Positions 1 to 64,000 of a DNA stretch of 64,000 nucleotides are shown piece after piece. The stretch comes from Antedon mediterranea (lineage: Eukaryota; Animalia; Echinodermata), in NCBI RefSeq assembly GCF_964355755.1, contig NC_092673.1, positions 18,101,648 through 18,165,647 of the forward strand, given 5' to 3'. Under the pieces are notes generated by a model. The model was given only the letters and a program-made list of their open reading frames with translations. It searched no databases and was not told where the DNA came from. How positions within the stretch are numbered: the stretch's first letter is position 1; the number at the start of each line of letters is the position of its first letter. The translations under genes were made by a program, and so were the position numbers.

Positions 1-850
1 TACACCATGCACTGTGGCTGCTGTGTACAATCTCACAATGTGTTGATTGACTTGGTACTGTACACCATGCACTGTGGCTGCTGTGTACAATCTCACAGTG
101 TGTTGATTGACTTGGTACTGTACACCATGCACTGTGGCTGCTGTGTACAATCTCACAGTGTGTTGATTGACTTGGTACTGTACACCATGCACTGTGGCTG
201 TTGTGTACAATCTCACAGTGTGTTGATTGACTTGGTACTGTACACCATGCACTGTGGCTGCTGTGTACAATCTCACAGTGTGTTGATTGACTTGGTAATG
301 TACACCATGCACTGTGGCTGTTGTGTACAATCTCACAGTGTGTTGATTAACTTGGTACTGTACACCATGCACTGTGGCTGCTGTGTACAATCTCACAGTG
401 TGTTGATTGACTTGGTACTGTACACCATGCACTGTGGCTGCTGTGTACAATCTCACAGTGTGTTGATTGACTTGGTACTGTAGACCATGCACTGTGGCTG
501 CTGTGTACAATCTCACAGTGTGTTGATTGACTTGGTACTGTAGACCATGCACTGTGGCTGCTGTGTACAATCTCACAGTGTGTTGATTGACTTGGTACTG
601 TACACCATGCACTGTGGCTGCTGTGTACAATCTCACAGTGTGTTGATTGACTTGGTACTGTACACCATGCACTGTGGCTGCTGTGTACAATCTCACAGTG
701 TGTTGATTGACTTGGTACTGTACACCATGCACTGTGGCTGCTGTGTACAATCTCACAGTGTGTTGATTGACTTGGTACTGTACACCATGCACTGTGGCTG
801 CTGTGTACAATCTCACAGTGTGTTGATTGACTTGGTACTGTACACCATGC
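1..850. repeat. 60-bp minisatellite, about 14 copies, truncated by the window start
   Basis: Unit tacaccatgcactgtggctg...cttggtactg repeats line by line. Confidence 0.97.
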
Positions 851-968
851 CAACTCGTACCCACCAACTCGTACCCAAATTTTGGCTTACTCGTACCCAA
901 AATTTTGGCTCACCCGTACCCATCATTATTGGCTAACCCGTACCCATCATTGGCTGGCCCGTACCCAA
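851..968. repeat. Short cgtaccca-based repeats, possibly a transposon terminal arm
   Basis: Six copies of (t/c)cgtaccca with variable spacers. Confidence 0.55.
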
Positions 969-2034
969 GTTTAATGCTATTTAAAGTATATTTATATAGG
1001 CCTATTACAGTTAAACCCAGTTTTATTACATTTTTAGATCATATGTTCGATATTATAATGGCAAAAACTATTTACCTAAGTATAATTTATGTACAGACTC
1101 ATACGAAAAAAGCACAGCTTTCATCGTATTTGGGTCGTAGTTAAATTAATACTTGAGGGCGCTGTTTTACATGGAAGATGTCAGTGGTCGGCTATGCTGC
1201 ATTCTATTTTTTTTCATTTATGAATAGTTATTGATCGATCTATTATTTACTACGAATAGCCTGTACACACTTTTCATTTTATTTTACAGATAATGAAGTA
1301 ATGTGCTTTTTGAAAATCGTTTTAAAAATGGTTTTTGTTGTTTTGTTTTAACATTTCGAAAATATTTAATACATTTTTAAGTAGTCACTCGTATTTTAAA
1401 ATCATGAAACTATTGTGGATACCAGCCTCATTTTTGCTGCTAAGGACCATTTTAGAATAATGAATCTAAGTAGATTATTGCCGTTTTTAAAACAAATTCC
1501 CTAGGACATGATGGATGTGAGAATAATAATAAAAGGTAACCTCCAATAATTTAACATTTAATTACAAACGACAACATTTGCTGTTATTACGTTTTCATTT
1601 TATAATGATTATTACTGTATTATTATGACTAAAAACCGAAATAAAATACTACTAAAACTAAAAAAAAATCATCTTATCGCTGACAGATACGTATGTACAC
1701 AGACACGTGTAGGTAGGCCTTCAGAACGTTTATATTATTTTAGTAAATAAGACGACATCCGTTGCCATGGAAAAACGAGTGTGGGTCATTTATTTGTAGA
1801 ATATTATAGAATGCGTATTTTTTTAAAAAAGGGAATCCCTCGTCAGCAAAAACACGTAGCTGTTATTGAGGAAACATCTACCAAAAATGTTTAATTGCTG
1901 TAAACAAACAGATAATTTTACTGAATTATTTAAGAAAAAAAAAAATAGAAAACGATCGTTTGGCGTTGTCTATTTTTTTTACACACTGTAGCTGTTATAG
2001 AAGAAAATCTGCCAAAAATGTTTAATTGCCTTAA

Positions 2035-2745
2035 AGTACGTGTATATGATCATTTCACTGAATTATTAAGAAATAAAATATATGGAAAACGATCATACGT
2101 CATTACTGAGTCGTCTCTTTGACGCCCTATAAATGCGTGTTTTTTTGTAATAAAAGGTTAATCCCGGTCAGCAAAAACACGTAACACGAAATCTACGCCC
2201 CATAGCCCTGCAGGCCTTACAGTACGTGTATATGATCATTTCACTGAATTATTAATAAATAAAATATATGGAAAACGATCATACGCCATTACTGAGTCGT
2301 CTCTTTGACGCCCTATAAATGCGTGTTTTTTTGTAATAAAAGGTTAATCCCGGTCAGCAAAAACACGTAACACGAAATCTACGCCCCATAGCCCTGCAGG
2401 CCTTACAGTACGTGTATATGATCATTTCACTGAATTATTAATAAATAAAATATATGGAAAACGATCATATACGTCATTAATGAGTCATCTCTTTGACGCC
2501 CTTTAAATGCGTGTTTTTTTATAATAAAAGGTTAATCCCGGTCAGCAAAAACACGTAACACGAAATCTACGCCCATAGCCCTGCAGACTTTACAGTACGT
2601 GTACATGATCATTTCACTGAATTATTAATAAATAAAATATGGAAAACGATCATACGTCATTTTTTTTATAATAAAAGGTTAATCCCGGTCAGCAAAAACA
2701 CGTAACACGAAATCTACGAGTAATTCGACCCCATAGCCCTGTGGG
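2035..2745. repeat. About 186-bp tandem repeat, roughly 4 copies
   Basis: agtacgtgtatatgatcatttcactgaattatt... recurs near 2035, 2221, 2407 and 2594. Confidence 0.9.
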
Positions 2746-2865
2746 CTTTTTGATTAAAACAGGGCGTCGTTACTTCAACCAATTTTAAATATACCAATAC
2801 AATAGAAACAATAATTACTTGATCGAATCATGGAGGTATACCTCCATGATCGAATGTAATCAGGT

Positions 2866-3260
2866 CAGCATACAGGTCATCTTCATTCAGTATCACCATC
2901 ATACAGGTCATCTTTATTCAGTAACACCAGCACAGGTCATCTTCATTCAGTAACACCAGCATACAGGAGTCATCTTCATGCAGTAACACCAGCATACAGG
3001 AGTCATCTGCATGCAGTAACACCAGCCATTCAGTAACACCAGCATTTATACAGGTCATCTTCATTCAGTAATATGCAGGCATACAGGTCATCTTCATTCA
3101 GTATCACCATACAGGTCATCTTCATGCAGACATAACACCAGCATACAAGTCATCTTTCATTCAGTAACACCAGCATACAGGTCATCTTCATTCAGTAACA
3201 CCAGCATACAGGAGTCATCTTCATGCAGTAACACCAGCATACAGGTCATCTTTCATTCAT
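2866..3260. repeat. Degenerate minisatellite of about 30 bp
   Basis: cagcatacaggtcatcttcattcagtaacac units. Confidence 0.9.
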
Positions 3261-3394
3261 TTAATGCAAAGGTTTCTGTCTGATGGAATTTATGTTTTAC
3301 ATTTCATACTTTCAGAAGAGAATGTGTAGGCTTACTTTTACACTAGAAGCTATCGGCATTAATAATTGTTAAATGAAGACACTGTATTTTTGCA

Positions 3395-3865
3395 ATGGAA
3401 AGGTACGTTTTTAACAATTATTTCAAACAAAAATAACCAGCTCCAATATGTGTTGATATTATTGAAATATGCAACTATTAAAAACAAATTAAAATGTTTG
3501 AATAGTTATATTGACATACATATATACATAACATACTTTATGATCAGAATTTATAATTCAAACAAAAAGAAAACACTTTGATTTTAAGATATTCTTTTGA
3601 GAAAAATACTTCAAACTTTCTTAAAAGATTATAAAATCCAAAATTATGAAATCATAAATATTACAATTAAAGGGCTTATTCTCATTAAATATAATATTAA
3701 TAATATTTCCATCAATCATCATTCTCATTAAATACACGGGTATAAATGGATTATTTCTTACATTTTGACAGGAAACATTTGGTAGAAGCTTTGTTAAGGA
3801 ATGATTTGAAAACAATTAAACAAATCTGTAAGACGCAACCAGGTCTTCTGAAATCTATCAATGAG
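3395..3865 (+). CDS. Start exon (ATG GAA AG) plus ankyrin N-cap exon
   Basis: 3395-3402|gtacgt joined to gacag|3772-3865|gtata gives MERKHLVEALLRNDLKTIKQICKTQPGLLKSINE, a helix-helix cap ending in phase 0 before NGDTPLH. An acceptor at 3315 implies an upstream 5'UTR exon. Confidence 0.65.
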
Positions 3866-6800
3866 GTATAAAAACAGATATATTTTTATAATATTATCAA
3901 AGAAGAAATTCTTTTCATTAAAGTTTAAAATTATAGAGGATGTAATTTTATTTAATAGTTTAAAGCTTTTTTACTTAATGAATTACAATTCTTTTGCATT
4001 ATCACACTGATGATGGAGGTATAACCTGCATGTACTGATTAACCACATTAGGCTAAAAATAATAATATAAATACACACTGATGATGGAGGTATAACCTGC
4101 ATGTACTGATTAACCACATTAGGCTAAAAATAATAATATAAATACAAACTGATGATGGAGGTATAACCTGCATATACTGATTAACCACATTATACACACT
4201 GATGATGGAGGTATAACCTGCATGTACTGATTAACCACATTAGGCTAAAAATAATAATATAAATACACACTGATGATGGGGGTATAACCTGCATGCACTG
4301 ATTAACCACATTAGGCTAAAAATAATAATATAAATACACACTGATGATGGAGGTATAACCTGCATGTACTGATTAACCACATTAGGCTAAAAATAATAAT
4401 ATAAATACACACTGATGATGGGGGTATAACCTGCATGTACTGATTAACAACATTAGGCTAAAAATAATAATATAAATACACACTGATGATAGGGGTATAA
4501 CCTGCATGTACTGATTAACCACATTAGACTAAAAATAATAATATAAATACACACTGATGATAGGGGTATAACCTGCATGTACTGATTAACAACATTAGGC
4601 TAAAAATAATAATATAAATACACACTGATGATAGGGGTAAACCTGCATGTACTGATTAACCACATTAGGCTAAAAATAATAATATAAATACACACTGATG
4701 ATGGATGTATAACCTGCATGTACTGATTAACCACATTAGGCTAAAAATAATAATATAAATACACACTGATAATGGGGGTATAACCTGCATGTACTGATTA
4801 ACCACATTAGGCTAAAAATAATAATATAAATACACATTGATGATGGAGGTATAACCTGCATGTACTGATTAACCACATTAGGCTAAAAATAATAATATAA
4901 ATACACACTGATGGGTATGGCAAGCCTCAGCTGTCTGGAGTATTCAAAATATTATATTATTATAATAATGATAATTATGATTTTATCACATTATTTAGCA
5001 GCAATTGTTGTTGTTTGTAAAAAAAAACCAATGTCTGTTGTCAGTATTTATAAACTTCATTATGATTCCTTTCCAGAATGGTGACACTCCATTACATTCA
5101 TATCTGAAGAGTGGTGTATATGCACCTACCTTAGAAATAGTGACTTGTCTCATTCAGCATGGGGCACCAGTAGCATTGCAAAATAAGGTATTGTACAGGG
5201 ATTTGCTAGTGTAATAGGCTAACATTGTATAGATATGCTGTGGTAAACCATTCTATTTTGTTCTACTCATTTATTAATAATGATAATTATGATTATTTAC
5301 CACAATATTTAGCAGCAATTGTTGTTGTTTGTATTGACAAAAAACAAACAATTTCACATAATGTCTGTTGTCAGTATTATACACCAGTAACATTGCAAAA
5401 TAAGGTAATGTACAGGGATTTGCTAGTGTAATAGGCTAACATTCTATAGATATGCTGTGGTAAACCATTCTATTTTGTTCTACTCATTTATTAATAATGA
5501 TAATTATGATTATTTACCACAATATTTAGCAGCAATTGTTGTTGTTTGTATTGACAAAAAACAAACAATTTCACATAATGTCTGTTGTCAGTATTATACA
5601 CCAGTAACATTGCAAAATAAGGTAATGTACAGGGATTTGCTAGTGTAATAGGCTAACATTCTATAGATATGATGTGGTAAACCATTCTATTTTGTTCTAC
5701 TCATTTATTAATAATGATAATTATGATTATTTACCACTTTATTTAGTAGCAATTGTTGTTGTTTGTATTGACAAAAAACAAACAATTTCACATAATGTCT
5801 GTTGTCAGTATTTATAAACTTTATTATGATTCCTTTCCAGAATGGTGACACTCCATTACATTCATATCTGAAGAGTGGTGTATATGCACCTACCTTAGAA
5901 ATAGTGACTTGTCTCATTCAGCATGGGGCACCAGTAGCATTGCAAAATAAGGTAATGTACAGGGATTTGCTAGTGTAATAAGCTAACATTATATAGATCT
6001 GCTGAAGTAAACCATTTAATGAGAGAAAAAAGTAAGCACATTAACAAAAATCAAATTTTATTAAAACAAACCAAATAAAAAAATAACTAAATAGTTATAT
6101 TTGATTTATGATAACTGATTTAAAGTGTACAGTTACCTATCATATAACATAAATCTTTAATTTTCTTAATGAACAAAAAAATCTATTTTATTTTATATAT
6201 TCAGTCATTAATTAACAATTATTGACAATGGTCTAATTAATTGTAAATATGAAATAAAATGCGACAACTACTAAACAACTAAAAATGTTTATGTTAAAAA
6301 AATTAATAGAATCTGATTTTAATAAAAAATAATTATTAATTAATAACCTGCTCCCTCCCTTACCTTAAAAAAATGCTTCTGTCATTCTATCCAGCTAATT
6401 ATAAACATGGCCTTAAACTACATCTGGAGATCCTTTTCCAACCTAGGATCTTTTTGTTCAAACATTTTGCCACAAAATGAAGAGAAATGTACACAATGTT
6501 TTGTTAGTTTTCAAAATCTAAATTGTTTGAGTAATGCAATTTAAAAAGAAAGGTACAGTAATATGAAATTATTCTTTTCAAACTGAATGCTTTTAAGAAA
6601 AGTTCTGTCTCTTTATCTTATGACTTTTTTGGAAATATGATTTCTTGTTAAAATATAATATACTAGTAAGTGCTCACAGATGCTTTTTGAATACATGAAC
6701 TTTGGTAGATAACTGAAAATTGCACTGTACACAAAGCAAATGAATACAGATATGATGGAATTTATGTAGTCAAATATAATTGTCATCCTGAGAATTACCT

Positions 6801-9800
6801 TCATTTTGTTTATTACATGGTATTGTTCACCAAATTCCTGTCTTGGTACATTTGATGATGGGATGGTATCAGGCTTCATGATATGATATGATTTTCATTG
6901 AGGCAAATGGTTTAAACTAAATTTGTTATCGTTAATATCTAACTTAACTTAAATGATATTGGTTTCATTGGGTGTTAAAAATCAGTACTAAAAGGATGTA
7001 CCAACTTTCTCTACCATTGAGTATAAATTCTAGAAGTTGCACTTAATTTACTGAAATTTCCCATTACCTAAATTTATATATAAATTCATTTAACTGCTTA
7101 TTGGTCTCATATTGTTAACATCTAAACATTTGTTTGTACAATTTTATGAAATATGTATTTTATTAATGTTCAAATTTTGTGATTGATATTGTACAGTAAG
7201 TAGATTTTAATGATTACTTACATTAAGTAATAGGCTAACAATCACTAGATCTGAACCATGGTAATATATTATATTTATATTTTGTTTTCATTTATCAATA
7301 ATGATAATTAGGATTTTATCACATTATTTAGCAGTAATTGTTGTTGTTTGTATTTACAAAAAAAACCAATTTCACATAATGTCTGTTGTCAGTATTTATA
7401 AACTTCATGATTATCATTCCTTTCCAGGGTGGTAACACTCCATTACATTCATATCTGAGGAATCGTGGATATACAACAACTATACCTACCTTAGAAATAG
7501 TGACTTGTCTCATTCAGCATGGGGCACCAGTAGCATTGCAAAATAAGGTAAATGTACAGGGATTTGCTAGTGTAATAGGCTAACATTCTATAGATATGCT
7601 GTGGTAAACCATTCTATTTTGTTCTACTCATTTATTAATAATGATAATTATGATTATTTACCACAATATTTAGCAGCAATTGTTGTTGTTTGTATTGAAA
7701 AAAAACAAACAATTTCACATAATGTCTGTTGTCAGTATTTATAAACTTCATGATGATTCATTTCCAGTATGGTGAAACTCTATTACATTCATATCTGGAG
7801 AGTGGATATACACCTACCTTAGAAATAGTGACTTGTCTCATTCAGCATGGGGCACCAGTAGCATTGCAAAAGAAGGTAATGTACAGGGATTTGCTAGTGT
7901 AATAGGCTAACATTCTATAGATATGCTGTGGTAAACCATTCTATTTTGTTCTACTCATTTATTAATAATGATAATTATGATTATTTACCACTTTATTTAG
8001 CATTAATTGTTGTTGTTTGTATTAAAAAAAAACCCAATTTCACATAATGTCTGTTGTCAGTATTTATATAACATGATTTTGATTCCTTTCCAGGATGGTG
8101 ACACTCCATTACATTCATATCTGAGGAGGCAATATAAACCTACCTTAGAAATAGTGACTTGTCTCATTGAGCATGGGTCACCAGTAGCATTGCAAAATAA
8201 GGTAATGTACAGGGATTTGCTAGTATAATAGGCTAACATTCTATAGATCTGCTGAAGTAAACCATTCAATGAGAGAAAAAAGTAAGCACATTAACAAAAA
8301 TCAAATTTTATTAAAAGAAACCTAATTAAAATAATAACTAAACAGTTATATATGATTTATGATAACTAAATCAAATAACATTTATCTTTTTTCTTAATGA
8401 ACAAAAACAATCTACTTGTAATTTGTTATATTCAGGTGAATCAGTATAATTTTGTTTAAATACTTTGTACCATAAAATAAATATATATTGCTCATATGTA
8501 GCTGTAAAGATAACAACAATTGAAAATGGTCTAATTAATTATAAATATGAAATAAAATGAGGCAACTACAGTATGTTCACAAATAATAAAATAGCAAACA
8601 AAAATGTTTGTGTTATTGTTAACAAAATTAATAGAATCTGATTTTAATAAAAAAGAATTAGTAATTGTTAATAACCTTGCTCCCTCCCTTACCTTCCAAA
8701 AAAAATACTTGCGTCAGTATATCCAGCTAATTACAGTTTGAATATGGCCTTAAAGAGATCCTTTTCCAGCATTTTTTTTTTTTGCAAACATTTTGCCACA
8801 AATGGAAGAGAAATGTAAATAATGTTTAGTTTATAGTGGTTTCCAAAATCTAAAAATGTTCGAGCAATGCAATTGGACATTTTTTTATATTCAGGTGAAT
8901 CAGTATAATTTTGTTTACATATTTTTGACCGTAAAACAAATATAAATTGGTCATATGTAGCTGTAAAGATAACAATGATTGACAATGGTCTAATTAATTG
9001 TAAAGATGAAATAAAATAGGACAACTACATTGATTAATAATAAAATAACAAATAAAAAATGCTTATGTCAAAAAAATAATAGAATCTGATTTTAATAAAA
9101 AAATAATTATTAATTAATAACCTGCTCCCTCCCTTGCCTTACAAAAAATGCTTCTGTCAGTCTATCCAGCTAATTATAAACATGACCTTAAAGAGATCCT
9201 TATCCAACCTAGAATATTTTTGTGCAAAAATTTTGCCACAAAAGGAAGAGAAATGTAAATATTTTGTTAGGGCGTGTGTCTATTGAAAAATAAAAAAAGA
9301 ATGGTTTTTTTTGGAAACCGGTTTCGGCAGTTGTTTATAAATAAATATCGCGTTGCAGCTCAATTTTTACTCCAATAAAACCGGTTCCGTCCATGTGCGT
9401 TATGAATGATGTCATTATACACACCACAATGCAGTTCGTTAGGCGGAGGCGCAATTGGATCAAGGTCATGTTTACTTTTCCAAGAATTGCATCCATTTCA
9501 TAGAAGGAGGCAGGTAATCCTGTCATTATTACCTGAAACGTTATTGTGGTCCTTGGTTAAAGTATAGGTAGGCCTACATCACACCCTCCGATATTGTCAA
9601 GTTGAACTCGTCTAGCTTTCACACGCTTTACAATATTCCTAAAAACATGTACGCAAGTCTTTCTTCCGACTCTCGGCAAGTCCCCTCACCGTTTTTTTGT
9701 GGGGACTCATTTCTGCTGGCAAGAAAAAACCGTTCTTAAAAAGAACGGTATTCAAAACCGTATCAATAGAAACAGGCCCTTAGTGGTTTCCAAATTTTAG

Positions 9801-12800
9801 CAGTAATTGTTATTGTTTGTATTGTCAAGAAACAACACAATTTCACATAATGTCTGTTGTCAGTATTTATAAACTTCATGATTATGATTCCTTTCCAGGA
9901 TGTCGACACTCCATTTTTCTCTTTTTACATGTAGCAAGTTGTTTGGATGTAAATATCAAAGTAGTCTACTATTGAACAGTTCCAGCTTTTTTTTTTTTTT
10001 TATTTCATTGGTATTTGAATAATATCCAAATATTATTTGCTGTGACATTTTGGTATTTATATTATTGCTCAAACATTTTAACAAATCTTCCTACTGTTCC
10101 AAAGTAAACTTGTATTCAATTTATCTCTCTCTTCCATCTTTCAATGTTGAAGGCGGTAGACGATAAACGGCAGCGCTCAAGTTTTGATACAGAAGTTATA
10201 GGTGGCGTTTATTTCTATTCACATCCTAATTTACAACCAATGTTAAAAAATAGTATATCTACGTGTTATCATGTGATGCTCTTTCATCCAATCGCTAGAT
10301 GGTAAATGTTTGAGCCATGATATAATACTGTATGTATGTGATGCGTAATTGAAGTGTGTTATATTGTATATCAATAATTTCTCAAAACTACTAATAACTA
10401 AACCCATTTTTTTAATAGGATGGAAATACACCTGTCTCTATTTTAGAAAGTAACAGGCTGATAAGTGACCAAAGAAAAACTGAAATTTTAAACTTCTTAG
10501 AAGGTAAGTGAAGTTTTAATTATTGAAATTTTAGGATCAACTAGTTTCATTGCAAACGATAAAGATTTGATTTCTCATCAAGTGAAGAAGAATGTCCAGA
10601 TAAAGAAAATTAACATTTATGATATATCATTCACAGGTTTATTATAGATTAAATGATTCAGTGGGATAGTAGTATACATGGAAGTTGTGATATGTTGCAA
10701 GATGTAAATTATTTTGCTATTAATACGATAAAAATAACACAAAAACGCACACTTTAAAATTCCTTTGAAATAAAAATATTAAATAAATCATTTTTCAAAT
10801 CAAATCAATCTCTTTATTCAATACATCAAAACAGTACACATAACAAAAATAAAGAGATTTTAATGATGATGATGATGATTTTAAGATGAAAGGGACCTCC
10901 AATAAACCTCAAGGGGCTTGTGATAGGAGGCCCACTTTAAACTAGTTACAATAATCGTATAGACGAATAGGCCATGGATCAACAGGGGATGCGCATTGTT
11001 AAGGAATATTTGAACTTTATTAATTGCACATAAATGTAAATGTAGATTTTTTTTTTTTTAATGTAATCTATTTTATATATAATGCTATTGTACAATTGGT
11101 ATTCGCATTCAAGGCAAACAATTTAAGATAGGAGGAGATAAATATTGAATATAAAAATCCAAATTTCTTGTTAAATCCCATTTTTTGTTTCCACAATGGA
11201 TGAATTTCCTTCACACACTTTAAAGCCAGCTTAAGAATACTATTTCTCTGTATGTAAAATTAAACATCATGCATAATGTATTTTACCTTCACTCCTACAA
11301 TTGTATTATCTTATACCAGGGGTGGATCTAGTCAACTTTATTAATTGCATATAAATGTAAATGTAGATTATATATTTTTTTTTAGATTGTCGATATGGGA
11401 CAAACACATTTTTTTTTTCTTGACGCCCGGAAATAGCATCTGAAGCGTTTTGGCTGGTCGATTCTTGTCATATAATTATCTAAATATATGTTGATATAAA
11501 GTTTGCGGTACACCATGTATATAAGTTTTGAAAAGAACTGTTGAGTTTCTTGATGTTTCGATCAATATTCTTTGATCGTCCTCAGGAGAGAGAATGCAGA
11601 AAGTCCAGGAAACTGGGAATATAAGTGGAATATGATATATAAATATAGTTTGGTTTTAAAGCCTGTTTTCTTGTCGATGCAGCGAGTTTCGTTGATTTGC
11701 GTTGAATTTTTTTTTGTTAAAGTTGAAAAAAATAATAACGATGATCGATCCGGATAGGTAATATTTACACATTTTTACATAATCGCGTTCATAGTTTCTT
11801 GGATCTCGTGAGCGTTGAAGTGACACGCGGATGTGAAGTTTTGCAGAACCAAGACCGTCCACAGCAGCCGTGGTCGAGTGAAAATTGAAAAAGTTACAGG
11901 TTTTGATGCTTCAATCCAGCCTAGGACATGTTTTCACTTATTAATCTAGGCTTTACACTAAAGACACATTAAATTAAATTGTTTTTATATTTTAATTCAC
12001 AAACTGTGATGACATAATTTGTGAACTATTTGATTGGTCAGTTGAAGTTGAATTCAGGTCAATGATTAAAGATTTTAACGTTTTTACCTCATCTTCCTGT
12101 AAAATTGTTGTATGTAAATGGGTGGCGTGTCAATGACATTTAAAAGAATATAAAACCCCCCACACCCCCCCCCCCCCCAATTTTCCCCTGTATATAACTT
12201 CCAAGCAAATTGTAAAGCAATACATAATATTTGAGCAGTTAAATTATTGAAAAATACACACAGAATAATAGAATATTATACAGGTATTGCCTGCTTAGAG
12301 GTTAAATATAAGATTTGACATCCCCGAGGGAATGTTCGAGGGAATATATATTTCCCGAAGCGCTAGTTCTCAAGAACATAATATCATTCCCAAGGGGTTG
12401 TCAAATCATATATTTTACCGATATAAAAGGCGATATCTGTTATATTACATAGCCAACAACAAGTTGAATATCTACTGCTGGGTCGGGGTTAGCTAGGCCT
12501 CCTTTGTAATAAGCCTGACTAGTTAAGTGTTGCATTCACCTTACCTTGCGAAGAATAATATAAAGATAATTACTAATTAATGATTCCTTGGCAATAAAAT
12601 ATTCACTTAGGCCTATGTCGTTTAAATTACCAGAAGAATTTTCATCAATAAGCCTACATTAATGATAATAATATTATTATCAGGTAGGCCGCAAAAATAA
12701 TAATTCGTCTTCTTCGAGGAGCCGAATCACCGGATGTTCAGCGCGCCGTTGTATTGTGATGATGGACAAATCATCGCGAGTTCAAGTCTCAGTAGATGAC

Positions 12801-15800
12801 TTTTGTTTATTTATCGCCAAACGCGAGTGTTGCCACACGAAAATTACACAGTCAATATCATCGTACTCAAGAATTTGCTGGATTTTATATGTTTAATGAC
12901 AGGGACACGATAACTACGCGAAAATTACTCAGTCAATATCATCATACTCGAGGATATATACAATTTATGATCCTCGCAGCGGTAGTCATGTGATGCAGTT
13001 TCAACCAATCACGTGAACGTATTTACATAGGCTAATTAATTTCTTCAAGCAAGTTGCGTAGCGCTGCAGGTAAAACGTTGTCTCGTGATGATGTGGGCTA
13101 ATCTTCGCGAGTTCAAGTCTCAGTAGATGACACGAAAGTTACACAGTCAATATCATGATACTTGAGAATTTTATTTATTTTATTTTTATTTTATTCAGTT
13201 GACAACCAACAGCAATGAAACCGCCACTAACAGGTTGAATCTAAACATGATAAACTATAATAATACTCAAATAAGCAACAATAACATAAACAAAGATTGG
13301 AACATTATAGAGATTGATTTTTAATTAACCTGCAAACAAAAATGTAACTTACTACGCCAATAAGGTTGATGTTTATATGCCACAACTCTACAGATCACAC
13401 ATAGACCGATGTAATGCGAATAATGTATTTTAATAACTGTCAATCACTCAATACAACAACATGGGAATCAAAGCAACAACGAACGAACAACGCCAGCCCA
13501 TGAGGGCGCACTGGCGCTATCTATCAAATCTCCTAAATCCCTTTGAAAATTGACACGGATTTTATATGTTTAATGACAGGGACACGATAATTACTCGAAA
13601 ATTACTCCGTCAATATCATCATACTCGAGGATATATACCATTTACAATCCTTGCAGTGCTACTCATATGATGCAGTTTCAACCAATCACGTTCACGTATT
13701 TACATAGGCTATGTAATATAAATAAATATTTAGCCTTGCCTTGGTGGTACTGTTACTAGTACTAACTAAAAAGGGAACCATACCTGAATGTGAAAGTTGA
13801 CAAACTTTTATAGGCTAAAACCAATCATATAACACTTAAGTCCAATTATGCGCAATTGCAGTTGAGTTTTTACAAGTAGTGTTAAATGCAATTCAACTTC
13901 AGTGGAAATAGAATGTACTGCACTTAAGTCAAATGTATTGCACTTAAGTCAAATGTATTATACTTAGTTGAATACAATTGTACTTCAATGCAATGTATTG
14001 TATCAAGGTAAATTCAAGGTATTTGTCTTAAGTTTAACTTGGAGGTAACTGATAAAATTGCTTGCCATAGCAGTGATGCTTCATCTTTGGTTCGCATATT
14101 GTTATACTGAATTCTATGTGTATAATGTTAATATATGTTGTGAATTTTCAATTATGTATACAGTTCAAATATGAGTGGGATATTCTTGTTTTTGTATACT
14201 GGTCCCCCTTCCACAATACTTGACCCCTCTCAAATTTAGCATTAGATGCGCCCCTGCTTCAATAGGATCAAATCCCCCTTGTCATTCCCCCTCTCCAATG
14301 ATCTGTGTCATGAATATTTAAAAGTGTTGCCAAGCTGACGTGACTTTTTATATAGTTCTTTTATTTTAAAAATTATATGTAATTGTTTTGTTTTTGGTAA
14401 TTTTTCAGATTTACCAAGTCCTGTTAGTGATCAATTTGAGAAACTAAAGGTTGAAAAACAGAATGGTGAGTTTAAGAATCATCATCAGAATTTACTTTTC
14501 ATTGAATTATAAAGTATTCTACTATCCTTCTAAACAGGACTGTCTGTATGTCAACCAATGCATATCTGTAGATACCTTGGCTTACTACTAGTAACAATTT
14601 CTCTCTGAAAGTTCATTTATTGGGCATCAGACATTTGCAAACACTAAGTAACTAATTGATAATATAATAATGTTGATTAAAAATCCAAAAAATCCAATAT
14701 GCAAAAAAAATAAATAAACAAAGCAGAAACTGTTGGCCTACACTGTAGCTATCCACAGAATAATAGAGTATTTCAAAAAAGAGTTTGAGGGGAAAAAGTG
14801 CTTAATCAATTCAATTTCTTTTATTTCATTCTTAAATTTCATCCATACCAACAAACGTACAAACAGAAAAAAGAAAATTTGCAAACTCTAAGCTTAAATA
14901 TATATGATATTTCTCCATCTACAATACATATGTTTGCAAACACAAGCAACAAGAATTTTACAACTATATTCAACATACATTGCATGAAACCTTAGATAGA
15001 TTTTAGCATATACTCATTAAGGGAAAGGACACTATGTTCAATAAACATCATACTGATGGCACTACTGATTCTAGAGACATTCAGTATATGGCGCAGAGCA
15101 TTATTTTAGCATACATTAAGAGATCTAAATGTCTTAGATGGTCACACCAAAGGGCAGCATAATAAAGATTAATACAATAAGATCTAAAGAGGCAACATAA
15201 CATTATATTAGTAATTTGCGATTGAGTGAACCCCACCCTGTCTAACTCCATTAGATACTGTAAATGGAATATATATGTTGTACAGGAGAGGGGACATAAC
15301 CCCACCCTGTCTAACTACATTAGATACTGTAAATGGAATATATATGTTGTACAGGAGAGGGGACATAACCCCACCCTGTCTAACTACATTAGATACTGTA
15401 AATGGAATATATATGTTGTACAGGAGAGGGGACATAACCCCACCCTGTCTAACTCCATTGGATACTGTGGATTGGAAACAGAGTTACCCCAATGTATCAC
15501 AAAACTTTGTTTCTCATACCAACATTTGAGCAATTTAACAATACAAAGATTCATACCATTGTTAATGAGCTTACTATGAAGAGTCCACATTGATTGACTT
15601 GATCAAAAGCCTTACTGGCATCTAGAGAGCAGGCAAAAACTGGGCTACCATTTCTATTGTAGTAGTCAATGACATGTTTTAATACAAAGATACAAGTATC
15701 AGTCGAGTGTTTTGCTTTAAATGCAAATTGGTAGTCGCTGGATTCAAGTGAGTTACCACAGTGACTGATCAAAATAAATTAAAAAAACTTAGATAATACA

Positions 15801-18800
15801 GAAGCTAAAGCATAGGGGTATAGTTGTTGTTATTAGTAATATCACCTGATTTACTCTTAACAATCGGCACTAATAACTAGAATAACACATGACCATGACA
15901 CAGCATATCATTAAAGCATATACTCAATAAGATATTAACCCTTTAAAGACATGGCTCGCATCCCATACGGGGTAATTTACTGTCCCAGGACATGCAATCA
16001 GGCGCAGGATTGGTTAAAGCAAATAACAGAATAGGCAAATTGATTGGTTTTTTCATTGGAAAGCAGCAAATAAGCCTATCCTACAACACTGCCAAAAGCA
16101 GTCCCACTGTCCATTTGACCAATCCTGCGCTTGTTTTAAGACATGGGGCCCGTATATGTACGGGTTGACTTTTTGGGGTCACTAAATTGCACTTTTTGAG
16201 CATTTGACCTTTGAACTAGGCAAAACAAAAATTTTTGGAAGGCTAAAACATTTCACATAATAAATCCAACAATTGCAGAAAGTTACAGCCATAAAAATGG
16301 ATTTTTGCATTTTTCCTAAACCTATTAAAAATACCTTATTTATTAGCCTCTGTCACTTGTGGTAGAAACCTTGCGTCTTCAAATGGTTAAGTCCTTTACT
16401 AGCATATTTAATGTGTGCACAATAATAATTTATTATTATACTGTATGACACACACATCAATGTAAACAATTAACCATTACAGTGTGTTACATGCATGAAT
16501 GCAGATGTAGAAAATGTGTAATGGAATAATAGGAATAAAGATTGTATGAAATTGTGTGTTAATCCTGGAAAGTTCAATTTCAATTTCAATATTATAACAT
16601 AAAAAACATAAAACTATAGTTTGTTAATAAATATAATTCCATAAAAATACAATGAAAAGTAGTTCAGTCATGTGAAGAGAGTAATGTAAGTCGAAGATAT
16701 AACATTAAAAATACAAAAAAGAAGAAAAAATACATGAACTAATAGTATATTTAAAAAAAAACAAAGCTACAATTTCTATTTAAACCACTTTATCCGATCT
16801 TAACTGGTATATTTAACGTTCATCATATCTAGAAAGTAAAAGACAAAACATTAATTTAAAAACACAGTGTAAATATCTATAATAGAATGAGTATTGTATT
16901 GTTCATATAATTATGAATAAGCTGGTGTGGTGTTGATACACAGCAGAAACTGGCTATTCTATAAATATAACCATTGAGAAGTAATTTCTTCATGATATAA
17001 ATAAACACATGTGTATGATAAATCAGGTTGAAATAAAATAATTTGCATTGTGTAATGAAGACAATTGTGACAATGGCTATTTATCAAATACCATTAAGTA
17101 ATATCTTACATTAGATTTTTATTTTTCAGATCAAATTATGGAAGTAATTGTGGGATTTGCTGGTGAAACACTTCATCTTAAGGATGAAGACATCAAGTTG
17201 GAGATACATTCTGAAGCAATTGAAGGGGAAACAGTTAAAGTATCGCTAGAAAATTTTTCTGAGGAAACAGGCATGCCTGTACTTCATTCTCATGAATCAA
17301 TAATATCACCTATTGTTAAATGTGGACCAGAAGGCACCAGCTTCAAAAAGCCCATTTCATTGTCATTTCCACACGATGCTGTAAATGAAGAGAATTGGAA
17401 ATTCACTCTACTTGTTAAAGATCGCATTCAAGATGAATGGAAACGTGATGAAAAGGACATACAGTTTACTTTAAAAAACGGTCGATGTTGTATAACATTA
17501 ATTCATTTCAGTTTTTATGCACTAATTGGTCATATAAGAAATTTCTTTGGTAAGAAAAGAATGTTGTTAGGAGTTTTTGGAAAGATGCTTGCAAATGATG
17601 AATATCAACTTCAAACAAGACTTTTTAAGCCGTCAGATAAACAGGTAATTACTATTTGTTGTTAAACTGTATTTAAATAAAGTAGTTCTTAATTTACTTA
17701 CATTAACAAATATTTTCAAAATATAGATATAATAAATAGTTGCTTTGTCATATTTGGTCAATAACATTAACCTAGAGTAGTTAATTTGGCATAATATTTA
17801 TTCTCTTATTTTTATATCTATATATAAATTTACGTAAGGGCAAAAATCGGTAAATCGCGCGTTATTTCTAGAATGTTTACTCGATGGTATATACAGTTGG
17901 TTAGAATCTCGGTACTCATTTTAACCACCTGATGTAACCCTGTTTACTAATTAAATTGAGTTAGATAATTAGTTATTGACAATTAAAACAAATTTAGGTT
18001 CAACGATTTGCCCCAAATAGGGGTGTTTTCTGATCGTGGCATACACTGTCTAATGGATGTCAATTTGAAAAATACCCGCATACGATAATACAAGGACACT
18101 TCGCATTTTCCTATCTCCTCCTACGATAATTGTTTTTAATAGCTGAAAACCGGTTGAACAGTTCGAGTACAGTATCATAATGTTAAAGACAGGCCGATTT
18201 TCCTTAAAAAATGCTATTTTGATAGATTTAATATAGGTTTATATAAATGTATTGATTTGCGATGAATGGAACATTCCAATCTCTGTTCTACAAGTGTCTA
18301 TTCCCTCAGGCGTCGTAACGGCAAATACTGTATACTCATAACAGAAATTCGATCAATTTTTTTTTCAATCTGTGCTGCAGAGGTTGGATATAGATTTTTT
18401 TAACGGATAATGAGCTAGCGTTTTCAGTCGCCGTATATTATGTACAGATCTTTATTATTGCAGTTAAACCACCCCGGGAACCACCCACATCATCACCCTT
18501 CCCTCACTGGCATGAGTAGCGTTGTTGTAAAGCCAGTAGAGGATAGGCCTACGGTGGTACGAAGGATCAACAACAACTTTGGTGGGTAGGGTAGGAACCA
18601 ACTTAAGTATGAATTGGCTCTAGAAACAATTGAAAACCATTAGGCCTACTAATTAAGTTGAGTTAGATAATTTAATATTTATTAACGATTAAATCAAATT
18701 TATGATTTGCCCCGAATAGAGGTGGTTTTCACAAATTGTTTAACATTATATAAACATATATACGTCGTAGTGATGTATCGTTACATGTACTGTACTATTT

Positions 18801-21800
18801 CAATCGATTAGGACGGTGATAGTTTCAACAAAGTAATTACATCGCCGCAATGTTTTACTGTGTTTAGTGGTATATTATTTGTAAAACATGAAAACAATTA
18901 ATATTTCGTTACTAAATGGATAAAGAATATATTTAAAAATTGTTCCTCTTTGCACCCATCCTCTTCCCCATCCCTCAACCATAATGTTACATACAAAACA
19001 CAAATTAAGTTTGTTTAAATTTGACTTAAACAATTGGTTTCATTTTGTGACAAGTTTCTCTTTCGGAAGTAATTCCCAGGGTGCTAATTTTAGTTGAGCA
19101 CATAAATCACAGTGTCTATTTATTTATTCGTTCCTGTAAACGACATGTATTATTGTCCTGCATTATTGTACATTTGAAATCACCAGTTTTTTAACGCTGA
19201 AATTATAATGTATTCGAGAACTATCTGTGGGCACGACCTAGATGGTTTGCGAGCGAAGCGAGCTTACCATCTAGTACCTTAAAATTATACAGTGTACAAT
19301 CATGTATTGAATTGATTCCTGATCATTATAAAATATGCTGTAAAGAAGTAAACATGATGATTGCATTGTACACTTCCCTCATATAATTAATAAACTAATA
19401 TACACAGTCACAAATAACAGTAAGTATATGTATTTCAGACGATAAAAGAAGAGCACAGTGAAATTGGTGAGAAGCCTTTAATAACACCAGTAGATATACT
19501 ATCTATGTATATGGACATGAACATTACTGTAGCAGTATCAGAACAGGAATGGAAAGTTCATGAGAAAAAAAAAGTAGGAATATCAATATTTTTAGTAGAT
19601 TGGCATGGTAAAGAATTATGCATTAAACATGTTTTTGCAGGAATACCACATAACTTGAGAATTCATAATGATAATTGATCAATAAATAAAATCTCTATTG
19701 CTATCCATATATTTAGCATACTGGATCACGATACTGAGTTAAGATCTTTAACTCTGTCTACACTGTCAAAAACTAGTTTGACAAAAAAAGTGTGATATAT
19801 ACAAATATGGTAGTGATATGCCCAAAAATGGTAGTGATATGACATCATCTTGTCCATATATAGGCACATTTTGTTTGATAGTGTAGACAGAGCTTTAGAA
19901 TAAAAATGCTGTCTTTTGATTAGTCTCGTTGGAGGATGCACACTTTTAATTGCAGTTAGCCATTTTTGTATTTCTCATTGAGAGAAAAACTCTTTGAATG
20001 AAAGCATTATCATAACATATAACACATAACATTATAAACAAAATTATTTAAAAAAAAATGTATTCACCAAAGCAATCAATTTAACTACAGTGCCTTTCAG
20101 CTGTAACTTTTTATCTCCTGGCTCCTTTTTTCCCTTAGACTGTCACTGCTGAATACCTATGGCGTGGAACACCATTGAAGAATTTTCTTTTAAAAAGAGG
20201 TAATTCATCAGCAAAAGTCCTAAAGGCAACAGTATCACTGTCACAAGAGTCAAATGATATTGATCCAGTGGAAGTGAATTGTAAGTATTTAAAATGCAAC
20301 AACAATTAAAGTCTAAATTTAGAATGATTGTAATAAATAAAATGTACTATTCAAATACGGTAATCAGACATTACCATCCATGACAATAACCACCCATTAT
20401 TAACTGTACCATTGTTAGAATATGGGGTGGAATCAATATAGGTGTTGGCTTGTTTTTTATCTAGCACTACAATACACTTTGGTTACATTGCTAGTTCCTA
20501 AAACACCTTAATTCTTCCGCATATCAAGCAGAGGATTTTTATTTCGAATATCGGTTGGGTGTTTTTTTTTCTAATTCTTACAGATTTTCTCATCTTAATT
20601 TTTTTATATTATTTAATTTCCAGTATAATATTACTAGTCAAGTTTTTCTATATATATATACACTATATATAAATCTGGTTTCTTTTTTTATTGAAAAAAT
20701 GATTAAATATTTTATTTGTTATAGGTAATGTTGAGACATCAGGACCAAATCCAGGTATGTTATATTAATTGTGGTAATGATTAAGTCTGTTTTCACCTTG
20801 ACCAGAGAAAAGGCATAAGCCAATACGTCTGAGGCAGATACTAGATGCAAGGGCTGCCAGCAGTTCTGATTTTAAATGCTTGATGGGATCTCAACTCCCA
20901 GACGGTCTCCCATCCAAGCTCCAACCGGGTCCAACGTTGCTCAACTTTGGTGATCAGACAAGAAAACCAGTGTTTCAACATGATAAGGCCGTATCATATC
21001 ATGTAGTGCATGAACAAACAAAAAAACAGACTACAATTTGTAGAATTTAATTCACCACCATTTCTATGGAAAATTATACAATAAAGAGTGCCCTTAAGCA
21101 CTATTTTGTCTGGCACTATTAGCCAGATTTTATCAACTTTACAGGTTATATTCCAACCAATGTGAATAGTTTTATGGTAAGCGCCGGCAGGCATCTATGC
21201 CAGCATGCCTATGAACATTTTTAGACCATGATACATTATAGCAAATATATTTACTGTAATTTTTAGCTAATTTGTTCATCCCATGCTGGTACAGGTGTTC
21301 CTCCCAGTACAGGTGTGTCTTCTGGTACAGGTGTGTCTTCAGGTACAGGTGTGTCTTCAGGTACAGGTGTTCCTTCCAGTACAGGTGTGTATTCTGGTGC
21401 AGGTGTGTCTTCTTGTACAGATAAACAAAATTTTCAAAACTTTCTTTTATTTAAAAGTCGAAGATAGCCAGGTCTCGGGTCCATTCTGTTGTCGTCACAG
21501 ATTGATATCTTCATCAGTACTTCTATGAATGGATGATTAGGTGGGAACACGAACGCTAGTTGATCATACCCAGTACCGTTTTGATCGTACGATTAATCGG
21601 GAAACCTCCTCACGATATATATAACATATTCTATATAATAACATTAAAATGTTTACTTTTCTTGTCACAGTTACATAGTAATATTTTTAGTTAATGGTTA
21701 TAGTTACTCAATAATAGTATAATTGTTTGTTGCAGAAACAAGAAATCCATTGGAAGACAAGTTCAACAAGTTAAATTATGATCTCAGTGAAGTATTTATG

Positions 21801-24800
21801 AAGTATCAGAAAAGATATTATTTTTTGAGATGTTGTCTCTCTGAGCACATTGCATTACAGGTCCTTGGCAATAGAGATTGCATAGCAAATGATTATTTCA
21901 ATGAACTCTCTGAGAAAGGATATATCAAACCAACTGATGTTGGTCTTTTGCTAAATATTGCAGAATTATCAGAAATTCAGGAAGCTAGAAATGTTGTAGC
22001 ACAGTATATGAGAGACAACAATGTTAAAAATACTGATAGACATAAGTTGTCCCCATATAGGAAAAGATTGTGCAAGGCATTGAGAGAGTTTAACCCAAAT
22101 GAAATCAATAAGATTAATGCTTTTTATCAATTGGAATTATCAACCATTTGGGATGTCGCATTTGAGTTAGAGAGGAAAAACAAATTAGTGAATAAATCAC
22201 AGAGAAAAGCGTTTGCTAACATTCTTGGACCAACTCCTAAGAAGATACTTGGTATGTACAATATTTTTTGTATTAAAAAATTGTCTATAGAGTAGGTGTT
22301 GTTAATAAAAATATTAGTTTTTATGAAAAGATTTTGCTGGTGGCCTTTATTTTACACTGACAATCTGTATTGATAAGAAAATACTAAAAGTACAGTACAT
22401 TTTCTCACATCAGATCAGACCATATGTTTTAGTATGTGGCTGCCTTGAATGAAAACTTCAAAACTATTGCAGAGAAATTCATTTTTAATGCTAATTTATT
22501 TAAAAAAAATAAACAACAGACAAAATAGCTAATAGTATTATTAAAGACACCTTCCCTACAATTTGTGACGTTTTGTAAAAATAATACATACATATTACTT
22601 TAAAAACATTAAACCAGGTCATTCCTTGTCGTAAATGTACGTTTTATGGTAAATTATGATAAAAAGTGAGAAACAATGCACTACCTAAGTAGCTCGCGGC
22701 GAGTGACCTCTCGTAGTCGGTCTTTAGGCCTAGCCTAGCTAGGCTTAGTTTTGTAGGCCTAGCTGGTAAACATCGGTAACGTACGAACATCGTACGCTAC
22801 CTATATACCTAGCCTGACGTTGTATAGTTGCTGCATTAATTGTCTTTCTATTTTTGCCAGACTCCGTTGATACAAATTGAGGAAAACCCGGTATTTTCGC
22901 TGAAAAGTTAGGAGTCTTCCATTTGTTTTGGCCTCACGATCGATCGAAAAGTGGGTGAATTACATACGGAAAAAAAAAAAATATCAATCCGCGCGCAATG
23001 CATTTTGCGATTTATAGCGGGCCGCTATAATTATTAGAATCGGCTTATTTTTCACATTTTTAATCATTTAAAGACGAAAAAAGTTATCGCAATAGGACCA
23101 TATAGTATTAACATTAAATATAGTTTGAGATCTTAAATTAGATCTAAAAAATGTAGGGAAGGTGTCTTTAATGTCACCAAGTTAATTTAATGATAGATGA
23201 TACCACACATACTGACATGAAATTATTAAAATATTTAAAAAAAATCGTATCTCTTCACAGATGAGCAAGACGATACAGCGACTACTACACAAGCCAGTGA
23301 ACAAGGTATGATCCATTGATGATACAGTCAAGTGTATAAATACTAATTTACATTTTGTCAAACCAAAATTGAACTGTTCACCGCTGTTAAAAAACCAAGC
23401 ATTATTATTATTAAACTATCTGTTTTTTTTGGCTTAACTCTTTCACTGCGTGTACCCGGTATTACTAAGTATAAACAAATGTCGTTGAACTGTGGTATAC
23501 TCGGTATTACCGGGTATGAGAAAAATTATTATTTATTTGTATTTGCCTATAATATAGCACCCTCTATAGTTTTTTGATAAACTTGAATACAGTATTTGCA
23601 ATTCATTAAAACTAATTTTTAGCACAACATGCGCCCTCTATAGTTGTTAATATCGTCTTGAAATTTCTATTTCAACTTGCGCCCTCTATCACATGTTATT
23701 ATTATTATAACCTTGTAATTAAAATTATTTTAACCATGGAAAGTTATATTATTAACTACAATGACACATAAACATTCTCCAGTTACCAATTTACCCACCC
23801 CAATAGAACAATATCATGTTCATTCTGCAAAAAGAATTCTGAATTAGTTGTTAGTTTTTCTGTAACAATGATTTGATGATTTTGACCAACAATTTATGCC
23901 TAATTTTTTATAAAATGATAAAAATAATTCAAATTTGTTTGATATTTTTATTCGTTACACATATCTTCATCAATATCCAGTGGGAAAACCATATTCCATA
24001 AAAACTATAGAAAAAATAGTTTTTATCATAAATTGATAAAAAAAACAGAAAATCCAAAATAGATGTAATGATGTCATTAATATGCAAATTAGCTTTTTTT
24101 TTACTTCTAACCATAGACCAACCTTTTAAAATAATTAAAAAATTATGTCATTTATTCTTTTTTGCACATTTCTTAAATGCATATGCACATAGCTGGGACT
24201 AATGCTTCAATGAAGTAAATGTTTGTGTATATTAAATAATTAATAATTTATTGCCATCTGCCACAACTTCCCATCTTATTAAAATAATACTAATGACAAT
24301 GGCAGTGAAATAAGAAATAATACTTGGACAAAACATGCAAAATTGTATTATTTCACAAGATTCCAATAAAAACTACTTTTTCACAGATGTGCAAGATGGT
24401 TCAGTGACCTCTGCATTAGCACAGTCTGACATCCAAGGCAGTCAACAAGGTAGGATCCATTGATTACATTTAAAAATAAAACTAAATAGACATATTATAA
24501 TAATAACTGTAGCACATTTTGAGTTATTCAAAATGTATACATTTTAGATGAAAATGTATAGTTATGTTACTCTCCAAAATGAACATAAAATGTATAGTTA
24601 TGTTACTCTCCAAAATGAACATAAAATGTATAGTTATGTTACTCACCAAAATGAACATAAAATGTATAGTTATGTTACTCTCCAAAATGAACATAAAATG
24701 TATAGTTATGTTACTCTCCAAAATGAACATAAAATGTATAGTTATGTTACTCTCCAAAATGAAAATGATGAACATAAACAGTCATTTATTTGTGTGTCAC

Positions 24801-27800
24801 TCATACAAAATAAAAAGCTTTGTCATTAATGTGTAATATATAACTGTCTTTTTTGTATTTTTGTTTGAACAGAATTAACAAAGCTATTAGCATCAGATTC
24901 ACCAGTTACTGTTAATGAGGAATTAAAAACACAAATGAAGAAAGTGATGATTGAGGAACAGGAAAGAAAACTTGAAGCAGAGAGCGGTGAGTTAAGGATC
25001 ATAAATTAATTTACTTTTTATTTCGTCACACTCAACAGTGACACAAGTCAAGTCAATTGCAAAGTTCAACAATAGAAAATGATGAACATATTTAAACATA
25101 ATTATATAAACAAAATCCAAAGCAGTCTTAAGCTGGCCTTTAATATACTGTTCAACGTATACTAACAATAACTGTCTTTTCTGGATTTTTTTATTGAACA
25201 GAAGTGACAAAGCAGTTTCCATCGGATTCATCAGATACTCTTAGTGATGAATTTCAAACACAAGTAGTGGAACAGGAAACTAAACCTGAACCAGAGAGTG
25301 GTGAGTGTCATAAAATATTAGTTGTGTTATTATATGGTTAAAATAACTTTAAATGTAGAATGGATTTTAGCTACATTTTTTTTTTATTTCAACATTTATA
25401 AAAAAAAGAATGTCTTTAAACAGAATTAGAAAAAAATACTAAATTCATACATTTAAACGATTGATAAGGTAAATAACTTATTTAACTAATCTTTAAAACA
25501 ACATGTCTTTTATTATTTAGTCAAGAATAAAAGCTGATACATTGAACAATATCTGCATAAATACTGTCATGATATTTATATATAAGTTGCTGTGACACTT
25601 ACAGGCCACCGTACTTTGATCACACAAACAAAACATATTCATTATGGTCGGCAATGTATTATCAACAAACTTAAAAATAAGAGATAGTTCTCTATCCAAT
25701 GTAAATAGAACAGTTTATATTTCATCAAAGAACATATTGTTATTGTTAATCTTATTTTGATATGCTTGCTCTATAAATTCAACAACAGATTAATTATGAT
25801 TGGTCAAAGCTCTCTGTGAAGCTGTCAACATCTTTGAAAATAGGCTTCTGGGCTCAACTTACTAAGTATTTGCTGCCCCATATATCTGGGAAAATTGGCC
25901 GTTGGTAGAGACAAAATTTGAAATTTACTTTGTTATTTATAAAGTCGCAAATTAGCATGCAACATACAAATACATTGCAAAATAATAACAAATTGATATT
26001 AATTAATAATCAAATTAGGGTGTGTTACATTGTATAGGTCTATGGTACAGGGCTCAGGTGGCAGGCCTTTACTTTACTTGCCAACTAATGTTTATTTTTT
26101 TCTTATATAAATTTTCTGGTTTTTTATTGTAATAACCTAATGCTATTTTTTGTAATATATTAATAAACCATAAATCAATAAAAAAAAATGAGGTTCTGCA
26201 CAGTAAATGAAGATGATAATGGATGAAAATGTATTAGAAATTTATGTTATTGTGGTTGATTGTGTTGAGTAATGAATAATCAAGTGCTGTTGCTTGTGAT
26301 ATTTAATTCTTAATACTAATACTCATTTCAGATCTGCAGTCGCCAGAAAATGACAGGTAAGTAGTACTGTATAATGAGTGTATCACAGTATCTATACTGT
26401 TTATTTATACTCTCCAATACCATAGAGATAGACCAACACCCTGCTAGTTAATTGTTTGCCCTGAGATGATAGTCTGGAAGGGATACATATTATTACTATC
26501 ACTTGTGTGTCTATCAGTTCAGTTGTATATTAATAACATAACCTGTTAATACAACCATAAAGTTCAACCATAGAAATAGTGTTGAAACAATTATACACAA
26601 AATCAAGAATAACAAACATCAAAAGAACTTTTAAACCCAACAACCAAGTTATAATAATAATGAAACAATCCTGGTTTTATATAGAATTACATTCTGCATA
26701 AGCTTAACGGAGGATGACGGACCTTTTGTCCTACCAATATTTTTAATTTCAGTAAGATATATGCCACACTTCCGTTTTGGCCGACAGACTCCCATATTTA
26801 TACTTGTCTCTTAGACTAACGTGCTCCTGGTTTTATATTCTCCCGTATTACAAAGATAACTGAACTTTGATGTATATGTGTTGCTTTCTGCAATAAAATA
26901 TAAAAAAAAAAAGCTAAAAAAACATACAAATTTATGATATTTAAGTCATAATTTATTGATCACCTTATTGAAGGGGATTCTTTTCACATAGTCATTATGG
27001 TACCAATTGCTCCTTGCATTTCCTGATTTTGATAATAATACTGTAAAAAAGGGAGTGGGGATGGGTTGCTAGAACCATAAAACCCTCCTGCTTACGAGTC
27101 TGTTATCCTTATTATAGGGAGTGGGGAGGGGTTGCTAGACCATAAAACCCTCCTGCTTACGAGTCTGAATCCTTATTATAGGGAGTGGGGAGGGTTTGCT
27201 AGACCATAAAACCCTCCTGCTTACAAGTCTGTTATCCTTATTATAGGGAGTGGGGAGGGGTTGCTAGAACCATAAAACCCTCCTGCTTACGAGTCTGTTA
27301 TCCTTATTATAGGGAGTGGGGAGGGGTTGCTAGAACCATAAAACCCTCCTGCTTACGAGTCTGAATCCTTATTATAGGGAGTGGGGAGGGTTTGCTAGAC
27401 CATAAAACCCTCCTTCTTACGAGTATGTTATACTTATTATAGGGAGTGGGGAGGGTTTGCTAGACCATAAAACCCTCCTTCTTACGAGTCTGTTATCCTT
27501 ATTATAGGGAGTGGGGAGGGTTTGCTAGAACCATACTTACTTACGAGTCTGTTATCCTTATTATAGGGAGTGGGGAGGGTTTGCTAGAACCATACTTACT
27601 TACGAGTCTGTTATCCTTATTATAGGGAGTGGGGAGGGTTTGCTAAAACTATAAAACCCTCCTGCTTACGAGTCTGTTATCTTTATTATAGTTTTACTAA
27701 TGTGTACATATACATTTTTATTTTTAGCCTGAAAGAAAGCATACAGACATTTGTCAAAGGTAATTTCCTTAATCATTATTGATAATCTATACATTTTTAC

Positions 27801-39800: not shown

Positions 39801-42800
39801 CAATGTGATCTTAAATGGGACATTCAAGTTAATGAATGTGTTTCTAAAGCATCTAAACGACTTTTTACCCTTTCCATTCTTAGGAAAGCTTTGGCCCCAG
39901 CTAACGACCTGTTAACTGTTTTTACTACGTACATACGTCCAGTTTTGGAATATGCGTGTCCCTTGTGGCATAGCTCATTAACCAATATCCAATGTACTAG
40001 AATTGAAAGGGTACAAAAGAGAGCTCTAAGATGTATTTACGGTGCTAATTACATCAGTTATGAAAATGCTTTATCCATGTCTGGATTATGTTCCCTTAAA
40101 ACCAGAAGAGATAACTTGATGATGAAATTTGGGAAGGAGATACTACTCTCTAAACTCTATCGTGATATGCTTCCCCCTTATCATAACCGCGGTCGCAATT
40201 TGAGAAATTTTAATTTGTTGTGTCCAACGCTCTACCATCCCTAACATTATTGATAGAATGAATGAAGCTTCTAAAACTAAAACTTTGTAGGTTTATAACA
40301 TTAATAATAATTACCGCATGTTTTGGTTTATCTGGGTCTTTTGGCATTTTAAATTTTAAATATTTTTAACGGCTTTTTAATGATCTTATTTTCTGTGTAC
40401 TTGTATATATTATATTGTTGTTAGAGTCTTTTAAATTTTTTACTTTGTACGTTGTTTGCAGAATTTTTCAGCCGTTGACTGCCTTCTGTTTGTACTATTT
40501 ATGTGTTTTTTATGAATAAATACCTATATATATCTTATGTCTTAAGCTGGCCTTTAATATACTGTTCAACATATACTAACAATAACTGTCTTTTCTGGAT
40601 GTTTTTATTGAACAGAAGTGACAAAGCAATTTCCATCGGATTCATCAGATACTCTTAGTGATGAATTTCAAACACAAGTAGTGGAACAGGAAACTAAACC
40701 TGAACCAGAGAGTGGTGAGTGTCATAAAATATTAGTTGTGTTATTATGGTTAAAATAACTTTAAATGTAGAATGGATTTTAGCTACATTTTTTTTTTATT
40801 TCAACATTTATAAAAAAAAGAATGTCTTTAAACAGATTTAGAAAAAAATACTAAATTCATACATTTAAACGATTGATAAGGTAAATGACTTATTTAACTA
40901 ATCTTTAAAACAACATGTCTTTTATTATTAGTCAAGAATAAAAGCTGATACACTGAACAATATCTGCATAAATACTGTCATGATATTTATATATAAGTTG
41001 CTGTGACACTTACAGGCCACCGTACTTTGATCACACAAACAAAACATATTCATTATGGTCGGCAATGTATTATCAACAAACTTAAAAATAAGAGATAGTT
41101 CTCTATCCAATGTAAATAGAACAGTTTATATTTCATCAAAGAACATATTGTTATTGTTAATCTTATTTTGATATGCTTGCTCTATAAATTCAACAACAGA
41201 TTAATTATGATTGATCAAAGTTCTCTGTGAAGCTGTCAACATCTTTGAAAATAGGCTTCTGGGCTCAACTTACTAAGTATTTGCTGCCCCATATATCTGG
41301 GAAAATTGGCCGTTGGTAGAGACAAAATTTGAAATTTACTTTGTTATTTATAAAGTCGCAAATTAGCATGCAACATACAAATACATTGCAAAATAATAAC
41401 AAATTGATATTAATTACGGTAATAATCAAATTAGGGTGTGTTACATTGTATAGGTCTATGGTACAGGGCTCAGGTGGCAGGCCTTTACTTTACTTGCCAA
41501 CTAATGTTTATTTTTTTCTTATATAAATTTTCTGGTTTTTTATTGTAATAACCTAATGCTATTTTTTGTAATATATTAATAAACCATAAATCAATAAAAA
41601 AAAATGAGGTTCTGCACAGTAAATGAAGATGATAATGGATGAAAATGTATTAGAAATTTATGTTATTGTGGTTGATTGTGTTGAGTAATGAATAATCAAA
41701 TGCTGTTGCTTGTGATATTTAATTCTTAATACTAATACTCATTTCAGATCTGCAGTCGCCAGAAAATGACAGGTAAGTAGTACTGTATAATGAGTGTATC
41801 ACAGTATCTATACTGTTTATTTATACTCTCCAATACCATAGAGATAGACCAACACCCTGCTAGTTAATTGTTTGCCCTGAGATGATAGTCTGGAAGGGAT
41901 ATTATTACTATCACTTGTGTGTCTATCAGTTCAGTTGTATACTAATAACATAACCTGTTAATACAACCATAAAGTTCAACCATAGAAATAGTGTTGAAAC
42001 AATTATACACAAAATCAAGAATAACAAACATCAAAAGAACTTTTAAACCCAACAACCAAGTTATAATAATAATGAAACAATCCTGGTTTTATATAGAATT
42101 ACATTCTGCATAAGCTTAACGGAGGATGACGGACCTTTTGTCCTACCAATATTTTTAATTTCAGTAAGATATATGCCACACTTCCGTTTTGGCCGACAGA
42201 CTCCCATATTTATACTTGTCTCCTTATGCTCCTGGTTTTATATTCTCCCGTATTACAAAGATAACTGAACTTTGATGTATATGTGTTGCTTTCTGCAATA
42301 AAATATAAAAAAAAAAAGCTAAAAAAACATACAAATTTATGATATTTAAGTCATAATTTATTGATCACCTTATTGAAGGGGATTCTTTTCACATAGTCAT
42401 TATGGTACCAATTGCTCCTTGCATTTCCTGATTTTGATAATAATACTGTAAAAAAGGGAGTGGGGATGGGTTGCTAGAACCATAAAACCCTCCTGCTTAC
42501 GAGTCTGTTATCCTTATTATAGGGAGTGGGGAGGGTTTGCTAAAACTATAAAACCCTCCTGCTTACGAGTCTGTTATCTTTATTATAGGTTTACTAATGT
42601 GTACATATACATTTTTATTTCTAGCCTGAAAGAAAGCATACAGACATTTGTCAAAGGTAATTTCCTTAGTCTTATGTTGAAACCGAATAAAATCAAATCA
42701 AGTCATGAGTCTTAAAAAATTGAAATGAGGCAAATCAAAGAAATGTATTTTTTTCACTTTTATAGCTATAAACAAAATAATTAAGTTCCAACAAATATAA

Positions 42801-43000
42801 AAGTTGTAATTGTAGATTTTGATTTTCAAATTTAATAAACGCAAAAAAAATAATAATAAAACTGTAAAATCTTGAAAGCTCACACAAAAATTAAAGGTGT
42901 TTAAATCAATTATTTTTTTTCCCTTTTTCTTTCAGAGAACTGTGGCTTGATAATTTGTTGTATTGTAGCTGTAGTATTGGCATATAAGCATTGGAAATAG
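3395..43000 (+). CDS. Multi-exon gene: ankyrin repeats - ZU5/UPA - tandem DED - linker - HEPN (DZIP3-like)/coiled coil - linker - C-terminal TM; about 1253 aa if all 29 exons are used
   Basis: Exons with ag/gt borders and compatible phases: 3395-3402, 3772-3865, 5077-5187, 5841-5951, 7428-7547, 7768-7875, 8094-8201, 10419-10503, 14409-14465, 17130-17644, 19439-19573, 20139-20280, 20725-20754, 21736-22251, 23261-23305, 24387-24449, 24873-24986, 25202-25300, 26332-26356, 27728-27759, 31607-31651, 34464-35165, 37840-37902, 38508-38624, 38826-38921, 40616-40714, 41748-41772, 42625-42656, 42936-43000. The sum is 3762 nt with an open frame to TAG. No transcript evidence. Confidence 0.8.
4004..4912. 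repeat. About 71-bp intronic minisatellite, roughly 13 copies
   Basis: acactgatgatggaggtataacctgcatgtactgattaaccacattaggctaaaaataataatataaatac units. Confidence 0.95.
5077..5187 (+). CDS. Ankyrin repeat exon 1 (37 aa, phase 0-0)
   Basis: ttccag|NGDTPLHSYLKSGVYAPTLEIVTCLIQHGAPVALQNK|gta; GxTPLH...EIV..L...GA ankyrin consensus. Confidence 0.9.
5841..5951 (+). CDS. Ankyrin repeat exon 2 (identical to exon 1)
   Basis: Same 111 nt as 5077-5187, with ttccag/gtaatg borders. Confidence 0.88.
7428..7547 (+). CDS. Ankyrin repeat exon 3 (40 aa)
   Basis: GGNTPLHSYLRNRGYTTTIPTLEIVTCLIQHGAPVALQNK, phase 0-0. Confidence 0.9.
7768..7875 (+). CDS. Ankyrin repeat exon 4 (36 aa)
   Basis: YGETLLHSYLESGYTPTLEIVTCLIQHGAPVALQKK, phase 0-0; not in the ORF track. 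Confidence 0.88.
8094..8201 (+). CDS. Ankyrin repeat exon 5 (36 aa)
   Basis: DGDTPLHSYLRRQYKPTLEIVTCLIEHGSPVALQNK, phase 0-0. Confidence 0.9.
9270..9779. mobile_element. PIF/Harbinger-like MITE
   Basis: TIRs gggcgtgtgtctattga / tcaatagaaacaggccc; TTA TSD at 9267-9269 and 9780-9782. Confidence 0.75.
9899..9915 (+). pseudogene. Truncated ankyrin exon remnant
   Basis: The conserved upstream intron and ttccag acceptor are followed by GAT GTC GAC ACT CCA (DVDTP); homology then stops and a TAG follows. Confidence 0.75.
10419..10503 (+). CDS. Ankyrin C-cap exon (phase 0-1)
   Basis: tttaatag|DGNTPVSILESNRLISDQRKTEILNFLE+G|gtaagt. Confidence 0.8.
14409..14465 (+). CDS. Linker exon (phase 1-1)
   Basis: tttttcag|(D)LPSPVSDQFEKLKVEKQN|gtgagt. 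Confidence 0.7.
14960..16420 (-). mobile_element. Degenerate non-LTR retrotransposon RT fragment with an internal 69-bp triplication
   Basis: YQFAFKAKHSTDTC...LDASKAFDQVN and NGVRQGGVMSPLLYNIY RT motifs; stops and frameshifts; 69-bp unit repeated at about 15229-15470. Confidence 0.85.
15939..16386. mobile_element. piggyBac-type MITE inserted in the LINE fragment
   Basis: TTAA|ccctttaaagac ... gtcttcaaatgg|TTAA; removing it rejoins the RT frame (HIKYASKGL/NILLSICFN on the minus strand). Confidence 0.75.
17130..17644 (+). CDS. ZU5 domain exon with HFS motif
   Basis: VGFAGETLHL...ISPIVKCGPEGTSFKKPISLSFPH...LIHFSFYALIG matches the ZU5 consensus of UNC5/PIDD/UNC5CL. Confidence 0.88.
17817..19274 (+). 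mobile_element. Non-autonomous Helitron, copy 1
   Basis: A|TCTATATATAAATTTACG ... hairpin ... CATCTAG|T; second copy at 28477. Confidence 0.85.
19439..20280 (+). CDS. Two UPA-like domain exons (19439-19573, 20139-20280)
   Basis: TIKEEHSEIGEKPLITPVDILSMYMDMNITVAVSEQEWKVHEKKK / TVTAEYLWRGTPLKNFLLKRGNSSAKVLKATVSLSQ...; beta-rich, directly after ZU5, phases fit. Confidence 0.7.
20896..20994 (-). pseudogene. 5S rRNA-derived sequence (pseudogene or SINE3 head)
   Basis: Reverse complement tacggccttatcatgttgaaacactggttttcttgtctgatcaccaaagttgagcaacg...cttggatgggagaccgtctggga resembles metazoan 5S including box A and box C; the 3' end diverges. Confidence 0.8.
21736..22251 (+). CDS. Tandem death-effector-domain (DED-DED)-like exon (phase 1-1)
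   Basis: FNKLNYDLSE...DYFNELSEKGYIKPTDVGLLLNI...VVAQY followed by LSPYRKRLCKALREF...IWDVAFELERKNKL, resembling caspase-8/cFLIP prodomain repeats. Confidence 0.7.
22545..23167. mobile_element. Kolobok-like MITE
   Basis: TTAA|agacaccttccctaca ... tgtagggaaggtgtct|TTAA; empty site with a single TTAA in the paralogous intron at 31511. Confidence 0.85.
23261..27759 (+). CDS. Linker exon block copy 1 (six small S/T/E/Q-rich exons)
   Basis: 23261-23305, 24387-24449, 24873-24986, 25202-25300, 26332-26356, 27728-27759; canonical borders, frame kept, conserved in copy 2. Confidence 0.75.
24550..24777. repeat. 36-bp minisatellite, about 6 copies
   Basis: aaaatgtatagttatgttactctccaaaatgaacat units. 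Confidence 0.92.
27051..27690. repeat. About 65-bp minisatellite, roughly 10 copies
   Basis: gggagtggggaggg(g/t)ttgctagaaccataaaaccctcctgcttacgagtctgttatccttattata units. Confidence 0.92.
27771..28342. repeat. About 88-bp tandem repeat, 6-7 copies
   Basis: aatcattattgataatctatacattgttacaacatgctgctattagctgtgatatcttcattcctcttaccagtagtagtactatcag units. Confidence 0.92.
28380..30330 (+). mobile_element. CR1/L2-like LINE endonuclease fragment, interrupted by a Helitron
   Basis: IDPDQNF, HFNARSL, IYRAP, ILGDFNIDIL, SLIDNI and SGLLYSDIS are AP-endonuclease motifs. Confidence 0.75.
28477..29616 (+). mobile_element. Non-autonomous Helitron, copy 2, inside a LINE fragment
   Basis: Same TC/CTAG termini and subterminal hairpin; internal deletion relative to copy 1. 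Confidence 0.85.
30690..31483 (-). mobile_element. Helentron-associated (HINE/DINE-1-like) element with GACA/GACC microsatellites
   Basis: agtcgcg subterminal repeats, terminal palindrome gagtcgcttccacgcgact and tetranucleotide microsatellites; absent from the paralogous site near 22510. Confidence 0.65.
31607..42656 (+). CDS. Linker exon block copy 2 (seven small exons flanking the HEPN exon)
   Basis: 31607-31651, 37840-37902, 38508-38624, 38826-38921, 40616-40714, 41748-41772, 42625-42656; paralogous to copy 1. Confidence 0.75.
33208..33882 (+). mobile_element. HINE/DINE-1-like element
   Basis: 5' ttacctccgcc and 3' ggcggaggta subterminal inverted repeat, followed by a hairpin and ctagtt. 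Confidence 0.75.
34464..35165 (+). CDS. DZIP3/hRUL138-like HEPN domain plus coiled-coil exon (702 nt, phase 1-1)
   Basis: NYFRICCLL..EGTKAMR.FF...Q..LLFP......EDFDMTLL.ILI.NLC...DLRIFRNDQAH...ISQHDF...W..LS.IL; RxxxxH at 34811-34828; C-terminal heptad-like K/E/L run. Confidence 0.85.
35650..36462 (-). mobile_element. RTE-clade LINE endonuclease fragment
   Basis: GDFNAKVG, IGNFGSGHRNDRGE, NTFFKK...RWTWRSPDG..KNEIDLIL, SDHR. Confidence 0.85.
39140..40525 (+). mobile_element. 5'-truncated CR1/L2-like LINE (RT plus 3'UTR)
   Basis: ORF 39159-40244 with DFTKAFDRVDH, GVPQGTKLGP and a mutated YVND catalytic motif; AT-rich 3'UTR ending in aataaa. Confidence 0.9.
42936..43000 (+). CDS. Terminal exon encoding a tail-anchor transmembrane helix
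   Basis: Long pyrimidine tract, then ttcag|(E)NCGLIICCIVAVVLAYKHWK*. Confidence 0.8.
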
Positions 43001-43320
43001 TATTGGTTACTGTTGGTTCATTTATTTGGGCTCAATGTTTTGAGAAAAATTTATCAAGAGGATATATTGTGATGCATCATTATTGAAAAAATGTCTATTT
43101 TTTCAATGATGGAATTCTATCTTAGTACCACATATAGTATAGCCTGTTTCACTGCACACCAGGCCATATGAATACCTGAAGAAATCTGAGTTATGTTGTA
43201 AACCACTTTGATAGATTATTACATACCACATCTGAGTTATGTTGTAAACCACTTTGATACAGATAGATTATTACATACCACAATAAACCATACTTTTTAA
43301 TATGCCATCTTTAAAAATTA

Positions 43321-44373
43321 AACAAGTGAGATCTTCTTAGTAGAATACTCTCAGCTTTAATATATCAACATCATTAAAGAAAACAGGTTAACGGTATTTC
43401 TTATCAAATTTTGTTTAAAACCTTTTCAGTACAATTCCTATCAATTTGATACCTCATAACCCCTGAAGGCCAGTATCTCTCTATACTCACCAACCTCCAC
43501 CCCTCTTCAATCAAATCCTTCCCAGTATAAATTTCAATTCAACAACTTCATAGTGAGAGACCAAGCCGGCGATATATAGCTATGATGAGCCTATGGTTTA
43601 AGTACTTTGTAAACTGTGTAAATGAATAGGTGTAATATTGGCTAATGATTAAAATATCTAATTTTGAATTACCTCTGCCCAGCCTTCTTTATCCTCTCCC
43701 CATCCCAGCCACAATCAACAAACCTTAACGCCTCCCTAGGACAGTTAAAATGTAGTAACTGTTCCCAGTACAATTCCAATCATGTTGTACCTTATTAACG
43801 CCAGTATCTCCGCCCTTCCCCTCCCAACACAACCCGTAATGGGGTGATGTGTTTCCAGTACAATTATGATGAGCCATCATTCCCAAAGTTTTCGAATGTA
43901 GTTTAAAACATTCCCAGGATAGGCCTACACTCCAAACTCCCAACCGCTTCCCAAGGATAATTACAATACTTTAAAAAGTTTCTACTACAATTCATTGCGG
44001 TAATTTTGATACCCATATGTATGGTTACGAGCATAAACAAACATCAAAATTGCGGAAAAGTGAGGCATTTTCACCATATTTTGGCCCCTAACTTGGATCC
44101 AAAATGGCAGATAATGTTCAAATATAGTTTAAAACATTCCCAGTACAATTGAGGTCATTTTGTCGAACAAACATTATAAGTGGAGAAAAGTGAGGGATTT
44201 TGACCCCATTTTGGCTTCTAACTTGGATTCAAGATGGCGATTCAAGATGTTCAAAAATAGTTTAGATCCTTCCCAGTACAATTGCAGTTATTTTGATACC
44301 CCGCTATGTATGAAAAAATATTTGTATAATGAAACAGACAAACAAACATACAAACTCTCACTTATAATATAGA
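43321..44373 (-). mobile_element. Probable non-autonomous Helitron-like element
   Basis: Minus-strand start a|tctatattataagtgagagtttgtatgtttgtttgtctg; internal ttcccagtacaatt repeats; other end approximate. Confidence 0.5.
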
Positions 44374-45633
44374 TTTGTAGTTAATTTTAAATCATTATAA
44401 ATAAATACTTATGTAATTACCATTAATTGTATATTGTAATAATATATTTGTAAAGAATTTTAATACATCTTAAATTATAAATATAAATATTGTTATACTG
44501 TATAAATTAATATTTATCTGTGTAAATTATTATTTTTTACATTGTTATGTTGAGGACCCCTTCTGAAACAACTATCAAGCTTAAAGAGGGTGGGGGTGTG
44601 AGAGTACAGTTATCAATTCTAACAATAATTGATAAAATGCTTTTTAATTTTTGAATTCAATTTAGCAATTATTTCATTCTGCCGTTGCGATAAATACACC
44701 CGTCCATACAGTGATGAAATATCGGTATCATTAAGCAGTAGGACAATCCCGCCGAAAACGAGGCAGTTGAAATCTATGGATCATATAAGATTCAGTTTAA
44801 TGTAGGTTTGTGTTTGCTGATACAGACCAATTGCTCAATTTCAAAATTTAATGGAAAGTAGATGGACAAACAGACAGACATACATACTATTTTGTTATGT
44901 TTACAGTTTAGATACCTCAAGTTGTACACAATTAGCACACATATTTAAATTTTGTTTTCTTCAAGTATTGAAACACTGTACTGTATTTAGTTAAATTCCT
45001 CTACAATCTTATTGTGTTTTCATTAGTGTATTATATTGCAGCTATGTTGATAAGAATGTGTTAAATGAAAACATTTGGTCAAATATGTATTTGATATGTT
45101 TTGGTTGATAAGAATAGTACTGATAATGTTGAAATTGTTTGTGTTGTCAACAATGATAATAACAGTGTAATTTTAATCAAATCATGTAATAATTAGACAC
45201 ATGACAATCTAAGTGTATTGTGACCAAGACAATCATATTTTCTACTCAACAACACAATTTATTGTGGATAATTTAACCCACAAGCTGTAGTTGTTTAAAG
45301 GTACAATTGATAATGATAACTATTAATGATACAAATTTATCGATCTGTGTGAACTGTAATCTTAAAATGTCTGTTTAATTCATATTTTGCAATGTCAATG
45401 TTTTCATTCTTAATGCTGCATTTTGGGTAAAGTTTGACCTACTGTAATTAATATAATACATATCATAGTTCAATTCACAATAACATATTTGTCTTTCTTT
45501 TCTAAATACAGTAAATGAACAGAGTTTGAATAGTAAAAATAAAGAGGCAAAATACCCTGGAACTGGAAGTACTTTGGAAAGTCTTCCAATTTTATTTTAA
45601 TTGAGAGAACCAGTTAATGATATAGTTTGTTAA

Positions 45634-45980
45634 AGATGTATTGTCCCCCAAAAACATGACAAATAAATGTTAATACAATCAGATTTTGAATAGGAAATTT
45701 ACAGTTTTAATAAAGTTATTCACTTCTGTAGAAAAAAAATCATTACAAATAATTATTTCACTTATAAAAAGACAAAAGAAATGGTTAATTTCAACCAAAA
45801 ACCATTGTCTTCCAGACAATTTAGGTATATTTTGCTTTAAATTAAATTTTTTTTGGGGGAATTTTTTTTTTTTTTGGTTTGTTTTTAGTCAAAGTGAATA
45901 GATATAAAATATGTGATATTAAAATGGCATACTCAAAAAAAAAATGTAAACAATAATTTTTTTAGGGGGACAATATATCT
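45634..45980. mobile_element. Kolobok-like MITE
   Basis: TTAA|agatgtattgtcccc ... ggggacaatatatct|TTAA. Confidence 0.8.
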
Positions 45981-47061
45981 TTAATTAATGCTTTTTATAT
46001 GCAGAATTACAAAAACAAAACGGGACAAACACATACGCAAATGAGACCAGGTAAACGGAAGTAAATAATTAAATCCTTGCAGCCTCTAATCCTTCCCCTT
46101 ACCATACTAGACATAGACACAACTTTGTTGAATCTCACTGTGCTACTAAACACCACTTCTCTAGCCCTGTTCCATACTTGATCCAGTTATTAAACAAACA
46201 ATGCTTAAATCTAAATTAATGTTTGATGAATGATTTTTTATAGTGTTCAATTTGTTTGTACAGTACTAAATTATATTGTTTATGAATGAATTTTAGAATG
46301 TCTATTTGGTAAATGAAATGTTCTATATTTTGATGCTTTTTCACTTTTAATTCAATTTTGTAAATTAAACTCAATTCAGTATTTATGCTGTTATGTTTTA
46401 ATGTTATTCATATTTGTTAATAAATACTAATGAATGAAAAAACATATTTGTTTGTTTGTAAGGATAGTGTTTTTTTTTTAAAGGGGGAGATTTTATATCA
46501 AATTGTACGTGCTTAGCTATAATTCATTGTGTATTATAGGAATAATATTATTCATTTCACCATGGAGAAATAAGTTTCTCCATGATTTCACCAACCCAGA
46601 GATTGCAGCAGTGATAAAATTTGTAGGCAAATTGTGATTGCGCCCTCTATAAAAAATTAAGTTTATCACCCACCACATGTTTTATACAGAAGAATGTCAA
46701 AAACATGGAGTACTTATTCTTTACTCCATGGTCAAAAACAAGAAGTAAGTTTTGTTTCATTATCTTTATACTGTATTGTTTTAATAGCAGGGCTTTTTTT
46801 GGATCTTATATTCGTATTATAGTCTATAGGCCCTACCTAGCAAGCTAACTAGGCCAGGTCTAAGTAAGGCCTCTAGGCTAGGCCTAGCCAGCCAGGCCTA
46901 CTACTAGCTAGGGCCTACTAGGCTAGGCCTACTAGCCGGCCTAGTCTAGGCTTCCTTAGCCATCTACGTACTATACTACTACTAGGCTTAACTTAGGGAC
47001 GCTAGTTCCGTTTCGCACCTGTCTTTTATTTCAATTCCAAATGTGTTAAGGAACTTTATAC

Positions 47062-48703
47062 TGAATACCACACCTTAGAATTTGGCCTCATAAGTACTTT
47101 TACGATGGAGAATCACAGAAAAAGTAACAAATAAATCCTTTAAATTGATGAATTTACAGACGTGTTTCTTGCACACAGTTTGTGAATTTCGCATTCTCAA
47201 TGTTCAATATTGATGTTTCTATGAAGCGCCAAAAGAGCAACTATAATAATAGAGGGCTAAAAAGGCAGTGGGATGCGTATACGTACCGTAAAACCTCGAA
47301 AAGAAGCCCATGGGCTTAAACCTCGAAAAGAAGCCCATCTCGAAAAGAAGCCCCCCTCTACAGTTTGCAAAAGTACTCTCGAAAAGAAGCCCATCTCGAA
47401 ATGAGGCCCCCTGGGCTTCTTTTTGAGATAGACTACTACAAGCGATAGGCGAATTCTTATTTAACAAAGTGGGTTGGCAATGCCTGGTCCATGATCATGA
47501 ACACAAATCCATCGCTGCAAATTCGGTTGTTCATAAAGTGTGGGATAAATGTAGCCCTTGATGGTTCTGAAAACAAAACAAAGAAGTAAACGTCGAAGGG
47601 TTGGTTGGATATGAGATGCCATCATCGACAGACGACACTCTTAAATATTATTCCATTGTGATGACGACGATGATAACGAAATGATTGACGGTGAATCATA
47701 GGACTGTTTTTTGGCTTTTTATATTGTTTTTTAATTGGTATATTAAACATAATTTCATGGTTGAAAAAATGTCTCAAAAGTCATATTGTAGTAGAAATTC
47801 ACAAAATTTACAGCATTCATTTCGAAAAGAAACCTCCCTCTACAGTTTGCAAAATCACTCTTGAAAAGAAGCCCATCTCGAATAGAAGCCCATCTCAAAA
47901 AGAAGCCCACCCAAGAGCACTAAAAAAAGAAGAAGCCCATGGGCTTCTTTTCAAGGTTTTACGGTATTTAATGCATCTAGGCCTATTGGTGAAAATTACG
48001 TTCAATTTCAATATATTTCGTCAATGTTAATACAACTAAAATGTTACTGTTGATACTGTACATGGTTTTCGACAAATTCATCATCATAAGATGTAGTGTA
48101 GGTTATATACCTCAATGATCTAAATCGCTGTTCCGCAACCTATGGGGCGCGACCCAAACAGAAAAAAATTTATGGTTCGCGAAATTGTTTCCGATACTGA
48201 AACTTTTTTATCAATTATACACTGATCTATATGTGAATATGCTTGGTTTGTAAGATCAAATACGCAATGTTGGGTCGCGAAAATTCCCAAAATAGGATCA
48301 TGGGGTCGCGGTCAAAAAAGTATCCCTCTTAGTCTTAGTCTGGGTATGGACTAATAAGTTATGCTGATTTAGGGTCGGTTTTTTGAAAATAGCACATTAT
48401 CAGCAGTAACATGTAACAACATTTTTATTGACAAAAAATTGGAAATTAAAACGTGTATTTCATAAATAGATGGATTAAAAGTAGACGCATTCCACTGAAT
48501 TTTTAACCCTCTATTATAGTTGCTCTTTTGGTGCTCCATAGAAACGAAAATATTGAACTTCGTGTATGCGAAATTCGCTAATGGTGTGCAAGAAACACGT
48601 CTGTAAAATCATCAATTTAAAGGATTACTTTAAATGGTTACTTTTTATGTGATTCTTCTTCATACAAGTACTTATGAGGCTCAATTCTAAGGTGTGGTAT
48701 TCA
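47062..48703. mobile_element. Long-inverted-repeat (foldback-like) element with nested insertions
   Basis: Arms of about 200 bp (tgaataccacaccttagaatt...aaaagagcaactataat) inverted at about 48500-48703; related arms occur inside the 51495 and 61316 elements. Confidence 0.65.
47286..47964. mobile_element. Tc1/mariner-type MITE
   Basis: TA|ccgtaaaacctcgaaaagaagcccatggg ... cccatgggcttcttttcaaggttttacgg|TA. Confidence 0.82.
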
Positions 48704-51494
48704 CAATAAGTTTGGAGTCGAAATTAAAACAGCTAGGGCCAGGCCTTACCTTCTCTAGGCCTACTAATCTCTCTAGTCTCTTGTACTAGGCTAGACTAGT
48801 TATGGGTGTAATAGACGGTTGATCGGGATCACAGACAATCAGGCCCAGGCGATCGGGCAGCCCAATATTGTTGAAGATTGGTACAAAAGACGATCAGGCA
48901 CAAAATAGAAATGTACGGGTCTAAATGACTCTCACAACTTAAACCAATAAACAATTTTTGTGCTACCGAAGCCATCTTGGTGAGATGACAAACAGTTGTG
49001 ACCAACTGAGCGTAAAAATGGAGAATATAATTATATATCACAAGAATTAGTAATCTATAGAATAATAGAAATTTGTAACAGAGCGTGGATGCCCGCCCTC
49101 ATGATGTATACAGACTAAAGAAGACTTGATTTGACAGATATTATGTCATATTAAATAGAATTATGATAATATATATAAATTTGATTTCTTTTAATTTAAT
49201 TTATATTGTTACATGTTTATGTCTCGTCATATTGTATTTTGTGAGGGTCCCTAGTGATCAGCTTTGGCTGGATGGACCACCCTCATAAAATATTGTTGAA
49301 ATAAAAATAAATAAATAAAACATTTTATAAAACATATTTAATAACAAACTAGTGTACATTCACTTCTACAGAAAATTATTAAATTAGTTCACAAAGAAAG
49401 ACCGAACCACAATAACAAACATCTACCCAGCGTTACTCAGCATGGTCTATTCTTTGCCGCGTAATAATCTACGCCCGGTAAATTAAGTAATTTATGATAT
49501 AAATGTTACATTTGATTAATATTTATTTTTTCTACTAGAAACAAGTTAAATAGATATATTATTAAACTATCCTTCATGAAAACAAGTCAACAAAAATCTA
49601 TCTGCTATGCTATGCCAGGGCTAGGTAGTGCCAGGGTTAGGTAGTGCCATTGTTAACCCACTCACTATAGTTCATCCTCATTATCACTTTGGTAATAGTA
49701 GTGTACAATGACAGAGTATTGACTAAGTTCATTTTATTATCACTCTGTGTAAATATAACCAAAATGGTAATAGTACAGAGAGTTATAAACTGTTGTGTGT
49801 TCTATTTATTATCTTTGTTTAACATTAGAATTTACAATGTTAATATTAAATCTATGGTAAAGATTATCTGATAACAAATTGTATAACAGGAACTCAATAA
49901 TCAAAACAAACAAATCATTATTAACAATTTCTACCCTGGTTTTCTGTATAAGTGTTATAATGAACTTGTTATCATATAAACTGTCCGACCAGAGCAATAT
50001 GTAAAAAAATATATTTAGATTATAAATGCATAACTAACCAATTAGTTAATGATATGACTAGAAACCTACTTAAACAAATTAATTTCCAAAAAATAAAAGT
50101 TACAGTTATTTGGCTAAAAAATATAATTTGTTATAAAGATAATAAATGTTTGCTAAAGTATTCTGACTATATATAGACCCTGAACCAGACCAGATCAAAT
50201 GTGAGAAAACAAATTACCTATCAGAGGTCCCTGAAGCCCATTCAAATAAGACCAATTTTGACAAATATAGTCAGGGCCGTACACAGGATTTTATTTGGGT
50301 AGATGCGGATTAATATATTTTGGACCATTTTCATAATATTGAGTGAAGACGATAAGACCCTATAAAATGTGGACCTTTTGCAATTTGGCGGGGTGGGGGG
50401 GGGGGGCCTGCGTACGACCCTGATAGTGACCCATGAAACCCAAAAAAGAGAGCACATCAACCAGATCTAACATGGGATACCACATAAGACTAAATTAAAG
50501 TATTCATTGTGAATACCTGTTTTAACACCCACTTAGTGTATGTGTATCAGAATGAATGACACAATTGCAGCAAATGCATAACTAACCAATTAGTTAATGA
50601 TATAGAAACCTACTTAAACAAATTAATTTCAAACAAATAAAAGTTACAGTTATTTGGCTAAAAAATATAATTTGTTATAAACTAGAAATCTAGCTAGTCA
50701 ACAGTAAAGTAAAAGATTAGGTCTCGTTAGAATACAGTGTGTGGTATTATGTTTGGACACTAAGAAAACCAAGTTTTTATGGAAAATCTTTATAGCCTAA
50801 ATACTTCTGGGGAATTAGAAGGTGATCCACGCAAACTTCAGAAGTTTAGAAGAAAATAAAGTGCAAAGGCTTTGCACTAAAAAACCCTTATGACATTTTC
50901 TTTAAAGAAATTTAATTTCTTAATTGTAGAAACAAACCCATTTTGAGTAAGAAATAGAAAAATGTGAAACTAGAGAAATAAAAGAGGATAAATTATGTTT
51001 TTAAATAATTTTTCTGTATATAACATACTCAATGTTTGACAATTTCATAGCTAAAACAATTTTTGTCAGAGATTTTTCTTATCAAAAAAAGTAATTGTTC
51101 AGTAGGAGTTGATCAGGAATTGTGTTTTATTTCGGAATCCTTTTAGCCATGTTTGTTTTTTTACTTGAGAAAAATGTTATGCAGATTTGTCAACAAGCTT
51201 ACATTCAGAAAAACAAGGGGCCTGATTATTATTAATGACCTTGTGTATTTGTGTTTACTGTTTGCCTGTTTCCCCTAGATACAGCCAAACAAATCCTATC
51301 AAAATCATTATCGTCAGTTAAATATTAACTTTGTATTTAAACAAAAGATAAATTAAATATCATCTGATTGTTTGAAATGTATAAAGGTTATAGAAATGTT
51401 TGGTTATTACTTCCAGGGCTGTTAGTCAGGGTATTTGTGTGGGGTATTGTACTACCTTACTTTATGATCCATTTATTAATAGACTAAAATGCAC

Positions 51495-52586
51495 GGGTGT
51501 CACGAAAGCTCAGACCACGAAAGCTCAGACCCCCTAAGACCTAAGATCACGAAAGCTAAGACCCAACACCTAAGATTACAAATATTTATCTTTCGCACCT
51601 GCCTTGTATTTTAACTCCCAACAATTATTCTGAATACCACACCTTAGAATTGGCACTTTCATGAAAAAGAATCACATAAAAAGTAACAAATACATTTTTA
51701 AATTAAAGATTTTACAGACGTTTTTCTCGCACACAAAATGACTAGCCTACAGGACAGTAGGCCTACCCCATGGGCCATGTTCAATGTTTTTGTTTCTATG
51801 GAACGTCAAAAGAGCAAAAATTATATAGAGGGCTGAAAACTCTGTGGAGTCCATCTACAGTGTGGATGGAACAATGTAAAATTAAAATTGTAATGATAAT
51901 AGTATAATCATGCAAGTACGAAGAAATAAATACTGGCAAATAAATTTTAATTTAAAAATCATGATAAGTTTTTTTGTTTCGTTTTCTTTCTGTTTTTATA
52001 CTTGTACTATTATTGTTGCTCTTTTGGCGCTCCATAGAAACAAAAACATTGAGCATGGGGGGGCCGAGCTCGAGGAGTTACATTGTCATTACAGTATACA
52101 AAGAAACACATCTGTAAAATCATCAATTTAAAGGATTTATTTATTTGTTATTATGTGTTTCTCCTTCTGAAAGTACTTATAAGTCCTAATTTTAAAGTGT
52201 GGTGTTCAGGATAAAGTTAGTCAACAAATTTGGAGTCAAAATACAAGAAAGGCAGGTGCGTAAGAAAAACATCCTCTGAAGCAACACAATGGAGTAAATA
52301 TATACCAACAAACAACCCGTCAAGTTTGTTTGTTGTAAAGAAAAAATATACATTTACTCAACGGGCGAAAATAATGTGAGTTTATCTATGTTTTGCGGTA
52401 GTATTAAATTATATTTATGGTAATAAATGAAACCTACTGTGTTTAAAATTATGTATGGATAAACAAGTATTGTTTTTAAGCTGTAGTATATCTTAGTATT
52501 TGTAATCTTAGGTGTTGGGTCTTAGCTTTCGTGATCTTAGGTCTTAGGGGGTCTGAGCTTTCGTGGTCTGAGCTTTCGTGACACCC
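51495..52586. mobile_element. Foldback/MULE-like MITE, copy 1
   Basis: TIRs of about 90 bp (gggtgtcacgaaagctcagacc...); 10-bp TSD taaaatgcac. Confidence 0.85.
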
Positions 52587-55355
52587 TAAAATGCACTGCT
52601 TCCCCAGGGCTGTAGTGTTAGTCAGGGTATTTGTGTGGGATATTGTACTACCTTACTTTATGATCCATTTATTAATAGACTGTCACTAAAATGCACTGCT
52701 TCCCCAGGGCTATAATAGTCAGGGTATTTGTGTGGGGTATTGTACTACCTTACTTTATGATTCATTTATTAATAGACTAAAATACACTGCTTCCCAGCAG
52801 GGCTGTTAGTCAGGGTATTTGTGTGGGGTATTGTACTACTGTACCTTACTTTATGGTCCATTTATTAATAGACTAAAATGAATTGCTTCCCAGCAAGGCT
52901 GTTAGTCAGGGTATTTGTGTGTGGTATTGTACTACCTTACTTTATGATCCATTTATTAATAGACTAAAATGCACTGCTTCCCCAGGGCTGTTAGTCAGGG
53001 TATTTGTGTGGGGTATTGCACTACCTTACTTTATGATCCATTTATTAATAGACGAAAATGCACTGCTTCCCCAGGGCTGTTAGACAGGGTATTTGTGTGG
53101 GGTATTGTACTACCTTACTTTATGATCCATTTATTAATAGATTAAAATGCACTGCTTCCCCAGGGCTGTTAGTCAGGGTATTTGTGTGGGGTATTGTACT
53201 ACCTTACTTTATGATCCATTTATTAATAAACTAAGATGCACTGCTTTCCCAGGGCTGTTAGACAGGGTATTTGTGTGGGGTGGGGTATTGTACTACCTTA
53301 CTTTATGATCCATTCATTAATAGACTAAAATGCACTGCTCCCCAGGGCTGTTAGTCAGGGTATTTGTGTGTGGTATTGTACTACCTTACTTTATGATCCA
53401 TTTATTAATAGACTAAAATGCACTGCTTTCCCAGGGCTGTTAGTCAGGGTATTTGTGTGGGGTATTGTACTACCTTACTTTATGATCCATTTATTAATAA
53501 ACTAAAATGCACTGCTTTCCCAGGGCTGTTAGTCAGGGTATTTGTGTGGGGTATTGTACTACCTTACTTTATGATCCATTTATTAATAGACTAAAATGCA
53601 CTGCTTCCCCAGGGCTGTTAGTCAGGGTATTTGTGTGGGGTATTGTACTACCTTACTTTATGATCCATTTATTAATAGACTAAAATGCACTGCTTCCCCA
53701 GGGCTGTTAGTCAAGGGTATTTGTGTGGGGTATTGTACTACCTTACTTTATGATTCATTTATTAATAGACTAAAATGCACTGCTTCCCCAGGGCTATAAT
53801 AGTCACTGAGGGTATTTGTGTGGGATATTGTACTACCTTACTTTATGGTCCATTTATTAATAGACTAAAATGAATTGCTTCCCAGCAAGGCTGTTAGTCA
53901 GGGTATTTGTGTGTGGTATTGCACTACCTTACTTTATGATCCATTTATTAATAGACTAAAATGCACTGCTTCCCCAGGGCTGTTATTAGTCAGGGTATTT
54001 GTGTGGGGTATTGTACTACCTTACTTTATTATCCATTTATTAATAGACTAAAATGCACTGCTTCCCCAGGGCTGTTAGACAGGGTATTTGTGTGGGGTGG
54101 GGTATTGTACTACCTTACTTTATGATCCATTTATTAATAGACTAAAATGCACTGCTTCCCCAGGGCTGTTAGTCAGGGTATTTGTGTGGGGTATTGTACT
54201 ACCTTACTTTATGATCCATTTATTAATAGACTAAAATGCACTGCTTCCCCAGGGCTGTTAGTCAGGGTATTTGTGTGGGGTATTGTACTACCTTACTTTA
54301 TGATCCATTTATTAATAGACTAAAATGCACTGCTTCCCCAGGGCTGTTAGTCAAGGGTATTTGTGTGGGGTATTGTACAGTACTACCTTACTTTATGATT
54401 CATTTATTAATAGACTAAAATGCACTGCTTCCCCAGGGCTATAATAGTCACTGAGGGTATTTGTGTGGGATATTGTACTACCTTACTTTATGGTCCATTT
54501 ATTAATAGACTAAAATGAATTGTTTCCACAGGGCTGTTAGTCAGGGTATTTGTGTGGGGTATTGTACTACCTTACTTTATGATCCATTTATTAATAGACT
54601 AAAATGCACTGCTTCCCCAGGGCTGTTAGTCAGGGTATTTGTGTGGGGTATTGTACTACCTTACTTTATGATCCATTTATTAATAGACTAAAATGCACTG
54701 CTTCCCCAGGGCTGTTAGTCAAGGGTACTTGTGTGGGGTATTGTACTACCTTACTTTATGATCCATTTATTAATAGACTAAAATGCACTGCTTCCCCAGG
54801 GCTGTTAGACAGGGTATTTGTGTGGGGTATTGCACTACCTTACTTTATGATCCATTTATTAATAGACTAAAATGCACTGCTTTCTCAGGGCTGTTAGTCA
54901 GGGTGTTTGTGTGGGGTATTGTACTACCTTACTTTATGATCCATTTATTAATAGACTAAAATGTACTGCTTCCCCACGGCTGTTAGTCAGGGTATTTGTG
55001 TGGGGTATTGTACTACCTTACTTTATGATCCATTTATTAATAGACTAAAATGCACTGCTTCCCCAGGGCTGTTAGTCAGGGTATTTGTGTGGGGTATTGT
55101 ACTACCTTACTTTATGATCCATTTATTAATAGACTAAAATGCACTGCTGTAGTGTCGTACAGTTTATAAATGGGTTATTTAGTAAACACATCCTGGCAAC
55201 GCCAAACTCGTGTAGAATACGCATGCGTGCAGGACACGCAGTAGTACCAAACAGGATATAATAAAAAGATAGAACTGCATTTATAGTGTCTACCGAATCG
55301 TCATTAAAGTCATCGTAAACAATATTACACTGGCGACGAGTAGGATCAAGTAAAA

Positions 55356-55800
55356 ATGGAATCCACACTGGCAAACTTCCCGAACTTCAAAATACGAAAT
55401 TCCGGCGACGATGCGCAAGAATTCGAAAAATACGCAGGCCGACTCGAAAATTTTTCCACGGCTATGAACATCCGGGACGACAAGAGGAAGAGAGCACTGT
55501 TGCTTCACTATGCAGGTGAGAAGGTATACGATATTTTTGGAACTTTGCAGGCAATATTTATGATGAGGCCAAACTAGCAATGAAAAACTACTTTGAGCCC
55601 AAGAAGAATATTCCATTCGCCATCTACACCTTCCGTCAGTTAAGCCAAAATGCCAGCGAGTCGATTGACGACTACGTCACACGCTTACGTCATGCTGCTA
55701 GGACATGCTCGTTTGCGGACGTTGATGGTGAAATAAAAATGCAAATAATATCTCACTGTTGCTCGCCAAAGCTTAGACGTGCGGCTCAACGAGATCCTAC
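55356..55800 (+). pseudogene. gag: Gypsy gag, frameshifted and interrupted
   Basis: KRALLLHYAGEKVYDIF...YTFRQLSQNASESIDDYVTRLR. Confidence 0.85.
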
Positions 55801-57090
55801 CAGTGGTGGCGCCAGCGGGGGGGCTACGGGGACTCTAGCCCCCTCGTCGGGGAACACGGGTACTTTTTGTCGGGGAATATAATATACAGTAAAAAACGTT
55901 CGCGTTCACTTCATATAGCTTCAGCGCCTAGAAAACCACGACGTTCCATTGACCGTGAGAGTACGTCAGAGGGCTATTATGCACTTTATATGCATTCATT
56001 ATTGCCAGCGATCTAACTTACTACTAAACAATAGCTAGGTACGCACTTGTCTGGCGGTATCCCTTTGTACGAATCGTTCAACTTTGGGTCGAGACGCGTG
56101 ATATCAAGTTCCATCCAGGGACCAAAATGTGTAATGTAGTTATTTTCCAGGCGAAGTTTACCGACGGTTACCGAAGGGAACACGGGTACTTTTTGTCGGG
56201 GAATATAATATACAGTAAAAAGCGTTCGCGTTCACTTCGTAGCTAGCTTCAGCGCCTAGAAAGCCGCGACGTTTCATTGACCATGAGAATACGTCAGAGT
56301 GATATTATGCACTTTATATGCATTCATTATTGCCAGCGATCTAACTTACTACTAAACAATAGCTAGGTTCGCACTTGTCTCTGGCGGTATCCCTTTGTAC
56401 GAATCGTTCAACGTTGGGTCGAGACGTGTGATATCATGTTCCATCCAGGGACCAAAATGTGTACTGTAGTTATTTTCCAGGCGAAGTTTACTGACGGTTA
56501 CGTCGTGTACTGCGTCGACGTACGCTACACTACAGCAAAAACGAATTACGTTAATTGTTCGTAAGTTCACCAGTTTTTTTAATTTACAAGTAACCTTCTG
56601 TACCGTGGGGCACCTAAAATAAATTTTTCATCCATTACTATAAACAAAAAAACATGCCATTTTTGCTTAGCCAACATCTTATTATAGCTAAGTTATTACA
56701 TTTTCAATGTCCTGTATGTCATGAATTTCTCACCACTCGGAAGTCCAGATGGTACGCACGCATACACTTGGGAGGAATAAACTTATTTCCCCGACTGAAA
56801 AAGGTCTACGCTTGCGTTTTTTAAGCCTCTAGGCCTGATGTTTCCGAAGTATAAAATGCTATAGTTTTAAACAGTTTTTTAGCTCAGCCCCAACAATAAA
56901 GCTGGTCATATTTCGAAGTACAAGAAGTGCATTTTCCGGGACCTAACATCTCTATTTTTCAAAACATTTCTTAGCTCAGTCACAACCTTGATAGGGACTT
57001 ATATATTTTGTTTCATGTTTTGAAGTATAGGCCTAATAAGTCCAATTTCCTGGACCTCCAACTCTATTTTTCTAAATTTTCTTTGAACTT
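55801..57090. mobile_element. hAT-like non-autonomous insertion in gag, with an internal duplication of about 325 bp
   Basis: Starts cagtggtggcgccagcggggggg; 55851-56170 is repeated at 56177-56500; right end not identified. Confidence 0.55.
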
Positions 57091-57110
57091 CCAAAAGGGC
57101 AGTTAATGCT

Positions 57111-60100
57111 ATGAATAGCGATGATCCAAAAGCTGAATCATCAGAGGATGAGTATTCTTTCTCGTTGAAAAATGAAACCAAAGCGAAGCTACCAAAAGCA
57201 ACACTGAAGGTAAACAATGTTAGTTTACAATTGCTAATCGACAGCGGATCGACAGTCAACATCGTGACTGAAGACGTAGCCAAAAAGCTTAAGGTGAAAA
57301 TAGGTAAAACGAACACGAAGATATATCCTTATGCTGCCGACACCCCCCTTAAAGTTTTGGGTGGATTCAACGCGATGGTGGAATCGAGCAAAAAGATTGT
57401 CCTCGCGGATTTTGTTGTTGTAAAACGTGGCCCCACTCCAATTATCGGATACATCACAGGGGTAGAGCTTGGAATCATTGACATAACATGTAGTATCCCA
57501 CAACAACCCATGACGGACATAACCGCAAAATACGAGAATGTGTTCAAAGGACTGGGTAAGATGAAAGATGCAACAATCAAATTGCACATCAACCCCGACG
57601 CCAAGCCTGTTAATCAAATTCACCGCAGGATACCATTCCACCAACGCGCCGTAGTGGAAGAATGCCTTGACAGAATGCTGCAAGATGAAGTTATAGAGCC
57701 AGCACCTGGACCACACACCTGGATCAATCCGATCGTACTTGTACCCAAAAGCAATGGTAAAACGCGAATGGTTGTGGACATGCGTGAGGCAAACAAAGCG
57801 ATAGGACGCGAGAGGTACTTAACGCCAACGCTAGATGATATAATTTGCAAGCTAACAGGCGCTACCGTGTTTAGCAAAATCGACATGAACAGCGGGTACC
57901 AACAACTACTTCTGCATCCTGATTCGCGCAACATAAGTACATTCTCTACGCACAAAGGACTGTATCATTACAAGCGATTATTTTACGGTATCAACGCTGC
58001 GCACGAGATCTTCAATGAAAAAGTCAAAAACATGCTGAGCGGAGTACAGAACCAACTCAACATAAGTGATGACATTATAATTTTTGGTAAAGACACTAAG
58101 GAACATGATGAAGCTTTAAATGCTGTATTTGAATGTTTGCGTGATTCTAATGTTACAGTAAACAAAGATAAATGTGAATTTTACAAGTCAAATATCACGT
58201 TTTTTTGGCATGGTTTTTTCCAAGGAGGGAATTTCCCCAGATCCTAGGAAAGTTACTGCGATCAAAGCATTAAAGGCCCCAGAATGCATTACAGAATTGC
58301 GTTCCCTTTTTGGTATGGTTAATTTTCTCAGTCGGTTCATTCCAAATTATGCCACTATTACAGCACCTATGCGTAAGTTGCTACAAAGTGACACCAAATT
58401 TGAATGGGGTGAAGAGCAAAACAAAGCTCTAGAAATGCTCAAGGATAAGCTCAATTCTGATCGTGTTATGGCATATTTCGACCCCACACAAACCACCGAT
58501 GTTTATGTAGACGCTAGTCCAGTGGGTCTAGCTGGAATCTTAATGCAAGATGACAAAGTCGTTTTCTGTGGTAATAGGTCATTAACAGCCACTGAAAAAA
58601 GGTATTCCCAAATTGAACGGGAGGCATTGGCCATCGCATGGGCGTGCCATTATTTTCGACTGTTTCTAGTTGGCAAACCATTTAGAGTCTTTACTGACCA
58701 CAAACCGCTACTTTCACTGTTTAACAACCCACGGTCCAAACCCTCTCTCAGAATAGAAAATTGGATACTAAGGTTGCAAATGTTTCAGTTTGAAGTACAG
58801 TATGTTTCCAAAAAGGTTCAACTAATCCTGCCGACTATATGTCACGGTACACATTAGATAAGTGTAATGAAGTAAATAACTGTGTGACTGACAGTGCCAC
58901 TGCATATGTAAATAGGTGTATTGAACAAGCTAAACCTAATGCAATGACTATTGCCGACATTCAGTTAGCAACAGAGTCTGATAAAACGATTCAATGTGTT
59001 CTTAAGTTTATGCTAAATGATAATTGGGATATGGCCAAGTTGAAGCCAGAAGACCTAACTGATGTTGATCTAGAAGACCTCAAATCATATATGAATGTAA
59101 AAGATGAAATAATTTGTTCTGATGATGGCAAAATATTATTAAGAGGCAAAAATATCATTATCCCCCTTAGCTTAAGACGTAAAGTTGTTGACCTCGCTCA
59201 CGAAGGGCACCAGGGGATAGTTAAGACAAAGAATTTATTGCGTTCTAAGGTCTGGTTCCCTAAGTTAGACAAACTTAGTGAAATAGTTGTAAAGGAGTGT
59301 ATGTTGTGTCAGGCTGCAACTCCTCAGTCAGTACGAGCCCCACTCAAAATGTCTGGTTTACCACAAAACAGATGGGAGCAGGTTAGCATAGATTTTTGTC
59401 ATGTTAACAATGAATATGTAATGGTTGTAATCGATGATTACTCACGGTTCCCTGTTGTCGAGCTCCTAACTTCAACTTCAGCAAATGCTGTGATTCCGAA
59501 AATTGACAAAATTTTCAGCATGCTAGGGGTTCCCAAGGTTGTCCGGTCAGATAATGGCCCACCCTTCAACAGTGATGCATTTGATAAATTTTCAAAATAT
59601 CTTGGTTTCCATCACAGGAAAGTAACTCCATTGTGGCCCGAGGCCAACGGTGAAGTCGAGCGCTTTATGCGCACGTTCAAGAAAGTATTATATACCTCTG
59701 AACACTGGAAACAAGACATGTACGTCTTTTTAAGAAATTATAGGGCGACCCCACATTGTACAACGGGTGTTTCACCAGCAAAGGCCCTCTTGGGTATGGA
59801 CCTTAATATTCGATTTCCATCTCTTAAAAGGGAGGAGAGTAGTAATGATGAGTCACTACGACAAACTGACAATCGAAACAAAATTAAGATGAAGCATGAT
59901 GCTGAAAGAAGGAGATGCATCAGAATGTAATCTCAACGTAGGTGACACTGTGTTAGTAAAGCAAGAAAAAAAGAACAAATTTACCACACCTTTCTGTAAA
60001 ACACCTTTAATCATTGTACATAGAAATCATGATCTAATTACAGCTAAACACCCAGATGGTAATAAGATAACCAGAAACTGGTCACACTTTAAAAAGGTAA

Positions 60101-60240
60101 ATCTGCCAAATAGGGCACATGTAAATCCAAAACCGGTTTATAATGATGATACTGTTGTAGTGGGACAAGATCCGATCCCACAACAGACACGCAGATCTTG
60201 TAGACAAGCAAGACGGCCTCAAAGGCTAGTTGAGGAATAA
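57111..60240 (+). pseudogene. pol: Gypsy pol (PR-RT-RH-IN), split by frameshifts
   Basis: LIDSGS protease; ISDDII RT; DAS...EREAL...TDHKPL RNase H; HEGHQG...C..C and SDNG...GEVE integrase. Confidence 0.93.
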
Positions 60241-60594
60241 TGCTATGCATTAGTCCAGAAAGTGAAAGCGTTAAGTTGTTTGTATATAGCAGTTAGCAGT
60301 TTGTAAAAATAAATGTTAAAACAATAACTCTTATTTCAATATCACAGTGTGCATTTTAAATCTAGTAGAAGGGAGATGTAGTGTCGTACAGTTTATAAAT
60401 GGGTTATTTAGTAAACACATCCTGGCAACGCCAAACTCGTGTAGAATACGCATGCGTGCAGACCGAACAGGATATAATAAAAAGATAGAACTGCATTTAT
60501 AGTGTCTACCGAATCGTCATTAAAGTCATCGTAAACAATATTACAACTGCTTCCACAGGGCTGTTAGACAGGGTATTTGTGTGGGGTATTGTAC

Positions 60595-61220
60595 CAGTGG
60601 CGGATCTAGCGGGGGGGCGTGTGGGGCGTACGCCCCCCCCCCCCTATTTTTTAAAGATTTTTTTTTTTTTTGAAAAAAATTAAATAGATTTTAAAAACAC
60701 GTATCGTTTCTACGGTCATTTTCATAGTGAAAATAGTACGTCGGAGCACATCGTCCGCTTGATCGCATTCCACCAAGCATATAGGTCGACATCCTTTGTG
60801 TACTATCAATCTCTAGCGTTACCAACGATCATTCACAGTTAAGTGTAAAAGGAGCAAGTTGATAAAAGCCACGTGGTGAGCTTGGTCGCGTCCTACTAAG
60901 CAGGTCGGCATCCTTTGTGATCGTCACTCCCGTATTGTAGAGTAGCGGTACCTCCGCTGTAAATGTAAAGATGTAAAGTGCAGGCAAGTTGTTAGCTTGC
61001 TTTGGTACCCTAGGTAAGTATCAGCTGCATGTTCCACATGTCGTAATTTGCGAGCTTTAGAGTGTTTGGTAAATGACATTATGAGATGTTTGTAAATCGT
61101 TTTAAACGACTTACAATGCGCTAGAACGCCAAAATTTTCCCCCTGGCCCCCAGCCAATGTTTGCTCGCTTCGCTCGCAAAGCTACGCCACTACTATTTCA
61201 AAATCCTGGATCCGCCCCTG
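60595..61220. mobile_element. hAT-like MITE with a 6-bp TSD
   Basis: cagtggcggatcta ... tggatccgcccctg; ttgtac on both sides. Confidence 0.8.
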
Positions 61221-61315
61221 TTGTACTACCTTACTTTATGATCCATTTATTAATAGACTAAAATACACTGCTTCTCCAGGGCTGTTAGTCAGGGTATTTG
61301 TGTGGGGTATTGTAC

Positions 61316-62394
61316 GGGTGTCACGAAAGCTCAGACCACGAAAGCTCAGACCCCCTAAGACCTAAGATCACGAAAGCTAAGACCCAACACCTAAGATTAC
61401 AAATACTAAGATATACTACAGCTTAAAAACAATACTTGTTTATCCATACATAATTTTAAACACAGTAGGTTTCATTTATTACCATAAATATAATTTAATA
61501 CTACCGCAAAACATAGATAAACTCACATTATTTTCGCCCGTTGAGTAAATGTATATTTTTTCTTTACAACAAACAAACTTGACGGGTTGTTTGTTGGTAT
61601 ATATTTACTCCATTGTGTTGGTTCAGAGGATGTTTTTCTTACGCACCTGCCTTTCTTGTATTTTGACTCCAAATTTGTTGACTAACTTTATCCTGAACAC
61701 CACACATTAAAATTATGACTTATAAGTACTTTCAGAAGGAGAAACACATAATAACAAATAAATAAATCCTTTAAATTGATGATTTTACAGATGTGTTTCT
61801 TTGTATACTGTAATGTAACTCCTCGAGCTCCCATGCTCAATGTTTTTGTTTCTATGGAGCGCCAAAAGAGCAACAATAATAGTACAAGTATAAAAACAGA
61901 AAGAAAACGAAACAAAAAAACTTAACATGATTTTTAAATTAAAATTTATTTGCCAGTATTTATTTCTTCGTACTTGCATGATTATACTATTATCATTACA
62001 ATTTTAATTTTACATTGTTCCATCCACACTGTAGATGGACTCCACAGAGTTTTCAGCCCTCTATATAATTTTTGCTCTTTTGACGTTCCATAGAAACAAA
62101 AACATTGAACATGGCCCATGGGGTAGGCCTACTGTCCTGTAGGCTAGTCATTTTGTGTGCGAGAAAAACGTCTGTAAAATCATCAATTTAAAAATGTATT
62201 TGTTACTTTTTATGTGATTCTTTTTCATGAAAGTGCCAATTCTAAGGTGTGGTATTCAGAATAAATGTTAGGAGTTAAAATACAAGGCAGGTGCGAAAGA
62301 TAAATATTTGTAATCTTAGGTGTTGGGTCTTAGCTTTCGTGATCTTAGGTCTTAGGGGGTCTGAGCTTTCGTGGTCTGAGCTTTCGTGACACCC
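61316..62394. mobile_element. Foldback/MULE-like MITE, copy 2, opposite orientation
   Basis: Same TIRs; 10-bp TSD ggtattgtac; interior is the reverse complement of copy 1. Confidence 0.85.
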
Positions 62395-64000
62395 GGTATT
62401 GTACTACCTTACTTTATGATCCATTTATTAATAGACTAAAATGTACTGCTTCCCCAGGGCTGTTAGTCAGGGTATTTGTGTGGGGTATTGTACTACCTTA
62501 CTTTATGATCCATTTATTAATAGACTAAAATGCACTGCTTCCCCAGGGCTGTTAGTCAGGGTATTTGTGTGGAGTATTGTACTACCTTACTTTATGATCC
62601 ATTTATTAATAGACTAAAATGCACTGCTTCCCCAGGGCTGTTAGTCAAGGGTATTTGTGTGGGGTATTGTACTACCTTACTTTATGATCCATTTATTAAT
62701 AGACTAAAATGCACTGCTTCCCCTGGGCTGTTAGTCAGGGTATTTGTGTGGGGTATTGTACTACCTTACTTTATGATCCATTTATTAATAGACTAAAATG
62801 CACTGCTTCCCCAGGGCTGTTCGTCAGGGTATTTGTGTGGGGTATTGTACTACCTTACTTTATGATCCATTTATTAATAGACTAAAATGCACTGCTTCCC
62901 CAGGGCTGTTAGTCAGGGTATTTGTGTGGGGTATTGTACTACCTTACTTTATGATCCATTTATTAATAGACTAAAATGCACTGCTTCCCCAGGGCTGTTA
63001 GTCAAGGGTACTTGTGTGGGGTATGCAGTAATACGATAGTTTAGTTTAGTTCTGTAGTTATAATGCTTTATATTTCACATGACAGAAGATTGTAAAAATC
63101 TGTTGAATCAGTAAGTTTGTCTAACCTGCATAACATAATGCCACACTCATTTTGGTAGAAATACACCAGGAGTAGATCCAGGATTTAGAGGGGACGGCTA
63201 ATAATAGACTGGGGAAAGAAGCCTAGTCCCCATGGTTCTAATCAAAATTTTAAAATTTTCTCTTTCGCCATGCTTTTATAAAGTCTCCCACCATTTAATT
63301 TTTATGATTTCGGACCTCCACATACTAAAATGGCAGTGCGAAATAACACTTTTGGTTTTTAATAATAAATGAACAATAAATGATATCATTATTGAATAAA
63401 GAATTGTTTATCTCATAATAAATATATTTTATTCAAAATAAAGTTCTGTTCTTATTGTAATATCCATTTTTTTTATCCATAATTGTTATTTTAAAATATT
63501 TTGTATAAAGCTGGTAGACTGCTCACAATAAAATACAGACAGTAGTTTTTGTTTGATTATGCAAAATATGATTTTTTTTAAATTAATAATTTATAATTAG
63601 GTGATACATTTAATATCTATAGCTTCTAGTGCATTCTCCATACAAAACCAATTTCTGATAAATAAAATGAATGTGATGTGAAGTAGGATTGGCTTTCCCA
63701 TGGATATCTTTTTTCCTTCTTGATATACCTGAGTACCAATAATTAACCAGTATATAGGCCAATAAATAATATTATCAATAATATTATCACAACATAAAAT
63801 GGCATAGTAGGCCTCTATTAACCAAACAGAGCCTCCTAATTAGCCTTAATATAAATTGTTTTTTATACCTACAGTAAACAATTCCTGGTAATCAAAATAC
63901 ATATTATTATCCTAAAGCACAAAATATTATTAACAAATATATCCACGACACTTTATTAATTTTATTTAATCAGCAAAGCATCTATTATGAATTAAAAATA

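What the first reader, a model, noticed from the sequence alone, without database searches (positions are those of the whole stretch)
3395..43000. Candidate novel immune/cell-death receptor: variable ankyrin sensor - ZU5/UPA - DED-DED - HEPN RNase - tail anchor
Seen: 29 exons join in frame into one chain of about 1253 aa with this domain order. Known: a repeat sensor plus self-cleaving ZU5/UPA plus death fold is the PIDD1 and NLRP1/CARD8 logic. Ankyrins plus a HEPN-derived RNase recall RNase L, and a death fold plus disordered linker plus C-terminal TM recalls MAVS. Inference: the protein combines a diversifying ligand sensor, an autoprocessing switch, a caspase-recruiting module and a putative RNase on an organelle membrane. 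I do not recognise this architecture from any characterised protein.
Basis: partly seen in the sequence, partly recalled or inferred. Interest (0 to 1): 0.92.

Follow-up and report, generated by a model that had tools for sequence, protein, structure and literature searches.

The report
Exon-shuffled feather star death receptor
A real, partly spliced gene of a feather star strings together ankyrin repeats, a ZU5-UPA module with an intact self-cleavage motif, a caspase-8-like double death domain, a HEPN domain with an intact RNase motif and a tail helix; it is likely a young exon-shuffled immune or cell-death protein, but one full-length product is not proven.

Summary
The 29 exons are there and read as one 1253-aa frame. 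Domains hold: ankyrin repeats, ZU5 with HF|S, a tandem DED (model pLDDT 95.7; caspase-8 tDED Z 14.9), DZIP3-type HEPN with RNxxxH, a C-terminal hydrophobic helix. UPA is supported only through a relative. One public run holds spliced contigs: 5 of the 28 junctions are listed, a sixth is implied, and contig ends suggest the HEPN exon is spliced on both sides. But no ankyrin junction was displayed, and that run's DED contig carries an extra 72-nt exon plus unspliced intron with stops, so ZU5-to-DED read-through is not shown. All 36 relatives with a name are crinoids; they shuffle the same DED pair with NACHT, Roc-COR, kinase, caspase and ZU5-UPA; none of 78 has ankyrin or HEPN. The linker is a duplicated block with HEPN inserted in one copy. 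Corals have published HEPN+ZU5+UPA+Death proteins. Verdict: new variant of a known kind (marine-invertebrate domain-shuffled death-fold proteins); full chain about 45%; mechanism inferred.

The parts
3395..3865 (+). Exons 1-2 (3395-3402, 3772-3865): start codon and likely ankyrin N-cap
   Evidence: no Pfam hit for exon 2; cap role inferred
5077..8201 (+). Five one-repeat ankyrin exons, phase 0-0 (5077-5187, 5841-5951, 7428-7547, 7768-7875, 8094-8201); first two identical
   Evidence: Pfam Ank; 13 changes among 4 distinct repeats, 0 synonymous
10419..14465 (+). Exon 8 (10419-10503, likely ankyrin C-cap) and exon 9 (14409-14465, spacer)
   Evidence: exon 9 is matched upstream of ZU5 in relative P0012; junctions not displayed
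17130..17644 (+). Exon 10: ZU5 domain and start of UPA; HF|S motif at 17504-17512 (aa 393-395)
   Evidence: Pfam ZU5 E 3.6e-16; motif; spliced joint to exon 11 in X1
19439..20754 (+). Exons 11-13 (19439-19573, 20139-20280, 20725-20754): rest of UPA and spacer
   Evidence: joint 11>12 in X1; UPA via relative P0013, 51% identical
21295..21366 (+).
   Evidence: donor used in X1 contig; frame and branch-point-like CTAAT; acceptor inferred
21736..22251 (+). Exon 14: tandem DED, phase 1-1
   Evidence: AlphaFold pLDDT 95.7; caspase-8 tDED Z 14.9, rmsd 2.6, 152 aligned; Foldseek TMq 0.69-0.70
23261..27759 (+). Linker copy A, exons 15-20 (acidic, Q/S/T-rich); no TM exon follows this copy
   Evidence: joints 16>17, 17>18, 18>19 in X1 (paralogous copies could give them)
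31607..31651 (+). Exon 21, paralogue of exon 15 (43 of 45 nt)
34464..35165 (+). Exon 22: DZIP3-type HEPN plus predicted coiled coil, phase 1-1; Ex3K at aa 883-887, RNDQAH at aa 971-976 (34811-34828)
   Evidence: Pfam PF18738; ESM Atlas 0.93 to HEPN_DZIP3 clusters; X1 contigs stop near both exon ends
37840..42656 (+). Linker copy B, exons 23-28 (37840-37902, 38508-38624, 38826-38921, 40616-40714, 41748-41772, 42625-42656)
   Evidence: exon 25>26 join implied in X1 (table 5c)
42936..43000 (+). Exon 29: hydrophobic helix with 4 residues after it (predicted tail anchor) and stop; AATAAA at 43282
   Evidence: same end in relative P0025

Best explanation
This is a spliced crinoid gene built from duplicated and inserted exon modules that likely encodes a tail-anchored, self-cleaving immune or cell-death switch. 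Shown: exon structure, domain folds and motifs, the duplication, partial splicing. Inferred mechanism: ZU5 would cut itself at HF|S (F394/S395), leaving the ankyrin-ZU5 piece clamped on a membrane-bound UPA-tDED-HEPN-tail piece; binding of a foreign or damage ligand to the variable ankyrin face (or its destruction) would free UPA-tDED to oligomerise on the membrane, which would recruit a DED caspase and bring HEPN domains together to cut RNA. Inferred origin: unequal recombination of phase-1 exon modules within a crinoid expansion of tandem-DED genes.
For: One frame with strong splice sites. Spliced GT..AG contigs at 5 model junctions, all 5 GT..AG joints displayed matching the model. HEPN contigs in X1 end at 34476 and 35164 with 11 and 29 unaligned letters while DNA-like runs run on into the introns. 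F followed by S/T/C at the cleavage position in 9 of 9 ZU5 copies of 8 relatives, where UNC5B has no such residue; PIDD cleaves at HF/S (PMC3210808). tDED fold; a crinoid tDED-caspase with His/Cys motifs exists (P0074). HEPN Rx4H with polar N and Ex3K intact, the defining RNase motifs. Ankyrin: 0 of 13 changes synonymous (P 0.03), 9 of 13 in 4 codons. ZU5-UPA-tDED-TM (P0013) and tDED-linker-TM (P0025, 123 of 131 residues identical to copy A plus tail) exist in Antedon mediterranea.
Against: In X1 the only displayed DED contig runs upstream through unspliced 20820-21294, which has stops in all frames; full retention would end the protein at aa 545. An X1 contig also runs unspliced from intron 7 into exon 8 (10092-10431). 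No ankyrin junction, nor 8>9, 9>10, 12>13 or 13>14, is among the 15 of 59 joints displayed. X1 differs from the window at 9 of 138 nt in exon 11, so joints may come from a paralogue or diverged allele. None of 78 relatives carries ankyrin or HEPN, so nothing conserved backs the full architecture. No activity was measured; the ankyrin test rests on 13 changes.
Confidence: 0.4

Rival explanations
1. The locus makes two or three products: an (ankyrin-)ZU5-UPA protein ending in intron 13 and a separate tDED-linker-HEPN-TM protein from a start inside intron 13; the ankyrin exons may be their own small gene.
For: X1 contig 20820-21363 joined to the DED exon, ending at 20820; X1 contig from intron 7 into exon 8; stand-alone tDED-linker-TM (P0025) and ZU5-UPA genes in A. 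mediterranea; reading through the exon 8 donor gives a stop at once.
Against: No stop, no terminal exon needed anywhere in 1253 codons; the putative leader holds 14 ATGs, none in frame with the DED, and the first in-frame Met lies inside DED helix 1; ZU5-UPA-tDED is contiguous in P0011, P0012, P0013. Retained weak introns are common in assemblies holding pre-mRNA (general knowledge), and X1 covers introns at low depth.
Confidence: 0.3
2. A recent chimera drifting in a fast-turnover gene cluster: transcribed and mostly in frame because the modules are phase-symmetric, but without a selected function as a whole.
For: Two identical ankyrin exons, broken ankyrin and DED exon remnants, LINE pieces around the HEPN exon, a 2-kb block 98% identical between copies; no orthologue with this order among 78 relatives.
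Against: All catalytic and cleavage motifs intact; no stop or frameshift in 29 exons; HEPN exon present in both samples laid, and the X1 length difference there is 9 nt; ankyrin changes are non-random.
Confidence: 0.15
3. A membrane-anchored decoy or scaffold: the tDED damps caspase-8-like assemblies as cFLIP or viral FLIPs do, and HEPN binds rather than cuts RNA.
For: cFLIP and vFLIP tDEDs score close to caspase-8 (Z 11.6-13.0 vs 14.9); no protease domain in the chain.
Against: HEPN catalytic motif complete; UPA directly before a death fold is the activating layout in CARD8/NLRP1 (abstracts).
Confidence: 0.1
4. The duplicated linker or the HEPN placement is an assembly error.
For: One block of the two copies is 98% identical over 2065 nt; no listed contig spans the whole stretch.
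Against: The 5' parts of the copies are only 78-89% identical; copy-A and copy-B junction types both appear in X1; contigs of other runs bridge intron to HEPN exon on both sides.
Confidence: 0.05

Closest known systems
Marine-invertebrate expansions of DED(+TRADD-N) proteins with variable modules (Kaur et al. 2021, PMC8195603; section 11, passages, supplement 4 searched)
   Same: Lineage-specific expansion around a DED core with swapped HEPN, ankyrin, ZU5-UPA, PARP14/Macro, STAND, ubiquitin modules; coral HEPN+TRADDN+ZU5+ZU5+UPA+Death and HEPN+TRADDN+Ankyrin+ZU5+ZU5 listed.
   Different: Here the core is a tandem DED with no TRADD-N seen, HEPN lies C-terminal, and there is a tail helix; 'UPA+DED', 'DED+HEPN' and 'HEPN+TM' had 0 hits in that (cut) file. 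Intron-bounded phase-1 modules point to DNA-level exon shuffling rather than the retro-insertion proposed there.
PIDD1 / UNC5CL (ZU5-UPA-death fold with HF|S)
   Same: Repeat sensor, ZU5 with HF|S, UPA, death fold in that order.
   Different: Ankyrin instead of LRR, one ZU5, tDED instead of DD, plus HEPN and a C-terminal anchor.
NLRP1 / CARD8
   Same: Predicted autoprocessing that leaves UPA plus death fold as the active piece.
   Different: No FIIND or CARD or NACHT hit; motif is HF|S, not SF|S.
DZIP3/hRUL138-like HEPN proteins of animals (PMC3710099, passages)
   Same: Pfam family and Rx4H motif; family already listed fused to ankyrin, CARD, DEATH, NACHT.
   Different: Fusion to ZU5-UPA-tDED and a tail anchor is not in that table row; no close relative of this HEPN was found.
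Ankyrin-1/2/3 (Ank-ZU5-ZU5-UPA-DD; layout recalled, cluster row)
   Same: Order ankyrin repeats, ZU5, UPA, death fold.
   Different: Five young repeats, one ZU5 nearer to UNC5B than to ankyrins (E 2.9e-15 vs 0.016 for relative P0013), tDED: convergent, not an orthologue.
RNase L and MAVS
   Same: Ankyrin sensor plus HEPN-superfamily RNase; death fold, disordered linker and tail helix.
   Different: No kinase-like domain, HEPN is DZIP3-type not KEN; no CARD; location unknown.

Membership tests
ZU5-UPA-death-fold autoprocessing proteins (PIDD1/UNC5CL type) | ZU5 domain | tested here: met
   Pfam PF00791 E 3.6e-16
ZU5-UPA-death-fold autoprocessing proteins (PIDD1/UNC5CL type) | HF|S cleavage motif at the end of ZU5 | tested here: met
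   aa 393-395; F+S/T/C in 9 of 9 related ZU5 copies
ZU5-UPA-death-fold autoprocessing proteins (PIDD1/UNC5CL type) | UPA after ZU5 | tested here: inconclusive
   Only via P0013 (51% identical): Pfam UPA 23.1 bits, under the cut-off 27; UNC5B ZU5-UPA match; Atlas structure rows name UPA. The spliced window segment was not scanned.
ZU5-UPA-death-fold autoprocessing proteins (PIDD1/UNC5CL type) | Actual self-cleavage | not testable with these tools
   needs expression
PIDD1 orthologues | LRR sensor, two ZU5, C-terminal DD | tested here: not met
   Ankyrin repeats, one ZU5, tDED
NLRP1/CARD8 | FIIND with SF|S and a CARD | tested here: not met
   ZU5 not FIIND hit; HFS; best folds are DEDs, CARDs rank far lower
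Tandem DED (caspase-8/cFLIP type) | Two packed DED bundles | tested here: met
   pLDDT 95.7; Z 14.9, rmsd 2.6, 152 aligned, model 7-171; 41 of 62 new relatives have a Pfam DED hit at E<=1e-3
Tandem DED (caspase-8/cFLIP type) | Binds a DED caspase | not testable with these tools
   needs a binding assay; see Tried and rejected for the one complex job
DZIP3/hRUL138-like HEPN | Profile match above cut-off | tested here: met
   49.4 bits vs 27, profile 2-131 of 144; Atlas 0.93
DZIP3/hRUL138-like HEPN | Rx4-6H with polar residue after R, and Ex3[KR] | tested here: met
   RNDQAH aa 971-976, EEGTK aa 883-887
DZIP3/hRUL138-like HEPN | HEPN fold | tested here: inconclusive
   single-sequence model pLDDT 44.8, not searched
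DZIP3/hRUL138-like HEPN | RNase activity | not testable with these tools
   needs assay
RNase L | Kinase-like domain and KEN-type RNase | tested here: not met
   no kinase-sized gap in the model, HEPN is PF18738
MAVS | N-terminal CARD | tested here: not met
MAVS | Mitochondrial tail anchor | not testable with these tools
   hydrophobic tail present; target membrane unknown
Canonical ankyrins | About 24 repeats, two ZU5, DD (recalled) | tested here: not met
   five repeats, one ZU5, tDED
DED-TRADD-N expansions (PMC8195603) | TRADD-N domain | tested here: inconclusive
   no such hit in the exons scanned with Pfam; no dedicated profile run

The most novel reading that the evidence does not exclude
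Feather stars assemble single-chain, membrane-anchored sensor-switch-effector receptors by ongoing shuffling of phase-1 exons around a tandem DED; this one couples an ankyrin array diversified like a natural DARPin library to a PIDD-type self-cleavage switch and uses DED oligomerisation to turn on a HEPN RNase and a caspase at once, an RNase-L-plus-inflammasome in one polypeptide.
Probability: 0.25. Interest if true: 0.8.

Novelty: new variant of a known kind. Interest (0 to 1): 0.55.

Why it matters
Invertebrate HEPN and ZU5 immune fusions are known only as predictions. This locus shows the building process in the DNA (duplicated linker, inserted phase-1 HEPN exon, ankyrin exons multiplied and changed only at amino-acid level) and offers a compact test of two open ideas: that invertebrate ZU5 domains autoprocess, and that death-fold clustering switches on DZIP3-type HEPN RNases. 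It also exposes a crinoid tandem-DED expansion (66 clusters at 50% identity) that my literature searches did not find described.

Tried and rejected
No whole genome is held, so paralogues in this species could not be counted. No run is on record as RNA; X1 was a guess and was judged to hold RNA from its GT..AG joints; depths were not used to rank parts. Both read layings are spent; 3395-7000 and 27001-28399 were never laid, and only 15 of 59 and 15 of 347 joints were displayed, so missing junctions are not evidence of absence. HEPN relatives: none among longer proteins (0 of 800 candidates), none in PDB sequences, none in metagenome contigs. No homology search was run with the ankyrin part against a large database (caps spent); only against 84 fetched proteins, 0 hits. 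HEPN single-sequence fold failed. Complex prediction of the DED exon with the crinoid caspase P0074 prodomain: no answer, score 0.00, alignment not used; no evidence either way. Foldseek gave no match at E<=0.001 though all top rows were tDEDs. Earlier scan notes: nothing. Literature searches for this architecture found no description; subscription papers, one unsearched supplement file and the cut part of supplement 4 of PMC8195603 may bear on that. Rejected: membership of RNase L, MAVS, NLRP1/CARD8, PIDD1 and canonical ankyrin families.
Full report
Observation. The window is AT-rich animal DNA with introns and repeats. From the sequence I rebuilt 29 exons between 3395 and 43000; all 28 introns are GT..AG and the joined frame is 1253 aa with one stop. 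25 of 28 donors have G|GTR against 10% of background GT sites.

Organism and family. Proteins found with the DED exon (7 of 423 candidates) and the ZU5 exon (9 of 213) are all named Antedon mediterranea, mostly at 50-77% identity. A full HMMER scan with the DED exon gave 66 clusters; of 20 proteins looked up (18 new from that scan plus P0012, P0013), 18 are A. mediterranea and 2 Anneissia japonica. The window is thus from an Antedon-like feather star; I did not determine the species. Among the 62 new proteins, 41 have a Pfam DED hit, 11 NACHT, 3 Roc/COR, 3 kinase, 3 MAM, 2 NHL, and one each caspase, ubiquitin, very large GTPase and TPR-STAND; none has ankyrin or HEPN, nor do the first 16. Relatives include ZU5-UPA-tDED (P0012), the same with a C-terminal hydrophobic helix (P0013), Roc-COR-tDED-ZU5-UPA-tDED (P0011), DED-PARP14 (P0007) and P0025, a different tDED joined to a linker and tail that are 123 of 131 residues identical to this gene's copy A plus last exon, without HEPN. 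So modules move between paralogues in this lineage.

Domains. Ankyrin: three of four repeat exons scanned pass the Pfam cut-off. Among the four distinct repeats, 13 nucleotide changes in 32 aligned codons are all non-synonymous (P 0.03 under neutrality), 9 fall in four codons, and the inter-helix loop varies in length. These codons correspond to repeat positions 3, 5, 13 and 14, the ones randomised in DARPins (position numbers recalled; that hairpins and the concave face bind targets is from passages of PMC8229355). The sample is small. ZU5: strong Pfam hit with HFS at aa 393-395; all 9 ZU5 copies in 8 relatives keep F followed by S, T or C, the nucleophiles of N-O/N-S autoproteolysis, and PIDD cleaves at HF/S (passages of PMC3210808); UNC5B lacks it in the alignment. 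UPA is supported only through P0013. tDED: no direct Pfam hit, but a 31-sequence alignment gives a model of pLDDT 95.7 whose best matches among 48,161 chains are caspase-8 tDED (Z 14.9, rmsd 2.6, 152 aligned), FADD/caspase-8/cFLIP assemblies and vFLIPs (Foldseek agrees at E 1.5e-3 and weaker; profile search E 0.007). HEPN: PF18738 above cut-off, Atlas look-alikes in molluscan HEPN_DZIP3 clusters, with RNDQAH and EEGTK matching the Rx4-6H and Ex3[KR] motifs (passages of PMC3710099). Tail: 17 hydrophobic residues followed by four.

How the locus was built. Exons 15-20 recur as 21, 23, 24, 26, 27, 28; the 5' parts of the two copies are 78-89% identical, a 2065-nt block 98%. Copy A lacks the tail exon, a remnant of the DED exon's 3' end sits near 30345-30370, and the HEPN exon lies only in copy B, between the paralogues of exons 15 and 16, beside LINE fragments and a repeated piece of the intron. 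ZU5-UPA, tDED, HEPN and most linker units start and end in phase 1; ankyrin exons are phase 0-0. Unequal recombination of symmetric modules is the inferred cause.

Transcription. Five runs hold the stretch, none on record as RNA. All four laid cover introns, but X1 also has spliced contigs: of 15 joints displayed (59 in all) 5 are GT..AG and all 5 are model junctions (10>11, 11>12, 16>17, 17>18, 18>19), and another carries the end of exon 25 joined to an exon-18/26-type start. X1's HEPN contigs stop at 34476 and 35164 with 11 and 29 unaligned letters, and a separate intron contig ends 29 nt inside the exon, whereas contigs of X2, X3 and X5 run on into the introns; I infer splicing at both ends, partners not shown. 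Against the single chain: the X1 DED contig joins 20820-21363 to the DED exon. Its donor (21366) defines an in-frame 72-nt micro-exon from 21295 (1277 aa in all), but 20820-21294 is unspliced and has stops in all frames; retention from exon 13 would stop the protein at aa 545. A second contig runs unspliced from intron 7 into exon 8. No ankyrin junction is displayed. X1 is another sample with 9 differences in exon 11, so paralogues or alleles may contribute. I put DED-HEPN-tail in one protein at about 0.7 and the whole chain at about 0.45.

Mechanism (inferred). Self-cleavage would leave ankyrin-ZU5 bound to a membrane-anchored UPA-tDED-HEPN piece; a ligand or removal of the N-terminal piece would let UPA-tDED cluster, as UPA-CARD does in CARD8/NLRP1 (abstracts), recruiting a DED caspase such as P0074, which keeps His and Cys motifs, and pairing HEPN domains (that HEPN RNases work as dimers is recalled). 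None of these steps was shown.

Comparison and novelty. DZIP3-type HEPN is already listed fused to ankyrin, CARD, DEATH and NACHT (PMC3710099) and is the commonest NACHT partner in many anthozoans (passages of PMC8260672; PMC10236652). PMC8195603 (passages, section 11, supplement searches) describes marine expansions of DED/TRADD-N proteins with variable HEPN, ankyrin and UPA-ZU5 parts, including coral HEPN+TRADDN+ZU5+ZU5+UPA+Death. Amphioxus hybrid immune genes made by domain shuffling were confirmed by cDNA (passages of PMC2575513). The exact order here, the tail anchor and the crinoid tDED expansion were not found in my searches (listings only unless named above). Verdict: real locus, new variant of a known kind, interest 0.55.

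Noticed in passing
proteins P0001-P0078: A large crinoid family built around one kind of tandem DED with very varied partners (NACHT-LRR, Roc-COR, TRIM/NHL, kinase, MAM, very large GTPase, caspase, PARP14); many named members lie on one 36.2-Mb A. mediterranea contig. May be of more general interest than this one gene.
   Followed up: partly
window 20880-20996 (-): Degenerate 5S rRNA copy (35.8 bits, under the gathering score 38) inside the part of intron 13 that X1 keeps unspliced.
   Followed up: partly
window 34811-34836: Contigs of X1, X3 and X5 all begin at 34813, inside the codon of the catalytic Arg; a variant or branch next to the HEPN motif is possible but unresolved. One X1 HEPN contig is 9 nt longer than the window.
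   Followed up: no
window 10092-10431: X1 contig runs unspliced from intron 7 into exon 8 with 12 differences and a 37-nt replacement; alternative 5' end, retained intron or paralogue.
   Followed up: no
window 5165-5812 and 9899-9990: Two acceptor-less 3' pieces of the ankyrin exon in a 217-bp tandem repeat, and a decayed ankyrin exon with stops; exons 3 and 4 are identical over 111 nt.
   Followed up: partly
window 39105-40241 (+), 29905-30408 (+), 36007-36528 (-): LINE fragments in introns: reverse transcriptase (E 1.5e-19) and endonuclease pieces.
   Followed up: partly
window 55148-60545 (+): LTR retrotransposon, order protease-RT-RNase H-integrase, pol split over three frames, LTRs of about 180 nt 92% alike, set in an 89-bp satellite array.
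   Followed up: partly
window 51494-52586 and 61316-62395: 1.09-kb inverted repeat, 98% identical, around the satellite and LTR element.
   Followed up: no
window 19439-19573: The four displayed X1 differences in exon 11 (UPA) all change the amino acid; five more were not displayed.
   Followed up: partly

What the first reader, a model, noticed from the sequence alone, without database searches (positions are those of the whole stretch)
5077..8201. Natural DARPin-like array: one-repeat-per-exon ankyrin cassettes varying at binding positions
Seen: five phase 0-0 exons share essentially the same framework codons and flanking introns. They differ at the residues either side of the hairpin Gly (NGD/GGN/YGE/DGD) and after helix 1 (KSGVYA/RNRGYTTTI/ESGYT/RRQYK, with in-frame indels). 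I found no synonymous change in the framework; the few framework changes are all non-synonymous. Known: these are the positions randomised in designed ankyrin repeat proteins. Homogenised repeats with hypervariable sites are typical of fungal NLR repeats and Ectocarpus ROCO/NB-ARC shuffling exons. Inference: a recognition surface diversified by positive selection, exon shuffling, and possibly combinatorial splicing or somatic rearrangement.
Basis: partly seen in the sequence, partly recalled or inferred. Interest (0 to 1): 0.9.

Follow-up and report, generated by a model that had tools for sequence, protein, structure and literature searches.

The report
Feather-star hypervariable ankyrin exon cassettes
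A feather-star gene builds a protein-binding surface from near-identical ankyrin exons that differ almost only at the predicted binding groove and in one variable-length loop, and is predicted to join it to cell-death signalling domains, so it is likely a fast-evolving intracellular immune sensor of a family for which our literature searches found no description.

Summary
Five phase 0-0 exons each encode one ankyrin repeat; two are identical. They lie between N-cap and C-cap exons in a predicted, open gene model: ANK array, ZU5 (with the His-Phe-Ser self-cleavage motif), UPA-like, tandem DED (caspase-8-like fold). The animal is an Antedon-like crinoid. Relatives in A. mediterranea on four large contigs carry the same or related cassettes on Roc-COR-DED or other tails. 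Diversifying selection is supported: all 13 local changes are non-synonymous; variable codons differ by 37% against 7% in flanking introns; across genomic copies from four samples, codons 1-16 show 26 non-synonymous and 0 synonymous variants. Corrections: framework synonymous changes exist genome-wide; only 4 of 6 DARPin positions vary; the main diversity is a length-variable helix1-helix2 loop that DARPins keep fixed. One probable RNA run shows cassette-to-cassette splicing, and one RefSeq isoform pair differs by one repeat. Nothing supports somatic rearrangement. Best reading: a germline-diversified cytosolic sensor family paralleling brown-algal shuffling-exon ROCOs, here wired PIDD1/NLRP1-style. 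Ligand and immune role are untested.

The parts
3395..3402 (+). Predicted start exon (Met-Glu-part of Arg), phase 2 donor
   Evidence: gives the same N-terminus as A. mediterranea P0009
3772..3865 (+). N-cap ankyrin exon
   Evidence: ag/gt sites; translation identical to the N-terminus of P0009; helical cap in model
5077..5187 (+). Ankyrin cassette 1 (37 aa; NGD, loop KSGVYA)
5188..5621 (+). Two exon-deleted 217-bp units that keep only the last codons and the donor (ends 5404, 5621)
   Evidence: the deletion junction also appears as a loose end in run X1
5841..5951 (+). Ankyrin cassette 2, DNA identical to cassette 1
7428..7547 (+). Ankyrin cassette 3 (40 aa; GGN, loop RNRGYTTTI)
   Evidence: nearly the same loop occurs with another hairpin in P0009
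7768..7875 (+). Ankyrin cassette 4 (36 aa; YGE, loop ESGYT)
8094..8201 (+). Ankyrin cassette 5 (36 aa; DGD, loop RRQYK)
9796..9918 (+). Truncated sixth copy: acceptor intron plus about 20 nt of exon
10419..10503 (+). C-cap ankyrin exon (phase 0-1)
   Evidence: closely similar to the C-cap of P0010
14409..14465 (+). Linker exon (phase 1-1)
   Evidence: resembles the linker before ZU5 in P0005; covered by 99%-like contigs in runs X1, X2, X4
17130..17644 (+). ZU5 exon with His-Phe-Ser motif (about 17504-17512) and the start of UPA
   Evidence: Pfam ZU5 E=3.6e-16; motif; UNC5B best PDB hit
19439..20280 (+). Two UPA-like exons (19439-19573, 20139-20280)
   Evidence: no Pfam hit alone; homologue P0006 has a weak UPA hit, E=6.5e-5
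21736..22251 (+). Tandem death effector domain exon (phase 1-1)
   Evidence: AF2 pLDDT 93; top Foldseek hits caspase-8/cFLIP tandem DED, TM up to 0.70, best E=1.5e-3; no Pfam DED hit
23261..27759 (+). Short acidic linker exons, first copy of a duplicated 3' block
   Evidence: model open for 828 aa up to 26356
34464..35165 (+). HEPN_DZIP3 exon (phase 1-1) inside the second 3' block; joining to this gene not shown
   Evidence: Pfam E=6.6e-13; splice sites
42936..42999 (+). Last exon of the second 3' block: short hydrophobic tail and stop, a possible membrane anchor; joining not shown

Best explanation
This is likely the variable sensor end of a crinoid intracellular immune receptor, whose one-repeat ankyrin exons are duplicated, lost and likely recombined in the germ line while selection diversifies the predicted binding groove and a variable-length loop, and whose ligand binding would release a self-cleaved ZU5/UPA-tandem-DED tail to engage caspase-8-type signalling. 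Shown: exon anatomy, excess of amino-acid changes at the variable sites, a multi-gene family with swapped tails, ankyrin and tandem-DED folds (predicted), the HFS motif. Inferred: unequal crossing-over or gene conversion as the homogenising force, self-cleavage, release of the tail, a microbial ligand.
For: (1) Selection. 13 of 13 local changes are non-synonymous (P=0.03); 9 of 13 fall in the six DARPin-type codons fixed in advance (18 of 99 nt, P=8e-5). The four variable codons differ at 27 of 72 pairwise sites (37%) against 7.0% in introns and about 2% in the framework. In contigs of four samples from two species labels, the 40 shown of 47 variant rows give 26 non-synonymous and 0 synonymous in codons 1-16, against 9 and 4 in codons 17-32 (Fisher P=0.009). 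Six of the 8 listed gapped pieces lie at or after 7756, and all six have 3 or 6 gap letters. (2) The same sites vary in separately homogenised subfamilies P0012 and P0183; P0183 loops reach 18 extra residues. (3) Dynamics: identical twin exons, deleted and truncated units, 2 to more than 10 repeats per annotated protein, and one loop paired with different hairpins in the two species. (4) Tails: ZU5-HFS, UPA-like and tandem DED here; Roc-COR-DED in P0012 and Roc in P0010 and P0048. PMC9162469 (passages): HFS drives PIDD1 self-cleavage, and NLRP1 is activated by release of its cleaved tail. (5) Transcription of the family: run X6 has one cassette-to-cassette join and two contigs running on into a C-cap-like sequence.
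Against: No ligand, tissue or infection data. X6 is only guessed to be RNA, its joins rest on 1-2 contigs and may come from paralogues; expression of this locus and the splice from the C-cap to ZU5 are not shown (15 joint rows seen, 574 hidden). Variant rows were classified one base at a time against exon 4; alignment in an indel-rich loop can inflate substitutions, and rows are not independent events. Seven rows were hidden, and none after 7861 was shown. Some copies look broken: unpaired 2- and 4-letter indels and two loose ends out of frame. Codons 26-32 also vary genome-wide, off the groove. The tandem DED match is above E=0.001. No codon-model dN/dS was run. No NACHT, NB-ARC or Roc domain was found at this locus.
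Confidence: 0.65

Rival explanations
1. Neutral tandem amplification of an exon-bearing repeat, with a slippage-prone, unconstrained loop and many decaying copies.
For: The window is rich in tandem repeats (53 rows); exon-deleted and truncated units sit in the array; some genomic copies look frameshifted or lack the donor; the 3' half of the cassette is laid much more deeply than the 5' half in organism B.
Against: Variable codons change about five times faster than the introns and without synonymous changes; local indels are in frame; the framework is more conserved than the introns (4 of 87 against 24 of 145, P=0.006); the same positions vary in other subfamilies.
Confidence: 0.1
2. The surface is diversified for a non-pathogen reason, such as self/non-self allorecognition, genetic conflict or guarding a fast-evolving host protein.
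For: Fungal repeat NLRs of the same evolutionary type act in allorecognition (PMC4986451, passages; PMC12222747, listing). ZU5-UPA-death-fold proteins also have non-immune roles (PMC9162469).
Against: A multi-locus family with death-fold, HEPN and Roc tails fits the lineage-specific immune expansions described for marine invertebrates (PMC8195603, passages). No call tests either role directly.
Confidence: 0.15
3. The cassettes form a somatic repertoire, by Dscam-like mutually exclusive splicing or by DNA rearrangement in immune cells.
For: Symmetric phase 0-0 exons allow any subset; RefSeq isoforms P0048 and P0159 differ by exactly one 36-aa repeat; brown-algal ROCO repeats are alternatively spliced (PMC11378527, section 15).
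Against: A cassette-to-cassette join and annotated proteins with consecutive repeats argue against strict mutual exclusion. Only five cassettes lie at this locus and none on the minus strand. PMC11378527 states that somatic recombinant ROCO loci have not been reported.
Confidence: 0.1

Closest known systems
[quoted passage not shown]
   Same: One repeat per in-phase exon, dead repeat exons in introns, variable repeat number, diversifying selection on the binding face; crinoid relatives also carry Roc-COR.
   Different: Ankyrin instead of LRR/TPR; an animal; a length-variable loop; no inverted exons in this window; this locus has ZU5-UPA-tandem DED instead of Roc-COR.
Fungal NLRs with highly conserved ANK repeats (PMC4986451, passages read)
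   Same: Homogenised ankyrin repeats with selected sites on the inner helix and hairpin; repeat number variation.
   Different: No NACHT or NB-ARC here; the repeats are N-terminal and each is a separate exon with its introns homogenised too; loop length varies.
PIDD1, NLRP1, CARD8 (ZU5-UPA-death fold; PMC9162469, passages read)
   Same: N-terminal repeat domain, ZU5 with His-Phe-Ser, UPA-like region, C-terminal death fold.
   Different: Hypervariable ankyrins instead of LRRs; one ZU5; tandem DED instead of DD or CARD; a multi-copy, domain-shuffled family.
Designed ankyrin repeat proteins (PMC9611651 and PMC8683736, passages read)
   Same: N-cap, self-compatible internal repeats, C-cap; model TM about 0.8 to DARPins; four randomised positions vary.
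   Different: Natural; repeats 35-40 aa with a variable helix1-helix2 insertion; two randomised positions invariant.
Abalone caspase-nSTAND3-ANK protein P0145 (database protein)
   Same: Invertebrate signalling protein with homogenised ankyrin repeats that vary after helix 1.
   Different: Strict 33-aa repeats without loop indels; STAND architecture; exon structure not examined. It shows that natural DARPin-like arrays are not unique to crinoids.

Membership tests
Brown-algal shuffling-exon ROCO | One repeat per in-phase exon | tested here: met
Brown-algal shuffling-exon ROCO | Inactivated repeat exons inside the repeat-domain introns | tested here: met
   two deleted units and one truncated copy
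Brown-algal shuffling-exon ROCO | Intact repeat exons on the non-coding strand | tested here: not met
   0 minus-strand against 5 plus-strand copies in the window; other loci not examined
Brown-algal shuffling-exon ROCO | LRR repeats | tested here: not met
   the repeats are ankyrin
Brown-algal shuffling-exon ROCO | Roc-COR in the same protein | tested here: not met
   absent from this gene model; present in relative P0012, Roc in P0010 and P0048
Brown-algal shuffling-exon ROCO | Diversifying selection on the binding face | tested here: met
   counting tests; no codon model run
Brown-algal shuffling-exon ROCO | Alternative splicing of repeat exons | tested here: inconclusive
   one RefSeq isoform pair; no raw RNA reads
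Fungal-type NLR with conserved ANK repeats | STAND NTPase (NACHT or NB-ARC) | tested here: not met
   none among the ORFs and exons examined
Fungal-type NLR with conserved ANK repeats | At least 85% internal repeat identity over 100 aa (T-REKS) | tested here: inconclusive
   framework 0-4 nt differences in 87; the published measure was not computed
PIDD1/NLRP1/CARD8-type self-cleaving sensors | ZU5 domain with His-Phe-Ser motif | tested here: met
   motif defined in PMC9162469
PIDD1/NLRP1/CARD8-type self-cleaving sensors | UPA domain | tested here: inconclusive
   no Pfam hit on the split exons; weak hit in homologue P0006
PIDD1/NLRP1/CARD8-type self-cleaving sensors | C-terminal death fold | tested here: met
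   tandem DED by fold, best E=1.5e-3; a different subtype from DD or CARD
PIDD1/NLRP1/CARD8-type self-cleaving sensors | Autoproteolysis and caspase activation | not testable with these tools
   needs expression of the protein
DARPin design | N-cap, internal repeats, C-cap | tested here: met
DARPin design | All six randomised positions variable in a fixed 33-aa repeat | tested here: not met
   4 of 6 vary; lengths 35-40 aa. 'Six positions' from PMC9611651; their numbering is recalled, and fits the DARPin 6mol alignment
Dscam-type mutually exclusive exon array | Only one cassette per transcript | tested here: inconclusive
   one cassette-to-cassette contig in X6 argues against it; locus of origin unknown

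The most novel reading that the evidence does not exclude
Crinoids have a combinatorial cytosolic recognition system: a genome-wide pool of interchangeable ankyrin exons with an antibody-like variable loop, assembled into many isoforms per animal by exon skipping (or rearranged somatically) and plugged into Roc-COR or self-cleaving ZU5-DED death switches; an ankyrin counterpart of VLR or Dscam repertoires in an invertebrate deuterostome.
Probability: 0.2. Interest if true: 0.9.

Novelty: new variant of a known kind. Interest (0 to 1): 0.72.

Why it matters
It gives a concrete, testable candidate for diversified pathogen sensing inside the cells of crinoids, for which my searches found no such receptor family. 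It would extend the shuffling-exon receptor strategy from brown algae to an animal and to a third scaffold. It shows evolution varying four of the positions that engineers randomise in DARPins and adding a length-variable helix1-helix2 loop, a natural lead for binder design. The ANK/ZU5-HFS/UPA/tandem-DED layout suggests a PIDD1- or NLRP1-like switch feeding a caspase-8-type pathway.

Tried and rejected
No whole genome is held for this window, so copies could not be counted or placed. Contig depths are summed over overlapping pieces and are not used as copy number or expression. Run search: no RNA holder listed; X6 is a guess. (19.9 kb) was swamped by dispersed repeats; its joints across the array (5698 to 7315, 6013 to 7326) can be repeat artefacts and are not taken as deletions. 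A candidate exon at 21145 was dropped: its splice phase does not fit. Assembly artefact for the twin exons rejected: their flanks differ. Decay of exon 4 (TLLH) rejected: that leucine is common among copies and occurs in 2 of 8 repeats of P0012. Canonical ankyrin-1/2/3 orthology rejected: one ZU5, tandem DED, crinoid-only close hits. No protein with this cassette motif from outside Antedon among the 159 proteins then held; the 120 hits were not scanned with that motif, and the only other Antedon-type hit seen there was P0183. Literature searches returned no paper on this family; subscription journals and supplements were not seen. Earlier scan findings: none. No complex prediction was run, as no partner is known.
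Full report
Observation. The five exons are at the stated coordinates, each flanked by ttccag and gt, 108-120 nt long and phase 0-0. Each encodes one ankyrin repeat. Exons 1 and 2 are identical but sit in different flanks. The array also holds two 217-bp units that lost the acceptor and most of the exon, and a truncated sixth copy near 9899. Introns between cassettes are 653, 1476, 220 and 218 nt.

Gene context. Splice-site reading gives a model that is open for 828 residues: start exon, N-cap, five cassettes, C-cap, linker, ZU5 (Pfam E=3.6e-16), two UPA-like exons, a 171-residue helical exon and acidic linkers. That exon folds with pLDDT 93, and its best structural matches are caspase-8 and cFLIP tandem DEDs (TM up to 0.70, best E=1.5e-3, none below 0.001). 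The ZU5 keeps His-Phe-Ser, the motif on which PIDD1 self-cleavage depends (PMC9162469, passages). A second, partly duplicated 3' block follows, with a HEPN_DZIP3 exon and a hydrophobic last exon; whether it is joined to this gene is not shown. The model is a prediction: no transcript of this locus was seen.

Organism and family. All 8 ZU5 hits and all 3 cassette hits are Antedon mediterranea proteins, so the window comes from an Antedon-like feather star. The window's N-cap equals that of P0009. P0010 has the same cassettes and a similar C-cap followed by a Roc domain; P0012 has an N-cap, eight 37-38-residue repeats, Roc, COR and DED. P0183 has related repeats with loop insertions of up to 18 residues. 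These proteins lie on four contigs of 22-41 Mb. The sensor array is thus attached to different tails in different family members. Among 159 proteins held, only Antedon proteins matched the cassette motif.

Selection. Among the four distinct local cassettes every difference in gap-free codons is non-synonymous; at least 13 changes, P=0.03. Nine of the 13 lie in the six codons that correspond to DARPin randomised positions (P=8e-5; numbering recalled, consistent with the DARPin alignment). The four variable codons differ at 37% of sites, introns at 7%, the framework at about 2%. Laying contigs of four samples (two species labels) on exon 4 brought 156, 110, 66 and 56 contigs onto 171 bases. Of 47 variant rows 40 were shown: 26 non-synonymous and 0 synonymous in codons 1-16, with 17 rows in the five codons 11-15; 9 and 4 in codons 17-32; none in codons 2, 4, 6, 7, 9, 17-21, 23 and 24 (Fisher P=0.009). 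Loose ends gave further in-frame loops. Caveats: rows are classified one base at a time, are not independent, and loop alignments can inflate them; two apparent stops are probably parts of multi-base changes; some copies look frameshifted.

Structure. P0009, a natural proxy with the same N-cap and the long loop, folds with pLDDT 94; the long loop lies between helix 1 and helix 2 (residues 80-90), and the model matches DARPins at TM about 0.8. Alignments to ankyrins and DARPins need a gap of 2-3 residues at this turn. In 10 close repeats the most variable positions are the residue before the hairpin Gly, the two after helix 1 and the loop; the Gln and the splice-adjacent Lys are invariant. Hairpin and inner-helix sites are the known ankyrin binding face, where fungal ANK repeats are also selected (PMC4986451, passages). 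That the loop extends this face is inferred; I had no coordinates to measure it.

Transcription and splicing. Run X6, guessed to be RNA, holds one contig that joins a cassette end to a cassette start and two that run from a cassette end into a C-cap-like sequence. This shows consecutive splicing somewhere in the family, not at this locus. RefSeq isoforms P0048 and P0159 differ by exactly one repeat, a hint of exon skipping. Nothing bears on somatic rearrangement.

Mechanism. Shown: symmetric exons, twin, deleted and truncated units, one loop paired with different hairpins in the two species, and an excess of amino-acid change at defined sites. Inferred: unequal crossing-over and gene conversion keep framework and introns alike while selection keeps binding residues different; the capped ankyrin domain binds variable, probably microbial, proteins in the cytosol; the protein cleaves itself in ZU5, and binding releases the UPA-tandem-DED tail to nucleate caspase-8-type complexes, as in NLRP1 and PIDD1. 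In Roc-COR members a GTPase would be the switch. Confidence 0.65. Rivals are neutral amplification (0.1), non-pathogen recognition (0.15) and a somatic repertoire (0.1).

Comparison and novelty. It works like the brown-algal shuffling-exon ROCOs (PMC3341825, PMC11378527) and fungal conserved-repeat NLRs, but fails membership of both (no LRR, no Roc or STAND domain at this locus). An abalone protein (P0145) shows that homogenised, DARPin-like ankyrin arrays occur in other invertebrates, which lowers the novelty of that idea alone. What appears new is the one-exon ankyrin cassette with a length-variable loop, as a family-wide system with interchangeable death-signalling tails in a deuterostome. 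Eight literature searches found no description; the library lacks most subscription journals, and no supplements were read. Verdict: real, new variant of a known kind, interest 0.72.

Noticed in passing
window 21736-27779 and 30338-42999: The 3' block of the gene is duplicated (25125-27182 matches 40539-42589 at 98%); the second copy contains an inserted HEPN_DZIP3 exon and ends in a hydrophobic tail. Most of these exons are phase 1-1, a second shuffling class beside the phase 0-0 ankyrin exons.
   Followed up: partly
window 55126-60240: LTR-retrotransposon pol (protease and RT by Pfam; integrase-like ORF after it) split over several frames, flanked by 89-bp tandem arrays and long inverted repeats (51494-52586 against 61316-62395).
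   Followed up: no
window 29543-30411, 35691-36528, 39105-40244, 15081-15778: LINE-type endonuclease and reverse-transcriptase fragments in introns of the gene; one abuts the remnant of a second DED exon end at about 30340.
   Followed up: no
window 1-850, 2028-2661, 4003-4913, 27050-28345: Several young minisatellite arrays (60, 186, 71, 65 and 88 bp units) around the gene; the 71-bp array ends about 160 bp before cassette 1.
   Followed up: no
P0183 (A. mediterranea protein): Two alternating repeat types, one with aromatic-rich helix1-helix2 inserts of 10-18 residues, reminiscent of antibody CDR loops.
   Followed up: partly
P0145 (Haliotis rufescens protein): Caspase-nSTAND3 protein with about 28 homogenised 33-aa ankyrin repeats that vary mainly at the two positions after helix 1.
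   Followed up: partly
loose ends at 7824 and 7864: The same out-of-frame or truncated cassette variants appear in runs of both species labels, so some broken copies may be old and shared.
   Followed up: no

Follow-up and report, generated by a model that had tools for sequence, protein, structure and literature searches.

Does the triplet H-F-S in a crinoid ZU5 exon mark a bond at which the host protein cuts itself, and what would such a cut set free? The window (the whole stretch of DNA that was analyzed, 64,000 nucleotides from Antedon mediterranea) is AT-rich, intron-rich animal DNA. Positions 17504-17512 (+ strand) read CAT TTC AGT, which confirms by codons the H-F-S that a sequence-only reading had pointed out within LIHFSFYALIG; the host is the ZU5 exon 17130-17644 of a spliced gene on the + strand. 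By composition, HFS is expected by chance 0.03 times in the ZU5 exon and 0.08 times in the whole gene model. HF[STC] triplets are frequent across the six frames of the window, so the triplet alone is little proof and the case rests on position and conservation. A chance motif was rejected on the basis of register and conservation.

The gene was modeled as 29 exons from 3395 to 43000 (+ strand), with all introns GT..AG and an open frame of 1253 aa in which H-F-S occupies residues 393-395. The frame is still open, at 1282 aa, when a 72-base exon (21295-21366) is added and an acceptor 15 bases earlier (38811) is used. Junctions upstream of the DED linker were placed using splice signals and homology to annotated paralogs. 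The features are as follows.

3395..3865, + strand: predicted start codon, at the first Met downstream of an in-frame stop, with the initial coding exons 3395-3402 and 3772-3865; from splice signals only.
5077-5187, 5841-5951, 7428-7547, 7768-7875 and 8094-8201, + strand: five one-repeat ankyrin exons; from Pfam Ank and the open frame.
10419-10503, + strand: capping exon after the ankyrin repeats; from the open frame.
14409..14465, + strand: linker exon ahead of ZU5; from the gene model and similar sequence ahead of ZU5 in paralog P0005.
17130..17644, + strand: ZU5 exon with the first UPA strands; from Pfam ZU5, the AF2 model and the match to UNC5B 3g5b.
17504..17512, + strand: H-F-S triplet, model residues 393-395; from codons, conservation and structural register.
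Between bases 17509 and 17510, + strand: predicted scissile bond F394/S395.
19439..20280, + strand: remaining UPA, exons 19439-19573 and 20139-20280; from identity to paralog P0002.
20725..21366, + strand: linker exons 20725-20754 and 21295-21366; from the gene model, the second from the X5 contig joint 21366>21736 with the frame checked.
21736..22251, + strand: exon for a tandem DED-like helical pair; from homology to the DED region of P0008.
23261-23305, 24387-24449, 24873-24986, 25202-25300, 26332-26356 and 27728-27759, + strand: acidic linker block, first copy; from GT..AG joints in X5 contigs.
31607-31651, 37840-37902, 38508-38624, 38811 or 38826-38921, 40616-40714, 41748-41772 and 42625-42656, + strand: linker block, second copy; from blastn between the blocks, exon identities and joints.
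34464..35165, + strand: DZIP3/hRUL138-like HEPN exon, phase 1-1, with a charged helical tail; from Pfam, the motif and an X5 donor joint.
42936..43000, + strand: last exon, with a 15-residue hydrophobic segment, KHWK and a stop, a predicted tail anchor; from hydropathy, the spliced joint and a paralog match.

The order in the gene model is ankyrins, ZU5, UPA, a DED-like pair, acidic linkers, HEPN_DZIP3, more linkers and a hydrophobic C-terminal tail. This supports the ankyrin-ZU5-UPA-DED-HEPN-membrane tail order proposed earlier, the evidence being Pfam, the gene model, contig joints and paralog comparison. Pfam Ank E values were 5e-05 and 1e-04 for the two of the five ankyrin exons that were scanned. 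The repeats lie one per exon in genomic tandem units (5077-9960; periods of 217 and 326 bp), the first two ankyrin exons being identical and a degenerate copy with stops starting at 9899. Elsewhere, an LTR-retrotransposon-like element (55344-60240, + strand) has gag, reverse transcriptase, RNase H and integrase matches across several frames and has 89-bp tandem arrays on either side (52586-55148 and 62395-63024). Introns contain non-LTR retrotransposon fragments at 39105-40244 (+) and 35393-36528 (−), with RVT_1 and endonuclease matches; a third, at 29543-30411 (+), is endonuclease-like by eye and gave no Pfam match.

The nearest database relatives are proteins of Antedon mediterranea itself, 59-76% identical over the ZU5 exon in seven of eight matches. 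The set P0001-P0003, P0005, P0006, P0008, P0009 and P0011 (n=8) suggests a gene cluster; P0004 has an added Roc-COR module. For these relatives, automatically assigned labels such as “netrin receptor UNC5B-like” mislead.

Exon 17130-17644 codes for a ZU5 domain (PF00791 in Pfam, E 2.9e-16). An AlphaFold (AF2) model of it, made with 84 sequences, had a pLDDT of 93.6 and block means of 96-97 across the site. DSSP placed F124-S125 (exon model numbering) as a two-residue turn between strands 116-123 and 126-133. The motif had been described as lying at the end of ZU5; it is near that end, but the predicted cut precedes the last ZU5 strand. The best fold matches (Z 13.9-15.7) were the ZU5 domains of UNC5B and ankyrin, both non-cleaving, with values for UNC5B 3g5b of Z 13.9, rmsd 2.7 and 167 residues aligned. 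Model residues 264-530 (ZU5-UPA) are 73% identical to P0002. That UPA follows ZU5 was seen with a model of this paralog (the window UPA spans three exons), which matched UNC5B 541-828 with Z 25.7, rmsd 2.4 and 275 aligned. The same P0002 ZU5-UPA model matched CARD8 7jn7_B (Z 16.9, rmsd 3.9, 244 aligned) and rat NLRP1 7crw_A (Z 16.3, rmsd 3.9, 242 aligned).

Register was assessed from the ends of structural alignments. In a search of 48,161 chains, residue 124 (the Phe of HFS) was the range end in eight of the top 19 rows: NLRP1 6x6c_E, rat NLRP1 7crv_C, five GAIN chains, whose matched ends we take to be P1 residues, and the ZO-1 construct 2kxr. The last of these does not cleave, and its match reaches no further than 124 because that is where its chain terminates. 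The NLRP1 and GAIN rows (Z 6.4-8.6) give range ends only. For NLRP1 6x6c_E, residue 1212 stands opposite residue 124 (Z 7.5, rmsd 3.2, 109 aligned), so that the AlphaFold model places our Phe against F1212, the last residue of the cleaved NLRP1 N-fragment, and the proposed register with the NLRP1 F/S site is supported. The NLRP1 nucleophile is S1213 (PMC3210808, in excerpt). F216 of paralog P0002 lies opposite the ends of chains 4dlq_A and 8vti_A. In the sequence alignment, QLG of UNC5B (3g5b) is the counterpart of HFS; an excerpt of PMC3210808 equates the CARD8 Phe with UNC5b Leu-677. Our HFS also falls in the same columns as the HFS of four vertebrate UNC5C-like proteins (bichir, seal, paddlefish and sawshark), which bears out the suggested correspondence to the UNC5CL HF/S site. 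Named PIDD1 was absent among the 30 homologs looked up, and the PDB search returned the PIDD death domain only; a homolog search limited to 1492-4260 aa gave none, PIDD1 (910 aa) being outside that range. The PIDD1 sites are F445/S446 and F587/S588.

Conservation was examined across ZU5 domains found by a full-library search. The best 150 of 188 matches (E ≤0.001), together with earlier ones, comprise 153 proteins and 169 ZU5 domains; 125 domains span the site, and one at a fragment edge was left out to give 124. Within this set (best 150 of 188 matches plus the earlier ones), 102 of the 124 domains carry H-F, and the next residue is Thr in 66, Ser in 24, Cys in 12 and nothing else, which fits the cleavage reading. 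N-to-O/S autoproteolysis uses Ser, Thr and Cys as its nucleophiles (PMC3210808 and PMC9162469, in excerpt). On a tree calculated with the motif masked, the +1 column requires at least 24 parsimony changes among S/T/C and at least 10 Cys gains or losses, while neighboring columns undergo 37-53 changes among 12-16 states. Co-occurrence of the His and the nucleophile (104/2/9/9 over the 124 domains) gave a Fisher p of 1.6e-7 in a test that ignores relatedness. At S59, another small-residue column of the domain, Ala or Gly is present in 12% of domains. The query carries HFS and hits are biased accordingly; this bias fails to explain Cys without Ala, because BLOSUM62 favors Ala and Asn (each +1 versus Ser) over Cys (−1). 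As far as aligned sequences can speak, the pattern argues that selection maintains a nucleophile (Ser/Thr/Cys) at the +1 position. It has perhaps been described already in the work of Liao (2014) on the ZU5/GAIN/Nup98 family.

Domains of the UNC5-receptor group (seven that are named as such or have receptor architecture, and one partial rotifer protein; group support 0.50) lack HF[STC] in eight of eight cases. According to an excerpt of a review (PMC10084454), canonical Unc5 does not self-cleave and Unc5CL does. Ser at +1 is insufficient by itself, being found in UNC5 receptors as HLS, RFS and SLS and in the second ZU5 of ankyrin-2 as N-V-S. In the tree, the window ZU5 clusters with crinoid paralogs, apart from the vertebrate UNC5CL clade. 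Its 14-domain crinoid clade has HFS in four members, HFT in two, HFC in five, YFS in two and SFT in one, and Ser, Thr and Cys versions are all present among close Antedon paralogs. Two further arrangements were also seen among the homologs: P0082 (1645 aa) combines Rel homology, kinase, ZU5 (HFT) and death domains, and P0083 (678 aa) has four tandem ZU5-like domains with motifs HFT, HLT, HFT and HFS.

Self-cleavage between Phe394 and Ser395 is, in our judgment, highly probable. A literature search found no cleavage experiment on this protein or on an echinoderm relative. In the proposed mechanism, Ser395 would attack the preceding peptide bond in an N-to-O acyl shift, with His393 as helper and Phe394 as a buried anchor, constitutively after folding. 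The expected products are a 44 kDa N-fragment and a 101 (or 55) kDa C-fragment. The N-fragment would remain bound, because the ZU5 sandwich includes the first strand of the C-fragment. Both halves of CARD8 co-purify (PMC3210808, in excerpt), and for NLRP1 the post-cut strand is given as the explanation for the tight halves, with release via N-fragment degradation (10.1101/2020.08.13.250241, in excerpt). The sequence-only reading had cleavage itself splitting off a soluble ankyrin-ZU5 sensor. That claim lacks support in this form, given the post-cut strand in the ZU5 sandwich and the bound halves of cleaved CARD8 and NLRP1, and release by cleavage alone was rejected for the same reasons. With the halves expected to stay clamped, a further trigger would be required to release them, as it is in NLRP1.

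By analogy with NLRP1/CARD8, damage to or degradation of the N-fragment would free the UPA. The freed UPA may then oligomerize on a membrane via the C-terminal tail, where the DED-like pair would cluster and recruit DED adaptors or caspases; in the long isoform, HEPN domains would be brought together as an RNase. Release and effector steps are the weak part of this explanation and are borrowed from the NLRP1/CARD8 analogy. The full reading, with a cut at HFS, halves that stay clamped, a trigger that removes the ankyrin-ZU5 half and a UPA side that then activates, is one toward which we lean on balance.

The effector side was examined exon by exon. Exon 21736-22251 gave no direct Pfam DED match but is 41% identical to the DED region of P0008. 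Of eight aligned members, six match DED PF01335 (best 1e-08), and the profile reaches FADD and PEA-15 at E 0.2-0.5 only. When the DED and HEPN exons were searched singly against the PDB, chance matches alone were returned. The HEPN exon matches Pfam PF18738 (E 5.4e-13; 49.4 bits versus a cut-off of 27). HEPN RNases act as dimers. The exon retains an intact motif, RNDQAH (Rx4H), with a polar residue after the Arg, in agreement with the HEPN catalytic motif Rx4-6H with a polar residue after Arg (PMC3710099, in excerpt), and an RNA-cutting function is predicted from these retained residues. Neither the HEPN nor the ankyrin exons matched any of 177 proteins, and none of 50 homologs scanned had ankyrin or HEPN_DZIP3. 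The hydrophobic tail has a Kyte-Doolittle 15-residue mean of 2.87, the maximum of the model, and matches the pre-TM/TM region of paralog P0007 at 53% over 43 aa (blastp); phmmer with the 20-residue tail gave 0 of 177 proteins. A hydrophobic segment after ZU5-UPA, as in the window gene, is present in three of 13 crinoid relatives checked (P0006, P0007 and P0011). A short hydrophobic tail with a basic end presumably suits mitochondrial or peroxisomal membranes.

The linker exons lie in a tandem duplication (22289-27779 and 30484-42675) whose pieces are 80-98% identical by blastn. The HEPN exon and LINE fragments are confined to the second copy. This confinement and the 1-1 phase of the exon suggest that HEPN was gained by recent exon shuffling.

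Splicing was assessed with X5 contigs, which come from the same organism, different sample, and are probably RNA given their GT..AG joints. Across 23200-43150 they have 14 joints, ten of them GT..AG, and eight agree with model junctions directly or via duplicated exons; 24449>38508 was counted as 37902>38508 solely through duplicated-exon mapping. Joints of the second block are 35165>37840 (the HEPN donor), 38624>38811, with an acceptor 15 bases upstream of that in the model, and 38921>40616. The joint into the last exon (42936) is also present. One contig adds the 72-base exon 21295-21366 before the DED exon and, among the joints listed, stops at donor 22251, where 41 additional letters follow. 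An X5 contig runs unspliced from 20820 into exon 21295-21366 and is then spliced to the DED exon; this is a retained intron or an internal start and could give a DED-first product.

Cleavage may be right and the architecture wrong, if the main product skips the second block. Exons 27728-27759 and 42625-42656 are identical, which makes possible an 884-aa ankyrin-ZU5-UPA-DED-tail isoform (27759>42936, in frame), with the HEPN exon belonging to an alternative or partial transcript. The observed joint to the last exon fits either of the two identical exons, and both the acceptor junction into the HEPN exon and 27759>31607 are absent from the 14 X5 joints (23200-43150); the failure of the HEPN exon to find a counterpart among the 177 proteins and 50 homologs points the same way. 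Against this, a joint links the HEPN exon to the second block, which has two further joints of its own. Moreover, the HEPN exon is phase 1-1 with its first Met inside the domain, and so requires an upstream phase-1 exon, which this gene supplies. Note also that a 3-base deletion in X5 at 34473, beside the acceptor, may mask a joint at 97% likeness. We consider the HEPN-less form unlikely as the main product.

A second alternative accepts self-cleavage and sees in it PIDD1-like processing or maturation, in which each fragment has its own partners or turnover and removal of the ankyrin half by a trigger plays no part. The HFS motif is shared with PIDD1 and UNC5CL and differs from the SFS of NLRP1 and CARD8; PIDD1 processing is described as constitutive and as setting the levels of the fragments (PMC7883297 and 10.1101/2025.06.23.660994, in excerpt); and HF[STC] is kept in paralogs whose N-termini are unrelated or nearly missing. 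However, the single ZU5 allows one cut only, and a C-fragment of UPA plus death fold, held to its partner by the post-cut strand, has the layout of NLRP1/CARD8. We regard processing of this kind as doubtful next to cleavage followed by triggered release. Absent or poor cleavage, with an UNC5B-like conformational switch and an HFS inherited unused in this copy, is improbable: although the top structural matches are non-cleaving, the family evolves fast, some crinoid copies have no His (SFT, YFS) and the ZU5 exon has a 4-5-residue deletion relative to the closest paralogs about 20 residues ahead of the site, no motif residue or conserved core position is altered, the non-cleaving receptors lack the motif without exception and the model is confident across the site.

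In its mode of action the window protein would resemble the PIDD1/UNC5CL/NLRP1 class, and it is the ortholog of none; orthology to PIDD1, UNC5CL, UNC5A-D and ankyrin was rejected from architecture and tree. UNC5CL, for which autoproteolysis is described in reviews (PMC10084454 and PMC7883297, in excerpt), shares a single ZU5, HFS in the same columns, a following UPA and death fold, and a membrane segment. Its hydrophobic segment is N-terminal (residues 13-15 onward; P0086, P0126) and that of the window protein C-terminal, so that the effector half of UNC5CL is unanchored. UNC5CL also has a DD, whereas the window protein has the DED-like pair plus ankyrins and HEPN; it lacks the N-terminal anchor of UNC5CL and belongs to a separate clade. 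PIDD1 resembles it in the HF/S cut after ZU5, the N-terminal repeats and the C-terminal UPA and death fold (PMC3210808 and PMC9162469, in excerpt), and differs in its LRRs, two ZU5 domains with two cuts, DD, and lack of a membrane tail or HEPN. In place of LRR-ZU5-ZU5-UPA-DD, the window encodes ankyrins, one ZU5 (tblastn) and the DED-like pair.

The FIIND of NLRP1/CARD8 is similar in ZU5-UPA fold, scissile position and post-cut strand pairing with ZU5, but has SF/S, a CARD effector, no membrane tail and 7-9% identity; here the motif is HFS and the downstream exon is DED-like instead of CARD. The upstream catalytic His of the FIIND proteins is H942 in rat NLRP1, H1186 in human NLRP1 and H270 in CARD8 (10.1101/2020.08.13.250241, in excerpt). 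UNC5A-D and ankyrins 1-3, the best structural matches, are without HF[STC] (QLG, SLS, NVS and others), and the window protein has no Ig/TSP ectodomain and carries only five ankyrin repeats and one ZU5. Marine-invertebrate expansions of ZU5/FIIND, DED and HEPN immune proteins mix the same modules (death-fold, ankyrin, HEPN and ZU5), and ZU5/FIIND autoproteolysis has already been predicted there as effector deployment (PMC8195603, in excerpt). DZIP3-type HEPN fused to ankyrin and death domains is likewise described (PMC3710099, in excerpt). In these excerpts the examples are TRADD-N proteins or general HEPN fusions, and the order in the window is absent from them. A search of the literature found no description of the ankyrin-ZU5-UPA-DED-DED-HEPN-tail order or of crinoid ZU5 proteins. 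The chemistry is known; the variation lies in the arrangement, in which the effector half carries the anchor, the reverse of UNC5CL, and HEPN occupies a single copy of the duplicated block.

We would go further only tentatively, to a crinoid-expanded, NLRP1-like tripwire family of self-cleaving receptors, whose tail-anchored platform of UPA and DED is capped by an ankyrin-ZU5 bait. This copy would have gained the HEPN RNase exon, and on an organelle membrane the destruction of the bait would assemble a death-signaling cluster together with an RNase.

Cleavage chemistry of this kind is well established, and the motif alone would be ordinary. That Ser, Thr and Cys replace one another, and that none of the 102 H-F carriers (best 150 of 188 matches plus earlier ones) has anything else, argues that many invertebrate ZU5 proteins labeled “UNC5C-like” or “netrin receptor-like” self-cleave, and the chemistry can readily be tested on the naturally occurring Thr and Cys forms. 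A second point of value is the effector-side membrane anchor combined with a HEPN domain whose catalytic residues are intact. If degradation of the N-fragment releases the halves, echinoderms too would have sensing in the manner of NLRP1, with an RNase as its output. If the tripwire reading is true, functional-degradation sensing in an invertebrate would lead straight to RNA cleavage, and the paralogs would include versions with Ser, Thr and Cys.
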